Shown here one piece after another: positions 1 to 64,000 of a stretch of 64,000 nucleotides of DNA; within the stretch, counting starts at the first letter, position 1; every line of letters begins with the position of its first letter. The position numbers and the translations under genes were made by a program. The notes under the pieces are model-generated. The model worked only from the letters and a program-made list of their open reading frames with translations. It ran no database searches and was not told the DNA's origin. Source of the stretch: a virus (taxonomy: Duplodnaviria; Caudoviricetes); the IMG/VR virus record IMGVR_UViG_3300037424_000485, positions 32,001 to 96,000 of that record; one strand, given 5' to 3'.

Positions 1-1
1 T

Positions 2-778
2 TGGATAAAAGACTGGGAGGTCGAAGAGACTAAAACAATTACTGATATCAACGGGAATGAAGTAAAAGATTATAGACGAAAATGGAATGTGTTACAATCT
101 TATATAAAAACATCTGTAGGTCAGATTGAACATAGAATATATGCTAGAGATTGTGAGATTAGAGAGGTTCCTAATAAAGAACTAAGACCTTTTTTAGTGA
201 CAAATTGTTTTTATGGATATCGCAGTGCAACAAAAAATCTAGGGCTGTATCTGAAGAAAGATAAGAACGGTATTGAGAAAGGAACATTAATGATGGTCTA
301 TACATTCGGACATCCTTTCTATGGAAAAAATCTATATGATGTTGAGGTTATTAGGGTAGGTACTAAATTATTTTGTCAAGTAATAGGTGGTGCAAGTAAA
401 TTGCTGAAGCACTTCTTGGTTAATAATCCGACAATAACATATAATAAAAAAGAAAGAGATGTCAATGATATTGTTTTTATAGTTGATGCTGATCATAATG
501 ATGGCGGCTCTTTAGTTACATTAGGATTTGAATTTGTGAGCCATAAAGGAGCTGGATTTATGAATGTAAACATGACTACCGGAGAGGTTTTTCACCGGAA
601 ACCTATGCAACACAAACAAATTATGGAAAAAATGGCAAAAGGTGAGATATATAGTGTTGCGAATGCTGGTAGTATTATATATAAATTGGATAGAAAATCA
701 TATATGTTAGAGCACAATATTGAAGAAGTCGAAAAACCAGTAAAAGCAGATTGTTTTGATAAATGGTTTGGTACATGA
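2..778 (+). CDS. Hef-like homing endonuclease (PD-(D/E)XK plus GNAT-like C-terminal domain), 5'-partial
   Basis: Frame is open back to the window edge (WIKDWEVEE...). It contains IYARDCEIREV, FL..N...GY, IGGASKLLKHF and GF motifs typical of T4 Hef-like proteins. Confidence 0.65.
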   Translation, partial: WIKDWEVEETKTITDINGNEVKDYRRKWNVLQSYIKTSVGQIEHRIYARDCEIREVPNKELRPFLVTNCFYGYRSATKNLGLYLKKDKNGIEKGTLMMVYTFGHPFYGKNLYDVEVIRVGTKLFCQVIGGASKLLKHFLVNNPTITYNKKERDVNDIVFIVDADHNDGGSLVTLGFEFVSHKGAGFMNVNMTTGEVFHRKPMQHKQIMEKMAKGEIYSVANAGSIIYKLDRKSYMLEHNIEEVEKPVKADCFDKWFGT

Positions 779-1650
779 TAGAAAAGACTAAAATTTTTAA
801 TAAACAATGTACCAAATGTAAAGAAATTAAGGATGTTGGTGAATTCTATAAAAAGAAAAATGGTTATTATGACTCTTGGTGTGATGTATGTAGAAAACAA
901 AAAAGAAATTATATAGAACTAAATACACTAGGTAGTAAACAATGCCAAATATGTAAAGAATTTAAGGATATTAAAGAGTATGGAAGAGCGAACACATGTA
1001 AAGATGGTTATAGAAATATTTGTAAAGAATGTATAGGTTTATATAAAAAACAATATCATATCAGAAATAAAAAACAGATACATGAAAAAAAGAAACAGTA
1101 TAGTATAGATAACAAGAAAAGATTATCAAAGTATAAAAAGTTATACTACTCTTCTCATGCTTCATACGAAACATATGCTCATCAATTAACAATAGATGAA
1201 GAGCCTAGATTAGCTGATGATGGCGTGTCACTTGAAGTTAGATGCAAATATTGTGGTAAATATTTTAAACCTAAAAATTTACAAATAATACATCGAATTA
1301 ATAGTATTGACGGGAAGGGAGAGGGAGAAAACAATTTATATTGTTCAGATAATTGCAAAAATTCATGTTCTATATACAATAGAAGTAAATACCCTAAAGG
1401 TTTCAAACCAGATACATCAAGAGAAGTACAACCGGCTTTAAGAAAGCTTGTATTGGAAAGAGATAATTGGACATGTCAGAAATGTGGTAATTCTACCGAT
1501 GATTACCCACTACACTGTCATCACTTTGAAGGTATTGAGATCAATCCTGTTGAGAGTGCTGATGTTGATAATTGTGTTACACTATGCAAAAAATGCCATA
1601 AAGCAGTACATAAACAAGATGGATGTAATATGAAAAGGGAAAGATGTTAG
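763..1650 (+). CDS. HNH homing endonuclease, paralogue family copy 1 (CxxC zinc-finger N-terminus)
   Basis: C-terminal REVQPALRKLVLERDNWTCQKC...HCHHFEGIEINPVESADVDNCVTLCKKCH HNH module. N-terminal KQCTKC/KQCQIC repeats. Confidence 0.85.
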   Translation: MVWYMIEKTKIFNKQCTKCKEIKDVGEFYKKKNGYYDSWCDVCRKQKRNYIELNTLGSKQCQICKEFKDIKEYGRANTCKDGYRNICKECIGLYKKQYHIRNKKQIHEKKKQYSIDNKKRLSKYKKLYYSSHASYETYAHQLTIDEEPRLADDGVSLEVRCKYCGKYFKPKNLQIIHRINSIDGKGEGENNLYCSDNCKNSCSIYNRSKYPKGFKPDTSREVQPALRKLVLERDNWTCQKCGNSTDDYPLHCHHFEGIEINPVESADVDNCVTLCKKCHKAVHKQDGCNMKRERC

Positions 1651-1688
1651 ATTTTCTTAACTATATATACAAATAAGGATCTAGTACA

Positions 1689-2195
1689 ATGCAATATTCA
1701 TTCGACAACAAAAATTTTCACAACACACCATATGATGCTTTTTTATCTCACAAAAGTTATATTATTTATTGTAGTAATGGCGAACAATATAATATTAATT
1801 ATTTTTTAAGAGACTTTGCTAGATGGTGCGCCTTACAAGTCTTACACTTATGGGATGCTCCCGATATTGTTGTTGAATATCTTAAAACAGGTAATGAAGA
1901 TTTAAGAAAAAAAGCTAAACACGATGCTTTAGCAGTTGCTAATGCTGCTGCTTATGCTGCTTATGCTGCTAATGATGCTGCTAATGCTGATGCTTATGCT
2001 GCTTATGCTGCTAATGCTGCTGCTTATGCTGCTTATGCTGCTAATGATGCTGCTAATGCTGCTGCTTATGCTGCTTATGCTGCTAATGATGCTGCTAATG
2101 CTGCTAATGATGTTAAAGAAAAACAAAGAAATAAATTTAACGAATTTATTAATAATATAATTGACTATATTCCAAAAGAGCTGTTTGAAATGTGA
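1689..2195 (+). CDS. Hypothetical protein with Ala-rich repeat and C-terminal IPKELFEM tag
   Basis: RBS-like AAGGA upstream. AAYAAYAANDAAN repeats. Ends YIPKELFEM. Confidence 0.8.
   Translation: MQYSFDNKNFHNTPYDAFLSHKSYIIYCSNGEQYNINYFLRDFARWCALQVLHLWDAPDIVVEYLKTGNEDLRKKAKHDALAVANAAAYAAYAANDAANADAYAAYAANAAAYAAYAANDAANAAAYAAYAANDAANAANDVKEKQRNKFNEFINNIIDYIPKELFEM
1938..2110 (+). repeat. GCT-based low-complexity coding tandem repeat (AAY/AAN/DAAN units)
   Basis: Repeated gctgcttat, gctgctaat and gatgctgct units seen directly. Confidence 0.95.
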
Positions 2196-2202
2196 TATTT
2201 TC

Positions 2203-2231
2203 TTGACTAGATCCTGGAAAAGTTTTATAAT
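2203..2231 (+). promoter_or_regulatory. sigma70-type early promoter
   Basis: TTGACT-17 nt-TATAAT upstream of the CCA gene. Confidence 0.75.
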
Positions 2232-2267
2232 ATATTAAAGATTAATTCAAACAAATAGGTATAGTAA

Positions 2268-3716
2268 ATGAAATTTATACAGTATATAAATGAATCCTCA
2301 GATGTAGATATCAAGAAAAGATGGGCTGATTATATCAAATCTGATCTCATGATTAAGAATGGTGTGGATATCCTTAGAAAAATTAACTCTAAAGGATATG
2401 ATGCTTTTATTGTTGGCGGTGCTGTTCGTGATCTCATCCTTGGTGATAAACCTCATGATATAGATATATCTACCAATTGTCCTATGGATGTTCTTGAGAA
2501 GATGTTCAAGACATATGATATCGGCAAATCCAAAACATTTGGTATTGTTGCTGTTAATCAAGGCGGTAATACTTATGAGATAGCTCAATTTAGAAATGAG
2601 AGTGATTATTCAAACGGTAGACACCCTGATACTATCAAAATAGTTAAAGATTTTAAATCAGATGCTGCACGTAGGGATTTAACCATCAATGCAATGGCTG
2701 TAGATGCTGATGGTAATATTATAGATCATTTCAACGGTAAGAGAGCTGTTTTCGATAAGGTAATCAAAACTGTTGGTAATCCTAATGATAGATTCCAAGA
2801 AGACCACCTCAGAATGATGAGGGCTGTACGTTTTTCTGGCAAGTTGGGGTTTGACATTGATGTTGAAACTAAAGATTCTATCAAGAAAAACAAAGACCTT
2901 ATCAAGAACATCTCTATTGAGAGAGTTAAAGATGAGCTTATTAAGATGGCATCCCAAGAAGGTAATAAATTTGCAGATAGCATTTTGATGTTGGATGAAG
3001 TTGGCATTCTTGATATCATCCTTCCAGAGATTACTAAATTAAAGCAGTTCAAAGAGACTGAGAGGCACCATCCTGAAGCATATGAGAATGGGGGAGGTAC
3101 TGTATTCGATCATACCATTGCAGCTCTTAGAATGAATAAATTGATAGATCCTCTTGTTAATTTGGGTGTGTTGTTTCATGACATTGGCAAGCAATCTACA
3201 TATAAATGGGATTCTGATAAAGATTCTCATTCTTACCATGGACATGCTAAAGAGGGTAAAGACCTTATTGATATTATAGCTAAGAGGCTGAAGTTATCAA
3301 ATAAAGAGTATGATTCTATCTTGTTTTCTATGGTAAATCACATGAGTCTGTTTAATGGCATTGATATGAAGCCATCGAAAATTATAAAACTGGTTAAAGA
3401 TGAAAACTGGAATATCTTAGTTCAAGTAAGTTACTGTGATGACAGTTGCAGGACTAACCTTTTTGACAAAAAAACATTTGACAGCACCATTGATAATATG
3501 ATTTCTATTGCTAATAAATGGGGTGATAAGATCTCTGGGACTACTGTTAAAGTTATCGATGGTAAACAGGTTATGAAATTAACTGGTATAAAACAAGGGA
3601 AACAGATTGGAGAAATAATCAGTACGGTTACTGATATTGTTCTCAGAAATGGTATTAAAAATCAAAAAGATATAAATACACTTATAATGAAAGTCTTTAA
3701 TGACATGGAGAAATAA
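2268..3716 (+). CDS. cca: Class II CCA tRNA nucleotidyltransferase with HD domain
   Basis: VGGAVRD..G..PHDIDI (DxD), RRDLTINAM, F.ED.LRM.RA.RF and FHDIGK HD motifs. Confidence 0.9.
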   Translation: MKFIQYINESSDVDIKKRWADYIKSDLMIKNGVDILRKINSKGYDAFIVGGAVRDLILGDKPHDIDISTNCPMDVLEKMFKTYDIGKSKTFGIVAVNQGGNTYEIAQFRNESDYSNGRHPDTIKIVKDFKSDAARRDLTINAMAVDADGNIIDHFNGKRAVFDKVIKTVGNPNDRFQEDHLRMMRAVRFSGKLGFDIDVETKDSIKKNKDLIKNISIERVKDELIKMASQEGNKFADSILMLDEVGILDIILPEITKLKQFKETERHHPEAYENGGGTVFDHTIAALRMNKLIDPLVNLGVLFHDIGKQSTYKWDSDKDSHSYHGHAKEGKDLIDIIAKRLKLSNKEYDSILFSMVNHMSLFNGIDMKPSKIIKLVKDENWNILVQVSYCDDSCRTNLFDKKTFDSTIDNMISIANKWGDKISGTTVKVIDGKQVMKLTGIKQGKQIGEIISTVTDIVLRNGIKNQKDINTLIMKVFNDMEK

Positions 3717-3717
3717 A

Positions 3718-4092
3718 ATGAAAGATTTAGTAGATAAATATTTGGTTAGTGAGGCCGCTGCTGATAAAGCAGCTGCAAAAGAGTTAGAACTGTATATTTC
3801 TAATGATAGTACACTTTACAGACAACAAACAGTTACTATTCAGAAGAACCTTATGACTAAGAAAGCACAAGGTAAATATGATTCTGAGATGTCTGTGAAG
3901 CTATGGATGTACTTGATGGATGCTGGTGCAAAGAAGTATGCAAAAGACCATGCAAATCCTAACGACTGGAATACCATCTTTACAAAAGAAACTCGTATCG
4001 AAGCAGCAAAAATGTTTAGAGATGAGTTTGAGGAAAATGCAGAAAATGGTGAATATGATAAATATATTCCTAAAAAGTATCAAAATAAATAA
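3718..4092 (+). CDS. Conserved phage hypothetical protein; capsid-targeting-like N-terminus
   Basis: Starts MKDLVDKYLVSEA immediately after the cca stop. ELELYISND.LYRQ...GKYD...LW.Y..DAGAKKY pattern. Confidence 0.7.
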   Translation: MKDLVDKYLVSEAAADKAAAKELELYISNDSTLYRQQTVTIQKNLMTKKAQGKYDSEMSVKLWMYLMDAGAKKYAKDHANPNDWNTIFTKETRIEAAKMFRDEFEENAENGEYDKYIPKKYQNK

Positions 4093-4103
4093 CACATAAA
4101 GCC

Positions 4104-4151
4104 AAATTATAAACCCTTTTATTATAAATAAGTATAAAGGGTTTATAATTT
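4104..4151. promoter_or_regulatory. 16-bp perfect inverted repeat whose loop contains a T4-type late promoter
   Basis: aaattataaacccttt (4104-4119) pairs with aaagggtttataattt (4136-4151). TATAAATA at 4123-4130. Confidence 0.8.
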
Positions 4152-4173
4152 AACAAAAAGGAATATAGCTACT

Positions 4174-4356
4174 ATGAAACTAAAGAATTTTATATCAGAG
4201 GCACAATTCCGTAAGGGTCAGAATGTAACTATTATCGATACTGGTGAGGCCGGATGTATAGTAAAGATTGGTTCAAATACCCAAATGGTTCAATTCTCTG
4301 ATGGTTCTACTAGACCTTTCGGAAATCATGAGCTTAAAGATCGTATGGTAAGCTAA
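4174..4356 (+). CDS. Small KOW/SH3-like protein; capsid-targeting-like N-terminus
   Basis: MKLKNFISEA then FRKGQNVTIIDTGE.G.IVKI. RBS AAGGA and a late promoter upstream. Confidence 0.65.
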   Translation: MKLKNFISEAQFRKGQNVTIIDTGEAGCIVKIGSNTQMVQFSDGSTRPFGNHELKDRMVS

Positions 4357-4468
4357 AAGAAATGATATATAATTAAATGCTGGCAGTAGCAAGATATCAA
4401 AAGATGCTGTTAAATCAGGAAGTCTTAAAGGCTATGAAAATACTGTAAAAGGCATCATAGATTACTAC

Positions 4469-4476
4469 TATAAATA
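4469..4476 (+). promoter_or_regulatory. T4-type late promoter
   Basis: TATAAATA ending 15 nt before the ATG at 4491. Confidence 0.65.
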
Positions 4477-4490
4477 TCTGGATAAATAAT

Positions 4491-4805
4491 ATGAGTTCAC
4501 TAGACAAGATAACATCTATACTGGAAGAAATAGACCTTATACACTCAAGACTTAATGAAAGTATATCTCCAAAAGAAAAACGAGAAATTAATGATATAAT
4601 CAATAAGAAGAAAAATGGAGATTTTATATTCAATAGTATAGATGTACATGTGAAGTCTAGCAGCAATGATGTAGTTTTATCATATAGCAGTGATGGAAAG
4701 ACGGATGATCTAACACTATCCCTTACTGATATAGCAGATGCACGTGGTCTTGAGTTTAAATTCACCACTAGTGGTAAGACCAATAATTTTAAAATACTAA
4801 CATAA
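4491..4805 (+). CDS. Hypothetical protein
   Basis: 104-aa ORF after a late promoter, co-oriented with neighbours. Confidence 0.65.
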   Translation: MSSLDKITSILEEIDLIHSRLNESISPKEKREINDIINKKKNGDFIFNSIDVHVKSSSNDVVLSYSSDGKTDDLTLSLTDIADARGLEFKFTTSGKTNNFKILT

Positions 4806-4810
4806 TAAAC

Positions 4811-5590
4811 ATGATTCCAAAAAGTAGATTAACTATACGAAAGATTATGCCAGAATTGGTTAAGATCCTAGACCAATATAATTGGGATGTGGATGATGCT
4901 AAATTTGCTATGATTCTGTCAATGGTTTTATATCCTGCGGATAATGTAAGATTTACACCAAAAGAAAGCGAACACTCTATTGAAATATATGTCAGTGGTA
5001 TTGTACAAACCTTCTTGAATAACTCCATAAGCCAGCAAAAAGATCAAATAATAAATAATCTCTTGGATGAGAAAAAGAACCCATTATATGTTGCTCTTGG
5101 AGTAATCCTTGACAAAGCATTTGAATGGCGTAAATATCTAGAGAAACTTAACATTCAAAGACCTATGCTTTTTGATACTGATCATACAATTCAATTTCAA
5201 TTAGATATGAATATTGATGATTATATCGAAATGGCTGTAAATGAGACACTAGAATACGATTACACGGACATTTACGATATATATGGTGTCTTCCTACCTA
5301 AAATGGAAAAAACCGTTAGAAGTGAAGTAGGTGACGTTATTGAGGGCAGTGATTTTGATCAAGCACCAGAGCCTGAAAAAAAGAATAATGAGAAGCCAGA
5401 GTCAGAGAATTTTGATTATATCCAATGGAAGACAGATCGTAAGAAATCAAGAGAGCAGGAAGACAAGTTAAAAGTACATGATGACTTAAATCCTGGTGAG
5501 GATATAGTACCTGAAAATCCAGACCAGGAATCTAAAGTAGAAACCCCACCAAATAAAGCTAAGAAAAGAAAACTAAAAAAGAAGAAATAA
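4811..5590 (+). CDS. Hypothetical protein with acidic/Pro-rich region and basic C-terminal tail
   Basis: 259-aa ORF. TAATG stop/start coupling to the next gene. Confidence 0.75.
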   Translation: MIPKSRLTIRKIMPELVKILDQYNWDVDDAKFAMILSMVLYPADNVRFTPKESEHSIEIYVSGIVQTFLNNSISQQKDQIINNLLDEKKNPLYVALGVILDKAFEWRKYLEKLNIQRPMLFDTDHTIQFQLDMNIDDYIEMAVNETLEYDYTDIYDIYGVFLPKMEKTVRSEVGDVIEGSDFDQAPEPEKKNNEKPESENFDYIQWKTDRKKSREQEDKLKVHDDLNPGEDIVPENPDQESKVETPPNKAKKRKLKKKK

Positions 5591-5901
5591 TGAAAGATTT
5601 AGTAGAAAAATATTTAAATAGTGTAGATATAAATGAAGCAAGGACAAATCCAGATGACTATCTTAAAAACTTTATAGTTATTGGAAAGCAAGTTTTTCTA
5701 GCTATAGATGTTATTACAGCTGAAAATAATGGATGGAGAGCAGAAGTTGGTATATCACAGAGTGGTATGGTTATTGAAGATCCAAAATATACTTTTAAAT
5801 CTAGTTGGTTTAGCACTTTTGAACAAGCAGAGAAGGCGGCCTTGGGAATGGCAAAAGATATGAAAGTAAATTGGAATCCAAAACCATATGGTAGACGGTA
5901 A
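5590..5901 (+). CDS. Hypothetical protein; N-terminus paralogous to 3718 ORF
   Basis: MKDLVEKYLNSVDINEA versus MKDLVDKYLVSEA. Confidence 0.7.
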   Translation: MKDLVEKYLNSVDINEARTNPDDYLKNFIVIGKQVFLAIDVITAENNGWRAEVGISQSGMVIEDPKYTFKSSWFSTFEQAEKAALGMAKDMKVNWNPKPYGRR

Positions 5902-5911
5902 GTAAAAAATA

Positions 5912-6340
5912 ATGACTAAACCAGCATTTATCAACACAATTAAAGTAGAGTGGGATGCAAAAGATCCACGTGCTATGATTCTTCTTGAAGATGTGAGATT
6001 TATAGATGGACATGGTAAAACATGGATTGCTACGAAAGACTCTAGAATAGATGGTGCTAGTATACCTAAACTTTTATGGAGTTTAGTTGGATCTCCATTT
6101 ATTGGTATGTACAGACGTGCAAGTGTTATCCATGATGTATATTGTGTGAGTAGAACAGAGCCATGGGAAAAGGTACATAAGATGTTTTATGATGCTATGA
6201 TTACCGATGGGGTTTTAGAGAGTAAGGCAAAGATTATATACAAATCTATAATGGAACATGGGCCTAAATGGGATAAGAATGGTAAGACCATCACAGCCTT
6301 GGATATTGGAAATATAGATAAAAATTATGATTTGTTATAG
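5912..6340 (+). CDS. DUF1353-like protein
   Basis: DGASIPKLLWSLVGSPF.G.YRRASVIHDVYC motif. Confidence 0.8.
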   Translation: MTKPAFINTIKVEWDAKDPRAMILLEDVRFIDGHGKTWIATKDSRIDGASIPKLLWSLVGSPFIGMYRRASVIHDVYCVSRTEPWEKVHKMFYDAMITDGVLESKAKIIYKSIMEHGPKWDKNGKTITALDIGNIDKNYDLL

Positions 6341-6341
6341 G

Positions 6342-6623
6342 TTAAGAGAAATCAAAAAAAGGATTTGATTTTTGTTCTTTTAATATCTGTACCAATACAT
6401 CACCATGACATGCTTTAGGAGAACAATAGCATCCAAGTCTCTTTCCCTCTAGCTCATGGATTTGAGACATCAGCTCTTTGTTATTACGTATATATTCGTT
6501 ATACTTCTTAATAACCTCCGCTCTTGTACCATCAGGGCCTATATGAAATGGATTACCCCAAATTGATCCCCTTCCAATATAGATATCATAAGGCTCTTTG
6601 TTTAAGTTAACTACTTTTGACAT
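6342..6623 (-). CDS. DUF4326 family protein
   Basis: YDIYIGRGSIWGNPF...LEGKRLGCYCSPKACHGDVL motif. Confidence 0.85.
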   Translation of the reverse strand: MSKVVNLNKEPYDIYIGRGSIWGNPFHIGPDGTRAEVIKKYNEYIRNNKELMSQIHELEGKRLGCYCSPKACHGDVLVQILKEQKSNPFFDFS

Positions 6624-6684
6624 TCTGTTCTCTCGTTTGAAATTAATTGCAATACTACAGTTGATCTATTTAGAAAAAGTCAAC

Positions 6685-6737
6685 AAAAAAGGTGATTTAG
6701 GTACAGTCGATAATTAGACTGTCTAAATCACCTTTTT
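6685..6737. terminator. Long hairpin with A/T tails (probable intrinsic terminator)
   Basis: aaaaaaggtgatttag..acagtc pairs with gactgt-ctaaatcaccttttt. Confidence 0.7.
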
Positions 6738-6901
6738 AGGGAAGCATTAATACCTCTTGGTGTGAAGAAACCATACAATAAAACAAAAAACATATGGATG
6801 GTTATCAAACCTTCAGGGTCTTATGTCCTTTGTGTAGGTATTGCCCTTACTGTTCATCCATTTTAGGGTACTTGACTTAGAAGCCGTTCTCCCGTTTTGA
6901 T
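6685..6901 (-). ncRNA. Candidate ~200-nt structured non-coding RNA
   Basis: Lies between a sigma70 promoter (6908-6936) and a terminator hairpin. No credible ORF. Nested long-range complementarity. Confidence 0.45.
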
Positions 6902-6907
6902 ATTAAT

Positions 6908-6936
6908 AATATAAACCATTTTGAATATAATGTCAA
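6908..6936 (-). promoter_or_regulatory. sigma70-type promoter
   Basis: Reverse strand TTGACA-17 nt-TATATT. Confidence 0.65.
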
Positions 6937-6943
6937 TGTTTTT

Positions 6944-7318
6944 TTATAATCTAAATAATTCATCTGGTAAGACATATCTACTCTCATGAGTTTTTATATA
7001 ATATCTACGTAGGCCATTCGTTTCATAATACATCGATCTGTTAGCATCTATATGAATAGACAATACATCTATTACATTATTATCATATCTGGTATATTGT
7101 GCTATTCCAAGCCCTATTGCCTTTATAACTATAACTATATCTTTAACAGTCTTATCTACAAATACTGGAATATAGTAAGCACCATCTATTTGGCCTTCCT
7201 GTATAAGTCTGGTCGATTCAGTTTCAAACCCCTCTGAATCATATACAGAGTAATACGCATCTGGATCTCCTCTAAGAACCTCGCAAAAAGTAAGTGTAAA
7301 TGAATTGGTATCTGACAT
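6944..7318 (-). CDS. Hypothetical protein with C-terminal LPDELFRL tag
   Basis: 124-aa ORF ending YVLPDELFRL. Confidence 0.75.
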   Translation of the reverse strand: MSDTNSFTLTFCEVLRGDPDAYYSVYDSEGFETESTRLIQEGQIDGAYYIPVFVDKTVKDIVIVIKAIGLGIAQYTRYDNNVIDVLSIHIDANRSMYYETNGLRRYYIKTHESRYVLPDELFRL

Positions 7319-7321
7319 ATT

Positions 7322-7732
7322 TTATTTCTCCATATCAAATAGATGGTCAGGTAAGATGTCAATGTTTTTCTTATACATTGTCTTTGAAAGAATCATTTCT
7401 TCACCATCAAAATATGTAAGAGATGACCTTTGAGGATCTTCTGACCAACCACCATCTCTTATTACTTGTCTAAAATCACAATATGTTATTGATCCTTGTA
7501 TATGAGTATATCGATGGTCTGGATTAGCATGAAACCCTCTTGTATCTATAATAGGTAATCCATCTATATCATAATAGGCAGGAATTTCTAATCTACTATA
7601 TCTTGGGTCTGGATTAGCATGAAACCCTCTTGTATCTATAATAGGTAATCCATCTATATCATAATAGGCAGGAATTTCTAATCTACTCAATTCGCTCACA
7701 TCCCATATATATTCTTCATTTGTCCAGGCCAT
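7322..7732 (-). CDS. Hypothetical protein with 30-aa internal duplication and C-terminal LPDHLFDM tag
   Basis: SRLEIPAYYDIDGLPIIDTRGFHANPD occurs twice. Ends ILPDHLFDMEK. Confidence 0.75.
   Translation of the reverse strand: MAWTNEEYIWDVSELSRLEIPAYYDIDGLPIIDTRGFHANPDPRYSRLEIPAYYDIDGLPIIDTRGFHANPDHRYTHIQGSITYCDFRQVIRDGGWSEDPQRSSLTYFDGEEMILSKTMYKKNIDILPDHLFDMEK
7516..7687. repeat. 90-nt-period tandem duplication
   Basis: 7516-7597 is identical to 7606-7687. Confidence 0.95.
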
Positions 7733-7793
7733 TAATCCATCCTAAATAGTTCTTCTTGTATTGTATATTCATCATCTACATTTGTTTCTACAT

Positions 7794-8705
7794 TTAACAT
7801 CTTTCCCTTTTCATATTACAGCCATCTTGTTTATGTACTGCTTTATGGCATTTTTTGCATAGTGTAACACAATTATCAACATCAGCACTCTCAACAGGAT
7901 TGATCTCAATACCTTCAAAGTGATGACAGTGTAATTCTTTTGATGAATCACATTTTTGACATACCCAATTGTCTCTTTCTAATACAAGCTTTCTAAGTTG
8001 TGGTTGTACTTCTCTTGATGTTGATTTTTTATCATATCTATTATCATCTTTTGAATATACTTTTTGATAATATGTTCCACATGCGTTCTTACATCCATAA
8101 GAACAATAAAGGTTGCTCTCTCCATTAAGGTTCCCTTTTATTGATTGTATCTTTGATTGTACTGTAGATCTCGATGGGATAAACCATTTATTACAATACC
8201 AGCATCTAACCTCAAGAATATTTTCATCTATAACTGACCGTCTGCATTGAATACCGTATGGTTGAAGTGAGTAATATTGAGAGTTATATAATGGTATATT
8301 ATTCTTTTTATAACATTTACCATCACCAACACCACATTTATAACAACCCATCCCTCTTAGATGACTTATAGCTTTTTGTTCAAAAACTCCATGTATAGGA
8401 CATATAATTTTAACTTTGGTAAGACAGTCTGTATATTCAACTAATGAGTAATCATATCTATCACCATGTACATCTACACTACTATCTATAAAATCTTTTG
8501 TTGTTCTATATTTTCCAGAACATTTAGGACAATTTATTCCTCTTTTATGATGATATGGAGATTGTTCAAATACACCATGTATTAAACATATAATTTTAAC
8601 TTTAATATGAGATGTTATATATTCAACTAATGAGTAATCATACCTATCACCATGTATTAATCTACAATCAGCGATAAATCTATATGTTGTTAGTTTTCTT
8701 GACAT
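7794..8705 (-). CDS. HNH homing endonuclease, family copy 2 (DUF723-like HGDRYDYS repeats)
   Basis: Two HGDRYDYSLVEY...CPIHGVFEQ repeats plus the shared C-terminal HNH module. Confidence 0.85.
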   Translation of the reverse strand: MSRKLTTYRFIADCRLIHGDRYDYSLVEYITSHIKVKIICLIHGVFEQSPYHHKRGINCPKCSGKYRTTKDFIDSSVDVHGDRYDYSLVEYTDCLTKVKIICPIHGVFEQKAISHLRGMGCYKCGVGDGKCYKKNNIPLYNSQYYSLQPYGIQCRRSVIDENILEVRCWYCNKWFIPSRSTVQSKIQSIKGNLNGESNLYCSYGCKNACGTYYQKVYSKDDNRYDKKSTSREVQPQLRKLVLERDNWVCQKCDSSKELHCHHFEGIEINPVESADVDNCVTLCKKCHKAVHKQDGCNMKRERC

Positions 8706-10150
8706 AACTCCATTTCAAAATTTGCATTTGATTCTAACAGCTTATATTCATTTATAGTATGTTTCTCAAATGTATAATGTCTATGCCTGATCTCACCGTG
8801 CTTCTTTAAAAATTTGGTGTTATCAACAATATCCCATATAATAGCCCCAACACCTTCTTTATCCTCATGAAGTCTAAGTGTTCTGCCGATTGATTGAATT
8901 ACACGTATATAGCTTTTGCTTGGACTAGCAAAGACTAGAGATCTAAGAGAAGGCATGTTGATGCCAACACTAAAGACTTGGTAAGTAGCTATAATTATTA
9001 CATCATCCCTTAAATCACCCAACAATCTCCATTTTTCTCTAAGCTCTGCTTTATCTCTTCCCGATATAAAAACAACTTGACGGTTTGGAAATTTATCTCT
9101 GAGGGCTTCCTCCAAATCCTCACCCTCTTTTATTTTATCAACAAGAAGAAGGATTGTATGATCTGTTATACCACATAGATGTTTTATAAGTCCAAGCCTG
9201 TATTTACTTTCCCCTATCTTCTCTCTTACTTGATTATAATCACCCTTTATCTTGTCAAGATAGTTTACATGCAACATATTTATATTACAGTGCGATATAA
9301 AACCATCATCAGCAAGATCTTTCGATGTTACATTTTTAAGAACAGGCCCTATATATGACTTGACCATTAATTCATCAAGTCTACATTTTGGCATAGTACC
9401 AGTAAATCCTAATCTCCATCTAGCTTTAGTTGCATGTTGTAATACTTCATGTAATATCTTTGCGGCACAACTATGAACCTCATCGACAATGACACAATCG
9501 AATGTACCTACCATCTCTTTTTTATTCTTTAAGGATTGCCATGTTGATATAACAATCCTCTTATCAAATTCTTTTAATTTACTATTAACACATCCCAATA
9601 ATTCTGGGTATATACCATAGTCTAATAGATCATTATAAAATTGGGTAGTTAATCCTATCGTAGGTACAATTATAATAGCATTATTAATCTCTTCCTTTAG
9701 TAGTTCTTTAATGATATATGCTATAATAAGACTCTTTCCAGATGCAGTACATGATACTATACATCCTTTAGAATAGGATAGTGCTGCTAATATACAATCT
9801 TCTTGATATGCCCTTGGATAGTGTTTAAGATTCCATGTTGGGTCTGGTTTAATACCCTCAAACATCTTCTTAACATCATTTTCAATGTTGATTTCTAAAT
9901 GAGGAAATTCCTTTTTAGTAAACTTAACAAGATCTAGTAAAAGTCCATAAGATAATCTACGAACGTTAGGATTAAAAAGAGATTTTTTCCCATTCCACTG
10001 ACCAGATTTATATTTTGATGTGAACATATAACCGTCCACATATTCTGTATAATGTTCTTTAACTTTATTTAAATATTCATAATCAGTAGTATCTATACGT
10101 ATGTTTAAATTATCATGTAGAACTATATTTACATTTTCTTTATTACTCAT
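8690..10150 (-). CDS. uvsW: UvsW-like superfamily 2 DNA helicase
   Basis: PRAYQ, CTASGKS (Walker A), DEVH, GFTGT, VGINMPSL, QSIGRTLR motifs. Confidence 0.9.
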   Translation of the reverse strand: MSNKENVNIVLHDNLNIRIDTTDYEYLNKVKEHYTEYVDGYMFTSKYKSGQWNGKKSLFNPNVRRLSYGLLLDLVKFTKKEFPHLEINIENDVKKMFEGIKPDPTWNLKHYPRAYQEDCILAALSYSKGCIVSCTASGKSLIIAYIIKELLKEEINNAIIIVPTIGLTTQFYNDLLDYGIYPELLGCVNSKLKEFDKRIVISTWQSLKNKKEMVGTFDCVIVDEVHSCAAKILHEVLQHATKARWRLGFTGTMPKCRLDELMVKSYIGPVLKNVTSKDLADDGFISHCNINMLHVNYLDKIKGDYNQVREKIGESKYRLGLIKHLCGITDHTILLLVDKIKEGEDLEEALRDKFPNRQVVFISGRDKAELREKWRLLGDLRDDVIIIATYQVFSVGINMPSLRSLVFASPSKSYIRVIQSIGRTLRLHEDKEGVGAIIWDIVDNTKFLKKHGEIRHRHYTFEKHTINEYKLLESNANFEMELCQEN

Positions 10151-10742
10151 TTATATATTCACATTTATATCCTTTGTGGTGTGTTTGTATATTTTTTGCC
10201 ACCTTTATCATCAGTTGATGTAAAAGTTTGGATTTATGTTCTCTACACCATTTCCTAATACCACTAACTATAATGACCTCACCTGTTGGTGTAATGACTT
10301 TATAAGTTCTTGATTTTATATGATTACTACCTGACATCTTCTCACTTAATATTTTTTTAATTTCATCACTATGTGTTTTACCATAGAAAGGATTACTATC
10401 ACCTTTGGTTGCATCACTTATCTTTTGTTTTGTCTCTTTGGTATGATGGTGTCCTGTCATTCCCCCACCAGAGCCACCCCATGCTAGATTATATCCACAA
10501 ACGCCGAATGAATTATACTGTTTAATATAGTGAAATTCCATTTCATCAAGCTCTTCTTTGGATTTACATTCACATAACACTTCCCATATGAAATTTTCTT
10601 TACCATATTTGTTTATTGCCTTGGAAAAATAAGTGTTGATTTTAGATATGATATGTTGTCTCTTTCTAAATTTTAATGTATTTTTGGTTTGTCCTATATA
10701 ACACTTACCATCGACTGTATTTGTTGCTTTATAAATAATCAT
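10143..10742 (-). CDS. GIY-YIG homing endonuclease with NUMOD3 motifs (Seg-like)
   Basis: IIYKATN..DGKCYIGQT, GYNLAWGG, HHHTKETKQKIS and NPFYGKTHS motifs. Confidence 0.9.
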   Translation of the reverse strand: MIIYKATNTVDGKCYIGQTKNTLKFRKRQHIISKINTYFSKAINKYGKENFIWEVLCECKSKEELDEMEFHYIKQYNSFGVCGYNLAWGGSGGGMTGHHHTKETKQKISDATKGDSNPFYGKTHSDEIKKILSEKMSGSNHIKSRTYKVITPTGEVIIVSGIRKWCREHKSKLLHQLMIKVAKNIQTHHKGYKCEYINE

Positions 10743-10763
10743 ATATTTATCTCCTTATATGAT

Positions 10764-10771
10764 TATTTATA
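10764..10771 (-). promoter_or_regulatory. T4-type late promoter for the GIY-YIG gene
   Basis: TATAAATA on the reverse strand, followed by AAGGAG RBS and the ATG at 10742. Confidence 0.7.
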
Positions 10772-10808
10772 AAAACATTCCATAGTCCAGACGATTTATA
10801 TTAGTTAC

Positions 10809-11216
10809 TCAATCAACTTTATATACCCATACAGGCAATCCTTTTTCTTTAGCTAGTTGAATCATATTTTTTGTTCCTCTACTACCATTTTTGTGAAGGG
10901 CGAGAAGGGCATCTCCATAAGTAGCCATCTGTTTATTTCTTATATATCCGGCAGCGGCATCATATTTAATACCACTGCTATTTATACGTACTGTAGCACC
11001 AGATCTGGTTATATTACCCCAATCAGCAGGAAAACGCTTAATAATTATGTTATTTTCTTCAGCGTACCTTTCACCTAGCTTATCAGCACCATTAGCAGTT
11101 CCACTAACGATCTCCCTAATACCAATTATCTCAAAATGAGATATAGCATCAATAAGTATTTGATAATCTGTGACATCTCTCGATCCTGCAATTATAAGCT
11201 TCAAGTAACACTCCAT
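10809..11216 (-). CDS. SLOG superfamily (DUF2493/YspA-like) protein
   Basis: LIIAGSR, IVSGTANGADKLGERYA, AGYIRNKQM and SRGTKNMI motifs. Confidence 0.85.
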   Translation of the reverse strand: MECYLKLIIAGSRDVTDYQILIDAISHFEIIGIREIVSGTANGADKLGERYAEENNIIIKRFPADWGNITRSGATVRINSSGIKYDAAAGYIRNKQMATYGDALLALHKNGSRGTKNMIQLAKEKGLPVWVYKVD

Positions 11217-11365
11217 TGTTTTTTATTTTCTAGATCGATGGATGCAATAGCACCAGATGACCTTTCTCTATACCATTTAACACTTGCATCAATCTGTATG
11301 ATATCAACAACCATACCATTTACCTTATGTGTTGCTATATCACCAACTTGTATATCTTTATTCAT
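11201..11365 (-). CDS. Small hypothetical protein
   Basis: MNKDIQVGDIATHK..., 54 aa. Start revised from the ORF track because the upstream part is overlapped by 11367-11537. Confidence 0.5.
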   Translation of the reverse strand: MNKDIQVGDIATHKVNGMVVDIIQIDASVKWYRERSSGAIASIDLENKKQWSVT

Positions 11366-11366
11366 C

Positions 11367-11537
11367 TTAGTCTTCGTCATCATATATACGACCTTTTTTC
11401 TTCTTTTGGCCTTCTCTCCAAGCTTTGGTATCTCCAACCGGAAACTCAGGTTTTTTTACACCAGCAACCTCTTTCCAGAAGTCAATCACATCGTCTTTTA
11501 TACTTTCTTCATATTCTCTACGATCTTGTTTATTCAT
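11367..11537 (-). CDS. Small hypothetical protein (not in ORF track)
   Basis: 56 aa MNKQDRREYEESIKDDVIDFW...IYDDED, filling the gap between coupled genes. Confidence 0.6.
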   Translation of the reverse strand: MNKQDRREYEESIKDDVIDFWKEVAGVKKPEFPVGDTKAWREGQKKKKGRIYDDED

Positions 11538-11871
11538 TTGATATATCCCTAACTTTTTTCATCATAGATTCTAACCCTGGATGATCTTCAAGTATATAAC
11601 GACAATCCTTATCTATCCATATATCTATATCTATATTATATTTATCTTTTATATATTTTTCTTTTCCATGTCTACTTGTAAATAGTATCCCATCTACACT
11701 CTCTCCTATACAATCGTGGAGGTATTCACCTTCGAGTAATTCATTTTTTAGGGTCACTATATAGGATTTATGACCTAATCTATGCACTATCTCAAAGAAT
11801 TCCAACCATAAATCTGGATCTTCAGTGTATGTACCATCAAAATCAATACCAAAATTTAAACTATTATTCAA
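11530..11871 (-). CDS. HAD-superfamily hydrolase-like protein
   Basis: GIDFDGT motif I, IVT motif II, DIWID motif IV. Confidence 0.75.
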   Translation of the reverse strand: MNNSLNFGIDFDGTYTEDPDLWLEFFEIVHRLGHKSYIVTLKNELLEGEYLHDCIGESVDGILFTSRHGKEKYIKDKYNIDIDIWIDKDCRYILEDHPGLESMMKKVRDISNE

Positions 11872-12130
11872 AATTCACCTCTATTATTTTATCTGTAAGA
11901 TTAACATCATTTATTATAGTCCAACTGCCTACAACTACAAACTCGACATTTTTTCTGGTTTCATTACAATATTTCCAATTTATTGGAAATGGATATTTTA
12001 TAAGTTCTGTATCATGACACCATATATCTCTAATTTTAGAATATAACTCTTTCCATGTTGTCTTCTCAAGACACTCTATTGTTCTATTCTCAATATCAAC
12101 ATCTATATCTATATCTATATTATACTTCAT
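11864..12130 (-). CDS. Hypothetical protein
   Basis: 88-aa ORF overlapping the neighbour's start. Confidence 0.6.
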   Translation of the reverse strand: MKYNIDIDIDVDIENRTIECLEKTTWKELYSKIRDIWCHDTELIKYPFPINWKYCNETRKNVEFVVVGSWTIINDVNLTDKIIEVNFE

Positions 12131-12178
12131 ATATCTCCTTTTGCAACTATCATAGAAAGCTCTTTTAGATAATGTTCG

Positions 12179-12610
12179 TTATTTATTAATATCTACCCAT
12201 AATTTTAGCTGCCAGCCTTGAGTTTTGAAGGCTTCCCATACAGCTTCAAAAAATTGCATACGTATCTCTATCTCCAACTCTAGCTTTCTAAGCTTGATGA
12301 CTCTACTATCTTTTGGAATATAGAACCTCTCTATTTCTACTTTTGAAAGTATCACATCATTCTTATGTTTTAGATCATCATAGAGCTGGCCTATATAGGC
12401 ATCTCTCACTATCTCAAGCTCCATCAACCTACTCTTCTCAGCAAGGTATAGAAGCCTGAATTGCTCTTGATAATATGGGTTCTTTTCAATTTGATCCCTT
12501 ATCTTGAATTCATTGGTTGTTACTAGTGGGAACACATCATACTCAAGCTGTAATTGTTTGAGTATTTCATTTTTTTGTATATCTGTAAATACTTTACTAT
12601 CTAATGTCAT
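12179..12610 (-). CDS. uvsY: UvsY-like recombination mediator
   Basis: Helical protein of UvsY size with YIPKD and FKTQGWQLK end motif, upstream of uvsW as in T4-like phages. Confidence 0.55.
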   Translation of the reverse strand: MTLDSKVFTDIQKNEILKQLQLEYDVFPLVTTNEFKIRDQIEKNPYYQEQFRLLYLAEKSRLMELEIVRDAYIGQLYDDLKHKNDVILSKVEIERFYIPKDSRVIKLRKLELEIEIRMQFFEAVWEAFKTQGWQLKLWVDINK

Positions 12611-12812
12611 TTATACTTTCCTTATATTTCTTCCATAAGTCTGTGTAGCACTCAGAAGAACAAATAAATACATCCCATGTAGGTTCAATCCATTTAGTAG
12701 GCTCATTACATATAGCGCAATGGCATTCCTCTATACCCTTAAAAAACCCACCATTTCTCCACTTTTCATCTACTTTTGCATATATAATATCAAGTTTCAT
12801 GGTTTCTTCCAA
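12597..12812 (-). CDS. Hypothetical zinc-ribbon protein
   Basis: CAIC...CSSEC. Confidence 0.6.
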   Translation of the reverse strand: MEETMKLDIIYAKVDEKWRNGGFFKGIEECHCAICNEPTKWIEPTWDVFICSSECYTDLWKKYKESINDIR

Positions 12813-12840
12813 TAATCATCACATTCTGATTGTCTACATC

Positions 12841-13059
12841 CTAGTTTTTACCAAAGAATGTTGATTTAATACCAGATCCACATTTTTCACATCTAAATAT
12901 ATCAAAATCCCCAATTACACGAATAAGAGGTGGTTTTGGTATTAATGTATTTTTAATAAGATGCTTAATATCTTCATACTTTACATATCTACCATCATCA
13001 TCTGATTCGATTTTAACAATATTAAATAGGGTTATTATGTTAAATCTTTTAATTTTCAT
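12841..13059 (-). CDS. Hypothetical protein
   Basis: 72-aa ORF with ATGA coupling upstream. Confidence 0.6.
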   Translation of the reverse strand: MKIKRFNIITLFNIVKIESDDDGRYVKYEDIKHLIKNTLIPKPPLIRVIGDFDIFRCEKCGSGIKSTFFGKN

Positions 13060-13296
13060 GGTTTCTTACCACATTCGTATATATTTTCTTCTCTAAAGTA
13101 TATTTCATCTTCTATCTTCCATGCCCAATGGACTATTATATATTCATATATAAGAATATCATTAGAGGGAATTGGGGGTATGAGAATGTCGTTGCATATA
13201 CATATTTTTCATGTATGCTAAAACTTCATCTTCTGTACGTACTACAGTACAATTTCCATTGTATTCTGATGGTTCATTATATACATACTTAACCAT
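13056..13296 (-). pseudogene. Frameshifted small gene (+1 nt)
   Basis: TAATG-coupled start and ATGA-coupled end 241 nt apart (3n+1). MVKYVYNEP...HTPNS joins SNDILIYEYIIVHWAWKIE if one C is removed. Confidence 0.55.
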
Positions 13297-13745
13297 TATA
13301 ACCCTCCTTTTTGAAATATTTCTCTTAATTGCATTAGCTGTATACCTAGGTGATTTTCGCCTTTTATATGTTCACATTGAGAGCACCTACAATCTCCCCA
13401 GATATTATCATGATGTTTATTGCCCTCTATCAATATCTCTCTACCAGTATCAAGAAGTCTATTTCTTATCTCTGGGTTCTGAACAAATTTATACTGTAAG
13501 GCAATCCACATAATCTCAAATTTCTTATCTTGGAAAGCAAGGCTTTGTTTTACAAATCGTCCTATTTTCTTGGCATCACCAGGAGTCTTGGCGGTATGTA
13601 TCAGTATTATGTCCTTTTTATTAAGACATTTATGAGCCTGATAATAGTGCTCAGAGGTTGTCCATCTGACACCAAAATTATCGGTGAATGGGCAAGGTGA
13701 AAAGTTGGATAGGTAGAAATATTTACCACGAAAATCATCTATCAT
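13296..13745 (-). CDS. NADAR family protein (YbiA-like ADP-ribosyl glycohydrolase)
   Basis: FYLSNFS, TSEHYYQAHK, AKKIGR, KFVQN, LIEGN..HDNIWG and GENHLGIQLMQLRE motifs. Confidence 0.9.
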   Translation of the reverse strand: MIDDFRGKYFYLSNFSPCPFTDNFGVRWTTSEHYYQAHKCLNKKDIILIHTAKTPGDAKKIGRFVKQSLAFQDKKFEIMWIALQYKFVQNPEIRNRLLDTGREILIEGNKHHDNIWGDCRCSQCEHIKGENHLGIQLMQLREIFQKGGL

Positions 13746-13827
13746 ATTTTTTATCCTGTTAAATTAGTCTTATGTACAATATATAATTAACCACATTAAC
13801 ACATAATAGTCGAGATGTAAATATCCA

Positions 13828-13855
13828 TTGACTATATCTTAAAATATATTATAAT
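13828..13855 (+). promoter_or_regulatory. sigma70-type early promoter
   Basis: TTGACT-16 nt-TATAAT, then AAGGAG RBS. Confidence 0.7.
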
Positions 13856-13876
13856 AGCTAAAAAAGGAGATATATC

Positions 13877-14185
13877 ATGCACAATTATAAAGTTGGTGAT
13901 AGAGTAAAATACATCTCTAACCACTGGAAGGACACCGAAACCAATCCTCTATGGGATGGCAAGTATGGTAGGATTACAGGAACTATTATTCCTTATATTG
14001 CTAATGATTTTACCAACAAGGTGTTATGGGATAGCAAGTATGGTAGGATTACAGGAACTATTATTCCTTATATTGCTAATGATTTTACCAACAAGGTGTT
14101 ATGGGATAATGGATATACAAATTCATACTGTCTAGATGATTTGGAGATTGTGGATTATATACCAGAAGATATGTTTAAAATGTGA
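13877..14185 (+). CDS. KOW/SH3-like protein with 25-aa duplication and C-terminal IPEDMFKM tag
   Basis: YKVGDRVKY start. KYGRITGTIIPYIANDFTNKVLWD occurs twice. Confidence 0.8.
   Translation: MHNYKVGDRVKYISNHWKDTETNPLWDGKYGRITGTIIPYIANDFTNKVLWDSKYGRITGTIIPYIANDFTNKVLWDNGYTNSYCLDDLEIVDYIPEDMFKM
13950..14108. repeat. 75-nt-period tandem duplication
   Basis: 13960-14033 is identical to 14035-14108. Confidence 0.95.
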
Positions 14186-14224
14186 TAGGGCGAAATACCA
14201 TGAAGGTTATAAAGGAGATATATC

Positions 14225-14362
14225 ATGCACAAATATAAAGTTGGTGATAAATTTATATGTGTAATACCCCATCGAAATATCAATGATTATAATATTGGAG
14301 TATGGATAGATTGTGCCAGACCTTATTACAATATACCAGAAGATATGTTTAGGATGGGTTAA
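14225..14362 (+). CDS. 45-aa paralogue of 13877 ORF with C-terminal IPEDMFRM tag (not in ORF track)
   Basis: Same aaaggagatatatcatgcacaa RBS/start. MHKYKVGDKF...YNIPEDMFRMG. Confidence 0.7.
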   Translation: MHKYKVGDKFICVIPHRNINDYNIGVWIDCARPYYNIPEDMFRMG

Positions 14363-14475
14363 TTATGAATGGCTATTGGTTAGATACATATAAAATATTA
14401 TAACCTATAGCGTGTAATATCCCTTGTATTTTATTCTGTTATATGTTATGATGTTTTAATTAAACAGGAGATAAA

Positions 14476-15654
14476 ATGTTAGATATTAGTGTAATTGAAT
14501 CAATTAAAACAAGTGGTGTTTTTCCAGAGCTATATATTAAAGATAGTAAAGGAAAAACACGAACTTGGCGTATATATGTAGAGGCTGTAGATGATATTGC
14601 CTCTATTAGTATCGAGAGTGGTATTCTAGGTGGTAAAATTACCAAAAAAACATCATGGACTCGTATCGGCACTAATATAGGACGTGCTAATGAGATGAGT
14701 CCTCTTCAGAAGGCTTTATTCGATGCTGGTAATAGCTGGCAGGATAAGTATGAGCATAATTATGTTCTTAGCGTTGATGATGTAGACAACCCACCTGAAT
14801 TTATATATCCTATGCTGGCTCTTACTGCTAAAAAGCAGGTACTTCCTTGTTTTGCACAAGGAAAGCTTAATGGTATTAGAGCTTTTAGTATTCGTGCTGG
14901 ACTTCCTGAATATAATTACAAACCAAATGACATGTTAACCAGTCGTGGAGGTAAAGATCTACCCACACTTGCTCATATTAAAGCAGCATGTGATGAGGTT
15001 TTTGGAAATCATACAAATCATGATGGTGAAGTATATCTACATGGTGTGCCTCTTCAAGATATTAGCGGTATGAGTAAGAAAGAGCGTGGTGGTTTAGAGA
15101 CTCTTGAATATTGGGTTTATGATATTCCTATGGTAGGTGTTGCTTTTAAAGATCGTCTTGAAATAATGAAAAAGGTTATTCCTAAAAATCATCCTATTGT
15201 TAAGATGGTTCCTACATATTGGATTGAAACACAGGAAGAGCTTGACAGGTTTCGTGCAGATATAATCAGTCAGGGCTTCGAGGGTCTTATCACAAGAACA
15301 CCAAATGGTGTTTATGGATTTGATAATCGTGGTAAAGACCTTATGAAGGATAAAGATTTTCAAGATGAAGAGTTTGATATTGTTGGATATACATCAGAAG
15401 AATATGACGATTTTGGAACAATCAGACATCTTGTAATATGGATATGTAAGGCCGGAAATCATACCTTTAATTGCAGACCAAAAGGCACTGTAGAGAATAA
15501 AGAGACACTTTTAAAGAATGCCGATGCTATGATTGGAAAACCTTTAACTGTTAGGTTTCTTGAGAAGTCGAACTTAGGTATCCCTATTGGAAATCCTGTG
15601 GGAAATTGTATAGGTGTGGATGAATTTGACACTATTGTGAGGGATTATGAATAA
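14476..15654 (+). CDS. lig: ATP-dependent DNA ligase
   Basis: YPMLA, QGKLNGIRA (KxDG-like motif I), DGEVY, YWVYD, FEGLITR and LMKDK motifs. Confidence 0.9.
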   Translation: MLDISVIESIKTSGVFPELYIKDSKGKTRTWRIYVEAVDDIASISIESGILGGKITKKTSWTRIGTNIGRANEMSPLQKALFDAGNSWQDKYEHNYVLSVDDVDNPPEFIYPMLALTAKKQVLPCFAQGKLNGIRAFSIRAGLPEYNYKPNDMLTSRGGKDLPTLAHIKAACDEVFGNHTNHDGEVYLHGVPLQDISGMSKKERGGLETLEYWVYDIPMVGVAFKDRLEIMKKVIPKNHPIVKMVPTYWIETQEELDRFRADIISQGFEGLITRTPNGVYGFDNRGKDLMKDKDFQDEEFDIVGYTSEEYDDFGTIRHLVIWICKAGNHTFNCRPKGTVENKETLLKNADAMIGKPLTVRFLEKSNLGIPIGNPVGNCIGVDEFDTIVRDYE

Positions 15655-15856
15655 AACTATGTTTAAAATTGGAGATATAGTAAAATATACTGGTAAATTT
15701 TCTAGAAACCTTATTAATAAAAAAAGGATTATTACAGAACAGCCAACAGTAAGAAATATCAAAGTTAAATGGGATGGTGTGGACATCGAATGTGGTGTGT
15801 ATCCTGAAAATATAGAGATATATCGTACTATACCAGATGAAATGTTTATATTATGA
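15647..15856 (+). CDS. KOW/SH3-like small protein with C-terminal IPDEMFIL tag
   Basis: FKIGDIVKY...VKWDG. Ends TIPDEMFIL. Confidence 0.75.
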   Translation: MNKTMFKIGDIVKYTGKFSRNLINKKRIITEQPTVRNIKVKWDGVDIECGVYPENIEIYRTIPDEMFIL

Positions 15857-16071
15857 TTATTAAATATATGAAAATATTATTAAGGATATTTCTATTCATC
15901 AGACAAATTTCTTTATTACGAGATATAGAGTTATATCACCCTGAGTCGCCGGGGATGAAGATCACTATCACTCGTTCTTGGATTGGTAGATTATCAAAAC
16001 CAAAAGATTTTGCAACAATATCAGAGTGTTGCAAATCCTATAGACTTAGAAGAAAATATAAAATGTTATGA
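15853..16071 (+). CDS. Hypothetical protein
   Basis: ATGA-coupled at both ends. Confidence 0.6.
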   Translation: MIIKYMKILLRIFLFIRQISLLRDIELYHPESPGMKITITRSWIGRLSKPKDFATISECCKSYRLRRKYKML

Positions 16072-16406
16072 AAATATTATTAGTTGATGATATAAGAACA
16101 CCAGATAATATGAATCTTATAGACTCATATTTTTTGAAGTATATTAATGAAGTTGTAGAGTGGGATGTGGCTATAAATTATGCTGAAGCTATCCAATATC
16201 TTATGGAGAATAGTTATGATCTTATTACATTAGATCATGACCTTGGTGAAATAAAAACTGGTTATGATGTTGCCAACTGGTTGGAAAATTCTATTGTTAA
16301 TGGTAATATCATACATTCTGAAATTAGATGTCATTCTGCAAATCCCGTTGGTAGATTACGTATAAATAAGGTTATAACAAGCATAGAGAGGTTTAGAAGA
16401 CTATAA
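16068..16406 (+). CDS. Cyclic-phosphate-processing receiver domain protein
   Basis: ILLVDDIR, LDHDLG..TGYDVA.WLE and HSANPVGR motifs. Confidence 0.85.
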   Translation: MKILLVDDIRTPDNMNLIDSYFLKYINEVVEWDVAINYAEAIQYLMENSYDLITLDHDLGEIKTGYDVANWLENSIVNGNIIHSEIRCHSANPVGRLRINKVITSIERFRRL

Positions 16407-16407
16407 A

Positions 16408-16695
16408 ATGTATTATACTGGATGGAAGTATCATATAGACAATGAAGATCATTTTAAAACTCTTCAAAGATATTGGATTGATAAACACTATACATGGGTA
16501 ACAGGTATTAAAAATGTATTAGATTTTGATTATATATATAACGAGTGTTGAACAGTACCAAACTGGCTTTATATCCAAGAAGACTGTGAAATGTTTTTTT
16601 GTAGAGGACTAGATAATGGTCAAGAAATCAATGATGATCATATTTACAATCTTGCTTATTTATATACAATACCAGAGGAGATGTTTAAAATATAA
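16408..16695 (+). pseudogene. 95-codon frame with one in-frame TGA and C-terminal IPEEMFKI tag
   Basis: ATG 16408, TGA 16549-16551. The same frame continues TVPNWLY...YTIPEEMFKI to TAA. Confidence 0.65.
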
Positions 16696-16703
16696 ATACG
16701 TAT

Positions 16704-17087
16704 ATGAAAAAAGAAAATGAATTAGAGCCTTTGAGATGTGTATGTAAGAATCATCCTGATAATCTTGATATATTTAAAGAAGAAGGAACATGGATAATTT
16801 TATGTCATGAATGTGACTGTATGACTTATTCAGAGATAAGCAAGGATGATGCTATTAATGAGTGGAATGATATTATTGAATCAGAGAAGGATAGTATTCA
16901 CAAATCAAATATTGATTTTAATAATGAAATGCATGAAAGTATGTATAGATGGATTTATAATATTTCTGTTAGATGGAAGAAAGAGAATGGAAATTATATG
17001 ACTAGTTTAGATATGGAAGAAATGTATGAATTATTTTCTTTCCAACTTGAAGATATTAATAATAAAATTTCTAATTCAAATTTCTAA
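16704..17087 (+). CDS. Hypothetical protein with Lar-like zinc ribbon
   Basis: LEPLRCVC...ILCHECDC...AINEWN. TATAAATA at 16691-16698. Confidence 0.65.
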   Translation: MKKENELEPLRCVCKNHPDNLDIFKEEGTWIILCHECDCMTYSEISKDDAINEWNDIIESEKDSIHKSNIDFNNEMHESMYRWIYNISVRWKKENGNYMTSLDMEEMYELFSFQLEDINNKISNSNF

Positions 17088-17251
17088 TTCAAATTTGAAT
17101 CTGTTGCTTCTAAAATTCAAATATTATATTTCCCCCCTTAACAGGTTTTATTATACCTGTGAGAGTAAGGTTTGTAAACATAGAATATTAAAATAATTTA
17201 ATATATACAAATTATAATGTAAATACATAGAGATAAATTAACATAAAGAAT

Positions 17252-17390
17252 TTAGCATTTTTTTCTTCTCATATTTTGGTATAAATATGGATAGACATGA
17301 TTTACTCCTTCAAAGTAGATTGTGGTTAGAAACCCATTAGCTATTAGCGTAGCAGTGGGTTTTGTTATTTCTAGTAGTATTTGAAATAGT
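17252..17390 (-). pseudogene. Internally deleted remnant of an HNH family gene (leader + first 8 codons + last 6 codons)
   Basis: Leader nearly identical to that of the HNH at 21905-22705. ATG 17298 MSIHIYTK is joined to ATGAGAAGAAAAAAATGCTAA (MRRKKC*), the family C-terminus. Confidence 0.8.
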
Positions 17391-17428
17391 TAGTTTACAT
17401 CTATTATGATATATATTACAATTATAGT

Positions 17429-18415
17429 ATGAAAAATTTATGTATGACAGACACTCACTTGGGTTTAAAAAAAGGGAGCCATTTTTGGCATGACGTAAGC
17501 ATAAGAGCATTTGAAGCTGTATGCAGACATGCAAAAGAAAACAATATCAACCGACTAATCCATTTAGGCGATTGGCATGATGATAGAAAACATATCAATA
17601 TCAACACTCTAACAATATCACAGAAGATAGGTGAAATGGTAAGTGAAGTATTTGATGAAGTCATCATACTAGCTGGAAACCACGACCTCTACTACAAGCA
17701 TAACGTTGAACCTTCGTCCCTTGAAGTTCTATCCAAATTCCACAACATAAAAATCATTTATGAACCTACCGTTATAAACAATATACTTTTTGTTCCTTGG
17801 ATTTTCGACAAAGCCATACTAGAAGATCCTACTGTTCCCTATTGTATAGGACACTTTGAAATTGGGGGTTTTATACCCGGTATGGAAGGTACTCTATCTC
17901 TAGGTGCTTTATCAGGGTTTAAGAAAGTCCTTTCAGGTCACTTTCATACCAAAATGGAATCAGGTAATGTTCATTATCTAGGAAGTCCATATCACATGAC
18001 ATTTAGTGATGTAGGTGAGAGAGGATTTCATATATTTGATGATGAAAATGGAGATCTAGAATTTTCCCCCTTGATAGATTTACCTAAATATATCACCCTA
18101 CGTCATGAAGATACTTTTAATAAAGAAGACATCACTGGAAACATAGTTAGAATATTTTTTACTAAAGACTTAGGAACAATAGAAACATCAAAAATTATAG
18201 AGAATGCCAAACAATATAATCCATATCAGCTATTTACCAAATTTCAAATAGAGGCCGGATTTACAAATGTAACTGTAGAAGAAAAGGACAAAGAAATTGT
18301 ATTCAAAAGTAACAAAGACCTTCATATGGAATATGTTGGACTATCTGAAGTTCCAGAGAATATAAAACATAAAACAGTCATGAAGATGATTGAAAATCTA
18401 TGGAAGGAAATTTAG
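17429..18415 (+). CDS. gp47: Recombination endonuclease subunit (gp47/Mre11/SbcD-like)
   Basis: TDTHLG, LGDWHD, LAGNHD, GHFE, SGHFHT and GSPY metallophosphoesterase motifs. Confidence 0.9.
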   Translation: MKNLCMTDTHLGLKKGSHFWHDVSIRAFEAVCRHAKENNINRLIHLGDWHDDRKHININTLTISQKIGEMVSEVFDEVIILAGNHDLYYKHNVEPSSLEVLSKFHNIKIIYEPTVINNILFVPWIFDKAILEDPTVPYCIGHFEIGGFIPGMEGTLSLGALSGFKKVLSGHFHTKMESGNVHYLGSPYHMTFSDVGERGFHIFDDENGDLEFSPLIDLPKYITLRHEDTFNKEDITGNIVRIFFTKDLGTIETSKIIENAKQYNPYQLFTKFQIEAGFTNVTVEEKDKEIVFKSNKDLHMEYVGLSEVPENIKHKTVMKMIENLWKEI

Positions 18416-18417
18416 TA

Positions 18418-18765
18418 ATGATTAAAGACCGTGTAATACCAAATATTGAAGTATCACCTAAAGTATATGCCTTTCATTTTAAATTAGGTGGTATATTACA
18501 TTCTGATGGTAGAAAAGCAAATTTTGAATGGGAAAATATAAAACAGTATGTATCGTATACTTACGAAGGGGCTGTAAAACAGCTACAAGATGAATTAGAA
18601 TCAGATGCTGATACTTCCAATTTAATTATATTTATTGGAAACATCAATATAGTAAAATTTAGTTATTGGGGTGTTAATGACATTTTCAATACAGCCTTTG
18701 AAATGTATGGTGATAAAGATATTGAGGATATTACAGATCCAGAACTATTTTGTGAGTTTAAATAA
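18418..18765 (+). CDS. Hypothetical protein between gp47 and gp46
   Basis: ATG just after the gp47 stop. 115 aa. Confidence 0.65.
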   Translation: MIKDRVIPNIEVSPKVYAFHFKLGGILHSDGRKANFEWENIKQYVSYTYEGAVKQLQDELESDADTSNLIIFIGNINIVKFSYWGVNDIFNTAFEMYGDKDIEDITDPELFCEFK

Positions 18766-18768
18766 TAA

Positions 18769-20967
18769 ATGTTAAAAATTTTAAGTACAGAATTCCGTAA
18801 TTTTCTATCGTATGGCAATCAGTGGACTCGCTTTGATGTTACATCTGGAATTCATCTGGTTATAGGCGAGGATACTGACAAGAAAAGATCAAATGGTAGT
18901 GGTAAAACTAGTTGTCTTGAACCTATATCTTATGGTCTTTTTGGAAACACTATTAAAGACCTAAACAAATCTAGAATCATAAACTGGAAAAATAAGAAAG
19001 AGTGTGAAGTTAAGATTAATTTTATAGCCATAACTGGTGATGAAATTATCATTCATCGTGGAATGAAGCCCAATATTTTTGATGTGTGGGTTAATGGTAA
19101 TAAACTAGAAACAACAGCCAGTGTAGTTGATTTTCAAAAAGAGATAGAAGAAACCTATATTGGTATGGATTTTAAAACCTTCTCTGGTATTGTTCATAGT
19201 AACCCTAATAACTCTATTTCGCTTCTTAGTACAAAGAAAGACCAGAAGAGAGCATTCCTTGAGAGATTGTTTAATTTGGAATCCTATTCTAAATTAGGAA
19301 AAGTTATCAATGTTAAATTACGAGGACTTAATGATACTCTAATTGTCTTGGAAAATGATCTTAAACATAAAAGGGAATATAAAGACTCATTTGACCGTCA
19401 ATTAATAGATGCTAAAGAAGAATTTGATTCTATCAATACAACAGGTCTTCAGAATGATATAAACCTCTTACACGTTGAATTAGATGCCTTAAAGAAGGTA
19501 TCCGTATTTGATTATGATAGCGACCAATTAATCAAAGACAAAGACATCCTTATAAATCAGGCTAACTCAATAGATATTGAAAAAGATACCCATAAGACAA
19601 AGAGAACAGAGCTATATGCAGAAAGAAAAAGTCTTCAAGATAGAAAACAAAGTATTGGGGATCTAACAGAAAAGCGTTATAAGGTTAAAAATGCAGAAAA
19701 GAATGTAGCTGAATTAGAGAAGATTAACTTTGAGGATATATTATCTAACCTTAATAAGGAACTAAAATATATCGATACCCGATCAGATGAGTTAGAACAA
19801 TATAGAGTAGAAAACTCTAATACTCTTGCTCAGATACGCGCAGACCTATCAAATTTACCATCTGTAGATGATTTGATAGGAAAATCTTCATGTCCTACAT
19901 GTGGACATGACGTGGACTACACAGCAATTAAAGATGATACTGATGTAAAGAAGAAAGAACTAAAAAAGCGTAGAGATTTTTGTGATACAAAAGGGATACA
20001 ACTAATAGAATGTGTTGCTACCAATAAAGAGAATCAAAAGATTCTTCTAGATGATAAGAAAAACATTGAAGATAAAAAAATCCTTCTTGACAAACTTAGA
20101 TTGATTATTGATAGTATGGATCTTGATGGTAAAGAGAAAGATTTAGAGATTATAGATAAAAGATTAATTAATATTGATATTGAAATAAAGGAGTTAGATG
20201 ATAAGATAGAAGCTATTGATATAACTCAAGCTAAAATACGGGCTGATATAGCAGATCTTGGAAATAAAATTGAGGACTATATAAAAGCTTTACATGATAT
20301 AGAAAAGAAAAATACTATAATAGATATTGTAGTGGAAAAGCTTGAAATTCATAAAGATAATAAAAAAAGATTTCAAACAAGATTAGATACCATTAATAAA
20401 TCGCTAGAAGAAATTTATAAAGAAATAACTAAGATTGAGGACTCATATAATAAATCAAACACCCTTAAAGACTATCTAACATTTATAAAAGATTCTCTAA
20501 AGGATGAGCATGTAAAGCAATACGCCATTAGCAGCATCTTACCAATACTAAACAAGCAAACAAACCACTATTTATCAGAAACAGGTCATTCATTTTACTT
20601 GCTTCTGGATGGATGGTTAGAGGCTGAAATTCGTGGTATTGGTATGGAAGATTGCAGCTTTGCTAACCTTTCAGGAGGTGAATCAAAGAGTATAGATTTA
20701 GCTATTAAATTTGCATGTCATGATATTGCAAAAGCGTTATCAACAGCATCAACTAACATATTGATATTAGATGAGATTTTGGATAGTAGTATTGACTCTT
20801 ATGGTATTCAACAGTTAGTAGATATTGTTTCTATTAAACAGCAAGAAGACAATCTTGCTGTTTATATAATCAGTCATCGTCCTGAAGTTGGAGATTTAGA
20901 GTTTGATAGTGTTATTAAAGTGGTAAAAGAAGATGGCTATAGCCATTTAGAGTTATCGATAGAATAA
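18769..20967 (+). CDS. gp46: Recombination ATPase subunit (gp46/Rad50/SbcC-like)
   Basis: NFLSYGN, NGSGKT Walker A, CPTC zinc hook, LSGGE signature, ILDEILD Walker B, ISH. Confidence 0.92.
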   Translation: MLKILSTEFRNFLSYGNQWTRFDVTSGIHLVIGEDTDKKRSNGSGKTSCLEPISYGLFGNTIKDLNKSRIINWKNKKECEVKINFIAITGDEIIIHRGMKPNIFDVWVNGNKLETTASVVDFQKEIEETYIGMDFKTFSGIVHSNPNNSISLLSTKKDQKRAFLERLFNLESYSKLGKVINVKLRGLNDTLIVLENDLKHKREYKDSFDRQLIDAKEEFDSINTTGLQNDINLLHVELDALKKVSVFDYDSDQLIKDKDILINQANSIDIEKDTHKTKRTELYAERKSLQDRKQSIGDLTEKRYKVKNAEKNVAELEKINFEDILSNLNKELKYIDTRSDELEQYRVENSNTLAQIRADLSNLPSVDDLIGKSSCPTCGHDVDYTAIKDDTDVKKKELKKRRDFCDTKGIQLIECVATNKENQKILLDDKKNIEDKKILLDKLRLIIDSMDLDGKEKDLEIIDKRLINIDIEIKELDDKIEAIDITQAKIRADIADLGNKIEDYIKALHDIEKKNTIIDIVVEKLEIHKDNKKRFQTRLDTINKSLEEIYKEITKIEDSYNKSNTLKDYLTFIKDSLKDEHVKQYAISSILPILNKQTNHYLSETGHSFYLLLDGWLEAEIRGIGMEDCSFANLSGGESKSIDLAIKFACHDIAKALSTASTNILILDEILDSSIDSYGIQQLVDIVSIKQQEDNLAVYIISHRPEVGDLEFDSVIKVVKEDGYSHLELSIE

Positions 20968-21040
20968 AAGGAGAAACAAATGAAAAACAAAAAATGTGAA
21001 ATTAAGGAAAAACAAATGAAAAACAAAAAATGTGAAATTA
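20968..21040 (+). repeat. 36-nt tandem duplication of RBS plus start codon
   Basis: aaggaRaaacaaatgaaaaacaaaaaatgtgaaatta occurs twice. ATG at 20980 and 21016. Confidence 0.9.
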
Positions 21041-21675
21041 TTGCAATCGTAGACCGTAGTGGATCTATGTATGATATTGTAAATGATGCTATTGGCGGGT
21101 TTAACACTTTCTTAAACGGACAAAAGAAAGAAGAAGGAGAAGCAAATTTTACCCTTGTACTTTTTGATACTGAGTATTCATCTCCTTATGAAAGTAGACC
21201 TATCAACGAAGTTAAAGAACTTGATAAGACTACTTTTGTACCTCGCGGAGGTACTGCATTATATGATGCTGTTGGTAAATCTATTGTATCAACACAAGAG
21301 CGTATCAAAACCATGAAAGATAGTGAGAAACCAGATAATGTTATTATTGCAATTCTTACTGATGGTGGTGAAAATGCAAGTCGTGAATTCACACAAAGCG
21401 CAATTAAGAAAATGATTGAAGATGTTCAGAAAGATTCAGATTGGGGTTTTGTTTTTCTTGCTGCAAATCAAGATGCTACTCTTGCCGCTACTAATATTGG
21501 TATAGGTAGTCAATATGCAATGAATTTTGCCGGGTCTTCAAGGGGTATTGCTAAGTCATTTGATGCTATGAATAACACAGTATCAGCCTATCGTTCAGGT
21601 GTTGATAAGAGTACCTTATATGCGTCTGCTATGACATCTATGACCGATGAGATTGATGATAAGAGGGGAGTATAA
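20980..21675 (+). CDS. von Willebrand factor A domain protein
   Basis: IVDRSGSM MIDAS, PRGGTALYDAVG, ILTDGGENAS and FLAANQD motifs. Confidence 0.9.
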   Translation: MKNKKCEIKEKQMKNKKCEIIAIVDRSGSMYDIVNDAIGGFNTFLNGQKKEEGEANFTLVLFDTEYSSPYESRPINEVKELDKTTFVPRGGTALYDAVGKSIVSTQERIKTMKDSEKPDNVIIAILTDGGENASREFTQSAIKKMIEDVQKDSDWGFVFLAANQDATLAATNIGIGSQYAMNFAGSSRGIAKSFDAMNNTVSAYRSGVDKSTLYASAMTSMTDEIDDKRGV

Positions 21676-21896
21676 TGCGTATATTCACAACTAACAAAAG
21701 AGCGTTAGAGTCTGTATCAAACAAAAAGCAGCTATGGATGAATTCATTATGTCCTTTTAAAGAAAATAAGCTGTGCGGCAACTGGTGTGCTATGTTCTTT
21801 ATGGGGAAGAGCACAGCAGAAAGTACACCTTATGTGATACTAGGATGTAAAGGAAGTGATAAAATGCTATATATAGACGATATTATATATGAATAA
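21675..21896 (+). CDS. Hypothetical Cys-containing protein
   Basis: TAATG-coupled. CPF...CG.WCAMF. Confidence 0.65.
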   Translation: MRIFTTNKRALESVSNKKQLWMNSLCPFKENKLCGNWCAMFFMGKSTAESTPYVILGCKGSDKMLYIDDIIYE

Positions 21897-21904
21897 ATAT
21901 TACA

Positions 21905-22705
21905 TTATTTACATTTTTTTCTTCTCATGTCACAATGCTTATGAATAGCATTGTGACATTTTTTGCATAATGTAATACAATTATCAACATCGGCACTTTC
22001 TATTTTATTTATCTCAATGCCTTCAAAGTGATGGCAATGAAGGTCTGATGTTGAATTACATTTTTGACATTTCCAATTATCTCTTTCAAGAACCAATTTT
22101 CTCAACTGAGGGCCTACTTCACGTGAAGTATCCGGTTTGATGCCTTCTAAGTGTTTGTATTTATTATAAGTTCCGCATGATTTTTTACAACTGGTAGAAC
22201 AATAAAGATTTGATTCCCCTGTTTTTGTACCATCAATAGCTTGAATTCTCAATCTAACTTCTCCTGTTTTGGGCTTAAAATATTTACCACAATATTTACA
22301 TCTTACTTCAAGTGATACACCATCATCAGCTAATCTAGGTTCTTCTTCTACTGTTAGCCTGTTATTATATAATTGATATAGCGCGTCTGTTTTTAGATGG
22401 TATTTCTTTTTCTCAGAAATAATATCTTTGTTATTTGCTCTATATTTTTTATTACTATCGTTAATATTTTCTTTGTTATCTGTTCTATACTGTCTATGGT
22501 ATAGATTAATTTTTTCTTGATTATTATAATAATATTTCTTATTACTATCGTTAATATTTTCTTTGTTATCATCTCTATACTGTTTTTGGCATTGTTTGCA
22601 AGTATATGAAATTCCATCAAAATATCTCTTATTACTATTAAATTCATCAAAAGATTTTATTTCATTACATTTAGGACATTTTTTGATATAAATAGGGATA
22701 GACAC
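21905..22705 (-). CDS. HNH homing endonuclease, family copy 3
   Basis: KKCPKC N-terminus, EEPRLADDGVSLEVRCKYC and the shared HNH module. Confidence 0.85.
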   Translation of the reverse strand: MSIPIYIKKCPKCNEIKSFDEFNSNKRYFDGISYTCKQCQKQYRDDNKENINDSNKKYYYNNQEKINLYHRQYRTDNKENINDSNKKYRANNKDIISEKKKYHLKTDALYQLYNNRLTVEEEPRLADDGVSLEVRCKYCGKYFKPKTGEVRLRIQAIDGTKTGESNLYCSTSCKKSCGTYNKYKHLEGIKPDTSREVGPQLRKLVLERDNWKCQKCNSTSDLHCHHFEGIEINKIESADVDNCITLCKKCHNAIHKHCDMRRKKCK

Positions 22706-22793
22706 GACTTACTCCTTTCAAGTAGATTGTGGTTAGAAACCCATTAGCTACTGATAATAGCAATGGGTTTTGTTGTCTCTATTAGTATTTATA
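22706..22793 (-). promoter_or_regulatory. Late promoter + hairpin + RBS leader of HNH copy 3
   Basis: Reverse TATAAATA (22786-22793), AACCCATT..AATGGGTT hairpin, AAGGAG. Confidence 0.7.
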
Positions 22794-22926
22794 TAATTTT
22801 TCTCTTGACCTTTATTGATTAGTAGAGTATATATAGATTTTATTAATTATTAAAATGTGTGTTATGTGATAGATATTAAAAAGGACATTATAAAATATAC
22901 TTTTTCTGTGCACACTTTCCCAGTTA

Positions 22927-23214
22927 GTGGTGTTACCTATGTATAATTTTGATAAAGGCGAATATAAAATATATGTGTATAATGATGGAAAATTAATAGA
23001 TGAGTTAAAAAGAAAATTTAAGGGTGATGATAGAATGTTATCACATCTTAAATGTATTAATCAAGATACGTATTATTTTAGAATAAAAAATGGCATATTC
23101 GTAGGACATAACCATGAAGAATACAAACATTATGATACTAAAAATACAATAATGGTAGATGGTAGAACCTTAGTATGTATGGGTATTGTTCCAGAAGAAT
23201 TATTTAAAATGTGA
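22927..23214 (+). CDS. Hypothetical protein with C-terminal VPEELFKM tag
   Basis: Ends GIVPEELFKM. The start may be ATG 22939. Confidence 0.7.
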   Translation: MVLPMYNFDKGEYKIYVYNDGKLIDELKRKFKGDDRMLSHLKCINQDTYYFRIKNGIFVGHNHEEYKHYDTKNTIMVDGRTLVCMGIVPEELFKM

Positions 23215-23230
23215 ACACTAAAGGTATTTT

Positions 23231-23800
23231 ATGAGATGGATTAGAAAAGAGATAGATATTACAGAATGGCATGATTGGTATGCTTGGCATCCTGTAGCTA
23301 TAGGTGGATCTGTAGTTTGGTTTGAGACTGTAAAAAGAAAATGGAATATCTCTAAATCATGGGATATTGATCATCTTGTAACTAGCTATTATGTAGGTGG
23401 ATGGGATTATACAACTGGTAGTAAATATTTAAATATCTACCTAGCTGGTGGTATGAAAACAGACTGGCAGGATAAAGTAATTCTATCATATGCCGAACAC
23501 ACCTACTTCGATCCAAGGTCACATGGTCTTGAAAATCCTGTTGAATATACAAAATGGGATATGGATCATGTAGCCAAAGCAGATCTGGTATTTGCTTATT
23601 TTGAAAAAACAAATCCTTTGGGTTTCGCTATGTGTGCTGAGATTGGAGCTGCTTATAATGCAGGGAAAATCATAATTCTTGTCGATGAGAAACAGCAAAA
23701 ATCATGGGATCTGATTAGGTGTTGTTGTGATCATGTTGTTGACAACCTTGAGGATGGTATTGCTATCCTTGGCGAATATTCTAAAATTATTATGAAATAA
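23231..23800 (+). CDS. Nucleoside 2'-deoxyribosyltransferase-like protein with Trp-rich N-terminal extension
   Basis: IYLAGG...WQ, FDPR, WDMDHVAKADLVFAYF and EIGAAY..GK motifs. Confidence 0.7.
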   Translation: MRWIRKEIDITEWHDWYAWHPVAIGGSVVWFETVKRKWNISKSWDIDHLVTSYYVGGWDYTTGSKYLNIYLAGGMKTDWQDKVILSYAEHTYFDPRSHGLENPVEYTKWDMDHVAKADLVFAYFEKTNPLGFAMCAEIGAAYNAGKIIILVDEKQQKSWDLIRCCCDHVVDNLEDGIAILGEYSKIIMK

Positions 23801-23813
23801 CCATTCTTTTTTC

Positions 23814-23842
23814 TTGACAATGGTTTGAATAGTATGTATAGT
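23814..23842 (+). promoter_or_regulatory. sigma70-type early promoter
   Basis: TTGACA-17 nt-TATAGT. Confidence 0.7.
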
Positions 23843-23885
23843 ACATATATAACAAAGAGAGAAACACAACAATAGGCAGGTAAAT

Positions 23886-24128
23886 ATGGGTGTTGAAAGA
23901 GTTGACTACTATTCTGATGATGATTTCCCTTTACAGCATGAGGTGTATGATGGTTTGCTATATGATGAATATGAGCCAGATCAAATCGATATGATGTCTG
24001 AAGACGAGCTAAGAGAAGAACTACGTAAATCAATTTCAATCATATTAGAACAGAGACAAGGAGAATTTATCTGTAAAAAATGTGGATTACGCCAAGAAAA
24101 TAAAATGGGAAATGACAGTCCTTTCTAA
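23886..24128 (+). CDS. Acidic hypothetical protein
   Basis: 80 aa after a promoter. CKKC near the C-terminus. Confidence 0.65.
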   Translation: MGVERVDYYSDDDFPLQHEVYDGLLYDEYEPDQIDMMSEDELREELRKSISIILEQRQGEFICKKCGLRQENKMGNDSPF

Positions 24129-24150
24129 TTAACAATAAAAGGTGAACGGT

Positions 24151-24444
24151 ATGAAAACTAAAAGAATCCCCACTATCAATATTAACCGTGAAGATGTAAA
24201 AGCTATTATTAAGACAGCCACTGGTACGATGTTCACTGTTGTTTTTGAGAAGAAAGACAAAACCATCCGTACACTTAACGGTAGACTTCAAGTATGGAAA
24301 TATACCAAAGGTGGTGTTAATACCGTTGCTCATATTCCTGATTATATGACAATGTTTGATGTTAATATTAATGACTATCGTAATGTTAATGTTAACCGGG
24401 TAACTGAAATGCGTATCCGTGGTCATAGGTATGTAGTAAAATAA
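24151..24444 (+). CDS. SH3/WYL-like beta-barrel phage protein
   Basis: FTVVFEKKDKTIRTLNG...FDV...YRNVN pattern. RBS AAGGTG. Confidence 0.6.
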   Translation: MKTKRIPTININREDVKAIIKTATGTMFTVVFEKKDKTIRTLNGRLQVWKYTKGGVNTVAHIPDYMTMFDVNINDYRNVNVNRVTEMRIRGHRYVVK

Positions 24445-24475
24445 AGTTGTTTTCTTTTAAAAAATTATTATTTTA

Positions 24476-24483
24476 TATAAATA
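24476..24483 (+). promoter_or_regulatory. T4-type late promoter
   Basis: TATAAATA before the ATG at 24508. Confidence 0.65.
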
Positions 24484-24507
24484 AATATAACAATCAAAGG
24501 AATTTAT

Positions 24508-24984
24508 ATGAAATTTAATAATTTTTTAAAAGAAAGTACAAAACCACCAAAACCATCCACCAATTGTGATTATAAAGTAAATGTTTTTACTTCATTTTTA
24601 TCACCAGATGAAAAGGATGTATCCTATCTATATTCATTATCAGATAAGACAAATAAAAACTTTGTATTGTCAAATGACGGGTCTGTATTCTTTTGGGAGT
24701 ATACAGGTAGTAAAAAAGATAAAGAAATATTTTCATGTGCTGAAAAGTCAGATGAGAAACTTGAAAAACCTCATGCATCTAAAAAAGAATACTTTGCTGG
24801 TGTTCTTGATGGGAAGTATGTAGTTATAGATTCAAACCATAAGATTGTTATCTCAGCAAATTCATTTGATCGTATGATGGCTGATATTGTTGAAGATTGG
24901 GGAAAATATCCAATTTACGATTGGCCTGAACCAGATAGTAAGGATGGATCTGCTGGAGTTTATGACAGAAACCATTACAGTTAA
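24508..24984 (+). CDS. Hypothetical late protein; capsid-targeting-like N-terminus
   Basis: MKFNNFLKES start. Confidence 0.7.
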   Translation: MKFNNFLKESTKPPKPSTNCDYKVNVFTSFLSPDEKDVSYLYSLSDKTNKNFVLSNDGSVFFWEYTGSKKDKEIFSCAEKSDEKLEKPHASKKEYFAGVLDGKYVVIDSNHKIVISANSFDRMMADIVEDWGKYPIYDWPEPDSKDGSAGVYDRNHYS

Positions 24985-24992
24985 ATAAGTAG

Positions 24993-25022
24993 TTGACATC
25001 TGTATATAAAATGTAGTATAGT
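24993..25022 (+). promoter_or_regulatory. sigma70-type promoter
   Basis: TTGACA-18 nt-TATAGT. Confidence 0.55.
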
Positions 25023-25024
25023 AG

Positions 25025-25270
25025 TGCAACATATAAATGATGGAGAGTTAAAGATATTGTTCTTTAACTTAAAGTTATTTCGCATAAGAGAGCAATTCTC
25101 TTAGACCATCTTACGGATGGTAGGAAACCTTTAAAGGGAGTAGAAATGATGAAAAATACAATGGACACCTATATAGTGTCATCGTCACATTCATTCGATC
25201 ATACCGGATAGAAAAACCCCAAGTAGTAAATAAATACGTTACAACTGAAGTACAAATTTTGTTGCATAGT
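25025..25270 (+). ncRNA. Candidate multi-hairpin structured RNA or leader
   Basis: Consecutive hairpins at 25046-25069, 25085-25103, 25105-25121 and 25164-25180. Only a 21-codon mini-ORF (25147-25212) inside. Confidence 0.35.
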
Positions 25271-25330
25271 TATATCTAAAAATTTATATATCTATCCAGC
25301 ACATACCTATTATCTATAAGGATATTTAAA

Positions 25331-25537
25331 ATGAGAAGTTTAGTATTTACAACTGATAGTTATAAAGTAGGACATTACCTACAGCAACCAAAGGGTACAA
25401 AAGGTAGCTATTACTATATTGAAGCTGAGTGGGCTATTGACGATTATACTTTAAATATTCCTACAGGTGGCTATCTCTATATTTTAATGTCGAAAATACC
25501 TCTAAATGTTATCAAGGATTTTAATGATGGCAAATAA
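25331..25537 (+). pseudogene. Truncated nicotinamide phosphoribosyltransferase-like (Nampt/NadV/Namat) N-terminal fragment
   Basis: TDSYKVGHYLQQPKGTKGSYYYIEA matches the family N-terminus, but the ORF is only 68 aa. Confidence 0.7.
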
Positions 25538-25727
25538 ACGTTAGACACTAAACTTAAATATTCATATCAATTAAAATCATATACAGAAATTAGGCGTGTT
25601 ATTGATAGTAACGGTCTTGATAAAATATATAAGATAAAGTATGTCGATGCTGTTGAATGGGAACAAATAAAAAAGCGACACTGGAAGAAAAGAGATTCTT
25701 AATAACCAATAAAATATTTATTTTTAA

Positions 25728-25768
25728 AAAACACCCCACTTATGTTTACATTTTAAGTGGGGTGTTTT
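25728..25768. terminator. 15-bp hairpin with A/T tails (bidirectional terminator)
   Basis: aaaacaccccactta / taagtggggtgtttt. Confidence 0.75.
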
Positions 25769-25789
25769 ATTATGTGTTAAGGAGATAAA

Positions 25790-25987
25790 ATGAATATACC
25801 AAAAAGAGATTGTTTGTTTTTTACAAAATATGGGAAGTGTACTCATTTAGATAGAGGACGAGGATTCCTATGGCTAGGAAAACCATGTATCCTAGATTAT
25901 AATTTTGTGGGTAGCTGTACAAAGCAGCATAGACATCCAAGACCAACAAAAAACCCTTTAGGGTCAAATCCAGCAAAAATGAAATAA
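25790..25987 (+). CDS. Small Cys-rich hypothetical protein
   Basis: AAGGAG RBS. Four Cys. Confidence 0.65.
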   Translation: MNIPKRDCLFFTKYGKCTHLDRGRGFLWLGKPCILDYNFVGSCTKQHRHPRPTKNPLGSNPAKMK

Positions 25988-25989
25988 CC

Positions 25990-26244
25990 ATGACATATCA
26001 AGAGATAACAAATAAAGAAGTCCAGAAGACTAGGAAGCCACATCAATGTTGTTGGTGTTCAGAATTGATTGATACGGGTGAAAAGGCAAGACACCGTGTT
26101 TATGTTGGTGATGGGTTCACCAGCGATTATATGCATCCAGAATGTTATAATGCTTTGTTAGAAAAACCTAATGAATATTATTTTAATGAGGAGGGGTGGA
26201 TGCCAGGGGATTTTAAGAGAGGATCATATGAAGAAATAGACTAG
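25990..26244 (+). CDS. Small zinc-binding hypothetical protein
   Basis: KTRKPHQCCWC...YMHPEC pattern common in phage ORFs. Confidence 0.7.
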   Translation: MTYQEITNKEVQKTRKPHQCCWCSELIDTGEKARHRVYVGDGFTSDYMHPECYNALLEKPNEYYFNEEGWMPGDFKRGSYEEID

Positions 26245-26315
26245 CTATTATAGTGGTATGTATGTATTGATAACGTTACAACAGAGTATAGCAAAAATTT
26301 AAAGGAGAATTAAAA

Positions 26316-26774
26316 ATGTCAACCAGATTTGAAGATGTGCCATCCCAATACTATACCATGATGCAAGACATCATTGGTAAGAGCTTTACCCATCTCAGCA
26401 ATGCAGTTATTGAAATGGTATTTGATACAAAAAAACGCACCGCTGGTGGAAGATATGTGCTAGGAAGACTACAGAAGTCAAATGACTTTACACGTCATCT
26501 GTCAGCTAAGAATGACATACCAGAAGGTGTTGATTATTTCCTTCATCTCGATAAAGCTACTTTTGAGGCTGTTAATGATGCTGATAAAATTCGCATTATC
26601 AGACATGAACTGCAACATGCTGAAGTTTCATATGATAAGACAAATCCTTATGGTATTCGTGATCATGAGATCAATGATTTTTATGACGAACTGGAATATA
26701 ATAAAGATGACACTCGTTGGTTGGAGCGCGTAAGTGTAATAGCTGATGCTCTGTATAGCAGAGATGAAGAGTAA
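26316..26774 (+). CDS. Putative phage metallopeptidase
   Basis: HELQH (HExxH) plus downstream HE. Confidence 0.7.
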   Translation: MSTRFEDVPSQYYTMMQDIIGKSFTHLSNAVIEMVFDTKKRTAGGRYVLGRLQKSNDFTRHLSAKNDIPEGVDYFLHLDKATFEAVNDADKIRIIRHELQHAEVSYDKTNPYGIRDHEINDFYDELEYNKDDTRWLERVSVIADALYSRDEE

Positions 26775-26796
26775 AAATAACTGGTATATACGATAA

Positions 26797-26894
26797 TTGT
26801 ATGATTACACTATATCATCCCTAGATTTTGTATGTGATACTGGTGATGAAATAGAGAATACATACCATCAGAATTATTTGGCATGGAGATATAG
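26797..26894 (+). pseudogene. Decayed gene remnant ending in IPSELFGMEI tag
   Basis: LYDYTISSLDFVCDTGDEIE in one frame, EYIPSELFGMEI* in the adjacent frame. Confidence 0.45.
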
Positions 26895-27392
26895 ATGAAG
26901 CATATTATAGTAGTAAACGGACAGGGAGGTGTCGGAAAAGACACCTTCTGTCTATATGCCATGAGGTATATGGCAAAAGAATATAAATTTAGATCGTCTA
27001 ATATATCTACTGTTGATGAAGTAAAAGGATATGGTAAATTATTGGGTTGGGATGGTGTTAAGGATGAGAAGGGGCGTAAGTTCCTATCTGATCTAAAAGC
27101 CCTCTCGACCATATATAATGGCCCTTTGAGATATGTATCTAACCATCTAGATAAATGTGGTGCTGATGTTGTTTTTGTACATATAAGAGAGCCAGAGGAA
27201 ATTTCAAAATTTGTAAATTTATATCCAAGTGCTATCACAATTATAATTAAAAAAGGCGATATGGCTTCATATGGTAATAAATCTGATGATAATGTAAATA
27301 ATTATCCATATAATTATTGTATAGATAATAATGGATCTAAAGATGATTTGAAAAAAACTGCTATAGAATTTGTTAATCATTTAATGCGTTGA
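26895..27392 (+). CDS. Deoxynucleoside monophosphate kinase-like P-loop protein
   Basis: IIVVNGQGGVGKDTF Walker A, R.FL.DL and HIREPEEI motifs. Confidence 0.7.
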   Translation: MKHIIVVNGQGGVGKDTFCLYAMRYMAKEYKFRSSNISTVDEVKGYGKLLGWDGVKDEKGRKFLSDLKALSTIYNGPLRYVSNHLDKCGADVVFVHIREPEEISKFVNLYPSAITIIIKKGDMASYGNKSDDNVNNYPYNYCIDNNGSKDDLKKTAIEFVNHLMR

Positions 27393-27442
27393 TTTACATA
27401 ACGATAAAATAGTAGTAAAATATATAATTAAGGAGAATAATT

Positions 27443-27739
27443 ATGACAGGCGGTGTAATAGTAAGAGAATGTATTCAGAAAGAAAGAGAGCCTAGTAAAC
27501 ATGTAAGATTATTAAGTTCAATATCACGTCTACGTAGTGTTATAGGGAACCTACATGATTTTGTAGATTCAGTAGATGGAAGTGATACAGTAGTATCAAC
27601 AACAGGGTGTGAACCGACCCCAGCAGATCCTAATGAATACACTCTATGTAGGGTGCTTACTGAAAGCCCAGATGATATTGATGTACTGACAGGAAGATTG
27701 TCTAATTTAACAGACAGGCTATATAATCTATTATACTAA
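27443..27739 (+). CDS. Hypothetical protein
   Basis: AAGGAG RBS. 98 aa. Confidence 0.7.
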   Translation: MTGGVIVRECIQKEREPSKHVRLLSSISRLRSVIGNLHDFVDSVDGSDTVVSTTGCEPTPADPNEYTLCRVLTESPDDIDVLTGRLSNLTDRLYNLLY

Positions 27740-27744
27740 GAGCT

Positions 27745-28503
27745 ATGAAAATAACCTGGGATAATATAGATGATTTTATTATTTATAATGGATTATTTAA
27801 AAGAAAAAATGTTAAATATTATCTGATGATATGTGAAGTGTGTAAAAATGAATATTTTGCTAGGAAATATGGATATGATAGAGGTAGGGAGAGATGTTGT
27901 TGTTTTCTATGCTCAACCAAATCAAAGAGGCTGAAGGATAGTGTTAGTAATAAATTGAAGGGATCTATAAGCAATCTTTGGAAAGGAGGTTATTATAATA
28001 GAAATATACCTACTTATGATACATTTGCATATCAATTAGAGCCATATGGTGTGGAATGTAGAAGAAATAATGATGACTGTAATATATTAGAAGTTAAATG
28101 TCATTTGTCTAATTGTGATAGTTGGTTTATTCCTACTATATTAGAAGCAAGAAATAAAATAAGATCTATAAATACTGGTTTTTGTAGTAGAAATATATAT
28201 TGTTCTGATGATTGTAAGAAAATATGTCCTAGTTTTAATAAACAAATATATCAAGAAGGTTTTAAACGCTATACTTCTAGAGAATCACAACCAGCTTTAA
28301 GAAAATTGGTTCTTGAGAGAGACAATTGGACATGTCAGAAGTGTGGATCAACAAAAGACCTTCATTGTCATCACTTTGAAGGCATAGAAATAAATCCTGT
28401 TGAGAGTGCTGATATAGACAATTGTATAACATTATGTAAAAAGTGTCATAAAGAAGTACATAAACAAGATGGATGTAATATGCAAAGGGAAAAATGTAAA
28501 TAA
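27745..28503 (+). CDS. HNH homing endonuclease, family copy 4
   Basis: MKITWDNID N-terminus plus the shared HNH module. Immediately upstream of uvsX. Confidence 0.85.
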   Translation: MKITWDNIDDFIIYNGLFKRKNVKYYLMICEVCKNEYFARKYGYDRGRERCCCFLCSTKSKRLKDSVSNKLKGSISNLWKGGYYNRNIPTYDTFAYQLEPYGVECRRNNDDCNILEVKCHLSNCDSWFIPTILEARNKIRSINTGFCSRNIYCSDDCKKICPSFNKQIYQEGFKRYTSRESQPALRKLVLERDNWTCQKCGSTKDLHCHHFEGIEINPVESADIDNCITLCKKCHKEVHKQDGCNMQREKCK

Positions 28504-28512
28504 GGAGAATTT

Positions 28513-29619
28513 ATGGATATAAATGAATTAAAAGCAAGATTGCAAAAAGCAGCAAAGGGTGTACATATCGAGGTTCTAAGTGAATCTAATATAGCAAATG
28601 TTTCAAAGTTTTTAGATGGCCCATCATATGATGTAAATAGAATTTTAACAGGATCTTTGTTCAAAGGACTTCCTGAGAAATCTGTAACATGTCTAGTTGC
28701 ACCAGAGGGCGTATTTAAATCATCATTGATGGCTATTGCAGCCGCTGATGCTCAGAGAAAAGGATATAAACCGATTATATTTGATACAGAGGGAGCTTTT
28801 AGTAAAGAGTTTTGTGAAAGATGGGGTGTTGATCCTGACAACATGCTACATATCTATACAATTTACGTTGAAGAAATAACAACCCTTCTTGGTGATTTTA
28901 TAGATAATAAAGACCAAGATATATTTCTTATTTTGGACTCTCTTGGTGGTCTTGAATCAACAAAGATAATTAGAGATACCACATCTGGTGATCATGAGGC
29001 CAAAGCAGATCAGGGTGGTCTTGCCAGAAAGATCAAAAGAATGTTGAAAATGTTTGTATCTGTAGTAAAATCACAGAATGGTATGGGTATGTTTTCTGGT
29101 CATTGGTATGGAAAGCCTGACTCATATGGAGCAGCTGAAGATATTGGTGGTGGTAAGTATGTAAAATTAGCCGCTGATATTATTATCTCAATGAAAAAAA
29201 CCTCTATCTATGCAAATCCAGCAGGTAAGACAATAAAAGAAAAGGGTGATATTGTAGGTAGTGAAATCAGTGCGTGTACACTAAAAAATAGATTCTATCC
29301 ACCATTTCAAGAGGCAAAAATCCAGATTAACTATAAAGATGGTATAAATAAATTTGCTGGTATTATGGATATGGCGTTGACTTGCGGTATTATTCAACAA
29401 TCTGGTGCTTGGTATTCATACCAAGGCGAGAGATTAGGACAAGGTATTGTTAAAGCTACAGATGCTGTTATTACCAATGATGCCATATCAAAATCTATTT
29501 TGAACGAGTTGGAAGTCATTCTAAAAACCACTGGATATTCTAATGTGAATAATGAAGTATTAAATCTAGCAAGAGAGTTAGTCGAGCAAGATAACAATAA
29601 TTTTAAGGATACTGAATAA
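28513..29619 (+). CDS. uvsX: UvsX/RecA-like recombinase
   Basis: APEGVFKS Walker A variant, FDTEGA, LDSLGGL, GGGKYVK and K.RFYPPF motifs. Confidence 0.9.
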   Translation: MDINELKARLQKAAKGVHIEVLSESNIANVSKFLDGPSYDVNRILTGSLFKGLPEKSVTCLVAPEGVFKSSLMAIAAADAQRKGYKPIIFDTEGAFSKEFCERWGVDPDNMLHIYTIYVEEITTLLGDFIDNKDQDIFLILDSLGGLESTKIIRDTTSGDHEAKADQGGLARKIKRMLKMFVSVVKSQNGMGMFSGHWYGKPDSYGAAEDIGGGKYVKLAADIIISMKKTSIYANPAGKTIKEKGDIVGSEISACTLKNRFYPPFQEAKIQINYKDGINKFAGIMDMALTCGIIQQSGAWYSYQGERLGQGIVKATDAVITNDAISKSILNELEVILKTTGYSNVNNEVLNLARELVEQDNNNFKDTE

Positions 29620-29620
29620 A

Positions 29621-29875
29621 ATGAGGTGTGTTCTAAGCTGTGATTTTATTGGGGTGGTGTCTGAGGATTGTATTTGTAAATATCACAAAGTGACACTTGT
29701 GAAAAAAGATGGTGTGTTGCAACGATGTGAGCAATGTGAGAAAAACGCTTACTATAATAGACTTGTTAATGAAATGAGTGATGTTCTTGATGAGTATAAT
29801 TCTTTTGTGTCTAATATGGATAAAAAGATTGATGATCTTCATTTTTTAATGAAGATGTTAAAAGAAAAAATATAA
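29621..29875 (+). CDS. Hypothetical Cys-rich protein
   Basis: 84 aa. CEQC. Confidence 0.6.
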   Translation: MRCVLSCDFIGVVSEDCICKYHKVTLVKKDGVLQRCEQCEKNAYYNRLVNEMSDVLDEYNSFVSNMDKKIDDLHFLMKMLKEKI

Positions 29876-29887
29876 GGAGATATTAAA

Positions 29888-30253
29888 ATGTTAAAAGAAG
29901 ATGCTAAAGTATATAAAATGAAGTTTATTCGTAGTGAAGGAAGAAATGATAATCAACACTCTGTGAATATCATTGCTATGAGTTGGAATGATGCAGAAGA
30001 CTATCTAAGATCACAAATTCCTGAGAAAATTAGGATTGAAGAGCGTGGTGGTACATGGGATATTAATGCTGTCACTCCACATGCTATCATTGCTGTAAAA
30101 CCTCAAGTAATAACAAAAACTATTGTTAAAGAAAGAGATGCTATTATTGATATAGAGAGTGAAGGAAATTTTGAATGTCCTTGGTGTAAAAAACCCTATA
30201 AACTCTTAAAGACTCTTGAAAATCATATGAAGAAAGAACATATGGCGATATAA
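29888..30253 (+). CDS. Hypothetical protein with C-terminal C2H2 zinc finger
   Basis: FECPWCKKPYKLLKTLENHMKKEH. Confidence 0.75.
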   Translation: MLKEDAKVYKMKFIRSEGRNDNQHSVNIIAMSWNDAEDYLRSQIPEKIRIEERGGTWDINAVTPHAIIAVKPQVITKTIVKERDAIIDIESEGNFECPWCKKPYKLLKTLENHMKKEHMAI

Positions 30254-31071
30254 TGACAATAATTTTACAAAATGTAGATAAAACTATTGGTCAAATTGGT
30301 TTGGTTAATTCAAATATATTGGGCCAATTTTACATTGATGAGTGTATTGGTTTATTTGTTGATTGGGTTGATACAAAATCCAATAATGTAGATTTATTAA
30401 TACAGCAGACTGAAATTATTGAGAATTTTATAAAATCAGGTAAAAAGATCGTCATCTTTGATAGATACTGTTCTATAACATCTGATGAGTTTAGATATCT
30501 ATCTAAACATAATGTAGATTTTTGGGAGCCTAGAATTTTTACACGTAAGGGATTTCATTATCAACCATGCTGGGTTGATGCCCCCGATAGTGTTGACGAT
30601 GTTGATTGGGTCTTTGATAAAAATAAAAAATATGATGTTGGGTATAAGGGATCTATATATAACAAGCTATATACACAATCAAAAAAATATACAAATGAAT
30701 GGTTTGATGATACAAGCCTAGTGAAGAGAGATATAGAAATAGGTAATTTAAAAATAGATGAATATAAATTGTTTCTTCTATTAGGAACACCAGACGATTA
30801 CTCGTCTGGTTTTATTGATCCAATTTTTGTTGATTGTATCAAAGAAGGAGTTATTCCTATACTACCAAAAGAGCATAGATGGTATCATGCTATTTTTCAG
30901 GGTCTAGTAATACAAAATGAAATAGAGGATATTAAGCATTGTGTAAACCTTTCCGATAGTGCTAGTTTTGGTATGGTATATGGAATACTTAGAAATATAA
31001 AGAAATACCATACTGAAATGACATCTAAATATGTCATGGAAAGAATTTTTAAACATTTTAATAAAATATGA
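30253..31071 (+). CDS. Hypothetical protein, possibly glycosyltransferase-like
   Basis: 272 aa, coupled to a GT2 gene. KKYDVGYKGS and GVIP resemble GT-B C-terminal features. Confidence 0.45.
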   Translation: MTIILQNVDKTIGQIGLVNSNILGQFYIDECIGLFVDWVDTKSNNVDLLIQQTEIIENFIKSGKKIVIFDRYCSITSDEFRYLSKHNVDFWEPRIFTRKGFHYQPCWVDAPDSVDDVDWVFDKNKKYDVGYKGSIYNKLYTQSKKYTNEWFDDTSLVKRDIEIGNLKIDEYKLFLLLGTPDDYSSGFIDPIFVDCIKEGVIPILPKEHRWYHAIFQGLVIQNEIEDIKHCVNLSDSASFGMVYGILRNIKKYHTEMTSKYVMERIFKHFNKI

Positions 31072-31787
31072 AATCTGATATTATAGAGTTGCCATATCAA
31101 GTGGTTAGAAGTAATGAAAGACCATTAGTGCTTGTCATAACACCCTTATATTCTAGAGATGTAGATGGTGTGCGTGTAATAGATAAGATATCTAAGAAAA
31201 CCAAAATATCTATAAAACGTAATACTACTCCTATGTTGTGGATTGCTTGGGAGGGTGAGGGTAATGTGGCTAAGAATACCCAAGACTGTTATGATTATGT
31301 AAAAAGAGTGTTTAGTACAGACTTTAAAACTCTAAAATATATAATCAAAATTGATAATGATATAGACGCATCTAGATGTATGATAGATAAGATGTATCAA
31401 AATCTTGAAAGAACAAGAGCGGGTGTAGGATATACGTATTGTTCTTTTAAATATGAGGGTGCTGTTAATGTAGAATTTAATGCCGCTGCATTTGATGTTA
31501 AGAAATTGTTGCAGTGTAATTATATCAGTAGTAACTCCATGATTAAAATACCTGTATTAGATGAGGTGGGAGGATTTGTAACCGATGATAAGTATAAGAG
31601 GTTACTTGATTGGGCAATGTGGTTAAAGTTGCTTAAACATACTTATTTAGGGGTTCCTACTTATGATGTATCATTTATTGCTAAAGCTTCAGCTGAGAGT
31701 GTATCAGCCCAAGGTTCGGAGGATTATATTTTAAAACATCAAAGAGTATATGAAGATTTTGTTAAAGATATTCTGAAAGGTGTGTAA
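31068..31787 (+). CDS. Glycosyltransferase family 2-like protein
   Basis: VITPLY, KIDND (DxD-like), NYISSNSM and DWAMWLK motifs. Confidence 0.75.
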   Translation: MKSDIIELPYQVVRSNERPLVLVITPLYSRDVDGVRVIDKISKKTKISIKRNTTPMLWIAWEGEGNVAKNTQDCYDYVKRVFSTDFKTLKYIIKIDNDIDASRCMIDKMYQNLERTRAGVGYTYCSFKYEGAVNVEFNAAAFDVKKLLQCNYISSNSMIKIPVLDEVGGFVTDDKYKRLLDWAMWLKLLKHTYLGVPTYDVSFIAKASAESVSAQGSEDYILKHQRVYEDFVKDILKGV

Positions 31788-31811
31788 GAAGATTTAACAA
31801 CATTTACGATT

Positions 31812-31850
31812 AAGCCCAATCCCTTTATTATAGGGGGTTGGGCTTTTTTT
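31812..31850 (+). terminator. Intrinsic terminator
   Basis: aagcccaatccc / gggttgggctt stem followed by a T-tract. Confidence 0.8.
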
Positions 31851-31883
31851 ATTATGTTGTTAAAAATAAATTTGGAGATCTCG

Positions 31884-31891
31884 TATAAATA
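31884..31891 (+). promoter_or_regulatory. T4-type late promoter
   Basis: TATAAATA. Confidence 0.6.
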
Positions 31892-31935
31892 AGAGTAGAA
31901 AATATAAAGAAATAAAAAATATAAGGAAATATAAA

Positions 31936-32013
31936 ATGGGGAAAAGTTCTAAAGGTGGAGAGTTTGAAAGAGATATTAGTCGCCTATTAACAAAATGGAT
32001 GTGTTGGGTGTAA
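31936..32013 (+). pseudogene. Orphan duplicate of the Holliday-junction resolvase N-terminus
   Basis: MGKSSKGGEFERDISRLLTKW versus MSKSSKGGAYEREISRLLTKW at 33290. Shares 21 identical nt. Confidence 0.8.
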
Positions 32014-32043
32014 AAATAAATTACAAGATAAGGATGATGAGAT

Positions 32044-32433
32044 ATGAAAGATAATATATGTGTTGTGTGTAAAAAAGAGGTTGAGGCTCATGAATTATGG
32101 AAAGCAAGAGAAGGATGCACAGAAAAATGTAGATTGATATTTCATAAAAAAAGAGAACAATCTTTTAAAATAAAAAACTATAAGAAAATTATTAAAGCAT
32201 ATTTTAAAAATATTAAGAATAAATTTATTGAATTTACTAAAGCTTTTACAATAAAACCAATACCATATCGTGATTATATTCCATCAGAAGTGTCAGATTT
32301 ATCAAAAAGAGTTTCTTCTAGAAAATGGAGTAATTTATGTGGTATTACTAAAACAGGATCTATAGGTAGTGGAAATATAGAGATAGATGGAAAAATAATA
32401 AAAACCAGAGGACATGTCTGGTATGAGGGATAA
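32044..32433 (+). CDS. Hypothetical protein with N-terminal zinc finger
   Basis: CVVC...CTEKC. Confidence 0.6.
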   Translation: MKDNICVVCKKEVEAHELWKAREGCTEKCRLIFHKKREQSFKIKNYKKIIKAYFKNIKNKFIEFTKAFTIKPIPYRDYIPSEVSDLSKRVSSRKWSNLCGITKTGSIGSGNIEIDGKIIKTRGHVWYEG

Positions 32434-32438
32434 TTTTT

Positions 32439-32446
32439 TATAAATA
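32439..32446 (+). promoter_or_regulatory. T4-type late promoter
   Basis: TATAAATA before the GIY-YIG gene. Confidence 0.65.
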
Positions 32447-32460
32447 CTATATAGCACGAC

Positions 32461-33297
32461 ATGTTAGATAAGGAGGTTGATATGTTTGTATATATGGTAA
32501 CAAATATAGTAAATGGTAAAAGATATATTGGTAAGACCGTCAGAGAAAAAGTAAAAATTAGAAAAAGAGAGCACTATACCGCCGCTAGAAGAGGTGTTAA
32601 TACATTATTCTGTAAGGCAATTAGAAAGTATGGTGAATATAATTTCAAATGGGATGTGTTATTTACTGGTACTTTACATTCAGAACTTCTTAAAAAAGAA
32701 ATTGAATATATAAAAGAATATAATACATATTGTGATATAGGTCATGGCTATAATATGACACAAGGTGGTGAAGGGTGTATATGTCCTACAAAAAGAACCA
32801 GAGATAAAATGAAACAAAACCAAATAGGGGATAAAAATTCTTTTTATGGTCACAAGCATAGTAAAAAGTCAATAATGACGATGGGTCATCCTAAAGGAAA
32901 ACATCCATTTAAAGGAATGAAACATACTACAGAAACAAAAACTAAAATAAGCAACACTTTAAAGGGTAGGATAGTTCCAGAAGATGTTAAAACTAAAATA
33001 AGCAACACTTTAAAGGGCAGGGTATTTTCAGAAGACACTATACAAAAATTTAGAGATGCTAATAGAGGGGAAAACAACCCAATGTTTGGTCATGAATATA
33101 CAAAAGAAGAATTAGAGAGTAGAAGTAAAAAAAAGTACATGGTGACTCATATCAATGGTACAAAAGAAATTGTAAAAGTTTTGTCATTATGGTGTAAAGA
33201 AAATAACATTAATTATGGTTATTTTTGTAATAGATATAAGAATAATGGTAAATTCTATAAGGGGTCATATAAATTGGATGGTATAAAAGATGAGTAA
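32461..33297 (+). CDS. GIY-YIG homing endonuclease with NUMOD3 repeats
   Basis: FVYMVTN.VNGKRYIGKT, GYNMTQGGEG, KHTTETKTKISNTLKG repeated. The start may be ATG 32482. Confidence 0.9.
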   Translation: MLDKEVDMFVYMVTNIVNGKRYIGKTVREKVKIRKREHYTAARRGVNTLFCKAIRKYGEYNFKWDVLFTGTLHSELLKKEIEYIKEYNTYCDIGHGYNMTQGGEGCICPTKRTRDKMKQNQIGDKNSFYGHKHSKKSIMTMGHPKGKHPFKGMKHTTETKTKISNTLKGRIVPEDVKTKISNTLKGRVFSEDTIQKFRDANRGENNPMFGHEYTKEELESRSKKKYMVTHINGTKEIVKVLSLWCKENNINYGYFCNRYKNNGKFYKGSYKLDGIKDE

Positions 33298-33823
33298 AAG
33301 TTCAAAAGGAGGTGCCTACGAGCGTGAAATAAGTCGCCTATTAACAAAATGGTTAACTGGTACTGAAAAACCATATGTATATTACAGAACACCATCAAGT
33401 GGTGCAATGCTTACTATTCATGGTGATATGAATATGTCAGGTGATATTATAGCAGTTAGACCAGAAGGTGAGTGGTTTACGACATTATATAGTGTTGAAT
33501 TAAAAAATGGGTATCCTAACACATCATTAGATTTGTTCTTCAAATATAATAAGGCCGACCATATTAAAGCATTCTGGGAGCAATGTGTTCGTGATGCTGA
33601 TATGTCCGATAAACGTCCAATGTTGATTTATAAGAAGAAAGGACTATCAACACAGTGGTTAGGGGTAGATAGTGATATATATAAAGATATCCTAAAAGAT
33701 ATTAGATGTATATCAATGACTTGGGGTAAAGAAGATAATTTACCACAATTATATCTATATGAAATGAAAGAATTTTTTGAACGAGTAACCCCATCAATAA
33801 TGAGGGATTTATTATGCATTTAA
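33290..33823 (+). CDS. Holliday junction resolvase (Hjc-like PD-(D/E)XK)
   Basis: KG..YEREI, SGA, GDII and SVELKN motifs. Confidence 0.8.
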   Translation: MSKSSKGGAYEREISRLLTKWLTGTEKPYVYYRTPSSGAMLTIHGDMNMSGDIIAVRPEGEWFTTLYSVELKNGYPNTSLDLFFKYNKADHIKAFWEQCVRDADMSDKRPMLIYKKKGLSTQWLGVDSDIYKDILKDIRCISMTWGKEDNLPQLYLYEMKEFFERVTPSIMRDLLCI

Positions 33824-34227
33824 CCCTTGATTTAGAAGAATTAAACATATTTGTGATGTTATATATAAAGTCTATCATTACAAATGAGCTTGATTATAAA
33901 AAAGGTATTTTTAAAAGTATTAAAGAGTCTGGAAATTCGGAGGCCATTCTATTATATGAAGATAGAGAGTTGAATATAAAGAATGGAAAATGGGATAGCT
34001 CAAGAGATATTATATTTAATGATCAAATTCACACACTACTACCAAGCATTAATATTAAATCTTTAAATGAGTTCGATGATTTTATAGGTATTATAAATGA
34101 TAGAAATCTATCAACTTGGTTGTTACAGAGATTTTACAGACAAAGCCCAAAAATGAGACTATATATAAAAAGATTTATTGATAAAATAGAAGGTAGTAAT
34201 GATACCACGATAAGGATTATTTTATGA
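33814..34227 (+). CDS. Hypothetical protein
   Basis: 137 aa, overlap-coupled. Confidence 0.65.
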   Translation: MHLTLDLEELNIFVMLYIKSIITNELDYKKGIFKSIKESGNSEAILLYEDRELNIKNGKWDSSRDIIFNDQIHTLLPSINIKSLNEFDDFIGIINDRNLSTWLLQRFYRQSPKMRLYIKRFIDKIEGSNDTTIRIIL

Positions 34228-34661
34228 GCAAAATTACTATCGATAGAGATGAATTTGTTTATTTGGTTATGTCTTTTTTACTGGATAATATTCTTCATGA
34301 AGATGAGATGATAATCGATAATGAAGATTGGAAATTCATTATGGAGAAGATCAAATTGGGAGGTCTTAAAGCACATTTGATGCAAGCTTATGTACGTATG
34401 GACACTGAAAGAAGAGTAGACTATAAAAGAATAAAAAAAGTATTCTATGAAGAGAGCAAAACACAATATGTTATAGGTATAAATGGAACACCAGATCTAA
34501 AAGAAGATACTTTATACAAATATAAAATGAAGGATATGATAAGAGAGGTGGTTAGACTTATCATGAAGGAAAAAGAAAAGACTGGATTTACCGTAAGTAG
34601 TGAAAAAGTGGATAGAATGGTGGAAGAAGTAGTTAAAAAACAACAACAATTTGAGGAATAA
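34224..34661 (+). CDS. Hypothetical protein
   Basis: 145 aa, ATGA-coupled. Confidence 0.7.
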   Translation: MSKITIDRDEFVYLVMSFLLDNILHEDEMIIDNEDWKFIMEKIKLGGLKAHLMQAYVRMDTERRVDYKRIKKVFYEESKTQYVIGINGTPDLKEDTLYKYKMKDMIREVVRLIMKEKEKTGFTVSSEKVDRMVEEVVKKQQQFEE

Positions 34662-34663
34662 AA

Positions 34664-34996
34664 ATGGCAGGAGAATTTACACAAGGTAGAAGTCATGAGA
34701 CTATTGCGGCATTGGATAAAGAGCAAGCAGTAGACGCACCAGTAGATAACAAATTTGAAACTGATGTTCCAGAAGTTAAAGCAGATGCACAGGTTAAAGT
34801 AGGGACTGAGGTATATCCGGTTTTTGATGTAGACTCAGAGGCTTTTAATCAGAACATGATGCATGGCAGAAAAAGAATCAGGTTTAAGACTGGAACACCA
34901 GCAGCTGAGTATATGAGAGCTAGTAGGTACAATAGACCTTTCTATATTAGAAATACAGATGCCAGAGGTCAGAAGTTCACTCGTAGAATAAAATGA
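34664..34996 (+). CDS. Conserved phage hypothetical protein
   Basis: YPVFDVDSEAF...HGRKR pattern. Confidence 0.7.
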   Translation: MAGEFTQGRSHETIAALDKEQAVDAPVDNKFETDVPEVKADAQVKVGTEVYPVFDVDSEAFNQNMMHGRKRIRFKTGTPAAEYMRASRYNRPFYIRNTDARGQKFTRRIK

Positions 34997-35038
34997 TCAC
35001 AAATTATAGTTAGGCATTCATTGTCTAAAATATAATAT

Positions 35039-35941
35039 ATGTCAAGAAAAATAACTACCTATGACCAGCTAGATAGTTTTCATATTACCAGAAATGGCAA
35101 TATATCAACAAAAGATGGTATAATTATAGAATTTGAAGATAATTGTAGTGTATGTGGTGAGTTATATTATAGGAGACAAAAAAGAGATAGTCTAATATGC
35201 TCTTTAGATTGTAAAAAGAATATAGAAGATAAAGAAATGATAAATTTATTATCTATTGATGGTTATAAAGTATTGGGCCTATATTCTAAAAACAAGAGAA
35301 GATATGCAAAAATGATATGTCCTTTTGGACATATCAATAACATTATGGCTTTTAATTTTAAAAATGGTCATAGATGTAAAAAATGTGCATATACTGGTAA
35401 TAAAAATAGCCATTGGAAAGGCGGTGTGGTTACTCGTAACATTCCATTATATAATACATATTATAAACAGTTGGATACATATGAAGAAGTTAGAAGATCA
35501 TCAATAGATGAAAACATATTAGAAGTAAGATGTACATATTGTAATAAATGGTATATACCAAAAAGAACATCTGTTAGAAGTAGGATACAATCTATTATTG
35601 GACAGACTACAGGAGAGAATAGATTTTATTGTTCTAATGGATGTAAAGGTAGCTGTGAAATATTTAATCAACAAACACAAATAAAAGGTCATAAACCCAA
35701 TAAATACACAAGAGAAGTTCAACCGCAACTAAGAAAGATAGTATTAGAGCGTGATAATTGGAAATGTCAGAAGTGTAGTGATATCAATATCCAATTACAC
35801 TGCCATCATATTGACCCTGTTGTAAACAACCCTATTGAAAGTGCAGATATTGATAACTGTATTACATTATGTAAAAAATGTCATAAGAAGGTTCACAAAC
35901 AAGTAGGTTGCGGGTATAATGATTTAAAATGTGGGCGATAG
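35039..35941 (+). CDS. HNH homing endonuclease, family copy 5
   Basis: CPFGH..NFKNGHRCKKC module plus a shared HNH module variant (HHIDPVVNNPIESADIDNC). Confidence 0.85.
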   Translation: MSRKITTYDQLDSFHITRNGNISTKDGIIIEFEDNCSVCGELYYRRQKRDSLICSLDCKKNIEDKEMINLLSIDGYKVLGLYSKNKRRYAKMICPFGHINNIMAFNFKNGHRCKKCAYTGNKNSHWKGGVVTRNIPLYNTYYKQLDTYEEVRRSSIDENILEVRCTYCNKWYIPKRTSVRSRIQSIIGQTTGENRFYCSNGCKGSCEIFNQQTQIKGHKPNKYTREVQPQLRKIVLERDNWKCQKCSDINIQLHCHHIDPVVNNPIESADIDNCITLCKKCHKKVHKQVGCGYNDLKCGR

Positions 35942-35971
35942 TGTTAAATTTTAAGACAAAAGGATATAAAT

Positions 35972-36481
35972 ATGTATTTAGAACTAAGTGCAAGACAAAC
36001 AGGCAAGACCACAAGACTCATAGAACATGTTATAGAACGGCTTCAAAATGATGCACGTAAATATGTTGCTATCATAGGTATGGGCTATAGTCACACTGAT
36101 GCTATAAAGAAAAGATTCTCTCATGCCCTTCCATGGCATGAGTTTAAACATATTAGATTCTCTTCATCATATATGGGTCTGGTGCCAGAGTTATATGATA
36201 CTGTTTATTTTGATGAATTTTGTTCTCATATAAGTATTCCTATCATACCTAATGGTTATTACTCATCAACCCCCACTAGTTTAGATAATTCATTTCTTAG
36301 AGAGTTGATAAATTACAACAACGGTCATTATGAGACATACAAAAATCATAAGATCGAAGAAGATTGGATTAATAATATTGGGGATGTAAATATGGATATT
36401 GGATTTACTCTAAAAACATTCTATGATAATTTTCCCCCACCTAACAGAAGCGTAGTACCAGAAGAATTATTCCAAATGTAA
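35972..36481 (+). CDS. Small P-loop NTPase-like protein with C-terminal VPEELFQM tag
   Basis: SARQTGKTT Walker A, VYFDEF Walker B-like. Confidence 0.7.
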   Translation: MYLELSARQTGKTTRLIEHVIERLQNDARKYVAIIGMGYSHTDAIKKRFSHALPWHEFKHIRFSSSYMGLVPELYDTVYFDEFCSHISIPIIPNGYYSSTPTSLDNSFLRELINYNNGHYETYKNHKIEEDWINNIGDVNMDIGFTLKTFYDNFPPPNRSVVPEELFQM

Positions 36482-36490
36482 AGGAGAAGC

Positions 36491-37432
36491 ATGGATTCTG
36501 TATTAATTGTATGTAATGGTGCAAAACACTATGGCTTATCATCCACCATCGATCATGAAAATAGCCTTTTTGCCGATGGCGAGGTTAATGTTCGTATAAA
36601 AGACTCAGTAAGAAATAAAAAAATTACCATACTACAGGGGTTTGAGTTACCTAACACCCACTTGATGGAACTTATCATAACAATAGATGCTGCTAAAAGA
36701 AGTGGTGCTCAAGAAGTAAATGTCATAATACCCATGTTCCCTTATGCAAGACAGGATCGAGTATCGAATAGTGGATGTCCTATATCAGGCCGTGTAGTAT
36801 GTGATATGCTCAATGCTGTCAATCCTGATAGGGTTGTATGCTTTGACCTTCATGCAGATCAGATACAGGGATTTATGGGTAATAAATGTCAATTTGACCA
36901 TATACCACTCACATCATTCTTATCATACCATCTAAAACGACACATACCAAATATAGAAACTTTCTCATTTTGTGCTCCTGATGCGGGTGCGATAAAAAGG
37001 ACATCAAAGCTGAAAGATATGTGTGGGGCCGTTGATATGTGTTTTATGAATAAAATTAGAACAAGAGCAAATGTTGTTGATTCCATACAGATCATTGGTG
37101 ATGTTGAGGGTAAGAATATAATACTTGTTGATGACATAATAGATACTGGAAATACAATTTTATCAGCAATAAAAGTGTTGAGAGATAATGGTGCTAATAA
37201 TGTAAAGACTGTGTTCAGTCATGGTATATTCTCATCACCTGCATATTCTAATCTAAATGGTGAGGATATATATGTTACAGATACAATGTGTATTAAAGAT
37301 AAAGACAAAAATGAACAATTCAAACCAAAAAATCTAAATATACTACCTATAAAGAATTTTCTATTAGAACTTATATCATGTATTAATGAAAAAAAACAAC
37401 TAGGAACTTTATTTAAAAATTGGTCAGAATAA
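36491..37432 (+). CDS. prs: Ribose-phosphate pyrophosphokinase (PRPP synthetase) homologue
   Basis: FADGEV, PYARQDR, DLHADQIQGF, APDAGA and LVDDIIDTGNT motifs. Confidence 0.9.
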   Translation: MDSVLIVCNGAKHYGLSSTIDHENSLFADGEVNVRIKDSVRNKKITILQGFELPNTHLMELIITIDAAKRSGAQEVNVIIPMFPYARQDRVSNSGCPISGRVVCDMLNAVNPDRVVCFDLHADQIQGFMGNKCQFDHIPLTSFLSYHLKRHIPNIETFSFCAPDAGAIKRTSKLKDMCGAVDMCFMNKIRTRANVVDSIQIIGDVEGKNIILVDDIIDTGNTILSAIKVLRDNGANNVKTVFSHGIFSSPAYSNLNGEDIYVTDTMCIKDKDKNEQFKPKNLNILPIKNFLLELISCINEKKQLGTLFKNWSE

Positions 37433-37444
37433 TGAAAAATTTCT

Positions 37445-37560
37445 TATAAATAAGTATAGAGAGACTATAAGGTTGCTCCTTTAGATGATTGTTAATCATA
37501 CTAGGATAAGAACCTTTAATCTTATCCTATCTCTTTCAAATACCTATCAAGAGGTATATA
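37445..37560 (+). promoter_or_regulatory. Late promoter plus multi-hairpin leader with RBS-sequestering stem
   Basis: TATAAATA 37445. Hairpin 37502-37529. TACCT (37541-37545) pairs with AGGTA covering the GAGGT RBS. Confidence 0.65.
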
Positions 37561-38666
37561 ATGACGGTAATAACAACAGAAGAATTTATTAAAAGATCCA
37601 AAGAAGTGCATGGCGATAGATATGATTATAGTGTATCTACATATAATGGGTTTAGAAAACATGTGAATATTGTATGTTCTATACATGGTATATTTAAACA
37701 AACCCCTGTTAAACATTACAGTGGTAATGGTTGTCATAAATGTGGACAAATCTCTTCTAATAAAAAAACACCAAAACAACAGAAGATTTCATAAAACAAG
37801 CATCCGTTAAACACAATAATAAATATAACTACATGTTGGTCGATTATATTAAATCATACAATAATATAAAAATAATATGCCCTGTTCATGGTATATTTGA
37901 ACAAACACCTAGAAGACATCTTAACGGTGGGTGCTTGAAATGTGGTATAGATATAAGAACAAAAACAACGGATATATTTATAAAAGAATCTATTATTATA
38001 CATGGTGATAGGTATGATTACTCATTAGTTGAATATATAACAGCTCATATTAAAGTTAAAATTATATGTTTGGTTCATGGTGTATTTGAACAGACACCCA
38101 AACTACATCTTAGATCGTCTGGGTGTCCTATGTGTTTGGGTATATTTATTGAAAGATATAATATTAACAATATACCTATATATCAAACCTATGTTCAACA
38201 ATTAGAATTATATGAAGATATTAGAAGATCATCTTATGATAAAAATATCCTTGAGATAAGATGCACTTATTGCAACAAATGGTATATCCCAAAATTAAGT
38301 CATGTCCAGACACGATTAAAAGCTATATATGGAAAAATAAAAGGAGAAAGCAGATTTTATTGTTCCGATGGATGTAAATCTAACTGTGATTTGTATGCAC
38401 AGAGTAAATATCCCAAAGGACATAAAATAAATAAACACTCAAGAGAAGTACAGCCACAACTAAGAAAATTAGTATTAGAAAGAGATAATTGGACATGCCA
38501 AAAATGTAGCAGTGATAAAGATTTACACTGTCATCACTACGAAGGCATAGAAATAAATCCTGTTGAGAGTGCTGATATAGACAATTGTATTACTCTTTGT
38601 AAAAAATGTCACAATGCTGTTCATAAACAAGATGATTGTAACATGAGAAGGAATAAATGTAAATAA
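37561..38666 (+). pseudogene. HNH homing endonuclease, family copy 6, split by a frameshift in an A7 run
   Basis: ORFs 37561-37794 and 37833-38666 join into continuous DUF723-like repeats if one A is added near 37761-37767. Confidence 0.75.
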
Positions 38667-38828
38667 TGACAACAATACAAAACAAAAAGTATAGTTGTGC
38701 TTCCACTGACGAATTTTATTAGTGATATTATATTATGTATAGATAACCAGAGACAATTTGGTAAAATGTTCAAGAATTGGTCTGAGTAGAGGTTTACATA
38801 TCTACTACATACATGTATAGTGTAACAT

Positions 38829-39716
38829 ATGAAAACAACAATATATATAGATGCAAACAACCTAGCAATCAGATGTGCCTTTAGTCAGGATGTATATCAA
38901 GTTGGTTTAAATGATGATTATTATATAGATTGGGAGCATTGGAGCTATCTGGTATTCTCTAATATCTATAAAGCTCTCAATCATGTTACCAATTGTAATG
39001 AGATAATCTTGGCTGTAGATGCAAAGGTGTCATGGCGTAAAGATGTATGGTCTAGATATAAAGAGTCAAGGTCTAACAAAAGAGCCACAGGAAAACCTTT
39101 TGATTGGCCCTTATTCTTCGAAAAATATGCAGAACTACAAGAAGAATTTAAAAAACACTTTCCATTTAAAATATTAGCTATAGATAAGTGTGAAGCTGAT
39201 GATATTATTGGAGTTCTTGTTTTAAACAACCCCGAAAAATCACAAATTATATCTTCAGATAAAGATTTCATACAATTATATATTCCAGATAGGGTAAGTA
39301 TATACAGTCCTATGACAAGGACGAATCTGTTACATCCAAATACAGAAATGTTTCTTGTAGAGCAGAGTCTTATAGGACAGAGCAAAGATGACATATTCAA
39401 TATAATCACACCATTAGACCATCCTATAGGTAAAAGAAAACCAGGATATGGGGAAAAAGCTTTAGATAAAACCATAGCTTATGGATGGAAGAGATGGCTG
39501 AAGGATAAAAAACTAGAAGAGAGGTATGAATTTAACCGCAATCTTATGGATTTCAGGCGTATTCCAGAGCCTATTAAAGAAAATATTATCACGGCGCGTG
39601 AGAAATACGAAACACCGCATCCAGAAAATATTTACAAATTTTTTAAAGAGCATCATTGGCCTGAGTATCTTGAAAATTTAACAAATGTTGAAAATAGATT
39701 ATATGAGCTGTATTGA
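38829..39716 (+). CDS. rnh: RNase H / 5'-3' exonuclease (T4 Rnh-like)
   Basis: IDANN, WRKD...YK.SR, EADDIIG, ISSDKDFIQL and GQSKDDIFN motifs. Confidence 0.88.
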   Translation: MKTTIYIDANNLAIRCAFSQDVYQVGLNDDYYIDWEHWSYLVFSNIYKALNHVTNCNEIILAVDAKVSWRKDVWSRYKESRSNKRATGKPFDWPLFFEKYAELQEEFKKHFPFKILAIDKCEADDIIGVLVLNNPEKSQIISSDKDFIQLYIPDRVSIYSPMTRTNLLHPNTEMFLVEQSLIGQSKDDIFNIITPLDHPIGKRKPGYGEKALDKTIAYGWKRWLKDKKLEERYEFNRNLMDFRRIPEPIKENIITAREKYETPHPENIYKFFKEHHWPEYLENLTNVENRLYELY

Positions 39717-40612
39717 TGAAAATAACCTGGGATAATATAGATAAATTTTATATTACACCATCTGGAAATTTTAGATATAATAATGTAACATACGAATTAA
39801 AGAATGAGTGTGAATATTGTGGCGATCCATATTTTACAGCAAAAAGATTAGGTAATAATAAATGCTGTTCTAGATCTTGTATATCAAAAATAAATAGCAT
39901 GGGTGAAAAAAATACATTTTATGGTAAAACACATTCAAAAGAATCTTTAGAAAAAATGTCAGGTATTAATCATCACATGTATGGGAAGAAACACACAGAA
40001 GAAACACTAGAAAAGATATCAAAGAGTAGTATAGAATGGCATAGCAATAATAAACACCCTATGCTTGGAAGATATGGTTTAAAAAATCCTAATTGGAAGA
40101 ACGGATATCATAGTAATAATATACCATCGTATAATGTATATTCACATCAGTTAGAGCCATTTGAGAAAACAAGAAGATGTGCTGATGATGAAAATATATT
40201 AGAGGTAAGATGTACATATTGTAATAAATGGTATATTCCTAATAGAGTAAGTGTTAGTAATAGGATACTATCTATCACAGGATATCATACCGGGGAGAAT
40301 AGATTTTATTGTTCTGATGAATGTAAAGGAAGTTGTGATATTTTTAGACAAAGAATAAATCCAAAAGGATATAAGACTAATAATTATAAAAGAGAAGTAC
40401 AGGCACAACTAAGAAAATTAGTTTTAGAAAGAGACAACTGGACATGTCAGAAGTGTAATAATATAGAAAATTTACACTGTCATCACTTTGAGGGTATCGA
40501 AATAAACCCAATTGAAAGTGCTGATATAGACAATTGTATTACATTATGTAAAAAGTGTCATAAAGAAGTACATAAACAAGATGGCTGTAATATGAAAAAG
40601 AAAAGATGTTAA
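39713..40612 (+). CDS. HNH homing endonuclease, family copy 7 (NUMOD3)
   Basis: MKITWDNID, FYGKTHSKES and YGKKHTEET motifs plus the shared HNH module. Confidence 0.85.
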   Translation: MMKITWDNIDKFYITPSGNFRYNNVTYELKNECEYCGDPYFTAKRLGNNKCCSRSCISKINSMGEKNTFYGKTHSKESLEKMSGINHHMYGKKHTEETLEKISKSSIEWHSNNKHPMLGRYGLKNPNWKNGYHSNNIPSYNVYSHQLEPFEKTRRCADDENILEVRCTYCNKWYIPNRVSVSNRILSITGYHTGENRFYCSDECKGSCDIFRQRINPKGYKTNNYKREVQAQLRKLVLERDNWTCQKCNNIENLHCHHFEGIEINPIESADIDNCITLCKKCHKEVHKQDGCNMKKKRC

Positions 40613-40626
40613 ATAGGAGATAATAA

Positions 40627-41415
40627 GTGAGTGATGAAAATGTAGAGATATTAGTGATTGCAGATCCACATGATCAACCGGGAACAGATCAGTCAAGGTT
40701 TGAGATAGCCGGAAGATTCGCATTAGAGAGACAACCAGAATATATTGTATGTTTGGGTGATTTTGCAGAGATGGGAAGTTTGAGTAAGTATGATGTTGGT
40801 AGAGTATCAGCAGAGGGTAAAAGATACTGTGATGACATTGCATCAGCTCATAAAGCATTGGCATTATTTAATAAACCAATTGAAAAATATAATAATACAC
40901 ATATTCAATGGAAGAAAAAAACTTACAAACCAAAGATGATTATGTGTGCTGGCAATCATGATTATGCAAGAATAATCAGAGCAGCAGCGGCATCACCTTC
41001 TCTATACGGAACTTTAAAGGTAGAAGACCTAAAATATGCTGAATATGGGTGGGATGTTAAGAAATTTCTAGAACCTGCTATCGTAGAAGGTATCGCATTC
41101 TCACACTACTTTACTTCTGGTGTTATGGGACTGCCAATAGGCGGTGTAAACCATGCCAGATCTCTTTTAATCAAGAAATTCTCATCATGTGTAGTTGGTC
41201 ATTCACATCTACGTGGATTTGCTGAAGAATATACAGTAGATGGTCGTAAGATTATGGGTCTTGTAGCTGGATGTTATTTTGACTATGAGATGGAATGGAC
41301 AACAGAAAATGATAGATATTGGCGTGGGTTGGTATACCTCCATGATGTACAAAATGGCATGTCAGAACCTGAGTTTCTTAACCTAGATACATACCTTAAA
41401 CCAAAATTTGGGTGA
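40627..41415 (+). CDS. Calcineurin-like metallophosphoesterase
   Basis: IADPH, LGDF, GNHD, FSHY and GHSH motifs. Confidence 0.85.
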   Translation: MSDENVEILVIADPHDQPGTDQSRFEIAGRFALERQPEYIVCLGDFAEMGSLSKYDVGRVSAEGKRYCDDIASAHKALALFNKPIEKYNNTHIQWKKKTYKPKMIMCAGNHDYARIIRAAAASPSLYGTLKVEDLKYAEYGWDVKKFLEPAIVEGIAFSHYFTSGVMGLPIGGVNHARSLLIKKFSSCVVGHSHLRGFAEEYTVDGRKIMGLVAGCYFDYEMEWTTENDRYWRGLVYLHDVQNGMSEPEFLNLDTYLKPKFG

Positions 41416-41418
41416 TAA

Positions 41419-41853
41419 ATGAAAATAAGAATTAAATATCATAATAAAGATCTTACCCGTATTCAAGATATAAATATCGGTGATTGGCACGATCTAAGAG
41501 TAGCAGAAGATGTTATAATGACCAAGGGTGAATTTGTTATAGTGAGCCTTGGTGTGTCTATGGAACTGCCATCTGGTTATGAGGCCCATGTTGTTCCTCG
41601 TAGCAGCTTGTTTAAGAAATATGGTGTGATCCAGGCTAACCATATGGGTGTGATAGATCAATCATATATGGGTGATGATGATATATGGATGTTCCCTGCT
41701 ATTGCAATGAGGGATGTGTTCATACCATTTAATGAGCGTATTTGTCAGTTTAGATTAGTAGAAAAACAGCCAGTTCTAGAATTTGAAGAAGTTGAGACAT
41801 TAGGCAATACTAATCGTGGCGGCCTTGGTGAGGGAACTAGGCATATAAAATGA
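41419..41853 (+). CDS. dut: dUTP diphosphatase (trimeric dUTPase)
   Basis: DLR, PRSS, GVIDQSY.G, RICQF and RGGLG motifs. Confidence 0.9.
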
Positions 41854-42000
41854 TTACATTGAAAGATAGATTGGGTAGTAATATGTGGGGGTAGATATGA
41901 GGTTGTAGCTCATGTAGTGGATAATCATAGAAATATGGTGATGTTCCGTTGTACAAAAAATAAAGACAGATCATATCAACTAAGATATGGACAAATATAA
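41850..42000 (+). pseudogene. Frameshifted small ORF between dut and nrdJ
   Basis: ATGA-coupled start. 151 nt (3n+1). MITLK joins IDWVVICGGRY...GQI* by removing one A. Confidence 0.4.
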
Positions 42001-42011
42001 GGATATTAAAA

Positions 42012-44411
42012 TTGATAGAGACAGCGATAAGTAAAAATATTTGGAATTTGAAATACCGATATAACGGAGAGGAAGAGATAGATTTTTATAATAGACCAGT
42101 AAGAGGGCTATTTGACGGTCTTACTACCAAAGAAGAAATACAACCTTATTTTAGTATTTTAGATATGAATACTAGAGAAGATATGTATAGTGATTTAAGC
42201 AACGTATTTATAGGACATTATGGTATGCTGGCTGGTAGACCTATGTATTCTTTAGGTACAGGAAGAACAAAACAAACTTTATCAAATTGCTTTGTTTTAA
42301 ATTTTAAAAGTGATTCTATGGAAGCTATCATGGACACTGCTAAAAATTCGGCTATGACCATGAAAGCTGGCGGTGGTGTTGGATATAGTTTTAGCATTTT
42401 AAGACCTAAAAAATATATTATTAACTCTAGCGGTGCTAGATCAACTGGTGTACTATCATTTATGAATATATTCAACACCACCTGTGCTACAATTGAGGCT
42501 GGTGGTAATCGTAGGGGTGCTCAAATAGCCGTTCTGGGTGTGTGGCATCCAGATGTCATGGAGTTTATCACATGTAAGCGTAAAGGTGATGGTCTACCAG
42601 ATGAGTATAAACCCTATAAGAATTTCAATTTAAGCGTTTATATTTCTGATTTATTTATGAATGCTGTTAGAGATGACACCATGTGGGATTTGAAATTTCC
42701 AGACACCACACATCCAAAGTATGATGATGAGTGGGATGGGAATATTAACTTATGGGAAGATAAAGGATATACTGTAATTGTTCATGATACTATAAAGGCT
42801 AGAGATTTATGGGATAAAATCATGAAGTCTAGTTATGATTTCGCGGAGCCTGGAATTCTATTTGAAGATACTATCAATAAAAACAATACATTGTGGATGG
42901 AAGAATATATACTCGCATGTAATCCATGTTCAGAACAGGCCCTACCAGCAGATGGTTCATGTAATTTAGGATCTCTTAACCTTACACAATATGTACAAAA
43001 TATATTTACTAACAACGCTCATATTGATTTTGATTTATTAAAGCATATCACTACAAAAATGATTATAATGCTTGATAGGATGCTTGATGTTAATTATTAT
43101 CCATTAGAAAGACAAGCAATTAGTGCTGCATCAAAAAGACAGATAGGATTGGGTGTTACTGGTCTTGGAGATATGCTTGCAATGATGACTATAAAATATT
43201 CATCACCAGCGGGTAGAGAACTAGTTGCTGATATTATGGTTGCAATTAGAGATGCAGCATATAGAGCTAGTATAGAACTAGCAAGGCAATTAGGGCCTTT
43301 TCCATTATGGGACACATTCACACCAGAAAAAAAGAAACAATTTATAGAGGGTGGTTTTATAAAGACTCTTCCAGAAGATATAAAACAAGATATTCTTAAA
43401 TATGGAATACGCAACAGCCGACTTCTATCAATCGCCCCTACTGGAACTATATCTCTCATTATGAATAATGTTTCGAGCGGTATAGAGCCTATCTTTTTGT
43501 TAGAGTATGATAGAAAAGTAAAAACCACCAGTGAAGAAACAATCTCAGAGTCTATTGAGACATATTCATGGTTAAAATATAAGCAGTTTACAGAGCTTAA
43601 CAATCCAGAAAAACCGGACTTCTTTGAAACAACAGATGATTTAAATGTAGATGATCATTTGAATATGCTTGCTGTTATTCAGAGGCATATATGTACATCA
43701 GCATCAAAAACCATTAATATTCCAGTAGATTATGAGTATGATAGATATAAAGAAGTATTTACAAAAGCACATTCTCTTGGTATAAAGGGATGTACAGCAT
43801 ATAGACCCAATGATATTATCGGATCTGTACTGTCAAAAAAAGGTGGAAATGGGCCGTGCTCAGAAAGGCCAGAAGAAATTGCATTTATGTGTGCTCCAAA
43901 AAGACCATTAGATCTTGATTGTGAGATACACCACTGCAATATCAAAGGAAAGCCTTGGTTGGTTATAGTAGGTATGTATAAAGAAATACCATATGAAATC
44001 TTTGCTGGTGAAGCAGATGATTTATATATTCCAAAAACGTGTAAAGAAGGGGTTATCTCTAAGAGGAAAAAGGGGTCATATTCCCTTAGTGTAAAAATTA
44101 GAAATAGTGAAATTGAGTATAAAGACATTGCCCATACATTGATGACCACTGAGCAGAGGGCTATGACTAGACTGGTTAGCCTATCTCTAAGACATGGTGT
44201 TCCTCATGAGTTTGTTGTTAAGCAGCTTAGTAAGTCTAGCGGTGATATCACAGACTTCTGTGCAGTTATTACCAGAGTCCTGAAGAGCTATATTAAGCAA
44301 TACAAATATGATAAAGATGTAAAATGTCCTGAGTGTGAGGATGGTATGCTAATTAGAAAAGAAGGATGTATGTCTTGTGATAAACAGTGTGGTTACTCGA
44401 AATGCGGTTAG
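42012..44411 (+). CDS. nrdJ: Class II (adenosylcobalamin-dependent) ribonucleotide reductase with C-terminal TSCPD/zinc ribbon
   Basis: SNCF, GGGVG, RRGAQ, NPCSEQ, CNLGS, IAPTGTIS, SSGIEP and SASKTIN motifs. C-terminal CPEC...EGC..C..CGYSKC. Confidence 0.92.
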   Translation: MIETAISKNIWNLKYRYNGEEEIDFYNRPVRGLFDGLTTKEEIQPYFSILDMNTREDMYSDLSNVFIGHYGMLAGRPMYSLGTGRTKQTLSNCFVLNFKSDSMEAIMDTAKNSAMTMKAGGGVGYSFSILRPKKYIINSSGARSTGVLSFMNIFNTTCATIEAGGNRRGAQIAVLGVWHPDVMEFITCKRKGDGLPDEYKPYKNFNLSVYISDLFMNAVRDDTMWDLKFPDTTHPKYDDEWDGNINLWEDKGYTVIVHDTIKARDLWDKIMKSSYDFAEPGILFEDTINKNNTLWMEEYILACNPCSEQALPADGSCNLGSLNLTQYVQNIFTNNAHIDFDLLKHITTKMIIMLDRMLDVNYYPLERQAISAASKRQIGLGVTGLGDMLAMMTIKYSSPAGRELVADIMVAIRDAAYRASIELARQLGPFPLWDTFTPEKKKQFIEGGFIKTLPEDIKQDILKYGIRNSRLLSIAPTGTISLIMNNVSSGIEPIFLLEYDRKVKTTSEETISESIETYSWLKYKQFTELNNPEKPDFFETTDDLNVDDHLNMLAVIQRHICTSASKTINIPVDYEYDRYKEVFTKAHSLGIKGCTAYRPNDIIGSVLSKKGGNGPCSERPEEIAFMCAPKRPLDLDCEIHHCNIKGKPWLVIVGMYKEIPYEIFAGEADDLYIPKTCKEGVISKRKKGSYSLSVKIRNSEIEYKDIAHTLMTTEQRAMTRLVSLSLRHGVPHEFVVKQLSKSSGDITDFCAVITRVLKSYIKQYKYDKDVKCPECEDGMLIRKEGCMSCDKQCGYSKCG

Positions 44412-44435
44412 GATTTTAATCTAAGATAATATATT

Positions 44436-44468
44436 AAAGGTCAGGTTATAAATTTCTTGACCTTTTTT
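44436..44468 (+). terminator. Intrinsic terminator after nrdJ
   Basis: aaaggtcagg / cttgacctttt stem plus a T-tract. Confidence 0.7.
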
Positions 44469-44617
44469 ATTTTTATGGTATAATATCCTAATTGAGTTAG
44501 AATAAATTTTAATTATGATATTATGGGATTTTTGCATCAGGAGTAATTAATAGTAAGAAGATGTCTTAACGGATAATTATTTGTTTTGGGTCTTTTATAT
44601 ATGGAGAAATTATAATC

Positions 44618-44791
44618 ATGAAACGTATGATTATGACAGCACATGGTGTGAAGAGATTTGAAATTACCAATTTACTTCATATACCAAGGAAAGGGGAGAT
44701 TGTATACTATAGTGATAGCAAATTCATTGTTATTGATGTAGTGTATGATTATGATGAAAGTACAATTTATATTTACTGTAGGTTATTATGA
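44618..44791 (+). CDS. Small hypothetical protein (not in ORF track)
   Basis: GGAG RBS. MKRMIMTAHG...IPRKGEIVYY. ATGA-coupled. Confidence 0.6.
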   Translation: MKRMIMTAHGVKRFEITNLLHIPRKGEIVYYSDSKFIVIDVVYDYDESTIYIYCRLL

Positions 44792-45171
44792 TTGCTCTGA
44801 TAGTTTATAATGTAATAATGAGTATCATTTCTATTGTGGCTCTTTATTTCAACTTTTTTCCAGTTTTTATAGTATATGCCACGTATTCTATTGTAGTTGG
44901 TATTAGTGGATTTATTGTGGTATTGAGTGGAAATTTTGATGCATTCGCTAAAAGGACAGCCGATGTAGTATATAATAATGGCAAGATGACAGATTTTCTT
45001 GATAACTTTTTTTGGGCCATAACAGTATTTCTTCCTCTTGTTACGCAGCATTATTTTATATTTGTAAGTTGGTTAATACTGTTTTTGTTACAAGCCAGCC
45101 AGAAGGATAAAATAAATAAATATGTAGAAAATTTAAAATCAAAAGGCATTCAGCCTAATGATAATCTATAA
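44788..45171 (+). CDS. Predicted membrane protein
   Basis: Several hydrophobic segments. Confidence 0.7.
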   Translation: MIALIVYNVIMSIISIVALYFNFFPVFIVYATYSIVVGISGFIVVLSGNFDAFAKRTADVVYNNGKMTDFLDNFFWAITVFLPLVTQHYFIFVSWLILFLLQASQKDKINKYVENLKSKGIQPNDNL

Positions 45172-45188
45172 TTATGTTATAGATAGTA

Positions 45189-45196
45189 TATAAATA
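45189..45196 (+). promoter_or_regulatory. T4-type late promoter
   Basis: TATAAATA ending 11 nt before the ATG at 45207. Confidence 0.55.
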
Positions 45197-45206
45197 TGGT
45201 TGATCT

Positions 45207-45479
45207 ATGGGTAATTATATGTCTGGCAGTGATATAGCCAGAGAGTTAGGTATTACAAGACAAGGGGTTTCTCAGACGCTAAAATCAGGTATGAGAAAAT
45301 TGTATAAGGAGATTATACGAACAAAAATTGCAGAATCCCCATTTGATGCAATATGCGCTATGATGTGTTGTTTTGGACTTCATAGAGCACAACATGATGA
45401 TATAGTTGATTTTCTATATCTATTACCAAATGATGTAAGAAGGGAGCTACAAAATGATACAAAATACAGAAAACTCTAA
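45207..45479 (+). CDS. Helix-turn-helix DNA-binding protein
   Basis: SGSDIARELGITRQGVSQTLKSG. Confidence 0.8.
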   Translation: MGNYMSGSDIARELGITRQGVSQTLKSGMRKLYKEIIRTKIAESPFDAICAMMCCFGLHRAQHDDIVDFLYLLPNDVRRELQNDTKYRKL

Positions 45480-45630
45480 TCCTACGTGCTACTCATGCAC
45501 TGCATTTGTGATTGACGGTGACAAAGCATATTGTGATGATGATAATTTTGATAACGAGTATGTTCAAAAAGCTAAGACTTTCGAGCCCGCTATGTTTGAG
45601 TGTGTCGGATATGAACGATGTCCAGATTAA
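45454..45630 (+). CDS. Small Cys-containing protein (not in ORF track)
   Basis: AGGGAG RBS. 58 aa with CYSC. Confidence 0.55.
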   Translation: MIQNTENSNPTCYSCTAFVIDGDKAYCDDDNFDNEYVQKAKTFEPAMFECVGYERCPD

Positions 45631-45826
45631 TTATACATCAGCTGGCGAACCTCTAAAATGCTTTCATTGTAAAAGTCTCAATATACAATCTAAAAGTGTT
45701 GTTATTGAGTCAGGTTATATAAGTGAGAGAGAGTATTTTTGCGGGGATTGTAAATCATATCTGGCTTATTGGGCTTATGGTTATTTTGATCCAATGTATA
45801 GTATAGAAAGGACTGTAAGGATATAA
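45611..45826 (+). CDS. Zinc-ribbon protein
   Basis: PLKCFHC...EYFCGDC...AYWAYGY. Confidence 0.7.
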   Translation: MNDVQINYTSAGEPLKCFHCKSLNIQSKSVVIESGYISEREYFCGDCKSYLAYWAYGYFDPMYSIERTVRI

Positions 45827-45874
45827 TTAAATTTTAGTTAGCATTGAAACAGTATCATAATTGATGGGAGAATT

Positions 45875-46138
45875 ATGAAATTACAAATTGGTCATGAATA
45901 TTTGCTTGAACCAAAGGAGTGGGAAGGACATAAATACCATATGAAAGTAGTAGAATTTAGTTCTACTGGTAGAGTTTCATTTCTTTGGAGAGAAATAACA
46001 TGCGATACAAAATATGTAGATTATGTAGATAATGTAGATAATGTGCAGTATTACTCATCAACACTAAATAAATGGATTGAGGAAGGTTCAATGTTGCCTT
46101 TATCAATATTACCAGAAGAATTATTTAAAATGGAATAA
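45875..46138 (+). CDS. Hypothetical protein with C-terminal LPEELFKME tag
   Basis: GGGAG RBS. Ends ILPEELFKME. Confidence 0.75.
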   Translation: MKLQIGHEYLLEPKEWEGHKYHMKVVEFSSTGRVSFLWREITCDTKYVDYVDNVDNVQYYSSTLNKWIEEGSMLPLSILPEELFKME

Positions 46139-46227
46139 ATGATTGATTTTAATAAAGTAATTGACTTATGTAACCAGTATGGTGAGAATGTATCCATTAA
46201 ATCTGGCGGTAGCGGTATTATCATGCG

Positions 46228-46971
46228 TTAACACTTCTTTCTTCTCATATCACAATCTTTGTGTAGTTTATTATGACACTTATTACATAGAGTGATACAA
46301 TTATCCATATCAGCACTCTCAGTGGGGTTTATTTCAATACCTTCATAGTGATGACAATGCAATTGAACATCTATTTTTCCACATGTTTGACATTTCCAAT
46401 CATCTCTCTCCAACACCAACTTTCTTAGTTCTGGTTGTACTTCTCTGGATGTATTGGTTTTGAACCCTTTGGGGTATTTACTTCTATTATAGGTTCCACA
46501 GGATTTCTTACAGTTGGTTGAACAATAAAGAGATTTTTCTCCTTTTGTAATTCCACTGATGGATCTTATTCTATGTCCTATATTACTATTAGTAGGTTTA
46601 TGATACCTTCCACAATACTTACATTTAACTTCAAGTGATACACCATCATCAGCTAATCTTGGTTCTTCTTCAATGGTTAGTTGATGTGTATATGTTTTAT
46701 ATAGTGCAAAAGAATTCATATATTCTTTGTGGTATTGTATACAATATTCTTTATTGGAATTATAATATTCTTTATGTTTTTGTTTAAAATATTCTTTATT
46801 GGAATTGTTATATTGTTTAAAATATTCTTTATTATCAATACGATATTGTTTGTTACATAAAATACATGTGGATTGATGTCCATCTTTTCTTGAGTTTTGT
46901 TTGTTGAACTCATTAATTGATTTGATTTCTTTACATTTGGGACATTTTTTGGTATAAATAGTTGTAGTCAT
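46228..46971 (-). CDS. HNH homing endonuclease, family copy 8
   Basis: IYTKKCPKC, EEPRLADDGVSLEV and the shared HNH module. Confidence 0.85.
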   Translation of the reverse strand: MTTTIYTKKCPKCKEIKSINEFNKQNSRKDGHQSTCILCNKQYRIDNKEYFKQYNNSNKEYFKQKHKEYYNSNKEYCIQYHKEYMNSFALYKTYTHQLTIEEEPRLADDGVSLEVKCKYCGRYHKPTNSNIGHRIRSISGITKGEKSLYCSTNCKKSCGTYNRSKYPKGFKTNTSREVQPELRKLVLERDDWKCQTCGKIDVQLHCHHYEGIEINPTESADMDNCITLCNKCHNKLHKDCDMRRKKC

Positions 46972-47064
46972 GGTGTTTACTCCTTTAAAGTAAATAGTTT
47001 GATTGGGACTTATTAACTATAATCAGTAGTTAATAAGTCTGTTTTGTTTCTATATGTATTTATA
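46972..47064 (-). promoter_or_regulatory. Late promoter + hairpin + RBS leader of HNH copy 8
   Basis: Reverse TATAAATA 47057-47064, GACTTATTAACTA..TAGTTAATAAGTC hairpin, AAGGAG. Confidence 0.7.
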
Positions 47065-47079
47065 TAAAATAAGGTAAAA

Positions 47080-48096
47080 ATGTTAACAGAATATGAAGTT
47101 TCTTCTATGTTGTCTAAATTAGGTGTTGATTTTATTAATACCAATGGATATTTTAAATGTAAATGTCCTGTATGTGGAGACAGCAAAAAAAGTAGAAATA
47201 TACGAAGATTGAAGATATCCCAATATCACGATACATGGATGTGTTATTGTTGGAATGGTGGTTGTGATGTACAAGGAATTAATATATTCTCTTTGTATTC
47301 TGATATTACTGGTATTTCATATCTCCAAGCAAAGAAGGAATTGATTGAACCTGTCTATGATAGTAGAATCGTTAAGAAAAAGATGTCCAGTAGTAAAGAG
47401 ACATTGCAAGCAGATGATACAAAGACAGTAGAAATTCTTGACCTTGATATAGATAAAGACTGTTTGAAGGTGTCTTCCATTCCTAATTCTAGAATTGAAG
47501 AACGTTTCCATAAAGCACTGTTATCATTTATCAAAGAGCGTAAAATACCTATAGAGTGTTTTGTAGCTATTAGCGGTAGATATCAAGGTAGAATAATAAT
47601 TCCTATTTATATCAAAGGAAAACTTGTTTATTTTCAAGGACGCGCCATATCTGATAGTATAGAGAATAAATATCTAAATCCATATGTCGAGAAAGGACAT
47701 ATTATTCTCAATATAGATAAGTTCAATGTGGATATGTCTATTATAGTTACAGAAGGATCTATAGATGCGTATATGGTAGATTATAACCAGGGTACTACAT
47801 CATTAGGAGCTGTAATATCAGATGACTTATTAGAGATATTATTAGACCATACTGATAAAGATGTTATTGTGGCGTTTGATAACCCAGATATAGATAAGTC
47901 TGGATACACCACAATAATGAAGATGATAAAAGATTCTAAATATGGGAAGAGAGTTAAATATTTTCTCATGCCATATAAAGATATTAAAGACCTAAATGAT
48001 CTAAAAGTCAAGAAAGGTATTGAAAATATATATCAATTTGTTCTTGATCATTCTCACTCACATTTTTATATCTCCACCATATATAAATTATCTTAA
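47080..48096 (+). CDS. gp61: DNA primase (gp61-like)
   Basis: CPVCGDS zinc domain, YFQGR, VTEGSIDA and FDN.D.D Toprim motifs, KDLND. Confidence 0.9.
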   Translation: MLTEYEVSSMLSKLGVDFINTNGYFKCKCPVCGDSKKSRNIRRLKISQYHDTWMCYCWNGGCDVQGINIFSLYSDITGISYLQAKKELIEPVYDSRIVKKKMSSSKETLQADDTKTVEILDLDIDKDCLKVSSIPNSRIEERFHKALLSFIKERKIPIECFVAISGRYQGRIIIPIYIKGKLVYFQGRAISDSIENKYLNPYVEKGHIILNIDKFNVDMSIIVTEGSIDAYMVDYNQGTTSLGAVISDDLLEILLDHTDKDVIVAFDNPDIDKSGYTTIMKMIKDSKYGKRVKYFLMPYKDIKDLNDLKVKKGIENIYQFVLDHSHSHFYISTIYKLS

Positions 48097-48124
48097 AATA
48101 TATTAATTTTCTTTTAATTTTCTA

Positions 48125-48132
48125 TATAAATA
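48125..48132 (+). promoter_or_regulatory. T4-type late promoter
   Basis: TATAAATA, then AAGGAG RBS. Confidence 0.65.
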
Positions 48133-48159
48133 CATTTAGAATTTTATAAGGAGATTAGT

Positions 48160-48630
48160 ATGAAAATTACTATAGTTGGGTTGGATGTAGTTTGTGTCAC
48201 CGATACAGACTACATTAATAATAAGTCATATAAACATAAGATACATTTGGTTAAGTTGGACTTTTCAGATCCAACATCTGCTAAGATGGAATGGGTTATA
48301 AAAACTTTTAAAGACACTAATAGATTTATTGTTAGTGATAATATTTCTTTTTATAATAGCTATTTAAAACATACAAATAAAAAATATTATGTATTAAATA
48401 CAGAGATAAATAAACTGGTAAGCTTTTATAAGAAAAATAATAAAGTTCTTTTAGACACTACAAAACTATCAGAGTTTGAAAGGATTTTTGTTTTTAATGT
48501 CATTCTTGATGATATATTATCATGTACAGAAGTAATGGTCATAAGTAAAGACGATTATAATTACTATACTAATAAATTAAATAAATGGAGTGGTAATTTA
48601 ATTATATTGGAATACGGAGAGTCTTTATAA
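48160..48630 (+). CDS. Hypothetical protein
   Basis: 156 aa, strong RBS. Confidence 0.7.
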   Translation: MKITIVGLDVVCVTDTDYINNKSYKHKIHLVKLDFSDPTSAKMEWVIKTFKDTNRFIVSDNISFYNSYLKHTNKKYYVLNTEINKLVSFYKKNNKVLLDTTKLSEFERIFVFNVILDDILSCTEVMVISKDDYNYYTNKLNKWSGNLIILEYGESL

Positions 48631-48631
48631 T

Positions 48632-49459
48632 ATGAGTAATATCCTTGCCGTTGGCCCCTTTATAGGATCTTTTGAACAAGAGATAATGAGCTTTATGCCA
48701 TATGCTAGGTATCTATCACAGATTATGGAATATGATGATATATTCATATCTAGTCACTCAAATAGAAGATTCTTATATGATTGGATTGATGATAGAAATT
48801 ATATCTCAATAAATGAAAAATGGACTAGAGATGATTGTAAACAAAACGGATATGTTCATGATGACGTAATATCAAGTCAGTTTATACAAACATCAAAAGA
48901 TTTTAAACAAAAAATAAAAACCGATATAAAATATAAAGGATATCCTATAGAGCTGTATAGTCTGCCATATATAAAAACTGCTCCTATATACTCTACAATT
49001 CAGAAAAAATTCTATCCTATCCGTGTACCACGTACAGATATAAAAGAAAAGGATAAGGATTATGTAGTATTCATAGCAGATGAATCCATTAGCGAAGAAA
49101 CTAGTAACAACATTTACAATCTATTGATTAATGAGTATAATGTCTTAGTGATAGGAGATTGTAAGACACATTTAGCAGAAAAAAATGTTATAATGAAAAG
49201 ATCTGATTATGTAGAACGAGTTTATGAGCTAATATATGGATATATACATGGTGCTAAATTTGTTATAACCCCATGCTCTTATTGGACTATTATATGTAAT
49301 ATACAAAATATTCCTGTATTTAGTTGGGGGGAGAGTCCTGGCATCTATAAATCTGAAGGTACTTTTGGATTTGATAATAAAAATATGATCATATATAATG
49401 ATGACAACAATGCCAAATCACTAGTAGGATCTATAGGATATTTTCAAAAGAAACTTTAA
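48632..49459 (+). CDS. Hypothetical protein, possibly glycosyltransferase-like
   Basis: GPFIGSFEQEI start. A(K)FVI.P.S..T...N...IP pattern reminiscent of GT9/GT-B C-termini. Confidence 0.45.
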   Translation: MSNILAVGPFIGSFEQEIMSFMPYARYLSQIMEYDDIFISSHSNRRFLYDWIDDRNYISINEKWTRDDCKQNGYVHDDVISSQFIQTSKDFKQKIKTDIKYKGYPIELYSLPYIKTAPIYSTIQKKFYPIRVPRTDIKEKDKDYVVFIADESISEETSNNIYNLLINEYNVLVIGDCKTHLAEKNVIMKRSDYVERVYELIYGYIHGAKFVITPCSYWTIICNIQNIPVFSWGESPGIYKSEGTFGFDNKNMIIYNDDNNAKSLVGSIGYFQKKL

Positions 49460-49485
49460 TTATAAAAAAACAAGGAGTTGTAAAC

Positions 49486-49680
49486 GTGCCAATTTTTGAA
49501 TTTAAATGTATGTTATGTGACGATATATCAGAAGAAATAACAAGCGATAGAGAGAAGGTAGATTCTGTATGTCCAAAGTGTGGTGCTCTGAGTAATAAAA
49601 TAATGAGCGTGGTGGGATGGGATATAAAAGGTGGTGGCGTTTATCGTACTTGCCCCCCTGCAACCATACCCAAGAAATAA
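49486..49680 (+). CDS. FmdB-family zinc ribbon protein
   Basis: MPIFEFKC..C...CPKCG...KGGG.Y. Confidence 0.85.
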   Translation: MPIFEFKCMLCDDISEEITSDREKVDSVCPKCGALSNKIMSVVGWDIKGGGVYRTCPPATIPKK

Positions 49681-49684
49681 TATA

Positions 49685-50629
49685 ATGTCTAAATTAACAA
49701 CAGACGATTTTGTAAATAGATCTAAATTTTGTCATGATAATTATTATAATTATCTATTAACAGAATATAAGTCTATATTTTTAAAAGTAAAAATTACATG
49801 CCCTATACATGGTATATTTGAACAAACACCTCATGATCATCTTAAAGGGCATGGATGTAAGAAATGTGGCATTACTAGAGGTATACAGAAAAGAATATTA
49901 ACAATAAGTGAGTTTATACAAAAAGCAGAAAATATTCATGATAAATATGACTATTCACATGTTGACTATTATAATTCAAGAACCAAAGTAAAAATTACAT
50001 GCCCTATACATGGTATATTTGAACAAACACCTCATGAGCATCTTAATGGACATGGATGTCCTGAGTGTGGTGTATTAAAAAATACCTATGGACAGAGATT
50101 AACAACATTAGATTTCATAGAAAAAGCTAAATTTATTCATGGTGACAAATACAACTACTCCTTGGTTAATTATATATCCACTCATATAAAAGTAAAAATT
50201 ATATGTCCTATCCATAGTGTATTTGAACAACAACCCAATGGGCATTTAAATGGATATGGATGTCGTGAATGTTATAAATCATTGTCTATATCAAAACCAG
50301 AAAAAGAAGTATTTGAGTACGTTAAAACACTAACTATTGAAGATGTTATAAATAATGATAGAACACAAATTATCAACCCCAAAACAGGACATTATTTAGA
50401 ATTAGATATATGGATACCTTCTTTGAATAAAGCTATAGAATTTAATGGTAGATATTGGCACTCATTAGAAGGGGTTGATTATAGAGATCATCAAAAAAAT
50501 ATTCAATGTAAGGATAAAGGAATAGAGCTATTAGTAATTGAAGAGCAAGACTGGCTTAATGATAAATATTTATGCGAGGCTGTTATAAAGTTATTTATAA
50601 CAGCCTCGCATAACCAGCGTGGCCAGTGA
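49685..50629 (+). CDS. Homing-endonuclease-like protein (three DUF723-like repeats + PD-(D/E)XK domain)
   Basis: CPIHGIFEQTP..HL.GHGC repeats. SKPEKEV, LELDIWIPSLNKAIEFNGRYWH. Confidence 0.8.
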   Translation: MSKLTTDDFVNRSKFCHDNYYNYLLTEYKSIFLKVKITCPIHGIFEQTPHDHLKGHGCKKCGITRGIQKRILTISEFIQKAENIHDKYDYSHVDYYNSRTKVKITCPIHGIFEQTPHEHLNGHGCPECGVLKNTYGQRLTTLDFIEKAKFIHGDKYNYSLVNYISTHIKVKIICPIHSVFEQQPNGHLNGYGCRECYKSLSISKPEKEVFEYVKTLTIEDVINNDRTQIINPKTGHYLELDIWIPSLNKAIEFNGRYWHSLEGVDYRDHQKNIQCKDKGIELLVIEEQDWLNDKYLCEAVIKLFITASHNQRGQ

Positions 50630-50689
50630 AGTTAATTCCCGATAGGGCCGCAGGCGTTTACCACGTCTGCGTTTATGCGATTGTTATAA
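50595..50689 (+). ncRNA. Candidate GC-rich multi-stem RNA element overlapping the endonuclease stop
   Basis: TTATAACA/TGTTATAA and TCGCATAA/TTATGCGA outer stems. Inner CCC-GATA-GGG and CGCAGGCG/CGTCTGCG hairpins. Confidence 0.45.
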
Positions 50690-50709
50690 CCTAACTGTGA
50701 GGTGGATAT

Positions 50710-50895
50710 ATGAAGAAACATATTAGTTTTAGCCATGTACAAAAGGCAAATTTTATTAATTTAATGGAAGATCACGGATACCACCTGCCGATTAAAAATG
50801 ATGAGCGGGATGATAAAATGTTCAGCGATTTATTATTCTTTATGGCTAGGTCTTTAGATGGCGACCAGGCTGATAAATTCAATTCAGAGTTATAA
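50710..50895 (+). CDS. Small hypothetical protein
   Basis: GAGGT RBS. 61 aa. Confidence 0.65.
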   Translation: MKKHISFSHVQKANFINLMEDHGYHLPIKNDERDDKMFSDLLFFMARSLDGDQADKFNSEL

Positions 50896-50938
50896 CAGCA
50901 ACCATACCCAAGAAAAAATGTATAGAAAAGGAGATATA

Positions 50939-51247
50939 ATGAGTGAAAATGTAGAAGTGGAGATTCCACGTGTTATGCAGAATGAAGAAGAGCGTAAAAT
51001 TAACACACTAATCTTTACAAGATTGGACGAAGATGATAATTCGTGGGGTGATAATATAGTTTATCGTGCTAGAAAGGATGGCATTGAGGTATTTGTTGGT
51101 AGAGAGAAACAATCATATAAATGGATTGTTCATGTCACAACCCAGCTAAACTATAAAAAACCATGCGATACATCATTAGAAGAAGCTTTTAATCTAGCAG
51201 AAATTATGTTTAACGAATTAGATGATACGCTTAACAAATTAGTATAA
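50939..51247 (+). CDS. Hypothetical protein
   Basis: AAGGAG RBS before ATG 50939 (MSENVEVE). Confidence 0.65.
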   Translation: MSENVEVEIPRVMQNEEERKINTLIFTRLDEDDNSWGDNIVYRARKDGIEVFVGREKQSYKWIVHVTTQLNYKKPCDTSLEEAFNLAEIMFNELDDTLNKLV

Positions 51248-51269
51248 ATAATAGAATAGGAGATAAATT

Positions 51270-51479
51270 GTGAACCAACCAAAAATTAATAAAGAAGCAC
51301 TTACAGCAGCATCAGACGTTACATGTGAAAAATGCACCGGACAGTTCTTTGATCAAGCAGTGGCTTTGAAAAAGATATCGGCGTTAGATCCAAATAACCC
51401 AACAGGGCAAGCACAGCTAATACCTATGGGTATCTTTGTGTGTCGCAACTGTAATACACCAATACTAAGTATAGACTGA
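51270..51479 (+). CDS. Conserved phage zinc-ribbon protein
   Basis: CEKC...KKISAL..PTGQ..IPM.IFVC.NC. TATAAATA at 51243-51250. Confidence 0.7.
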   Translation: MNQPKINKEALTAASDVTCEKCTGQFFDQAVALKKISALDPNNPTGQAQLIPMGIFVCRNCNTPILSID

Positions 51480-51481
51480 TA

Positions 51482-52342
51482 ATGATATCAGATGTAAAGA
51501 AGTGTTCTAAGTGTAAAGAAATTAAAAACATTTCTGAATTTTATAAATGTATTTCTAATAAAGATGGTTATAGATATCAATGTATAATATGTACCAAACA
51601 GAGTTATATTTACAATAAAGATAGTATCAGTAAAAGAGCTAAAGAATACTATAAAAATAATAAAGATATTATTATTGAAAAATCTAAGAAATATTATAAA
51701 AATAATAAAATTTCTGTTAGTAAAACAGCTAAGACACGTAGGAAAAATAATAGTGTTATTATAAAAAAACAAAAGAGGCTGTATTATAGTACCAATAAAG
51801 ATATTATTAATAAAAAATCAAAAATATATAGGACATCATTTGCATCATATGAAACATATGCACATCAGCTAACAGTAGAAGAAGAACCTAGATTAGCCGA
51901 TGATGGTATGTCGCTTGAAGCAAGATGTAAATATTGTGGTAAGTATTTTAAGCCTACTAATACACAAGTACAAGGAAGAACTAAAGCTTTGAATGTAGAA
52001 AATAGAGGAGAGTTACACCTTTACTGTTCTGATGATTGTAGATCTAATTGTGATATTTATGGTCAACATATAAATCCTAAAGGATATAAAATAAATAAAT
52101 ACTCAAGAGAAGTACAACCAGCTTTAAGAAAGCTTGTATTAGAAAGAGACAATTGGATATGTCAGAAGTGTGACTCATCAAAAGAACTACACTGTCATCA
52201 CTTTGAAGGCATAGAAATCAACCCAATTGAAAGTGCTGATATTGATAATTGTGTTACATTATGTAAAAAGTGTCATAAAGAAGTTCATAAACAAGATTAT
52301 TGTAACATGAAAAGGGAAAAATGCATTAGTGTGATAAAATAG
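51482..52342 (+). CDS. HNH homing endonuclease, family copy 9
   Basis: KKCSKC, basic helical repeats, EEPRLADDG and the shared HNH module. Confidence 0.85.
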   Translation: MISDVKKCSKCKEIKNISEFYKCISNKDGYRYQCIICTKQSYIYNKDSISKRAKEYYKNNKDIIIEKSKKYYKNNKISVSKTAKTRRKNNSVIIKKQKRLYYSTNKDIINKKSKIYRTSFASYETYAHQLTVEEEPRLADDGMSLEARCKYCGKYFKPTNTQVQGRTKALNVENRGELHLYCSDDCRSNCDIYGQHINPKGYKINKYSREVQPALRKLVLERDNWICQKCDSSKELHCHHFEGIEINPIESADIDNCVTLCKKCHKEVHKQDYCNMKREKCISVIK

Positions 52343-52352
52343 AGGTTTTATA

Positions 52353-52835
52353 ATGACAAAGAAAAAGAAGTTAGAAGAGGCAACTGTTACCGGGGGATAT
52401 GATGCATTTGGTAATGGCATAGTTGGGGATGATGATTTCCCTAGCGGTAATATTATATTTGGTCATAAATATAATAAAGAAAGTGTGCCTAATAGATTAA
52501 CTGGTGCATATCCTAACTTATTTGTCGATGAAACTGATTGGAAATGGGATATATTTATTGGAACTAAGGGTATGCAGGATAAAGCAAATTACTCAAATAC
52601 CCTCGACTCTTTTAACAAACCAAATAGTCCTATTAAAGATGATATTTGGAAGCGTGTAAAATTAACCAATCGGGATCATAAATGGGTTCCTGAAAAAGAA
52701 GCACTTAGAGAGCCTGAACAGAAAGGTAATGAGTTAAGGAAGGACAACGAGAATGTCCCTAAGAATCCTGCAACTGGTGAAGATGATGATAAAATCATCA
52801 AAAAAATGAACAAGCATTTACAACAGGAGAAATAA
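52353..52835 (+). CDS. Hypothetical protein
   Basis: GAGG RBS. MTKKKKLEEA start. Confidence 0.7.
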   Translation: MTKKKKLEEATVTGGYDAFGNGIVGDDDFPSGNIIFGHKYNKESVPNRLTGAYPNLFVDETDWKWDIFIGTKGMQDKANYSNTLDSFNKPNSPIKDDIWKRVKLTNRDHKWVPEKEALREPEQKGNELRKDNENVPKNPATGEDDDKIIKKMNKHLQQEK

Positions 52836-52838
52836 ACT

Positions 52839-53093
52839 GTGCCATTATATAGCATGAAATGTAATAACTGCGATAAAGAAGAAGATGATGTGTTGAAAAA
52901 ATATGAAGAAGCCTATAATTGCCCTGAATGTGGTAGTCCCATGGTTCATATCACAAATTGCACTCATTATAAATTGGTCTATAATAATCAGCGGGATTGT
53001 TGTGACTGGACAGGACAAAGCTCTCAATATTGGAACGACTATAAAGCGGCAAAGGCAAGAGGGGAGAATGTAAAGCCGCAAGGTTCTGATTGA
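52839..53093 (+). CDS. FmdB-family zinc ribbon protein
   Basis: MPLYSMKCNNC...CPECG. Confidence 0.8.
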   Translation: MPLYSMKCNNCDKEEDDVLKKYEEAYNCPECGSPMVHITNCTHYKLVYNNQRDCCDWTGQSSQYWNDYKAAKARGENVKPQGSD

Positions 53094-53101
53094 TATTATT
53101 A

Positions 53102-53200
53102 TATAAATAAGAATAGAAGGTTAGAATATTAGCAGCAACTACTATTCAACAGGTGGAGTGATACCTGATGTCCCTTCTCATATCTATTTATATAAGGAGT
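53102..53200 (+). promoter_or_regulatory. Late promoter plus branched structured leader
   Basis: TATAAATA 53102 is complementary to TATTTATA 53185. AGAAGG/CCTTCT, GAATA/TATTC and CAGGT/ACCTG stems. AAGGAG RBS. Confidence 0.6.
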
Positions 53201-53208
53201 GAAATCAA

Positions 53209-54573
53209 ATGTCAAGAAAAAGAATAACAATAGAAAAAATTAGAAATTTTATGTTGTCTTATGGATATGTTCTAAAAAGTAAAGAATATAAATATAATGT
53301 TAAATTAGAAATTCAATGTCCTAATGATCATATCTTTAAAACCAATTGGAGCAATTTTCAACAGGGTAGGAGATGCAGAAAATGTTCAAATAGCAGAACT
53401 TCTAAAAGATTAACTTTATCATATGAAACCATTAAAGATTATATAGAATCATTTGAATATAAACTCATATCTGATGAATATCTTGATGCACATAGCAAAT
53501 TAACTATTGAATGTACTGAAGGGCATAATTATAAAGTAAAGTGGAACAACTTTCAACAAGGTGGAAGATGTCCTGAATGTAGAAAAAATAATAGAAGTTT
53601 AAGTCATAAACATATAAAAAATAAACATGATTCATTAGTAATGTTGGAATATATAATAAATTATTTACAACAATTTGATTATAAGTTTATTTATGGCGAA
53701 TATAAAAATAGTAAAAGTAAACTAAAAATACAATGCGATAAAAGTCATATTTATGAAACTACATGGGATAATATAAAATATGGTAATAGATGTATAGTAT
53801 GTTATCATGATTCATTAAGAATGTCATTAGATTACATTAAAGATTATTTACAACAATTTGATTATAAGTTTATTTCTGGTGAATATAAAAATAGTAAAAG
53901 TAAGTTACTGGTTCAATGCGGTAAAAGTCATATTTATGAAACTACATGGCAAAGTATACAATCTGGACGTAGATGTACCAAATGCCCTATAAAAAGAAGT
54001 GATGAAACACGTAAAAAATTAAGTGAATCACATAAAGGAAGATTTATTGGCAAAGACAGTCCATGTTGGAAAGGCGGTGGTTTGACATCATCCTTTAATA
54101 CATATTCAGATAAATTATTTTTTGAAGAAGTAAGGTGTGTAGAAAACGATATACTAGAGGTAAGATGTACTTATTGTAATAAATGGCATAGACCTACACG
54201 ATTAAATGCTTGTAATAGAATAAATGGAGTTAAAGGATCTGTATCAGGTGAGAATAGATTTTATTGCTCAAATGGATGTAAGAAATCATGTGAAATATAT
54301 GGCCAGAGAAAATACCCTAAAGGCCATAGAGCAAATAAATATACCAGAGAAGTACAACCTGCTTTAAGAAAGCTTGTATTAGAGCGCGACAATTGGATAT
54401 GTCAAAAATGTAATAGTGATAATAATCTACACTGTCATCACTATGAAGGTGTGGAGATTAACCCTATTGAAAGTGCAGATGTTGACAATTGTGTTGCATT
54501 ATGTAAAAAATGTCATAAAGCAGTACATAAGCAAAATAATTGTGACATGAAAAGGAGGAAATGTGAATCATAA
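53209..54573 (+). CDS. HNH homing endonuclease, family copy 10 (four treble-clef-like C..H..R-C..C repeats)
   Basis: QCPNDH..W.NFQQG.RC repeats, including a 183-nt-period near-duplicate, plus the shared HNH module. Confidence 0.85.
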   Translation: MSRKRITIEKIRNFMLSYGYVLKSKEYKYNVKLEIQCPNDHIFKTNWSNFQQGRRCRKCSNSRTSKRLTLSYETIKDYIESFEYKLISDEYLDAHSKLTIECTEGHNYKVKWNNFQQGGRCPECRKNNRSLSHKHIKNKHDSLVMLEYIINYLQQFDYKFIYGEYKNSKSKLKIQCDKSHIYETTWDNIKYGNRCIVCYHDSLRMSLDYIKDYLQQFDYKFISGEYKNSKSKLLVQCGKSHIYETTWQSIQSGRRCTKCPIKRSDETRKKLSESHKGRFIGKDSPCWKGGGLTSSFNTYSDKLFFEEVRCVENDILEVRCTYCNKWHRPTRLNACNRINGVKGSVSGENRFYCSNGCKKSCEIYGQRKYPKGHRANKYTREVQPALRKLVLERDNWICQKCNSDNNLHCHHYEGVEINPIESADVDNCVALCKKCHKAVHKQNNCDMKRRKCES

Positions 54574-54721
54574 GCGCGGAAGGTGTAAAAACCGTAGAGC
54601 TGGCTGTCTTCTATGTAAACCACACAAAGCAAACGGCACAAGGCTGAAAGATAAACTTCCTTATGGAGATTACAAAAAGGATGTGTTTACAAAAGAAGAT
54701 GTAGATGATATTATAGAATAA
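54563..54721 (+). CDS. Small basic Cys/His protein (not in ORF track)
   Basis: AGGAGG RBS, GTG start. NHKRGRCKNRRAGCLLCKPHKANG. Confidence 0.7.
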   Translation: MNHKRGRCKNRRAGCLLCKPHKANGTRLKDKLPYGDYKKDVFTKEDVDDIIE

Positions 54722-54744
54722 TAACATAATATGTAGGAGATTAG

Positions 54745-55926
54745 ATGGTGAATAAAGATAAAAATGTGCTATTACTTGGATATTCTGGTTATATAGGTAC
54801 AGCATTAACACAGAGATTATTACTTGAAGAATATAATGTAATAGGTGTTGATAATTTTAGCAGAAGATTAAATGTAGAAAAGTGTGATTCTGTTTCCGCT
54901 ATAAACACACCAGATGAAAAAGAAAAAGTTGTATTATTTAAAGGACTTGGTAATTTTGAAAGTCATGTTTTTGATATAAGTAAAGATTATAATAGTTTAG
55001 AGTATCTTTTTAAACATAATAAAATAGATCATATTATAAATCTTGCCCATAATCCATCTGCTCCTTATAGTATGAAAAACCAAGAGCAGTCTGATGAAGT
55101 ATTAAGAAATAATATTTGTGGAACTAATAATATATTATGGTGCATGAAAAAATATGCTACTAATGCTAGTAAAATATCTGCCGGGAGTACGGGAGAATTT
55201 GATCATCAGATTGGAATACCTATAGACGAAAATTCCATCTCTATAGAGGTCGATGGATTGACATCTAAAAATTTTATGTTTCCTAGACACCCAAACTCCC
55301 TATACCATTTAAGTAAAATATCATCTACATATATGATGAACTATATTTCTAAGATATGGAATCTTAGCTGTACTGATGTTATGCAAGCAGTTGTGTTTGG
55401 ATCATATACAGATGATATAGATATAACAGGCATAAACACCAGAATAGATTCAGATGAGTCGCAAGGAACAGTTATACATAGATTTATTGTCCAGGCATGT
55501 ATAGGAGAACCACTTACTATATATGGAGAGGGTCTTCATCAGAGGGGATTTTTATCTTTAAATGACTCCATACAGGCATTTATGATAGGTATAAAAAACC
55601 CCGCTAAAAAAGGGGAATATCTTACATGGAACCAGCTTAGTTCGTGGTCTTCTATTAATGATATATCTGATATGGTGGTAAAAGCTGGTAATAATATGGG
55701 TCTTGATGTACAGAAAAGACACATAACATCTCCTAGACCTGAACATACAGGAACACACTACTACAACTATATTACTAAAAAACTTGCCGATCTTGGGTAT
55801 AGACCCACAAGAACAATAGAACAAGAAATAGAATATACAATGAAAAAGGTATTATCTACGATAGAAAATGATAAAACAATAATACCCATTCTGAGAAAGA
55901 ACGTCATGCCTAAGATTATATTTTAA
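54745..55926 (+). CDS. sqdB: UDP-sulfoquinovose synthase homologue (SQD1/SqdB/Agl3 extended SDR)
   Basis: GYSGYIG, VDNFSRR, SAPYSM, NNICGT.N.L, YHLSK, QAVVFG, RF.VQA.IG.PLTIYG.G..RGFL, NPAKKGEY..NQ, PR.E...HYYN. Collinear with SQD1-family motifs along the whole length. Confidence 0.85.
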   Translation: MVNKDKNVLLLGYSGYIGTALTQRLLLEEYNVIGVDNFSRRLNVEKCDSVSAINTPDEKEKVVLFKGLGNFESHVFDISKDYNSLEYLFKHNKIDHIINLAHNPSAPYSMKNQEQSDEVLRNNICGTNNILWCMKKYATNASKISAGSTGEFDHQIGIPIDENSISIEVDGLTSKNFMFPRHPNSLYHLSKISSTYMMNYISKIWNLSCTDVMQAVVFGSYTDDIDITGINTRIDSDESQGTVIHRFIVQACIGEPLTIYGEGLHQRGFLSLNDSIQAFMIGIKNPAKKGEYLTWNQLSSWSSINDISDMVVKAGNNMGLDVQKRHITSPRPEHTGTHYYNYITKKLADLGYRPTRTIEQEIEYTMKKVLSTIENDKTIIPILRKNVMPKIIF

Positions 55927-56183
55927 TGGATAATTATAATATATTAAATACATTACAGCCACGACAAATAGAATGGCTGTATTGGCTATCACAAGGTGAA
56001 AATCAATATAGTGCGGCTAGTAAAATGGGTGTGTCTCATAGCTCTGATTCTATATCACTAAGGCAGAAGAGTATTAGATTGAAACTAAACTTATCCCGAA
56101 ATTATAGTCTTAAAATTATAGCCATAAATAATAAAAAATGGCTAATAGATAATGTAAAAATAAAAAAATGTGATGTGGTATGA
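55926..56183 (+). CDS. LuxR/GerE-like helix-turn-helix protein
   Basis: LQPRQIEWLYWLSQGENQYSAASKMGVS...IRLKL. Confidence 0.65.
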   Translation: MDNYNILNTLQPRQIEWLYWLSQGENQYSAASKMGVSHSSDSISLRQKSIRLKLNLSRNYSLKIIAINNKKWLIDNVKIKKCDVV

Positions 56184-57025
56184 GAGTAAAAATAAATGAT
56201 GGTATAAGCCTACATAAATTTCAAAAAAAGTCTTCCCAATATATCCAGCTAAAACCTCTAGTTAAATATGATACTGAGAAGAAGCCATATTTTACCGTTG
56301 TTATGTTATCGTGGAATAGATGGGAGAATTTAATTTTAGTGCTTCAAGATCTTCTTAAACATAAGATACCAATGAATTTATGTTTAACTATTCAAGAATG
56401 TAATATCATACCAGCAGAGAAGAAAAAAGAGATTGAGAAGCTTATTGTTCAGTTTCATGCAGCTGATGTAGAATGGCATTCAATCAATAGGGGTACTGGT
56501 GCTCCAAGGGGAGAGGCTATAGATCGTGCTTTAAAGCAGTTTGACTCTCCTTATATATTAACCACCGATGATGATATGTTCTTCCCTAAATATTCATTCC
56601 AAGCCCTTGCCAGTATGCTAGAAGACAAGCCTGAATATGGGGTAGTATCTTTATGGTGTGATCCAAGCTATAGTAAAATAGTTTTAGAAGAAAAACCAAA
56701 ACCTCGATTGAAAGTTCTCGGTTTTAATCAGGGGTTTCACGATGTAACGTGTCTTGGATCTGCCACAGCTATGTGGAGAAGAGAGATATTTGATAAATGT
56801 AAGTACGATCAAAATTATGTGATTGGATGGGCAGATTTTGATTTGACGCTCCAAATTCATTATGCTGGATGGAAATTAGGAGTTTTATGTCTTAATTATT
56901 TAAAACCACTAAATGATAAGGGTAAGAACACACCATCATACAATAAAGTTAGGCACAACATAATACCTGCTAACCAGGGAAAAAAGTATTTTAAAAACAA
57001 ATGGGGTTTTACATGGGGAAGATGA
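56180..57025 (+). CDS. Glycosyltransferase family 2
   Basis: FTVVMLSWNR, TTDDDM and ADFDL..QI..AGW motifs. Confidence 0.85.
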   Translation: MRVKINDGISLHKFQKKSSQYIQLKPLVKYDTEKKPYFTVVMLSWNRWENLILVLQDLLKHKIPMNLCLTIQECNIIPAEKKKEIEKLIVQFHAADVEWHSINRGTGAPRGEAIDRALKQFDSPYILTTDDDMFFPKYSFQALASMLEDKPEYGVVSLWCDPSYSKIVLEEKPKPRLKVLGFNQGFHDVTCLGSATAMWRREIFDKCKYDQNYVIGWADFDLTLQIHYAGWKLGVLCLNYLKPLNDKGKNTPSYNKVRHNIIPANQGKKYFKNKWGFTWGR

Positions 57026-57990
57026 GAATAATTTTTTATACGCCTAAGATTAATAAAATAGGTGGTAGTATTAGAACATTGTTATCCTATATGGATACAA
57101 TTAAAGAATTGGGATGGGATGTAAAAATGTGGACTAGGGTTAATGAGAAATTAAGCCACTTCAGAGATTTACAATCCCAACTATATTTTAATGGATATAA
57201 AAACATAAATGGGTATGATTTTATTATCAACGGCCCCCTTCCCAATGAAGAGAAGGATGTAATGTTTTTTAGAGGCAATGTACAACCATCCTTTAGTGAT
57301 CGCAAATCTATTAACTGGTGTATATCAGATGGGGATGTAAAAGATCATCCATCTATCATTGAGAGATGGACTAATTCTAATACCACTGCCAGTAAGTACG
57401 AGTTGGATATGAATGTTGTTATACCACCACATGACTACTCATTATTTAGAGCACATGGTGGCAATCCACAGGCAAATAGACGAATAGAGTTTGTTCATAT
57501 TGCAAGAATAAATGGGGCGAAAGAAAAAGGCATTGATGTTTTTGTTGATACTGTTCATAGGTTAAAAAAAGCAAGACAGAGCCTTTTGATTGCTATATGT
57601 AATATGAATGATCAAGCCAGTGTTAAATATCTAAGAAGTTTGGATATTCCTATTGTTATAAATCAAGACAGAAAGCAGATGGCCAGCATCTTGAATAATT
57701 CAAAATATCTTTTATTTCCATCTCGTATAGAGAGCTGTTCATTGTCTATCTATGAGGCCATGAATGCTGGATGTGTACCAATTGTTAGAAGTGTAGGTGC
57801 AGCTAGAGAGCAAATGGGGGATCTTGGATATACATTTCAGGATGATAAACATATTGCTTATGCCATAAGAAAGGCATGGGCTGATACTCAAGATTTACAA
57901 GAATATATGGCACAGGGCGAGTTGTTTGATAAGAAAAACAATATAATAACTCTAAAAGATAGGTTGATTAATATAGAAAACAATCTATGA
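57022..57990 (+). CDS. Glycosyltransferase family 4-like (GT-B)
   Basis: IGGSIR, KEKGID, LFPSRIESCSL..YEAMNAGC motifs. ATGA-coupled start. Confidence 0.85.
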   Translation: MRIIFYTPKINKIGGSIRTLLSYMDTIKELGWDVKMWTRVNEKLSHFRDLQSQLYFNGYKNINGYDFIINGPLPNEEKDVMFFRGNVQPSFSDRKSINWCISDGDVKDHPSIIERWTNSNTTASKYELDMNVVIPPHDYSLFRAHGGNPQANRRIEFVHIARINGAKEKGIDVFVDTVHRLKKARQSLLIAICNMNDQASVKYLRSLDIPIVINQDRKQMASILNNSKYLLFPSRIESCSLSIYEAMNAGCVPIVRSVGAAREQMGDLGYTFQDDKHIAYAIRKAWADTQDLQEYMAQGELFDKKNNIITLKDRLINIENNL

Positions 57991-58952
57991 GAGTATTATT
58001 TGTAACTGTTAATAGAGGTCATAGGGTTGCGTTCAATCTGTTTACGCCACTACAGAAAGAATTAGCAACCTTGTGTGATATGGATATCTATGAAAAACAA
58101 GTAGGTATTCATGGCAGGAAATATCAACAAGAATTTTTTAAAAACCCTAATAGTTACATAAAAGAGCTGGACATAAGCAATATAAACAACAATTATGATG
58201 TAGTTATTACTGATGCTTTGTTTGCTTTTATGGGGGAAGATTGGAATTTAGTAACTATTCCTAAGTTTACACTCATAGAAGACCAACATAATCAATGTAT
58301 GAACATTGTGAGGACAGCGAATTCAATTTTTCATAAATTTGATTATTTTATAGTGAGATATAGGGATGCTTTTTACGATAACCATCCTACTATCAATAGA
58401 GATAGGATAATTTGGTCGCCACATGCAGTAGATGTGACATTTTTTAAAGACTATCAAGAGCCTAGAAGTATATATTCATTAACAACTGGTAGTATAGCCG
58501 GATCTATATATCCTTTAAGAGAAAAAGTATATAATGAAATGAAATCTAGTGGACATTACCAAAGAATTGATCGACCAGTAGAAGGCATGGCTGATAATAA
58601 ATGGCCTATAGGACGTGACTATGCTAAATTGCTTAGTTCTTCACTTATATCGTTTGCTTGTAATAGTATTTATAAATATCCCGTGATGAAAATATTTGAA
58701 ATACCTGCATGTAGATCAGTATTATGTTGCGACTATACAGATGAGATGAATGATTTGGGGTTTGTACCAGATATAAACATGCTAGAAATAAGTATGGATA
58801 TGGATATACAAAAATTTATTACATTACAACTAAAAGACAAACAGCGGTTAGAGAATATTGCAACTAGAGGTCTTGAGTTAATTCAAGAAAGACATACAGT
58901 CCAGATACGGGCAAAACAACTATATGATTTAATTAGGAAAATATATGAATAA
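57987..58952 (+). CDS. GT-B glycosyltransferase (CgeB/Glycos_transf_1-like)
   Basis: PHAVDVTFF, YPLRE.V, GRDYAKLL..S, KIFEIPAC, RHTVQIRAKQ motifs. Confidence 0.8.
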   Translation: MRVLFVTVNRGHRVAFNLFTPLQKELATLCDMDIYEKQVGIHGRKYQQEFFKNPNSYIKELDISNINNNYDVVITDALFAFMGEDWNLVTIPKFTLIEDQHNQCMNIVRTANSIFHKFDYFIVRYRDAFYDNHPTINRDRIIWSPHAVDVTFFKDYQEPRSIYSLTTGSIAGSIYPLREKVYNEMKSSGHYQRIDRPVEGMADNKWPIGRDYAKLLSSSLISFACNSIYKYPVMKIFEIPACRSVLCCDYTDEMNDLGFVPDINMLEISMDMDIQKFITLQLKDKQRLENIATRGLELIQERHTVQIRAKQLYDLIRKIYE

Positions 58953-59526
58953 CCTCTCAGAACTCTACTCTAAACAATATGTTAACAATATTGTAAGCAA
59001 GGAATGGAGATATCAAGATTCGGATAAGAAAATACAATTGCTCTATAACCACTTTAAGCCTACCTCTGTGATGGATATAGGTGCTGCTAATGGTGTACAT
59101 ACCAATAGTTGGAGAAAGCTCGGATGCACCACATATGGTGTCGAGGGAACGGTTCATTTTGAACAGTACCTAAAAACCAATGTCGATGAATATATTATTC
59201 AAGACATAAGACAGCCTTTTTATGTTGGGAAAAAGTTTGACCTTGTTATTTCAGTTGAAGTATTAGAGCATATAGAAAAAGAATATATCGATATTACTAT
59301 TAATAATATCTGTGCTCATGGAGATGTATTGTTTATTACAGCAAATCCTAGCGAGGGAGGGCATTCTCATGTTAACCCACAGCCTAAGGAATACTGGATA
59401 GATCTATTCACATCCAGAGGTTATACATATGAAGAAGAAGAGACTAAAATATTTTCTGATATCTATAGAAAAGAGATAGGTACTGGATGGTATTCTGAAT
59501 ATTCGATGATTTTCAGGAATAAATGA
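58945..59526 (+). CDS. Class I SAM-dependent methyltransferase
   Basis: VMDIGAANG, FDLVISVEVLEH, GHSHVNPQPKEYW motifs. Confidence 0.85.
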   Translation: MNNLSELYSKQYVNNIVSKEWRYQDSDKKIQLLYNHFKPTSVMDIGAANGVHTNSWRKLGCTTYGVEGTVHFEQYLKTNVDEYIIQDIRQPFYVGKKFDLVISVEVLEHIEKEYIDITINNICAHGDVLFITANPSEGGHSHVNPQPKEYWIDLFTSRGYTYEEEETKIFSDIYRKEIGTGWYSEYSMIFRNK

Positions 59527-60368
59527 AAATAAATATTATAATGTGTGGTAAGAGTAAAACATTTATAGAATTAATAAAGGCTTTTACATTATCTATCTCT
59601 GAATTAGGCCACACTGTCAATAAGATATATACATACTTTCCAAAGAATAATATAGTTCCCTTAATAGATAATAAGGGTATAGATGTTAATGTATATATAG
59701 GCGTAATAAAAAATAGAAACGTTCTTGATAATAATGTATTTAATGTTTTTTTTAATACAGAACAACAGGAATATTCATCATCACCTAAAATATGGAAAGA
59801 AAAGACATCACAGTTTGATCTAGTTCTTGATATGTTTATCAATAGACCATTATATGGGGCATCTGCTGTATATTGCCCTATAGGATGGTCATCAGCATTT
59901 GAGTCTATGTCTAAAATCCGTCCTGCAAAAACAATGAATGTTGTCCATATAGGGCCTTTGATTGGTGGTAAAAATAATGACAAGATCTACTATCATAACA
60001 ATTATAAAAATATTATAACTGTTAAAGGTGGGTTTGGCGCGGTGAGAGATGATATTATATTAAGATCAAAGATACATTTGATTCTAAGTAGGGGTGAATT
60101 CTATGAGCTACCCCAATTAAGGGCTTTATTTTCTATGTGTAATAAAGTTTTTACTTTGGTAAACACCCATAGTAGTTATGGTATATATGAGCCAGATAAG
60201 CATTTTGTAGTTTTTGATGATTTAGATGTTGTTTCTAGCTATTGGTTGAATAAAAATAAAAGAAGAGAAGAATTTGCTGTAGAATGCTATAGAGATATAA
60301 AGAAAAATCATCCATTTACAATGTATCTAGAAAAAGCAGTAAAAGGTACAACACTACAAGGAGTATAA
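59523..60368 (+). CDS. Probable GT-B glycosyltransferase-like protein
   Basis: NTEQ, FG..RDDIILRSKI.L, E..RALF pattern, embedded in the GT operon. Confidence 0.6.
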   Translation: MKINIIMCGKSKTFIELIKAFTLSISELGHTVNKIYTYFPKNNIVPLIDNKGIDVNVYIGVIKNRNVLDNNVFNVFFNTEQQEYSSSPKIWKEKTSQFDLVLDMFINRPLYGASAVYCPIGWSSAFESMSKIRPAKTMNVVHIGPLIGGKNNDKIYYHNNYKNIITVKGGFGAVRDDIILRSKIHLILSRGEFYELPQLRALFSMCNKVFTLVNTHSSYGIYEPDKHFVVFDDLDVVSSYWLNKNKRREEFAVECYRDIKKNHPFTMYLEKAVKGTTLQGV

Positions 60369-60973
60369 TGTCTAATATAAAATTATCAGTTTTAGTATGC
60401 ACACTACCATCCAGGCTACACCAACTACCTAGCATTATTAAAGAGTTGGATAAACAAGCTACTGGAAAGCCAGTAGAAATTCTATATCTAGGGGATAATG
60501 GGCTAATGGATGTTGGTGTTAAGAGAAATACATTAGTTAATATGGCACAGGGAGATTATGTGGTTCATGTCGATGATGATGACAGAATAACATCTGATTA
60601 TATTGATTATATCTTAGCAGGTATTGGAGATAGAACTGTAGATAGCGTGGTGTTTGATGTAGAGATTACAATAAATGGTAAAGATCCTAAAAAGGTTAAG
60701 TACGGGAAAGACCTTGTTAACTGCAAGCAACCATATGGATATGATAGAATGACAAACCATATAATGTGCGTTAAAAGGAGTATAGCTGTAAAACATCCAT
60801 TTATGGTCACAGGAAGGGCGAAGGATGGTAAATGGGGTAGAGTTATGGCAACAGTCCTTAAAAGTGAAGCACGTATTGATAAAGTTCTTTATTACTATGA
60901 TTTCTATGGCGATAGGTCAGAAGTAAGAGCGCGTTATAAAAAATTTCCAGATCTATATCCAAAAGAGAGATAA
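60368..60973 (+). CDS. Glycosyltransferase family 2
   Basis: LSVLVCT, GVKRN.L...AQGDYVVHVDDDD motifs. Confidence 0.85.
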   Translation: MSNIKLSVLVCTLPSRLHQLPSIIKELDKQATGKPVEILYLGDNGLMDVGVKRNTLVNMAQGDYVVHVDDDDRITSDYIDYILAGIGDRTVDSVVFDVEITINGKDPKKVKYGKDLVNCKQPYGYDRMTNHIMCVKRSIAVKHPFMVTGRAKDGKWGRVMATVLKSEARIDKVLYYYDFYGDRSEVRARYKKFPDLYPKER

Positions 60974-61582
60974 ATGAACAGAGCACAGATTATAAACAAA
61001 ATAATTAAAAAAAGAAAATATGTAGATTACTTAGAAATAGGTATAAAAAAAGGTAAATGTTTTAAAGAAGTTAAGTGTCTGAATATGACAGGAATAGAAC
61101 CAAATCCTGTATGGAAAGATGAAAGACTTGTTTATATGACATCTGATGATTTTTTCAGACAAAACAACAACAGGTATGATATAGTCTTTATAGATGGTCT
61201 TCATTATCATCAACAGGTGTTGAAAGATATAGAAAATTCTCTTAAATGCTTGAATGATGGTGGTGTGGTGGTGTTACACGATTGCAACCCAATTGATAAG
61301 GCACACCAGGCAGTTCCTATAGAGAGAGCTAAAGGAACTTGGAATGGCGATTGCTGGAAAGCTTTTGTATTAACAAGTCAAAAATACCCATACCATATGT
61401 TTGTTGTGAACACAGATCATGGGGTAGGTGTGATAGATACCAAACATGAAATAGAATTGTTGGATAATTATAAACTAACAATTGATGAGCTTCATTATAA
61501 AGAACTGGATAAAAATAGAAAAGAGTGGTTAAATCTCAAGGAAGAATTATATATAGATGAGTGGTTAAATGGGAGAATTTAA
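60974..61582 (+). CDS. Class I SAM-dependent methyltransferase (Methyltransf_24-like)
   Basis: [32 protein letters not shown] motifs. Confidence 0.85.
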
Positions 61583-62120
61583 AACTACAAGAGAGACACA
61601 TCCTAAATTTGCAAATTGTGTAGGTAGACATACCTATGGCCCCATACAAAAAGTTGGTAGAGGGAAAATACAAATAGGTAATTTCTGTTCACTTGCCGGT
61701 GGTATACAATTTATAACATGGGGTCATAAGACAGACTGGATAACTACATATCCTTTATCTGTATTAGATTATTGGAATGGTGGGTCTAAGATTATAGAGG
61801 GACATCCTGTTATATATAATACTATAGTGGTTGGTCATGATGTTTGGATAGGACAGAGTGCTATTATAATGGGCGGCGTGACGATTGAAAGTGGGGCTAT
61901 TATAGCAGCCGGTGCCGTTGTGACAAAAGATGTAGAGGCATATTCTATTGTTGGCGGAAACCCTGCTAAATTAATTAAAAAAAGATTCTCTGATGAAGAT
62001 ATCGAGTATTTACTTAGATTAAAATGGTGGGATAAAACAGATAAAGAGATTAAAAGATTAGTGCCATATCTTTGCACTGATAATGTTAGTAGGTTAAGAA
62101 AAATATTAGAGGCTAAATGA
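61569..62120 (+). CDS. Hexapeptide-repeat O-acetyltransferase (CatB/Vat-like)
   Basis: [43 protein letters not shown] and WWD motifs. Confidence 0.9.
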
Positions 62121-62911
62121 GAATAATAATAACGGGGAGTTCTGGATATATAGGAAATAACCTATGTAAGGCATTGAGAAGTTTGAATCATGATGTTATG
62201 GGCATAGATAAAATAACTGGTGATAATATTAATTCTATTGGAGTTAAAGAACTCATTGTAAAATTCAAACCAGATTGGATTGTTCATCTTGCTGCTCTCC
62301 CATCGATATTAGCATGTGAAGAACATAAAGAACAAGCTACATATGATAACGTAAAAACTACAGAAGTCATTTCTGAAGCTGCTTCAGAAATTGGATGTCC
62401 TGTTATGTTTTCTTCTTCACAAGCTGCTAAGAATCCAGAATCTAGTCATTATGCGTGGTGTAAACATGAATCAGAGACTTTGCTAAACGAAATGAATTCT
62501 GGATATGTTTTGAGATTTTCTAACATATATGGCGGTGATAACTATGCTGAGAAAAAAAGTTCAGTAATGGCCCAATTTGTAAAGGCATATAGAGAAGGAA
62601 AAGCACTAGTTGCTAATGGAAATGGATCTCAAGGTAGAGACTTTTTACATCTAAATGATCTATTAAATGTTATGATAGATTTAATGGATGTACCCCCATC
62701 AACTATGCATACTTTAGATGTAGGTACAGGAATAGCAACATCAATATTAGATATTATTAAAATGTTTAATTGTCCTTATATACTAAACACTAATAGTTCA
62801 AGCGTAGGGATAGAGTCCAACTTTGCTGATGTCATAATGATGAAATTATTAATAGGTTATGCGCCCAAACCACGGATGAGAGAATGGGTAAAGGAGATAA
62901 CTAATGGTTAG
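62117..62911 (+). CDS. NAD-dependent epimerase/dehydratase
   Basis: [19 protein letters not shown] (YxxxK), RFSNIYG and RDFLH motifs. Confidence 0.88.
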
Positions 62912-63521
62912 ATATATAGGTGACTTATCAAAGCAAGATGTTAAAGTTCTTGTTGAATTTAGCACACGATCCAAAAACATACTAGAATTTGGTGTTGGTG
63001 GGTCTACTCAGGTTATGGCACAATCCACAAAAGGAAACATAACCAGTGTTGATACGTCTATTGAATGGATTAATCTTACTAAAGATAATCTAAATATATT
63101 AGGTATTACTAAAGATGTGTCTTTTGTGATATATGACGATTGGAAAAGAAGAAATTATAATACCAAATATGACATGATATTTAATGATGGTATATCCAAT
63201 CTTAGACAGGAGTTTATGGAACTGACATGGGATCTACTAAAGGTCGGTGGACATATGATATTTCATGATACACGTGTAAATGTTCATAAAGATACAATCA
63301 TTGATTTATATATTAAAAAGTGGTCAGAGATAGAACATATTTTGGTAAACACTGACGATAGTAATATGACTGTTATTAAAAAGAAACGCCACACACCCTA
63401 TGTTAATTGGAATAAAAAAGAGGGTAGAGAAGCATGGATGCGCGGCACTGGTAATAGACCAGATGATTTCTTAAAGAGGGTTAGTACCGTTATGTTTAAT
63501 TCCATTGAGTGTGACGAATAG
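62904..63521 (+). CDS. Class I SAM-dependent methyltransferase
   Basis: ILEFGVGGST, YDMIFNDG, GG.MIFHD motifs. Confidence 0.8.
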   Translation: MVRYIGDLSKQDVKVLVEFSTRSKNILEFGVGGSTQVMAQSTKGNITSVDTSIEWINLTKDNLNILGITKDVSFVIYDDWKRRNYNTKYDMIFNDGISNLRQEFMELTWDLLKVGGHMIFHDTRVNVHKDTIIDLYIKKWSEIEHILVNTDDSNMTVIKKKRHTPYVNWNKKEGREAWMRGTGNRPDDFLKRVSTVMFNSIECDE

Positions 63522-63702
63522 CACTAAGAACAGATACTTCATGAGATATACCACCATCAAATATTACTTCTCTCATAAAATCCATAGCTTCTATTTCAGA
63601 CTGGGCAATAACCTGTTTTTGAAAACAGCCGCCATGTACGAGATTTAGTATATTTACGCTCCACACCCACTCACCATCTGCCTCATTGGTCATATCTTTC
63701 AT
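63496..63702 (-). CDS. Hypothetical protein
   Basis: 68-aa ORF converging on the glycan operon, AAGG RBS-like upstream. Confidence 0.55.
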   Translation of the reverse strand: MKDMTNEADGEWVWSVNILNLVHGGCFQKQVIAQSEIEAMDFMREVIFDGGISHEVSVLSAIRHTQWN

Positions 63703-63772
63703 TAGATATCCTTTTAGCTTTACGTTAATCTTATAGAGATAATATACGAGGATATCAATAATAAGTCAACAT

Positions 63773-63961
63773 TTATTTTAGATATTTGTTGATGGATGAA
63801 TCTATACTATGATAATCAAACTCAGGAGGGTATGTTATATCGCTTAACGCATTAACATCATTAACAATTTTAAAATGTTTTGTGTTATAATTAACATTTT
63901 CCGATACACTTTTACCACTAGATAGATCTATAAAGTCTATTGATTTTCCTTTTGATTTCAT
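63773..63961 (-). CDS. Hypothetical protein
   Basis: 62-aa ORF. Confidence 0.5.
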   Translation of the reverse strand: MKSKGKSIDFIDLSSGKSVSENVNYNTKHFKIVNDVNALSDITYPPEFDYHSIDSSINKYLK

Positions 63962-64000
63962 ACTACCTAAATCATATATAAGAACAGGGGCATATTTGTC

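Follow-up and report, generated by a model that had tools for sequence, protein, structure and literature searches.

The tails through which gp43, gp55, and gp33 of T4-like phages bind the sliding clamp gp45, termed sliding-clamp-binding motifs (SCBMs), combine hydrophobic with acidic residues, are attached by linkers that vary, and can be exchanged between unrelated proteins (PMC2988020). T4 gp43 ends in SLDFLFG, T4 gp55 in SLDFLYEAND, and RB69 gp43 in SLFDMFDF. The bacterial beta-clamp-binding motif, with the consensus QL[SD]LF (QADMF in E. coli Pol III alpha), is often terminal as well and brings many clients to one hub pocket. In SspB adaptors and AAA+ C-terminal degrons, a flexible linker joins a binding domain to a short docking peptide at the C terminus, and one reader acts on many carriers. 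The capsid targeting sequence (CTS) of T4 is likewise one short peptide that serves as an address on many unrelated phage proteins of one genome, but it is N-terminal, occurs on late/virion-module genes, and is cut off at L/I-x-E by the prohead protease.

Here we describe a C-terminal tail in an uncultured, 204-kb, T4-like phage from sediment (genome G000); no published description of this tail was found in the literature. The tail follows the pattern [LIV]-P-x-[ED]-[LM]-F-x-[MLI] and lies 0 to 3 residues before the stop. In the window, by which we mean the whole stretch of 64,000 nucleotides that was analysed, it terminates 10 genes and one decayed remnant, listed here with a DNA ligase gene as context (window coordinates):

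1689–2195, plus strand: 168-aa protein with Ala-rich YAAYAAND repeats, body matching phrog_18326; tail IPKELFEM-stop
6944–7318, minus strand: 124-aa orphan; tail LPDELFRL-stop
7322–7732, minus strand: 136-aa protein; tail LPDHLFDM-EK-stop
13877–14185, plus strand: 102-aa SH3/KOW-like protein with an internal 25-aa duplication; tail IPEDMFKM-stop
14225–14362, plus strand: 45-aa short SH3-like protein; tail IPEDMFRM-G-stop
14476–15654, plus strand: ATP-dependent DNA ligase (phrog_114, E 9e-51), with tagged genes on both sides
15647–15856, plus strand: 69-aa SH3-like protein, its start overlapping the end of the ligase gene; tail IPDEMFIL-stop
16408–16695, plus strand: 95-codon frame with an in-frame TGA at 16549–16551; tail IPEEMFKI-stop
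22939–23214, plus strand: 91-aa orphan; tail VPEELFKM-stop
26853–26894, plus strand: relic of the 3' end of a tagged gene, preceded by stop codons; REYIPSELFGM-EI-stop
35972–36481, plus strand: 169-aa P-loop (GKT) protein; tail VPEELFQM-stop after a Pro-rich linker (PPPNRS)
45875–46138, plus strand: 87-aa SH3-like protein; tail LPEELFKM-E-stop

All eleven tail sites had been pointed out by an earlier, sequence-only reading of this DNA, and they stand as described there except for three gene limits. The gene given as 16408–16695 has the tail, but its frame holds a TGA; the tail belongs either to a 95-codon gene interrupted by this nonsense codon or to a 34-aa ORF at 16591–16695, and contigs of two runs carry the identical sequence. 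For the tagged gene given as 22927–23214, the ATG at 22939 is the more likely start, and what had been called a remnant ending at 26894 is indeed present, as a 13-codon relic behind stop codons. Among the individual carriers, the body encoded at 1689–2195 has homologues in unrelated phages that lack the tail, the P-loop protein weakly matches phrog_5437, and the 6944–7318 protein matched no Pfam or PHROG family. The 22939–23214 protein resembles another tagged gene only over its last ~19 residues, and 7322–7732 is a paralog of a tagged 191-aa gene (genome 104663–105238) inside the clamp-loader operon. Sigma70-like promoters precede three carriers of this phage, and a promoter-like TTGACT-16-TATAAT lies 49 nt upstream of 13877–14185; a 77-aa strain variant of the protein encoded there lacks the duplication and keeps the tail. 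The 45875–46138 gene has an identical copy in sibling sediment samples.

Over the entire genome, the tail is carried by 18 of the 325 predicted genes (~1 in 18, or ~6%), all of them located between 33.7 and 139 kb, within the early/replication half. The sequence-only reading had proposed comparing terminal with internal occurrences: a strict regular expression run over the six frames of the window gave 12 terminal and 0 internal matches, against codon-shuffle expectations of 0.055 and 0.15, respectively. Eleven of the terminal matches are real and one is an antisense chance match (48573–48596). With a 14-column position matrix, the 18 carriers scored 23 to 36 bits, the next-best site scored 11 bits, and no high-scoring internal site was found in the genome. 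Positions 3 and 4 of the 18 tails are mostly acidic, positions 1, 5, 6, and 8 are hydrophobic, and trailing residues follow the motif in five carriers (G, E, EK, DE, EMV). As a discrete and portable peptide, always at the C terminus, the tail is found on diverse small early proteins and is conserved across related phages. These features, together with selection on the peptide (see below), are those expected of an addressing or docking tag. The same genome has ~16 late proteins that start with MKFKQYL.E, analogous to the T4 CTS; this set and the set of C-terminally tagged early/replication-region genes have no gene in common.

Selection on the tail acts at the level of the peptide and not of the DNA, in line with what the first reading had argued from codon choice. 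Synonymous codon use in the tail equals genome usage for F, E, D, K, V, and I, the DNA 3' of the stop is unrelated from gene to gene, and the downstream context varies. In the related contig L208, five genes end in an identical PQHLFDFD, with 7 of the 24 nucleotides varying, all synonymously, and relatives with a GC content of 29 to 41% keep the peptide with other codons. These findings already largely refute an explanation at the DNA or RNA level, by which a repeat at the ends of genes (for instance, a recombination site, part of a promoter or terminator, or a translational-coupling signal) would be translated into the tail. The proline codon CCA is overused (15 observed versus 7.7 expected) and a TTGACA-like hexamer closely precedes the tail codons in one case (7322–7732), but we regard this explanation as extremely improbable.

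The statement that the tagged bodies are mostly unrelated turned out to be too strong. Eight of the 18 carriers (4 of the 11 sites first noticed) form one SH3/KOW-like paralog family, while the other 10, which include the P-loop protein and a Zn ribbon, have no detectable relation to it and are related to one another only in a single paralog pair. An SH3-body profile without the tail matched no further carrier in the genome, and a body profile of one tagged family from the relatives had no match there. At least eight bodies unrelated to the SH3-like family carry the tail, and in relatives its carriers include L7/L12-CTD-like proteins and an M15 peptidase. G000 and L075 have orthologs of this peptidase with 64% identity, of which only that of L075 has the tail, as an added extension. 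The syntenic gene between gp44 and an HD gene is 27% identical overall between G000 and L079, while 9 of its last 12 residues are identical; the sliding clamps of these two phages are 70% identical. In the four-member family of this gene, which includes the 191-aa and 136-aa proteins, invariant residues occur only in the tail, and the tail is kept in 15 more SH3-like proteins, one per 50%-identity cluster. In these last three comparisons, the tail outlasts the body. In the relatives L204 and L205, the gene or genes directly 3' of the ligase are tagged too, on an unrelated body.

The linkers in front of the tail differ in kind, being Pro-rich, Lys-rich, Ser-Gly, or helical. In an AF2 model of an SH3-like protein, the tail forms a short helix beyond the last strand of the barrel, with a confidence there of only ~60, and in the 191-aa protein the predicted tail helix comes after a disordered stretch of ~65 residues. 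In these models the tail has the predicted anatomy of a tethered motif. Because all members of the SH3-like family are tagged (8 of 8 in this genome, which has no untagged member), the tail may instead be part of the SH3-like fold, or a ligand of those domains; either no outside partner or a head-to-tail scaffold would then be involved, and recombination with members of this family would have passed the tail to the other bodies. The family accounts for 8 of the 18 carriers here and for most carriers elsewhere, its members have no linker between the last strand and the tail, and SH3-type folds often bind proline-containing peptides. We nevertheless judge this explanation quite unlikely, given that at least eight unrelated bodies are tagged through linkers of very different kinds and that the tail is the sole invariant part of the 191-aa family, ~65 disordered residues away from the fold. 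The modeled tail of the SH3 protein has low confidence, which also argues against it, and the synonymous variation speaks against recent copying.

The tail is limited to one sub-lineage of T4-like phages, and its genomes use their own dialects: ..LFxM in G000, PQHLFDFD in L208, LPQELFDF in L205, and LP[DE]ELF[ITV][IV]E in G001. Such genome-specific dialects are as expected if the partner co-varies. No candidate partner was found to track the presence of the tail, as the clamp, clamp-loader, and Ubl genes also occur in tail-less relatives. The neighbors of tagged genes include ligase, helicase, polymerase, gp46/47, gp32, and RNR genes. G000 has a gp45-type clamp (genome 107333–108076; phrog_223, E 1e-10), gp44 in two pieces, and a gp62 that matches PF16790, and the clamp-loader operon holds a tagged gene and a 64- to 69-aa gene only in tag-bearing genomes.

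Among described systems, the SCBM is the closest analogue, as the sequence-only reading had suggested. Both peptides lie at the extreme C terminus (0 to 4 trailing residues for the SCBM, 1 to 4 in T4, versus 0 to 3 here), both are hydrophobic and acidic, portable, and often borne on a variable linker, and both occur in a T4-like lineage with gp45, gp44, and gp62. The last five positions of the tail, [ED]-[LM]-F-x-hydrophobic, correspond to DMFDF of RB69 gp43, to which the LPSDLFDF and LPQELFDF variants of relatives come even closer. The first half differs, being hydrophobic-P-x rather than S-L-F, with an invariant proline where the SCBM has Leu or Phe. The phage's own proteins depart from this precedent. 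The C-terminal piece of the polymerase ends in KCFDIFF and gp55 in SIDYTLMR; neither is of the tail type, and neither ranks with the top 45 matrix scores (lowest, 2.9 bits), which bears out the earlier remark that no core replication enzyme carries the tail. The polymerases of two tag-less relatives end in MSLFFGE and TLNFFF. The absence of the tail from the polymerase and gp55, the presumed clamp clients, disfavors a reading in which it occupies the clamp pocket, and given the close similarity of the gp43, gp55, and gp33 clamp tails in T4, one would not expect the same pocket to accept a second dialect with a proline. There are, moreover, 18 carriers per genome versus three, and these are small non-enzymatic domains, joined in relatives by the peptidase and the L7/L12-like domain; these two kinds of cargo have no obvious role on a DNA clamp, a further point against the clamp.

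The bacterial beta-clamp-binding motif shares with the tail a core of an acidic residue or Ser, Leu or Met, and Phe, but the tail has Pro for the conserved Gln and an acidic residue for the hydrophobic second position. Pro (in 46 of 47 tails) and Glu, Asp, or Gln are the residues at the positions matching the Gln/hydrophobic pair. Variation of the tail among related phages is not what a conserved host pocket would predict.

The small early carriers, the C-terminal position, and the hydrophobic end could also fit a signal for degradation or for adaptor delivery that a host AAA+ protease or unfoldase (ClpXP, ClpAP, Lon, or FtsH type) recognizes. Such a signal would clear early proteins later in infection or deliver bound targets in an SspB-like manner. 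The bodies (SH3-like, Zn ribbon, L7/L12-CTD-like) resemble binding modules more than enzymes, some carriers have a long flexible linker ahead of the tail, and the tagged peptidase of L075 would probably be harmful if made early. However, the 0 to 3 variable trailing residues leave the free carboxylate at no fixed distance, unlike in ssrA-type signals, so that the ssrA degron, the second precedent invoked earlier, fits poorly. The tail bears no likeness to LAA- or LRVVK-type signals, and to our knowledge no described ClpX, ClpA, Lon, or SspB-XB motif matches its acidic residues and invariant proline. G000 lacks ClpP and any classical AAA+ protein besides gp44; the reader would therefore need to be a host protein, and yet the tail differs among related phages. 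We consider this explanation improbable.

We favor the view that the tail is a portable, tethered short linear motif that probably docks its carriers on one shared partner. The hydrophobic residue and the invariant proline would start a helix of one to two turns, which would present [LM]-F and the final hydrophobic position, preceded by one or two acidic residues. The tail, which either adjoins a small globular domain or ends a flexible linker, would plug many different small early proteins into the shared partner and thereby bring to it the binding or activity of each body. As for that partner, some other phage or host hub is plausible, though short of probable. A sliding clamp is the leading named candidate but a weak and tentative one; the phage gp45 at 107333–108076 is by itself unlikely and the host beta clamp very unlikely. 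Between these two would rank an AAA+ protease or unfoldase of the host, for which the tail would act as adaptor or degron.

It is tempting to speculate, albeit with considerable doubt, that this T4-like sub-lineage runs a private addressing system, in which ~6% of the genes would encode small, interchangeable modules for binding (SH3-like barrels, Zn ribbons, a P-loop protein, and mimics, for example of the L7/L12 C-terminal domain), each connected through the shared C-terminal plug to a single phage-specific hub, with plug and hub co-evolving. If so, a changing set of host and phage targets would be recruited, sequestered, or destroyed at one place. The function of most small early genes of large phages is not known, and a shared, selected tail puts ~18 such genes per genome in one functional class; its 8 to 12 residues are a usable bait for the partner, and the genome-specific dialects are a natural co-variation experiment for identifying the reader. 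Should the partner be a sliding clamp, the list of viral clamp clients would grow from three to dozens, including non-DNA enzymes; should it be something else, the tail would point to a new hub of phage takeover.

The tail, [LIV]-P-x-[ED]-[LM]-F-x-[MLI] ending 0 to 3 residues before the stop codon, is a real, selected and portable C-terminal motif. All eleven sites named in the sequence-only reading end as stated there, although three details required correction: the 95-codon tailed frame 16408-16695 is interrupted by an in-frame TGA at 16549-16551 and could represent a pseudogene, a pair of genes or read-through; the true start of 22927-23214 is probably the ATG at 22939; and only a 13-codon relic remains at the site ending at 26894. 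The upstream part of 16408-16695 ends ..VLDFDYIYNEC, which resembles the T4 gp55 clamp tail SLDFLYEAND. Confinement of the motif to protein ends, claimed earlier, was confirmed across six frames of the window, where all 12 matches to the strict pattern lie no more than 3 residues from a stop codon and none is internal; codon-shuffled sequence gave 0.055 terminal matches.

In the whole record (G000), 18 of the 325 genes (our gene calls) carry the tail, and all 18 fall in the early/replication half of the genome (33.7 to 139 kb). With a 14-column position matrix, these carriers score 23 to 36 bits and no other site in the proteome exceeds 11 bits; the tails thus form a class of their own rather than one end of a continuous range. 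The end of gp32, DDILDELDKMLG, was rejected as a tag, having a slight likeness but lacking Pro and Phe and scoring low. Pooling of 47 tails gave the consensus [LVI]-P-[EDQ]-[EDH]-[LM]-F-x-[MFLI], with Pro in 46 and Phe in all 47.

Selection on the tail acts at the peptide level. Carriers share no similarity in the DNA 3' of their stop codons, and codons within the tail match genomic synonymous usage for Phe, Glu, Asp, Lys and Val, the sole excess being CCA for Pro. On a related 6.5-kb contig (L208), 5 of 14 genes end in identical PQHLFDFD, and these five tails differ at 7 of 24 nucleotide sites, all of them synonymous. Checked in these three ways against conservation of DNA only, the proposed selection on the peptide is borne out.

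The tail is also portable between bodies. These had been described as mostly unrelated, which is accurate for 10 of the 18 G000 carriers, a diverse set that includes Ala-repeat, P-loop and Zn-ribbon proteins, two paralogs of unknown fold and several orphans; the other eight form one SH3/KOW-like family. G000 and the related locus L075 encode M15 peptidases that are 64% identical; the tail is an extra segment appended to the L075 enzyme through a Ser-Gly-Lys-Gly linker, and the G000 enzyme lacks it. A further unrelated tailed body is encoded directly 3' of the ligase gene in the loci L204 and L205 and is also found in L208; the profile of this family (Family B) had no match in G000. L7/L12-CTD-like proteins bear the tail in the relatives G001 and G002 (PF00542, 34.5 bits), and small PF00542-like proteins ending LPDELFVIE were seen at L218:4118-4483(-) and L226:5211-5534(-). 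Pfam and PHROGs searches with the ten window carriers returned nothing informative, and Foldseek with the SH3 model against the PDB returned generic SH3/KOW folds only. AF2 places the tail of the SH3-like protein in a short helix immediately after the last strand. The 102-aa SH3-like carrier (window 13877-14185) contains a perfect internal duplication of 25 residues; a 77-aa variant without it, on a separate 941-bp contig, retains the tail.

Moreover, the tail is conserved longer than the bodies. G000, L079 and L075 each have a tagged gene with gp44 on one side and an HD-domain gene on the other. Between G000 and L079, its body is 27% identical, while the last 12 residues agree at 9 of 12 positions (clamps, 70%), and in a four-member alignment of this family the invariant columns fall solely in the tail. 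For the 191-aa tagged protein of the clamp-loader operon (genome 104663-105238), AF2 predicts a short helical tail past ~65 disordered residues; the model's pLDDT of only 52 does not suffice for fold searching. The Atlas model of this protein was likewise of low confidence and led to no usable match. Exhaustive profile searching added 15 small SH3-like proteins with the same ending, each from its own 50%-identity cluster and all on short metagenome contigs.

With the clamp and ligase as search handles, the tail was traced to L079 (clamp 70% identical), L075 (clamp 48%), L204 and L205 (ligase 56 to 58%), L208, and G001 and G002 (clamp 33 to 35%). It is absent from L077, L080, L081, L082, L203 and ~30 other IMG/VR loci, and from the large records G003 (same sample as G000), G004 and G005, and is restricted to one sub-lineage. 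A DNA-pattern scan of IMG/VR yielded single matches at chance level only; in a JGI metagenome scan, 1 of 120 loci among the matches listed had a terminal match, which lies in 55% GC DNA and is probably due to chance. No close relatives were found through the 168-aa protein (window 1689-2195) or, in IMG/VR, through the ligase; the matches of the 168-aa protein are unrelated high-GC phages sharing a common Ala-rich domain without the tail. Clamp relatives were not found in GTDB genomes, contigs from three sediment runs showed no strain differences, and a literature search turned up no account of a tail of this kind.

G000, from sediment metagenomes, is a linear record of 204,431 bp (~85% complete, 32% GC; window, bases 32001-96000) and represents a distant T4-like phage. 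It encodes gp46/gp47, UvsW, gp23, gp20, gp19 and gp55, together with a gp41-type helicase, DNA ligase, RtcB and a split DNA polymerase. Its clamp machinery comprises a split gp44, gp62 (PF16790) and a gp45-type clamp at genome 107333-108076; an earlier clamp candidate at 179933-180547 (PF02916, E 0.002) was dropped, as it is located in the tail module and has no PHROG match. No ClpP, or classical AAA+ protein other than gp44, was found in G000. The gp44 gene, whole in relatives (303 to 306 aa), is broken into ORFs of 204 and 240 aa (L003:8124-10453 = genome 102124-104453), between which lie genes for a Zn-finger protein and a TnsA-like endonuclease. The polymerase pieces (618 and 274 aa) are ~5 kb apart (L004:5047-12752 = genome 117047-124752), and the gap contains an HNH gene, small ORFs and two tagged genes (genome 119044 and 119301). 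Ubl (ending ..YDVAG), E2-like, ThiF/E1 and JAB genes lie 3' of the clamp gene (L003:14344-14595 onward), and the same set follows the clamp gene in every relative examined, tailed or tail-less (including L075, L077, L079 and L081). In tail-less L081, the small protein directly after gp46 (76 aa; L081:990-1220(-)) has a canonical T4-like clamp tail, ..DIPDEDTGLFDWLFG.

One HNH-type endonuclease family, ending ..HKQDGCNM[KR]R.KC, is dispersed through the early region, with at least 16 copies in the genome and 10 in the window:

775-1650, HNH copy
7794-8705(-), HNH copy
21905-22705(-), HNH copy
27745-28503, HNH copy
35039-35941, HNH copy
37833-38666, HNH copy
39716-40612, HNH copy
46228-46971(-), HNH copy
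51482-52342, HNH copy
53209-54573, HNH copy

Within the early region, tagged genes were not significantly associated with the 16 HNH endonuclease genes (p = 0.46). About 16 late-region proteins begin with a peptide like the T4 capsid targeting sequence, and none carries the C-terminal tail:

genome 18523-29472, MK[FL][KQ]QY[LI].E starts
window 2268-3716, MK[FL][KQ]QY[LI].E start
window 4174-4356, MK[FL][KQ]QY[LI].E start
window 24508-24984, MK[FL][KQ]QY[LI].E start

The tail is best read, with moderate confidence, as a putative tethered docking peptide for one common partner. Nearest among known systems are the T4-family clamp-binding tails (T4 gp43 ends SLDFLFG, T4 gp55 SLDFLYEAND and RB69 gp43 SLFDMFDF), which are hydrophobic and acidic, sit on variable linkers, are interchangeable and bind a hydrophobic patch of gp45 (PMC2988020). 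Of the individual candidates for the partner, a sliding clamp ranks first, if tentatively. The last five residues, [ED]-[LM]-F-x-hydrophobic, correspond to RB69 DMFDF, the LFDF dialects being closer still, and the clamp-loader operon holds a tagged gene and a 64- to 69-aa gene in tag-bearing genomes only. However, a G000 polymerase piece ends KCFDIFF and gp55 ends SIDYTLMR, while polymerases of relatives end MSLFFGE and TLNFFF, so the clamp tail of this lineage seems to be another motif, without proline. A peptidase or an L7/L12-like domain would also be odd cargo for a DNA clamp, and the clamp, its loader and the neighboring Ubl/E1/JAB genes occur in tail-less relatives too, so that none follows the presence of the tail. 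Complex prediction for the phage clamp trimer with the SH3-like tagged protein, run without controls, reached 0.12 (mark, 0.32), a value that speaks neither for nor against the clamp. A host protease or unfoldase ranks next and is an unlikely partner, followed by other hubs.

A docking peptide for a common partner would also suit the dialects of the tail: G000 uses ..LFxM, L208 PQHLFDFD, L205 LPQELFDF and G001 LP[DE]ELF[ITV][IV]E. Such uniformity within a genome, combined with difference between genomes, is expected from co-evolution with a reader.

Follow-up and report, generated by a model that had tools for sequence, protein, structure and literature searches.

What does a phage gain from a stretch of DNA that opens with a promoter, closes with a terminator and has no open reading frame between them? 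This question is raised by a gap between two minus-strand genes in the window analyzed here, a 64,000-nt stretch corresponding to bases 32001-96000 of a 204,431-bp IMG/VR virus record. Positions refer to the window unless they are marked as genome positions or carry a contig name. The record represents an uncultured T4-like phage; among cultured phages, no UvsW matches its own at more than ~32% identity. An earlier note, made from the letters of the sequence, had described the gap as a stand-alone unit for a non-coding RNA of ~200 nt, with a 6S-like decoy of the host polymerase as one idea for its function. The first part of this description is supported by our analysis: a homologous unit in a related phage has its own promoter and terminator, and the indels that separate the two copies break the reading frames of the part they share. 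The decoy idea fared less well.

Transcription signals and genomic setting

The locus lies downstream of uvsW, in a variable region rich in orphan genes and homing endonucleases (Table 1). A plus-strand gene block that ends at 6340 converges on the minus-strand block containing the RNA unit, and the end of its last gene is 1 nt from the stop codon of the DUF4326 gene.

Table 1. Features of the RNA unit, its neighbourhood and related loci
Feature	Position	Strand	Remarks
YAcAr-domain gene		minus	upstream of the RNA unit, same block as uvsW
GIY-YIG homing endonuclease gene	10143-10742	minus	other side of uvsW from the HNH gene
uvsW	10150-8690	minus	farther upstream of the RNA unit
HNH homing endonuclease gene	7794-8705	minus	one side of uvsW
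136-aa ORF	7732-7322	minus	farther upstream of the RNA unit
Orphan 124-aa ORF	7318-6944	minus	upstream neighbour of the RNA unit
ORF-less gap with the RNA unit	320 nt		between two minus-strand genes
Early (host sigma-70 type) promoter, TTGACA-17-TATATT	6908..6936	minus	11/12, best match in 5500-8500
Conserved RNA core (~103 nt), ACGGGAGAACGG to CCAUCCAUA	6793..6895	minus	shared with L019:3503-3605
Invariant 5' block ACGGGAGAACGG	6884..6895	minus	like an mRNA leader with Shine-Dalgarno sequence; no start codon after it
5' hairpin GGCU-UCUA-AGUC (predicted)	6874..6885	minus	L019: GGUU-CUUUG-AAUC
5' strand AUGGAUG of 7-bp helix (predicted)	6855..6861	minus	invariant in both phages
3' strand CAUCCAU of 7-bp helix (predicted)	6794..6800	minus	closes internal domain
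Window-specific 3' segment	6738..6792	minus	no counterpart in L019
Bidirectional intrinsic terminator	6685..6737	both	~21-bp stem, 2-nt bulge; U6 on minus, U5 on plus
PeSL-type junction	6652..6683	minus	TTGACT, 20-nt spacer, TAGTAT; upstream of the DUF4326 gene
DUF4326 gene	6623-6342	minus	downstream neighbour of the RNA unit
Five-hairpin ORF-less RNA (putative)	L014:3418-3790, L013:4668-5040, also L015		after uvsW

The promoter that had been proposed for the unit was borne out as the best match in its surroundings, with a predicted transcription start near 6901 on the minus strand. The A/T-rich sequence AAAAAAACA lies directly upstream of it, and its spacer, which has AAAATGGT before the -10 element, fits the pattern of the other gene-proximal early promoters of this phage; many similar promoter/leader motifs occur across the genome. 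The 5' end of the predicted transcript contains GGGAGA, and no ATG, GTG or TTG is found 4-12 nt downstream of this sequence. Such a Shine-Dalgarno-like 5' end, resembling the leader of an mRNA, is unusual for an sRNA. Local similarity also links the leader of the unit to that of the DUF4326 gene downstream (a score reached by 5 of 1000 shuffles).

At the other end of the unit, the long terminator hairpin described earlier proved to be among the four strongest of the 204-kb genome. It ranks second on the plus strand and fourth on the minus strand among 417 sites at which a hairpin is followed by a T-run, and is thus a very strong bidirectional terminator. This hairpin runs straight into the TTGACT of a junction of the kind associated with promoter-early stem-loops (PeSLs) of T4-type phages (Arbiol et al. 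2010, PMC2839356; Comeau et al. 2014, PMC4122927). Because as many as 20 nt separate the TTGACT and TAGTAT of this junction, the DUF4326 gene probably has no working sigma-70 promoter of its own; a promoter search reported no canonical promoter between the terminator and the DUF4326 start. The 20-nt spacer includes TCTAAATA, which corresponds to 7/8 of the T4 late-promoter box. Another long terminator, TAAAAGGTGAAAGA...TTTTTCACCTTTTG, is located at genome position 124649 on the minus strand (window 92649). It has the ends AAAAGGTGA...TCACCTTTT in common with the hairpin of the RNA unit, which suggests that the phage may possess a family of terminator stem-loops.

Several features of the neighbouring genes were also observed. 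The genome contains ~18 HNH paralogues, and both the HNH and the GIY-YIG genes that flank uvsW look like recent insertions, since both are absent from the related contig L019, in which the YAcAr-domain gene, uvsW and the small ORFs after it lie directly against one another. The 136-aa ORF contains a perfect 90-bp tandem duplication (7516-7687; 1.9 copies, 100% match). This is lacking in JGI contig L009, which is identical in other respects and in which the gene encodes 106 aa; the difference may be either a population polymorphism or an assembly artefact. This ORF, the 124-aa ORF and an ORF at L019:3194-3451 have a common C-terminal motif, (I/L)PD(D/H/E)LF.... These small ORFs upstream of the RNA unit appear to form a lineage-specific family of small proteins, given that no relatives of the 124-aa ORF or of the 85-aa ORF upstream of the L019 unit were detected in a large protein database.

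A homologous unit and its lack of coding capacity

A search with UvsW yielded eight clusters with 58-72% identity, and the contigs of these clusters were compared with the window unit. A homologous unit was found ~600 nt downstream of uvsW in L019 (Logan SRR12601634), whose UvsW is 70% identical to that of the window. Its promoter, TTGACG-17-TATAGT, is in the same place as that of the window, and its terminator, a 16-bp stem with U6, is different. The terminator and the -35 element that follows are joined in both phages by the common sequence CCTTTTTTRTTGACTTT. The transcription signals of the unit are real, and the second copy has signals that are conserved in function. From the two sequences we infer a discrete early RNA of ~215 nt in the window phage and ~170 nt in L019.

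The two copies share a core in which 84 of 100 aligned nucleotides are identical and which contains three indels, of 1, 2 and 1 nt. This 84% identity may be compared with 71% for uvsW overall (74%, 86% and 47% at codon positions 1, 2 and 3, respectively) and 70% for the promoter of the unit; the terminators are unrelated. Conservation of the core far exceeds that of neutral sites, the chance of obtaining 84 identities in 100 at the uvsW third-position rate being about 3e-14. It should be noted that the high identity could derive in part from a recent exchange of the cassette between the two phage lineages, and not from purifying selection.

The genes around the unit differ between the two phages. 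Upstream, the orphan 124-aa ORF of the window is replaced by the 85-aa ORF in L019; downstream, in place of the DUF4326 gene, the L019 terminator leads directly into a TTGACT-16-TATACT promoter, and a small unrelated gene with its Shine-Dalgarno sequence and ATG comes next. Since the neighbours differ and the next gene in L019 has its own promoter, the unit is kept for itself and does not serve as a leader of DUF4326; it is independent of the neighbouring genes.

Beyond this pair the unit appears to be rare. A covariance model of the core detected a single copy in the phage genome and, among the loci of the relatives, only that of L019; blastn and tblastx likewise found no paralogue in the phage's own genome. 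No homologue of the window unit, the L019 unit or the L014 unit described below was present in the GenBank phage collection, and none of the RNA unit was found at the loci of DUF4326 relatives or by scans based on neighbouring proteins. Scans of IMG/VR with exact patterns gave no homologue and those with gapped patterns only chance matches; scans of metagenomes and of species genomes gave one chance 19-mer each, in unrelated DNA. Two JGI contigs from the same phage population are identical to the window over the unit and are therefore uninformative. The T-rich tract of the unit was also compared with the 5' ends of HNH genes, giving weak low-complexity matches; no resemblance to the leader or coding sequence of the 18 HNH copies was seen, and this candidate was rejected.

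Neither strand of the unit is able to encode a conserved peptide. As the earlier note had it, the ~165 nt that follow the promoter contain no usable ORF: no frame is conserved with L019, and the indels within the core break every reading frame on both strands. The count of ATG-started frames given there, with lengths of 4 and 18 codons, had to be corrected; the minus strand has frames of 4, 14 and 21 codons. The longest starts at 6793-6791, has its TGA stop within the 5' arm of the terminator and would specify a Phe-rich, hydrophobic peptide, MFFVLLYGFFTPRGINASLKR. This frame has no Shine-Dalgarno sequence at a usable distance, and its AUG is buried in a 12-bp helix of the best predicted fold. 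In L019 the ATG is replaced (CCATCCATAGTATTTTG) and the coding segment is missing. The 14-codon ORF (MNSKGNTYTKDIRP) resembles a 26-codon ORF of L019 only before the 2-nt indel, and the eight differences within the 14 shared codons are distributed 2, 3 and 3 over codon positions 1, 2 and 3, so that there is no excess at third positions. Antisense ORFs switch frames between the two phages. Every frame of the unit contains 3-5 stops, which argues that it is not a recently decayed ORF. Taken together, the frame-breaking indels, the missing ATG and the differing neighbours point to an independent non-coding RNA gene and not to a gene for a peptide or a leader.

Predicted fold and comparison with known RNAs

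The body of the RNA (6738-6902, 165 nt) had been described as more GC-rich than its flanks. This is indeed the case, with a GC content of 0.38 for the body and 0.19-0.31 for the flanks; the genome mean is 0.32. The 5' 96 nt of the body reach 0.44, which places them in the top 4% of genome windows. The 3' segment that is specific to the window holds a U-rich tract, a small hairpin (UUUCUU-CACACC-AAGAGG) and the sequence CUUCCC, whose pairing with GGGAG is possible only in the window copy.

The fold of the core was predicted with RNAalifold from the window and L019 copies. In the consensus, a 5' hairpin contains one compensatory pair (C-G to U-A), the first indel of the core (1 nt) is accommodated in its loop, and a weak 3-bp helix is predicted around it. 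The AUGGAUG/CAUCCAU helix is paired in the consensus fold as well as in the best fold of L019, and three C-to-U changes between the two copies preserve G-U pairs. Since only two homologous sequences are available, the covariation counts are not distinguishable from those of shuffled sequences, 258 of 500 shuffles reaching the observed values. The body alone is predicted to be no better folded than shuffled sequence (z = -0.82); the value for the whole unit (z = -3.46) is owed to the terminator. A hand-drawn three-way junction that places all three indels in hairpin loops was also considered. Its energy was acceptable for the window (-19.3 versus -20.7 kcal/mol) and poor for L019 (-13.4 versus -20.2 kcal/mol), and because of the poor L019 value this structure is not claimed.

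The earlier note had named three nested complementary pairs, all of which are present, and had drawn from them a closed rod reminiscent of 6S RNA. The rod is less favourable: with these helices the window RNA is predicted to have an energy of -28.0 kcal/mol, compared with -34.6 kcal/mol for the best fold, which is branched. For two of the three helices, the 3' strand falls within 6792-6738, the segment missing in L019; the one helix that is kept, AUGGAUG/CAUCCAU, closes an internal domain and not the whole molecule. A comparison with Rfam, which had been named as a check, returned no family at gathering score in the whole window. In a more sensitive scan (E up to 10) of 6500-7100 and of the L019 copy, no 6S RNA was detected, and 6500-7100 gave only chance hairpin hits; no tRNA or tmRNA was found. 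The 6S-like decoy is therefore not supported, there being no Rfam match, an unfavourable rod and no closing stem in L019.

Some likeness to 6S RNA (RF00013) nevertheless exists. The sizes are alike (~215 nt for the window unit, ~185 nt for 6S), and both RNAs are non-coding and made by the host polymerase, a property that is predicted for the window unit. The differences concern structure and biogenesis: the window RNA has no closed rod and no central bubble between long helices, its 5'/3' closing helix is not conserved, and its end would be set by a strong intrinsic terminator, whereas 6S RNAs are processed from longer transcripts. Among T4-type phages, the small stable RNAs of T4 (species 1, rnaC, and species 2, rnaD) are also non-coding. 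They are located in the tRNA cluster and are processed along with the tRNAs; the window unit, in contrast, is a separate promoter-to-terminator gene near uvsW and far from the tRNA island. Parallels also exist with bacterial and phage trans-acting sRNAs of the Hfq type: the unit has a promoter of its own, a predicted length of 170-220 nt, conservation towards the 5' end, no ORF and a U-rich linker followed by an intrinsic terminator with U6. The unit departs from these in that its conserved 5' block resembles a ribosome-binding site and in that it belongs to no Rfam family. No Hfq gene was found in the phage record. Models for RegB and RegA had no match in the record, and none in the control genomes either, so that this absence carries no information. 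The reverse complements of the conserved blocks showed no clustering at the translation starts of the phage's own genes.

A mosaic cassette and possible roles of its RNA

PeSLs combine a strong early promoter, a stem-loop terminator and a Shine-Dalgarno leader, and mediate modular shuffling in hyperplastic regions (PMC2839356, PMC4122927). The window unit resembles them in most respects. Its sigma-70 early promoter is near consensus and follows A/T-rich sequence, its terminator stem-loop runs into the -35 element of the next promoter, as in L019, it has a Shine-Dalgarno leader, and it is located in a hyperplastic region of orphan genes. Its modules also appear to be exchanged between related phages, being common to L014 and L019 around differing cargo and neighbours. 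It differs from a PeSL in that no start codon of a downstream protein gene follows the Shine-Dalgarno sequence. PeSLs have been described as regulatory linkers around protein-coding ORFs, whereas the cargo here is a conserved non-coding sequence of ~103 nt; since this cargo is unable to encode a protein, the PeSL-like cassette would in this case carry an RNA gene.

A further variant was found in the sister phage represented by L013, L014 and L015 (UvsW 67% identical), which has a 758-nt ORF-less gap after uvsW. The second promoter and leader of this gap match those of the window unit with a score of 44 (shuffles 16 +/- 2.8; 0 of 1000 reach it), and the terminators match with a score of 26 (shuffles 15.5 +/- 2.4; 1 of 1000 reaches it). 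The body between these shared modules is different. It comprises ~370 nt with five hairpins whose stems are unlike each other and whose loops all contain CACA(UC)AAAAAA(U) (loop motif CACAUCAAAAAA). This RNA is predicted to be strongly structured (z = -4.39) and has the appearance of a protein or RNA sponge. A second promoter, with a small hairpin, is present just upstream, at ~L014:3293-3370.

On balance, and with a little better than even confidence in the statement as a whole, we favour the view that the unit is a stand-alone early non-coding RNA gene whose product is a trans-acting, base-pairing sRNA. The host sigma-70 RNA polymerase would transcribe an RNA of ~215 nt early in infection, from ~6901 to 6686 on the minus strand, and the very strong intrinsic terminator would end the transcript. 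The functional part would be the ~103-nt core that the related phage has also kept. Two domains are predicted for this core, one formed by the small 5' hairpin and the other enclosed by the 7 bp of AUGGAUG/CAUCCAU, and it would be followed by a U-rich linker, the terminator hairpin and a U tail. Such an RNA presumably acts in trans during host take-over. Conserved stretches predicted to be unpaired, either the invariant 5' ACGGGAGAACGG or AGGACNUAAGACC, would most likely base-pair with host or phage mRNAs; this is taken as the likeliest mechanism because base-pairing sRNAs typically have this succession of conserved 5' part, U-rich linker and terminator with U tail. The gene itself would occupy a PeSL-like exchangeable slot consisting of promoter/leader, cargo and terminator.

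The main functional rival to a base-pairing sRNA is a decoy or sponge RNA that sequesters a host or phage protein, the 6S-like decoy of RNA polymerase included. The five-hairpin RNA in the corresponding slot of the sister phage, bounded by a promoter/leader and terminator in common with the window unit, lends it some credit, as do the two small hairpins with CACA-type loops in the window copy and, for the decoy, a size close to that of 6S. Yet the CACA loops are lost in L019, where a 2-nt deletion leaves a loop of AUAU, the core contains no repeated motif, and a 6S-like molecule is opposed by the absence of any Rfam match and by a rod that lacks its closing partners in L019 and falls 6.6 kcal/mol short of the best fold. 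We regard this role as unlikely. A slightly larger, though still small, chance is given to an explanation in which the RNA has no role: the cassette could be empty or vestigial, its promoter, leader and terminator remaining from around a former gene or having been introduced by recombination, with the transcript as a by-product and the useful part being the bidirectional terminator, which would insulate the converging gene blocks. In its favour, the unit has a canonical early-mRNA leader whose Shine-Dalgarno sequence precedes no start codon, and it is a mosaic with modules common to L014, amid the many orphan genes and homing endonucleases of a variable region; its terminator is predicted to work on both strands and is among the strongest of the genome, and shuffling of this kind is a known property of PeSLs (PMC2839356, PMC4122927). 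What speaks against a remnant is the distribution of conservation. An identity of 84% in the core, set against 47% at uvsW third positions, 70% in the promoter and unrelated terminators, points to constraint on the cargo itself; the 3-5 stops in all frames argue against a recently decayed ORF, and the GC content of 0.38-0.44 in the body is in excess of typical intergenic values.

The remaining explanations are considerably less probable. A cis-acting leader, in which a riboswitch or attenuator would govern how much transcription passes the terminator and reaches the DUF4326 gene, would suit a gene that may depend on read-through, having no canonical promoter before its start. We consider it very unlikely, as the homologous RNA of L019 is followed by a different gene with a good promoter of its own, no antiterminator pairing and no Rfam riboswitch match were found, and the terminator hairpin is very stable and self-contained. 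T4 offers a precedent for a role at the level of DNA: its oriF adjoins uvsW, and UvsW unwinds origin R-loops. The proximity of our unit to uvsW, together with a promoter followed by a non-coding stretch that is predicted to be transcribed, would fit an R-loop origin of this type, at which the promoter transcript primes replication. This is more improbable still, because the DNA downstream of the promoter is more GC-rich than average, unlike an AT-rich unwinding element, and the strong terminators are predicted to define a discrete RNA in both phages. The lowest probability is assigned to an mRNA for a small peptide, either a type I toxin-like product of 21 aa or a leader peptide that would open the terminator hairpin while being translated. 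The hydrophobic character of the predicted product and the location of its stop codon inside the terminator arm would suit these roles. The buried AUG and the lack of a Shine-Dalgarno sequence at a usable distance do not, and with the ATG and the whole segment missing in L019, and the other short ORFs not conserved in frame, this reading appears to be already largely refuted.

As a stand-alone RNA gene, the unit is cleanly bounded, with conserved transcription signals around a constrained core that cannot code. It would indicate that T4-type phages can use their exchangeable promoter-terminator cassettes for RNA genes in addition to genes for small proteins. Compared with temperate phages, virulent phages have to our knowledge yielded few regulatory RNAs, and T4-type phages almost none. 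The RNA gene is a candidate, of limited value in that the phage is uncultured and only two copies are known. More speculatively, the slot after uvsW might be a dedicated exchangeable RNA slot, in which a shared promoter/leader and terminator enclose differing non-coding cargos; the RNAs concerned would then make up a class not described so far, serving early host takeover as decoys or regulators and passing between phages in the manner of accessory genes. We put this forward as a doubtful but conceivable extension. At two sites elsewhere in the genome, window 17130-17190 (minus strand) and genome 151582-151660 (plus strand), a promoter precedes one and the same sequence, AAACCTGTTAAGGGGGGAAATATAATATTTGAATTTTAGAAGCA, and neither site has an ORF start close by.

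Follow-up and report, generated by a model that had tools for sequence, protein, structure and literature searches.

The window analysed here is a stretch of 64,000 nucleotides, positions 32001-96000 of a 204,431-bp IMG/VR virus record (85% complete) from an uncultured T4-like phage in sediment. The record carries T4-like genes for UvsX, gp46/47, RNR, ligase, primase, helicase and clamp loader, in agreement with the first-pass annotation, which had taken the element for a phage. Between positions 54745 and 63521, twelve open reading frames, all on the + strand, occupy the span fully; at every junction, neighbouring genes abut or share 1 to 25 nt, which bears out the packed, co-directional 12-gene operon proposed earlier, translationally coupled and headed by the SQD1-like gene, and the strand changes directly past 63521. 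The operon is located in the replication module, with the primase on one side and the helicase and clamp loader on the other. It encodes an SQD1-family SDR, a small LuxR-type helix-turn-helix (HTH) protein, five glycosyltransferases (GTs), three methyltransferases (MTs), a hexapeptide acetyltransferase and a second SDR:

54686-54714, + strand: sigma-70-like promoter candidate (TTTACA, 17 nt, TG-TATTAT), consensus kept at 10 of 12 positions, -10 extended by TG
54745-55926, + strand: g1, SQD1-family extended SDR of phage clade A, candidate synthase of UDP-sulfoquinovose or another C6-modified UDP-hexose (1qrr, NF041015, AF2 model, tree and motifs)
55926-56183, + strand: g2, LuxR/GerE-type HTH protein, 85 aa (Atlas)
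56180-57025, + strand: g3, GT2 (GT-A) glycosyltransferase (PF00535, 31.4 bits)
57001-57990, + strand: g4, GT4-type (GT-B) glycosyltransferase (Glyco_trans_1_4, 51.8 bits; Glycos_transf_1, 43.7 bits)
57987-58952, + strand: g5, Glyco_trans_1_2 (CgeB-like GT-B) glycosyltransferase (PF13524, 44.8 bits)
58945-59526, + strand: g6, class-I SAM methyltransferase (Methyltransf_23, _11 and _25)
59523-60368, + strand: g7, GT-B-like protein, 281 aa, without a Pfam family, probable fifth glycosyltransferase (Atlas fold)
60368-60973, + strand: g8, small GT-A (GT2-type) glycosyltransferase (PF00535, 26.9 bits; PHROG 8858 glycosyltransferase, 125 bits)
60974-61582, + strand: g9, class-I SAM methyltransferase, Methyltransf_24 (PF13578, 44.5 bits)
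61569-62120, + strand: g10, left-handed beta-helix (hexapeptide) acetyltransferase, CatB/Vat (XAT) class (Hexapep, 33 bits)
62117-62911, + strand: g11, short extended SDR, RmlD/heptose-epimerase-like, 264 aa (Epimerase, 101 bits; RmlD_sub_bind, 65 bits)
62904-63521, + strand: g12, O-methyltransferase-like class-I SAM methyltransferase, last operon gene (Methyltransf_3, 23.4 bits, cut-off 22)

Significant family matches were obtained for 10 of the 12 proteins, and the other two, g2 and g7, were assigned at the fold level, so that the domain list of the first-pass annotation was matched by Pfam, NCBIfam and PHROG together with the Atlas folds. Neither g2 nor g7 has a match in Pfam, NCBIfam or PHROG. 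In the Atlas, g2 falls with GerE/HTH_24 clusters (feature score 0.93; structural TM 0.70 to GerE domains), and the model of g7 reaches TM 0.79-0.83 to Glyco_trans_1_2/CgeB-like clusters, with mostly viral feature neighbours; the modelled fold suggests that g7 is probably the fifth glycosyltransferase. All GT1 and GT2 matches of the whole 204-kb record lie inside the operon, and g4 is the only PF00534 match in that record. Several further matches stayed below their cut-offs: UbiG (29.6 bits) and a Pse-associated methylase (22 bits) for g6; CatB (147.7 bits) and Vat (141 bits) equivalogs for g10, which also matched PHROG 16087 (178 bits); and heptose_epim (54.7 bits) and rmlD (48.5 bits) for g11. 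By its sequence, g11 is a candidate 4-reductase or epimerase, acting either on a second sugar or on a keto product of g1. The promoter candidate lies 31 nt before the start of g1 and is simply a match to the consensus. The region has no excess of promoter-like sites (77 found versus 68 expected). The ATG follows an AGGAG ribosome-binding site, and the late motif TATAAATA was not found directly upstream of g1.

The g1 protein (393 aa) was compared with plant SQD1 (1qrr), giving a phmmer E value of 1.2e-62, while the next SDR reached only 3e-10. It scored 323.8 bits on the NCBIfam model NF041015, on which the genetically validated SqdB of S. meliloti scored 332.1 bits, and its AF2 model has a TM of 0.86 to 1qrr, with values of at most 0.67 to other SDRs (epimerases and dehydratases). 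In a tree, g1 fell in a separate clade (clade A), whose members here came almost exclusively from phage-like contigs; this clade is sister to, not within, the branch with S. meliloti SqdB. The E value, the TM and the tree position rule out an ordinary epimerase, and both sequence and model support the assignment of g1, a full-length protein, to the SQD1/SqdB/Agl3 superfamily. The earlier name, sulfoquinovose synthase, held for the family and the length of the protein; as to function, g1 is a candidate only, given the separate clade and changes at three positions critical in Agl3.

These changes lie in two motifs. GxxGxxG, S148 and Y187-H188-x-x-K191 are kept in g1, and GxxGxxG, the catalytic Ser and Y-H-x-x-K (with the equivalent of SQD1 His183) were present in all 119 clade A members examined. 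HFGEQR, however, has become NLAHNP in g1, and TMG has become STG. Across clade A, HF[AG]EQR is replaced by NLAHxP (N, L, H and P each in 114-116 of the 119 members) and [ST]MG by [ST][TAV]G, Met being found at that position in none of the 119, whereas actinobacterial canonical homologues have H[FY][AG]EQR and TMG in 117 of 120 cases each. Clade A therefore carries Asn, Pro and Thr/Ala/Val at the positions of the Agl3 His, Arg and Met, where the alanine mutants H95A, R101A and M145A are inactive (PMC4388408), and it lacks [ST]MG, the family fingerprint of SQ synthases (PMC8987622 Table 1).

It might be that g1 no longer sulfonates and is a derived enzyme of the UDP-hexose 5,6- or 4,6-dehydratase type, or adds a nucleophile other than sulfite. 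The RmlD-like g11 would then finish the keto/ene product to a 6-deoxy or otherwise C6-modified sugar, and the glycan would be neutral, methylated and acetylated, with no sulfonate. The near-invariant or Met-free replacements described above are consistent with this, and Agl3 without sulfite does act as a 5,6-dehydratase (PMC4388408, PMC8987622). An RmlD/4-reductase-like SDR is present in the operon and extra SDRs in several related islands, and neither a PAPS reductase nor another sulfite source was found in the record, at its 85% completeness. However, the clade motif is also unlike [ST]DE, [ST]DK and TCE of known 4,6- or 5,6-dehydratases (PMC8987622 Table 1), the Y-H-x-x-K motif with its SQD1-type His is invariant, the similarity of g1 to SQD1 is far above that to any dehydratase, and g11 is no constant partner of g1. 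Pro at the Arg position also occurs in haloarchaeal and viral clade-B homologues, and therefore the Arg to Pro change alone need not abolish activity; moreover, sulfotransferase-like proteins (weak matches) flank the SQD1-like gene in PolA-type phages. We consider the loss of sulfonation unlikely. UDP-sulfoquinovose is a plausible but not assured product of g1, with the chances about evenly balanced, because the sequence is SQD1-like but belongs to a separate clade with changed motifs.

Relatives of g1 were found on at least 31 IMG/VR contigs, and a 2020 paper describes a putative UDP-SQ synthase of viral origin (PMC7785012), both of which temper the rarity first ascribed to this gene. Upstream, about 16-19 loci share a syntenic block made up of primase, c12, c1, Zn ribbon and SQD1-like gene; its members in the window are:

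47080-48096, + strand: DNA primase, gp61-like, cluster c2, first anchor of the conserved block (PHROG 47 DNA primase, E 7e-39)
48160-49459, + strand: two conserved genes of 156 aa (c12) and 275 aa (c1), function not assigned, co-occurring with the primase and the SQD1-like gene
52839-53093, + strand: Zn-ribbon protein, 84 aa, cluster c3 (Zn_ribbon_8, 30 bits)

The primase is found upstream of the SQD1-like gene in 16 loci, including our own. The Zn ribbon, too, is upstream in 16 loci, and in relatives no other conserved gene stands between it and the SQD1-like gene. The gene c1 occurs in 19 loci and c12 occurs in 10, with conserved order; neither has a Pfam or PHROG match. Downstream, the content is variable. 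GT/MT islands follow in our locus and in L006, L012-L014 and L022-L026, some with multi-GT fusions of 650-1012 aa directly after the SQD1-like gene. The GTs recurring with this gene are g3, with homologs (37-44% identity) within 5 kb of it in L012, L013, L022 and L026, and g5, whose homologs (33-38% identity) adjoin it in L012, L013, L022, L023 and L026; no g5 homolog was found among GenBank phages. The SQD1-like gene also occurs in another lineage of phages, of the PolA type (at least 102 contig blocks), where a GT4/MT/GT-D/Caps_synth cluster surrounds it. Co-occurrence with GT clusters was seen in several loci, but about 12 relatives have no GT within 10 kb of the gene.

The natural reading of the operon is a methylated and acetylated glycan built in the cytoplasm. 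As to its acceptor, analogy with Che8 slightly favours a virion protein, with glycosylated phage DNA a close second. Virion glycosylation is known for the phages Che8, Corndog and Myrna, and in mycobacteriophage Che8, whose gp108 belongs to a 108-110 GT operon, the glycosylated proteins include those of the capsid and the tail tube (PMC12363180, PMC11256854). The g8 protein and the N-terminal GT domain of Che8 gp108 (residues 7-183) are homologs (blastp 30.6% identity, E 2.6e-23), and actinophage GTs, from a virion-glycosylating group, are the only relatives of g8 in GenBank phages (61 matches). A homolog of Che8 gp110, the GT reported essential there, was not detected here, nor were Thr/Pro-rich mucin-like tracts in any ORF of the record.

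The site in the replication module and the sigma-70-like, not late, promoter candidate are no less in keeping with modification of DNA or takeover of the host than with decoration of the virion. T4 has its beta-glucosyltransferase gene in the uvsX-41-61 region. A thymidylate-synthase (TS) homologue might provide a hydroxymethylated or hydroxylated pyrimidine, to which the operon GTs would add a sugar chain, possibly with the g1 product, allowing evasion of host nucleases. The record does encode a 445-aa TS homologue. This protein retains the catalytic Cys and has an Asn that corresponds to the dUMP-specific E. coli N177, but Asp at ThyA L143, a change associated with hydroxymethylases (PMC13326640). 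Phage GT clusters, some needing a partner epimerase, put mono- to tri-saccharides on DNA, although none of the DNA glycans described in these papers is methylated, acetylated or in need of five GTs (10.1101/2023.12.21.572611; PMC13326640). However, about 53 kb separate the operon from the TS homologue, which is encoded on the other strand, a search at E <= 0.01 gave no match of the five GTs to the alpha/beta-GT families of T4 or to TAGT, the PolA-type lineage, which also has the SQD1-like gene, carries ThyX and hence ordinary thymidylate synthesis, and the relatives of g8 point to virions. DNA glycosylation by this route is possible but doubtful. The first-pass statement that no characterised phage example exists applies to a sulfonated glycan, but not to glycosylated virions or DNA.

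Least probable is an auxiliary 'LPS-like' island remodelling a host surface polysaccharide or other glycoconjugate, for instance in superinfection exclusion, with a lipid carrier, flippase and ligase of the host: GT2/GT4 enzymes, O-methyltransferases, an LbH acetyltransferase and SDR nucleotide-sugar enzymes are typical of O-antigen/capsule clusters, the island is hypervariable among relatives like surface-glycan loci and the promoter candidate is of an early type, but the operon has no initiating phosphoglycosyltransferase, Wzx, Wzy, ABC transporter, ligase or Gtr-type membrane protein, a scan of its 12 proteins for 19-residue hydrophobic segments found none except the beta-helix core of g10, and the SQD1-like clade is on phage-like contigs and is no recent host acquisition. 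In a minor variant, g1 and g4 would make SQDG and spare phosphate, SqdX and SQD2 being GT4 enzymes; yet g4 has generic GT4 matches only in NCBIfam, with no SqdX-, SQD2- or SqdD-like signal, upholding the earlier remark that no SqdX/SQD2-type synthase is identifiable with confidence, and the bona fide sqdB locus of S. meliloti has one lipid GT, unlike the five GTs, three MTs and acetyltransferase here. By gene content, sulfolipid and O-antigen-type export are both unlikely, because all 12 proteins are without membrane segments and a flippase, polymerase and SqdX are absent from the operon.

Our preferred explanation is a self-contained cytoplasmic glycan-building module of a T4-like phage, in which: g1, as an NAD+-dependent extended SDR, would oxidize host UDP-glucose at C4 and dehydrate it at C5-C6, the reaction of SQD1 and Agl3 ascribed to it by family, and release a C6-modified UDP-hexose, most probably UDP-sulfoquinovose through addition of host sulfite, a product made uncertain by the rewired active-site wall of the phage clade; g11 would supply or finish a second nucleotide sugar; the five soluble GTs, judging from domain content, would assemble an oligosaccharide, which the three SAM methyltransferases and the acetyltransferase would then decorate; and the chain would be built directly on a cytoplasmic, phage-determined macromolecule, as the lack of a membrane protein, flippase, polymerase or initiating phosphoglycosyltransferase suggests. 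Module, g1 chemistry and acceptor taken jointly, we give this explanation an even chance. Of the sulfonated, methylated and acetylated phage glycan proposed at first, the methylation and acetylation agree with the enzyme content and the all-soluble set, but the sulfonation is as evenly balanced as the product of g1. The operon suggests that the phage may put an unusual acidic sugar chain on one of its own molecules.

The twelve-gene glycan operon is real, and the first-pass annotation (an SQD1-like gene followed by glycosyltransferase (GT), methyltransferase, acetyltransferase, epimerase and HTH genes) described it correctly, as the family or fold assignments for all twelve genes agree with that inventory. 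The ORFs are consecutive and their junctions are gapless or overlap by 1 to 25 nt. The strand switches after position 63521, and the GC content of the operon is that of its surroundings.

Genes of the glycan operon (window positions 54745-63521, plus strand, in order)
g1, SQD1-like SDR, heading the operon
g2, 85-aa LuxR/GerE-type HTH protein, assigned from Atlas features and fold only
g3, GT2 glycosyltransferase
g4, GT4 glycosyltransferase, with generic family matches only (top match GlgA at 31 bits)
g5, Glyco_trans_1_2 protein
g6, SAM methyltransferase
g7, GT-B-like protein without a Pfam family (Atlas structural TM of about 0.8 to Glyco_trans_1_2/CgeB-like clusters)
g8, small GT-A glycosyltransferase
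g9, Methyltransf_24 protein
g10, hexapeptide acetyltransferase of the CatB/Vat class
g11, short RmlD/epimerase-like SDR
g12, O-methyltransferase-like protein

All GT1 and GT2 matches of the whole record fall within this operon. No membrane segments were predicted in g1 to g12, and no hydrophobic 19-mer exceeded 1.6 except in the beta-helix core of g10. A megablast search of 50,697 GenBank phages with the operon gave zero matches, and no g5 homologs were found among GenBank phages.

The record is linear, 204,431 bp long and an estimated 85% complete (the window being bases 32001-96000). It carries T4-like genes for a tRNA nucleotidyltransferase, a helicase, an ATP-dependent ligase, gp47/gp46-like SbcCD, UvsX, RNR and a primase, with a DnaB-like helicase, a clamp loader and a sliding clamp just past the window end. 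As no GenBank phage primase is more than 28% identical to that of the record, the virus belongs to a distant, uncultured T4-like lineage. In a search of sequencing runs, its DNA was present in two sediment metagenomes and no RNA datasets holding it were listed. The clamp-loader gene (record positions 102124-104453, plus strand; L052:6624-8953), which lies outside the window, is apparently split into a 204-aa N-terminal and a 242-aa C-terminal part matching the same PHROG (positions 7-110 and 109-307); the parts are about 1 kb apart with two small ORFs between them, which may reflect an intron or a mobile insertion. Just past the window, convergent with the operon, is a 198-aa SAM-methyltransferase-like gene (record positions 96329-96925, minus strand; PHROG 30877, weakly 2226) that may or may not be a functional part of the glycan module.

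Upstream of g1 is a sigma-70-like promoter candidate (TTTACA-17-TGnTATTAT, 54686-54714), although promoter-like sites were not enriched relative to shuffled sequences. The T4-type late promoter TATAAATA is absent directly upstream of g1, and one such motif occurs inside g5, at 58671. The same interval holds an unlisted 52-codon ORF (54563-54721, plus strand) with a GTG start preceded by an AAGGAGG ribosome-binding site; it shares 11 nt with the 3' end of an HNH gene, stops 23 nt before g1 and encodes a basic product with Cys-x6-Cys-x2-Cys. If this ORF is real, the sigma-70-like site falls within it, and there may be read-through into g1 from upstream. Several HNH-type, homing-endonuclease-like genes are found in and around the block running from the primase gene to g1:

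35039-35941, plus strand, HNH-type gene farther upstream
46228-46971, minus strand, HNH-type gene
51482-52342, plus strand, HNH-type gene
53209-54573, plus strand, 454-aa HNH-type copy immediately 5' of g1, additionally bearing CapR-homology repeats

Three of them are paralogous (cluster c326). Relatives have other inserts in this interval, namely an RNA ligase, a Dam methylase and unknown genes.

Membership of g1 in the SQD1 superfamily is solid from both its sequence and its predicted fold. In phmmer searches it matched Arabidopsis SQD1 (1qrr) with an E-value of 1.2e-62, the next SDR being at 3e-10. The AlphaFold (AF2) model of g1 (25 homologues, pLDDT 76.7, pTM 0.82) superimposed on 1qrr, 1i24 and 1i2b with a TM-score of 0.86 at 33% identity, while epimerases and dehydratases reached 0.67 at most. 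Sequence and model both match the SQD1-type extended-SDR architecture, SQD1-specific elements included, and the expected motifs are present (G12-x-x-G15-x-x-G18; S148, aligned to SQD1 T145; Y187-H188-x-x-K191). The g1 score of 323.8 bits against the NCBIfam model NF041015 is below the 575-bit equivalog cut-off. We rejected this as evidence against g1 function, because the validated S. meliloti SqdB, from a sqdB-GT locus, also fails (332.1 bits), as do homologues from Rhodobacteraceae (344.9 bits, adjoining a PAPS reductase gene), the haloarchaeon Haladaptatus (353.6 bits) and Pseudonocardia (458.4 bits); the cut-off is therefore uninformative here, and only one of 14 control genomes exceeds it.

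The orthology of g1 with the validated enzymes is less secure. In a maximum-likelihood tree (52 sequences, LG+G4, rooted with two phage SDRs on long branches), the SQD1-like proteins were monophyletic (100/100) and split into two branches. Five viral proteins (clade B) fall in one of them (99/97), together with S. meliloti SqdB and the actinobacterial and haloarchaeal homologues. The other (98/92), its sister, is clade A, in which g1 is joined by 19 other viral proteins from IMG/VR and by 16 proteins from metagenomes or MAGs. The tree was built without plant SQD1, cyanobacterial SqdB and Agl3, and the homology search seeded with the Pseudonocardia protein returned only actinobacterial homologues; motifs of SQD1 and Agl3 were taken from the g1-SQD1 alignment and from PMC4388408.

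The two branches differ in the active-site wall. SQD1, S. meliloti SqdB, the Rhodobacteraceae and Pseudonocardia proteins and 117 of 120 actinobacterial homologues have the canonical H-[FY]-[AG]-E-Q-R before SAPYS, and the Agl3 primers encode HFAEQRSAP (PMC4388408). Clade A instead has N-L-A-H-x-P (N-L-A-H-N-P in g1), of which N, L, H and P each occur in 114-116 of the 119 members; haloarchaeal and clade B proteins, too, have Pro in place of the Arg. The replaced residues matter in Agl3, in which the alanine mutants H95A, R101A and M145A are inactive (PMC4388408). The family fingerprint of UDP-sulfoquinovose synthases, [ST]MG (PMC8987622, Table 1), is likewise absent from g1, which has S-T-G; at this position clade A has TTG (61), TAG (26), TVG (16) or STG (13) and Met in none of 119 members, whereas TMG is present in 117 of 120 canonical actinobacterial homologues. 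On the other hand, YHxxK, including the His after the catalytic Tyr (SQD1 His183), is retained in all 119 clade A members, and the clade A motif differs from every known 4,6- or 5,6-dehydratase motif (PMC8987622). Residues conserved only in clade A include GEYDH, an extra His in G.HQRG, WNQLSEW and HYY. As the g1 model is unreliable over residues 148-197 (pLDDT <50), a stretch that includes the catalytic wall and the SQD1-specific insert, active-site geometry was not inferred from it.

These results indicate that g1 is, as judged from its sequence, a distinct SQD1-superfamily variant found on phage-like contigs. The label "sulfoquinovose synthase" is right as to the superfamily and putative as to the product: g1 is no ordinary epimerase, as the grouping with epimerases that was named beforehand as the contrary outcome occurred in neither the phmmer search, the fold match nor the tree, but clade A lies outside the branch containing the validated SqdB and has both HF[AG]EQR and [ST]MG replaced. 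We would give UDP-sulfoquinovose an even chance of being the product of g1, the remaining probability being split among other C6 chemistries.

Sulfoquinovose has been described in photosynthetic membranes and in the N-glycans of Sulfolobus. The enzymes nearest to g1 are SQD1 (Arabidopsis; 1qrr, 1i24), SqdB (cyanobacteria, Rhodobacter, S. meliloti) and Agl3 (Sulfolobus acidocaldarius). With these g1 has in common GxxGxxG, the catalytic Ser/Thr, Y-H-x-x-K, SAPYS, CTD..Q and NRF, and its NF041015 score is in the range of that of S. meliloti SqdB. It differs from them in belonging to a separate sister clade, in having NLAHxP for HF[AG]EQR and [ST][TAV]G for [ST]MG, and in heading a five-GT operon in a virus; it also lacks the archaeal N-glycosylation (AglB) context of Agl3. 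In the literature, the only viral UDP-sulfoquinovose synthase that we found is a putative one in a metagenomic Mu-like virus from the Cariaco Basin, discussed as a glycosylation AMG by Mara et al. 2020 (PMC7785012). That case resembles ours in the annotation of the gene, but it concerns a single gene in a Mu-like temperate phage, and the paper presents no GT operon and no analysis of clade or active site. In a 2026 review of sulfoquinovose cycling, viruses appear solely as a cause of cell lysis.

No PAPS reductase and no sugar-1-phosphate nucleotidyltransferase were found in the record, so the host must provide the UDP-glucose and any sulfite used; as the record is 85% complete, both absences are weak evidence. 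On a Rhodobacteraceae plasmid (CP081099.1; L040:4334-6758), a canonical-motif SqdB homologue lies between GT2/GT4 genes and genes for a sulfotransferase and a PAPS reductase; in this cellular example, the SQD1-type gene comes with a sulfite source of its own, and its neighbourhood is that of a glycan locus, not a lipid one.

The distribution of the SQD1-like gene was examined in several collections. A tblastn search of the 50,697 GenBank phages with g1 revealed no SQD1-type gene, only generic SDRs of 22-25% identity, and PHROGs returned only a generic epimerase family for g1. A scan of IMG/VR with the single protein gave no matches, while an alignment-based scan found 31 loci, 26 of them at 47-51% identity and several on contigs of 100-300 kb. 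A search of 185,579 species-representative genomes with two clade A peptide patterns yielded only four loci, each on a short MAG contig. The Woesearchaeota-labelled contig has phage synteny (primase-c12-c1-Zn ribbon, c1 and c12 being conserved genes without a Pfam or PHROG match), and the Parcubacteria- and WOR-3-labelled contigs have island genes in common with a 234-kb viral contig (L004). A further homologue (P0043), labelled "Patescibacteria" at NCBI, was found in at least 102 contig blocks, mostly of 50-200 kb, where its neighbours (PolA, clamp loader, RNR, ThyX, dUTPase and RNase HII) form a phage context. Probably, P0043 and the loci assigned by GTDB to Parcubacteria, Woesearchaeota and WOR-3 (L035, L036 and L037) represent phage DNA mis-binned into MAGs.

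Clustering of all ORFs of the loci showed the order c4 - primase - c12 - c1 - (c14) - Zn ribbon - SQD1-like gene in about 16-19 loci, and the order from c4 to the SQD1-like gene is present in the window and in the contig of the closest homologue. Downstream of the gene the loci differ. About 12 of them continue with a baseplate module that includes a gp5-like hub and have no GT gene within 10 kb. In the window's own locus, L006, L012-L014 and L022-L026, a GT/methyltransferase island lies 3' of the SQD1-like gene; such islands often open with a 650-1012-aa fusion of GT2, Glyco_transf_7C and Glyco_trans_1_2 domains, and homologues of g3 and g5 recur in five of them. A PolA-type lineage has an island with GT4, methyltransferase, GT-D and Caps_synth genes and two weakly sulfotransferase-like proteins. 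Co-occurrence of the SQD1-like gene with GT clusters, which had been proposed as something to be sought in phage databases, was thus found in IMG/VR loci and in no GenBank phage. In at least two phage lineages, then, the SQD1-like gene is the constant element of a glycan locus that is otherwise hypervariable.

In the PolA-type large phages, the sulfotransferase-like proteins (about 215 aa; L004:11163-11822, L047:7477-8121 and L047:11167-11826) flank the SQD1-like gene within the GT4/methyltransferase/GT-D/Caps_synth island. Their similarity is weak (PF00685, E 8e-4) or faint (PF13469); if true, it would be independent support for sulfur-containing phage glycans. Inteins were also seen in relatives, one in the RNR large subunit (L048:1-3878) and one in a radical-SAM protein, alongside a LAGLIDADG domain (L021:12218-14389).

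To which acceptor the glycan would be attached can be considered in the light of known viral systems. A virion protein is a tentative first choice, at somewhat below an even chance. The enzyme set is wholly soluble, as are the phage GTs of Che8 (genes 108-110), Corndog and Myrna, which, according to Freeman et al. 2023 as summarised in PMC12363180 and PMC11256854, are encoded in one operon and glycosylate capsid and tail-tube proteins in the cytoplasm (see also PMC12619734). Moreover, the only relatives of g8 among GenBank phages are 61 actinophage GTs, including the N-terminal GT domain of Che8 gp108 (E 2.6e-23). However, no match to gp109 or gp110 was found in the operon at E < 0.05, and gp110 is reported as essential. 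The Che8 group consists of unrelated actinophage siphoviruses, whereas the present virus is a T4-like sediment myovirus whose operon is four times as large as that of Che8, additionally encodes nucleotide-sugar synthesis (g1, g11), three methyltransferases and an acetyltransferase, and sits in the replication module. This location, the sigma-70-like promoter candidate in place of a late promoter directly upstream of g1, and the absence of mucin-like Thr/Ser/Pro-rich tracts from all ORFs of the record in our scan all argue against virion proteins. Chloroviruses and Mimiviridae decorate virion-protein glycans without host secretory machinery, using nucleotide-sugar enzymes, soluble GTs and sugar methyltransferases (PMC9614988, PMC7019647). 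The phage operon encodes a similar predicted enzyme set; the giant viruses are eukaryotic viruses, though, with no sequence relationship shown, and no sulfonated sugar is reported in these two papers.

Phage DNA is only slightly less probable as the acceptor. The position in the replication module and the promoter type fit it, and diverse DNA glycans are documented, including those made by the T4 alpha/beta-GTs, the arabinosyl-5hoC of RB69 and DLP3 (PMC13326640) and those of metagenomic GT/epimerase clusters (10.1101/2023.12.21.572611). As in our operon, such GT sets lie amid replication genes, and some require a partner SDR epimerase for the nucleotide sugar (10.1101/2023.12.21.572611; PMC13326640). 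Outside the window, the record also encodes a 445-aa protein (record positions 148489-149826, minus strand; L043:1489-2826) whose C-terminal half has a thymidylate-synthase fold. It keeps the catalytic Cys and the Asn equivalent to E. coli N177 and has Leu at ThyA H147 and Asp at L143, the latter a substitution associated with hydroxymethylases (PMC13326640). It is a candidate for a dUMP hydroxymethylase, and in that case the phage would replace its thymine. However, its gene is about 53 kb from the operon, with neither it nor a C5-MT/5mYOX gene adjacent; g3 to g8 match no known DNA-GT family (T4-Gluco-transf and TAGT being absent at E <= 0.01); the PolA-type lineage encodes ThyX; and neither methylated or acetylated DNA glycans nor such enzymes acting on DNA-linked sugars are described in the literature consulted (PMC13326640; 10.1101/2023.12.21.572611).

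A host glycoconjugate is unlikely, as the operon encodes no membrane protein, initiating phosphoglycosyltransferase, flippase, polymerase or transporter of an envelope-type pathway; other acceptors take the remainder. O-antigen-type export was marked down for the same lack of membrane proteins. A sulfolipid (SQDG) pathway was rejected: as noted in the first-pass annotation, no SqdX/SQD2-type sulfolipid synthase accompanies g1, nor does SqdD or any GT8, g4 has generic GT4 matches only, and in the bona fide S. meliloti locus sqdB is paired with a single GT.

Taken together, we put forward as a speculative proposal, less likely than not as a whole, that clade A, which is nearly exclusive to phage-like contigs, primase-side in an uncultured T4-like lineage and rewired in its active-site wall (NLAHxP, [ST][TAV]G, extra His), produces a UDP-sugar that is sulfonated or carries some other novel C6 substituent, and that variable GT islands would transfer this sugar to virion proteins or hydroxymethyl-pyrimidine DNA. 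If true, this would give bacteriophages their first sulfonated glycoconjugate and add a new branch to the sugar chemistry that forms C-S bonds; with a sulfonated sugar on phage particles or DNA, viral glycoconjugates would gain a new class and the organosulfur cycle in sediments a new sink. For annotation, the labels "UDP-sulfoquinovose synthase" on viral and CPR-MAG proteins should be read with caution since they rest on a clade of predicted chemistry, and several "Patescibacteria", "Woesearchaeota" and "WOR-3" contigs with a clade A gene resemble phage DNA. Whatever the sugar, the conservation of the gene beside the primase in this lineage, its distinct active-site clade on phage-like contigs and the hypervariable GT islands make a defined, testable system that lends itself to studies of how the surface or DNA glycans of large phages are diversified, in relation to host range, anti-restriction and the evasion of immunity and defence.
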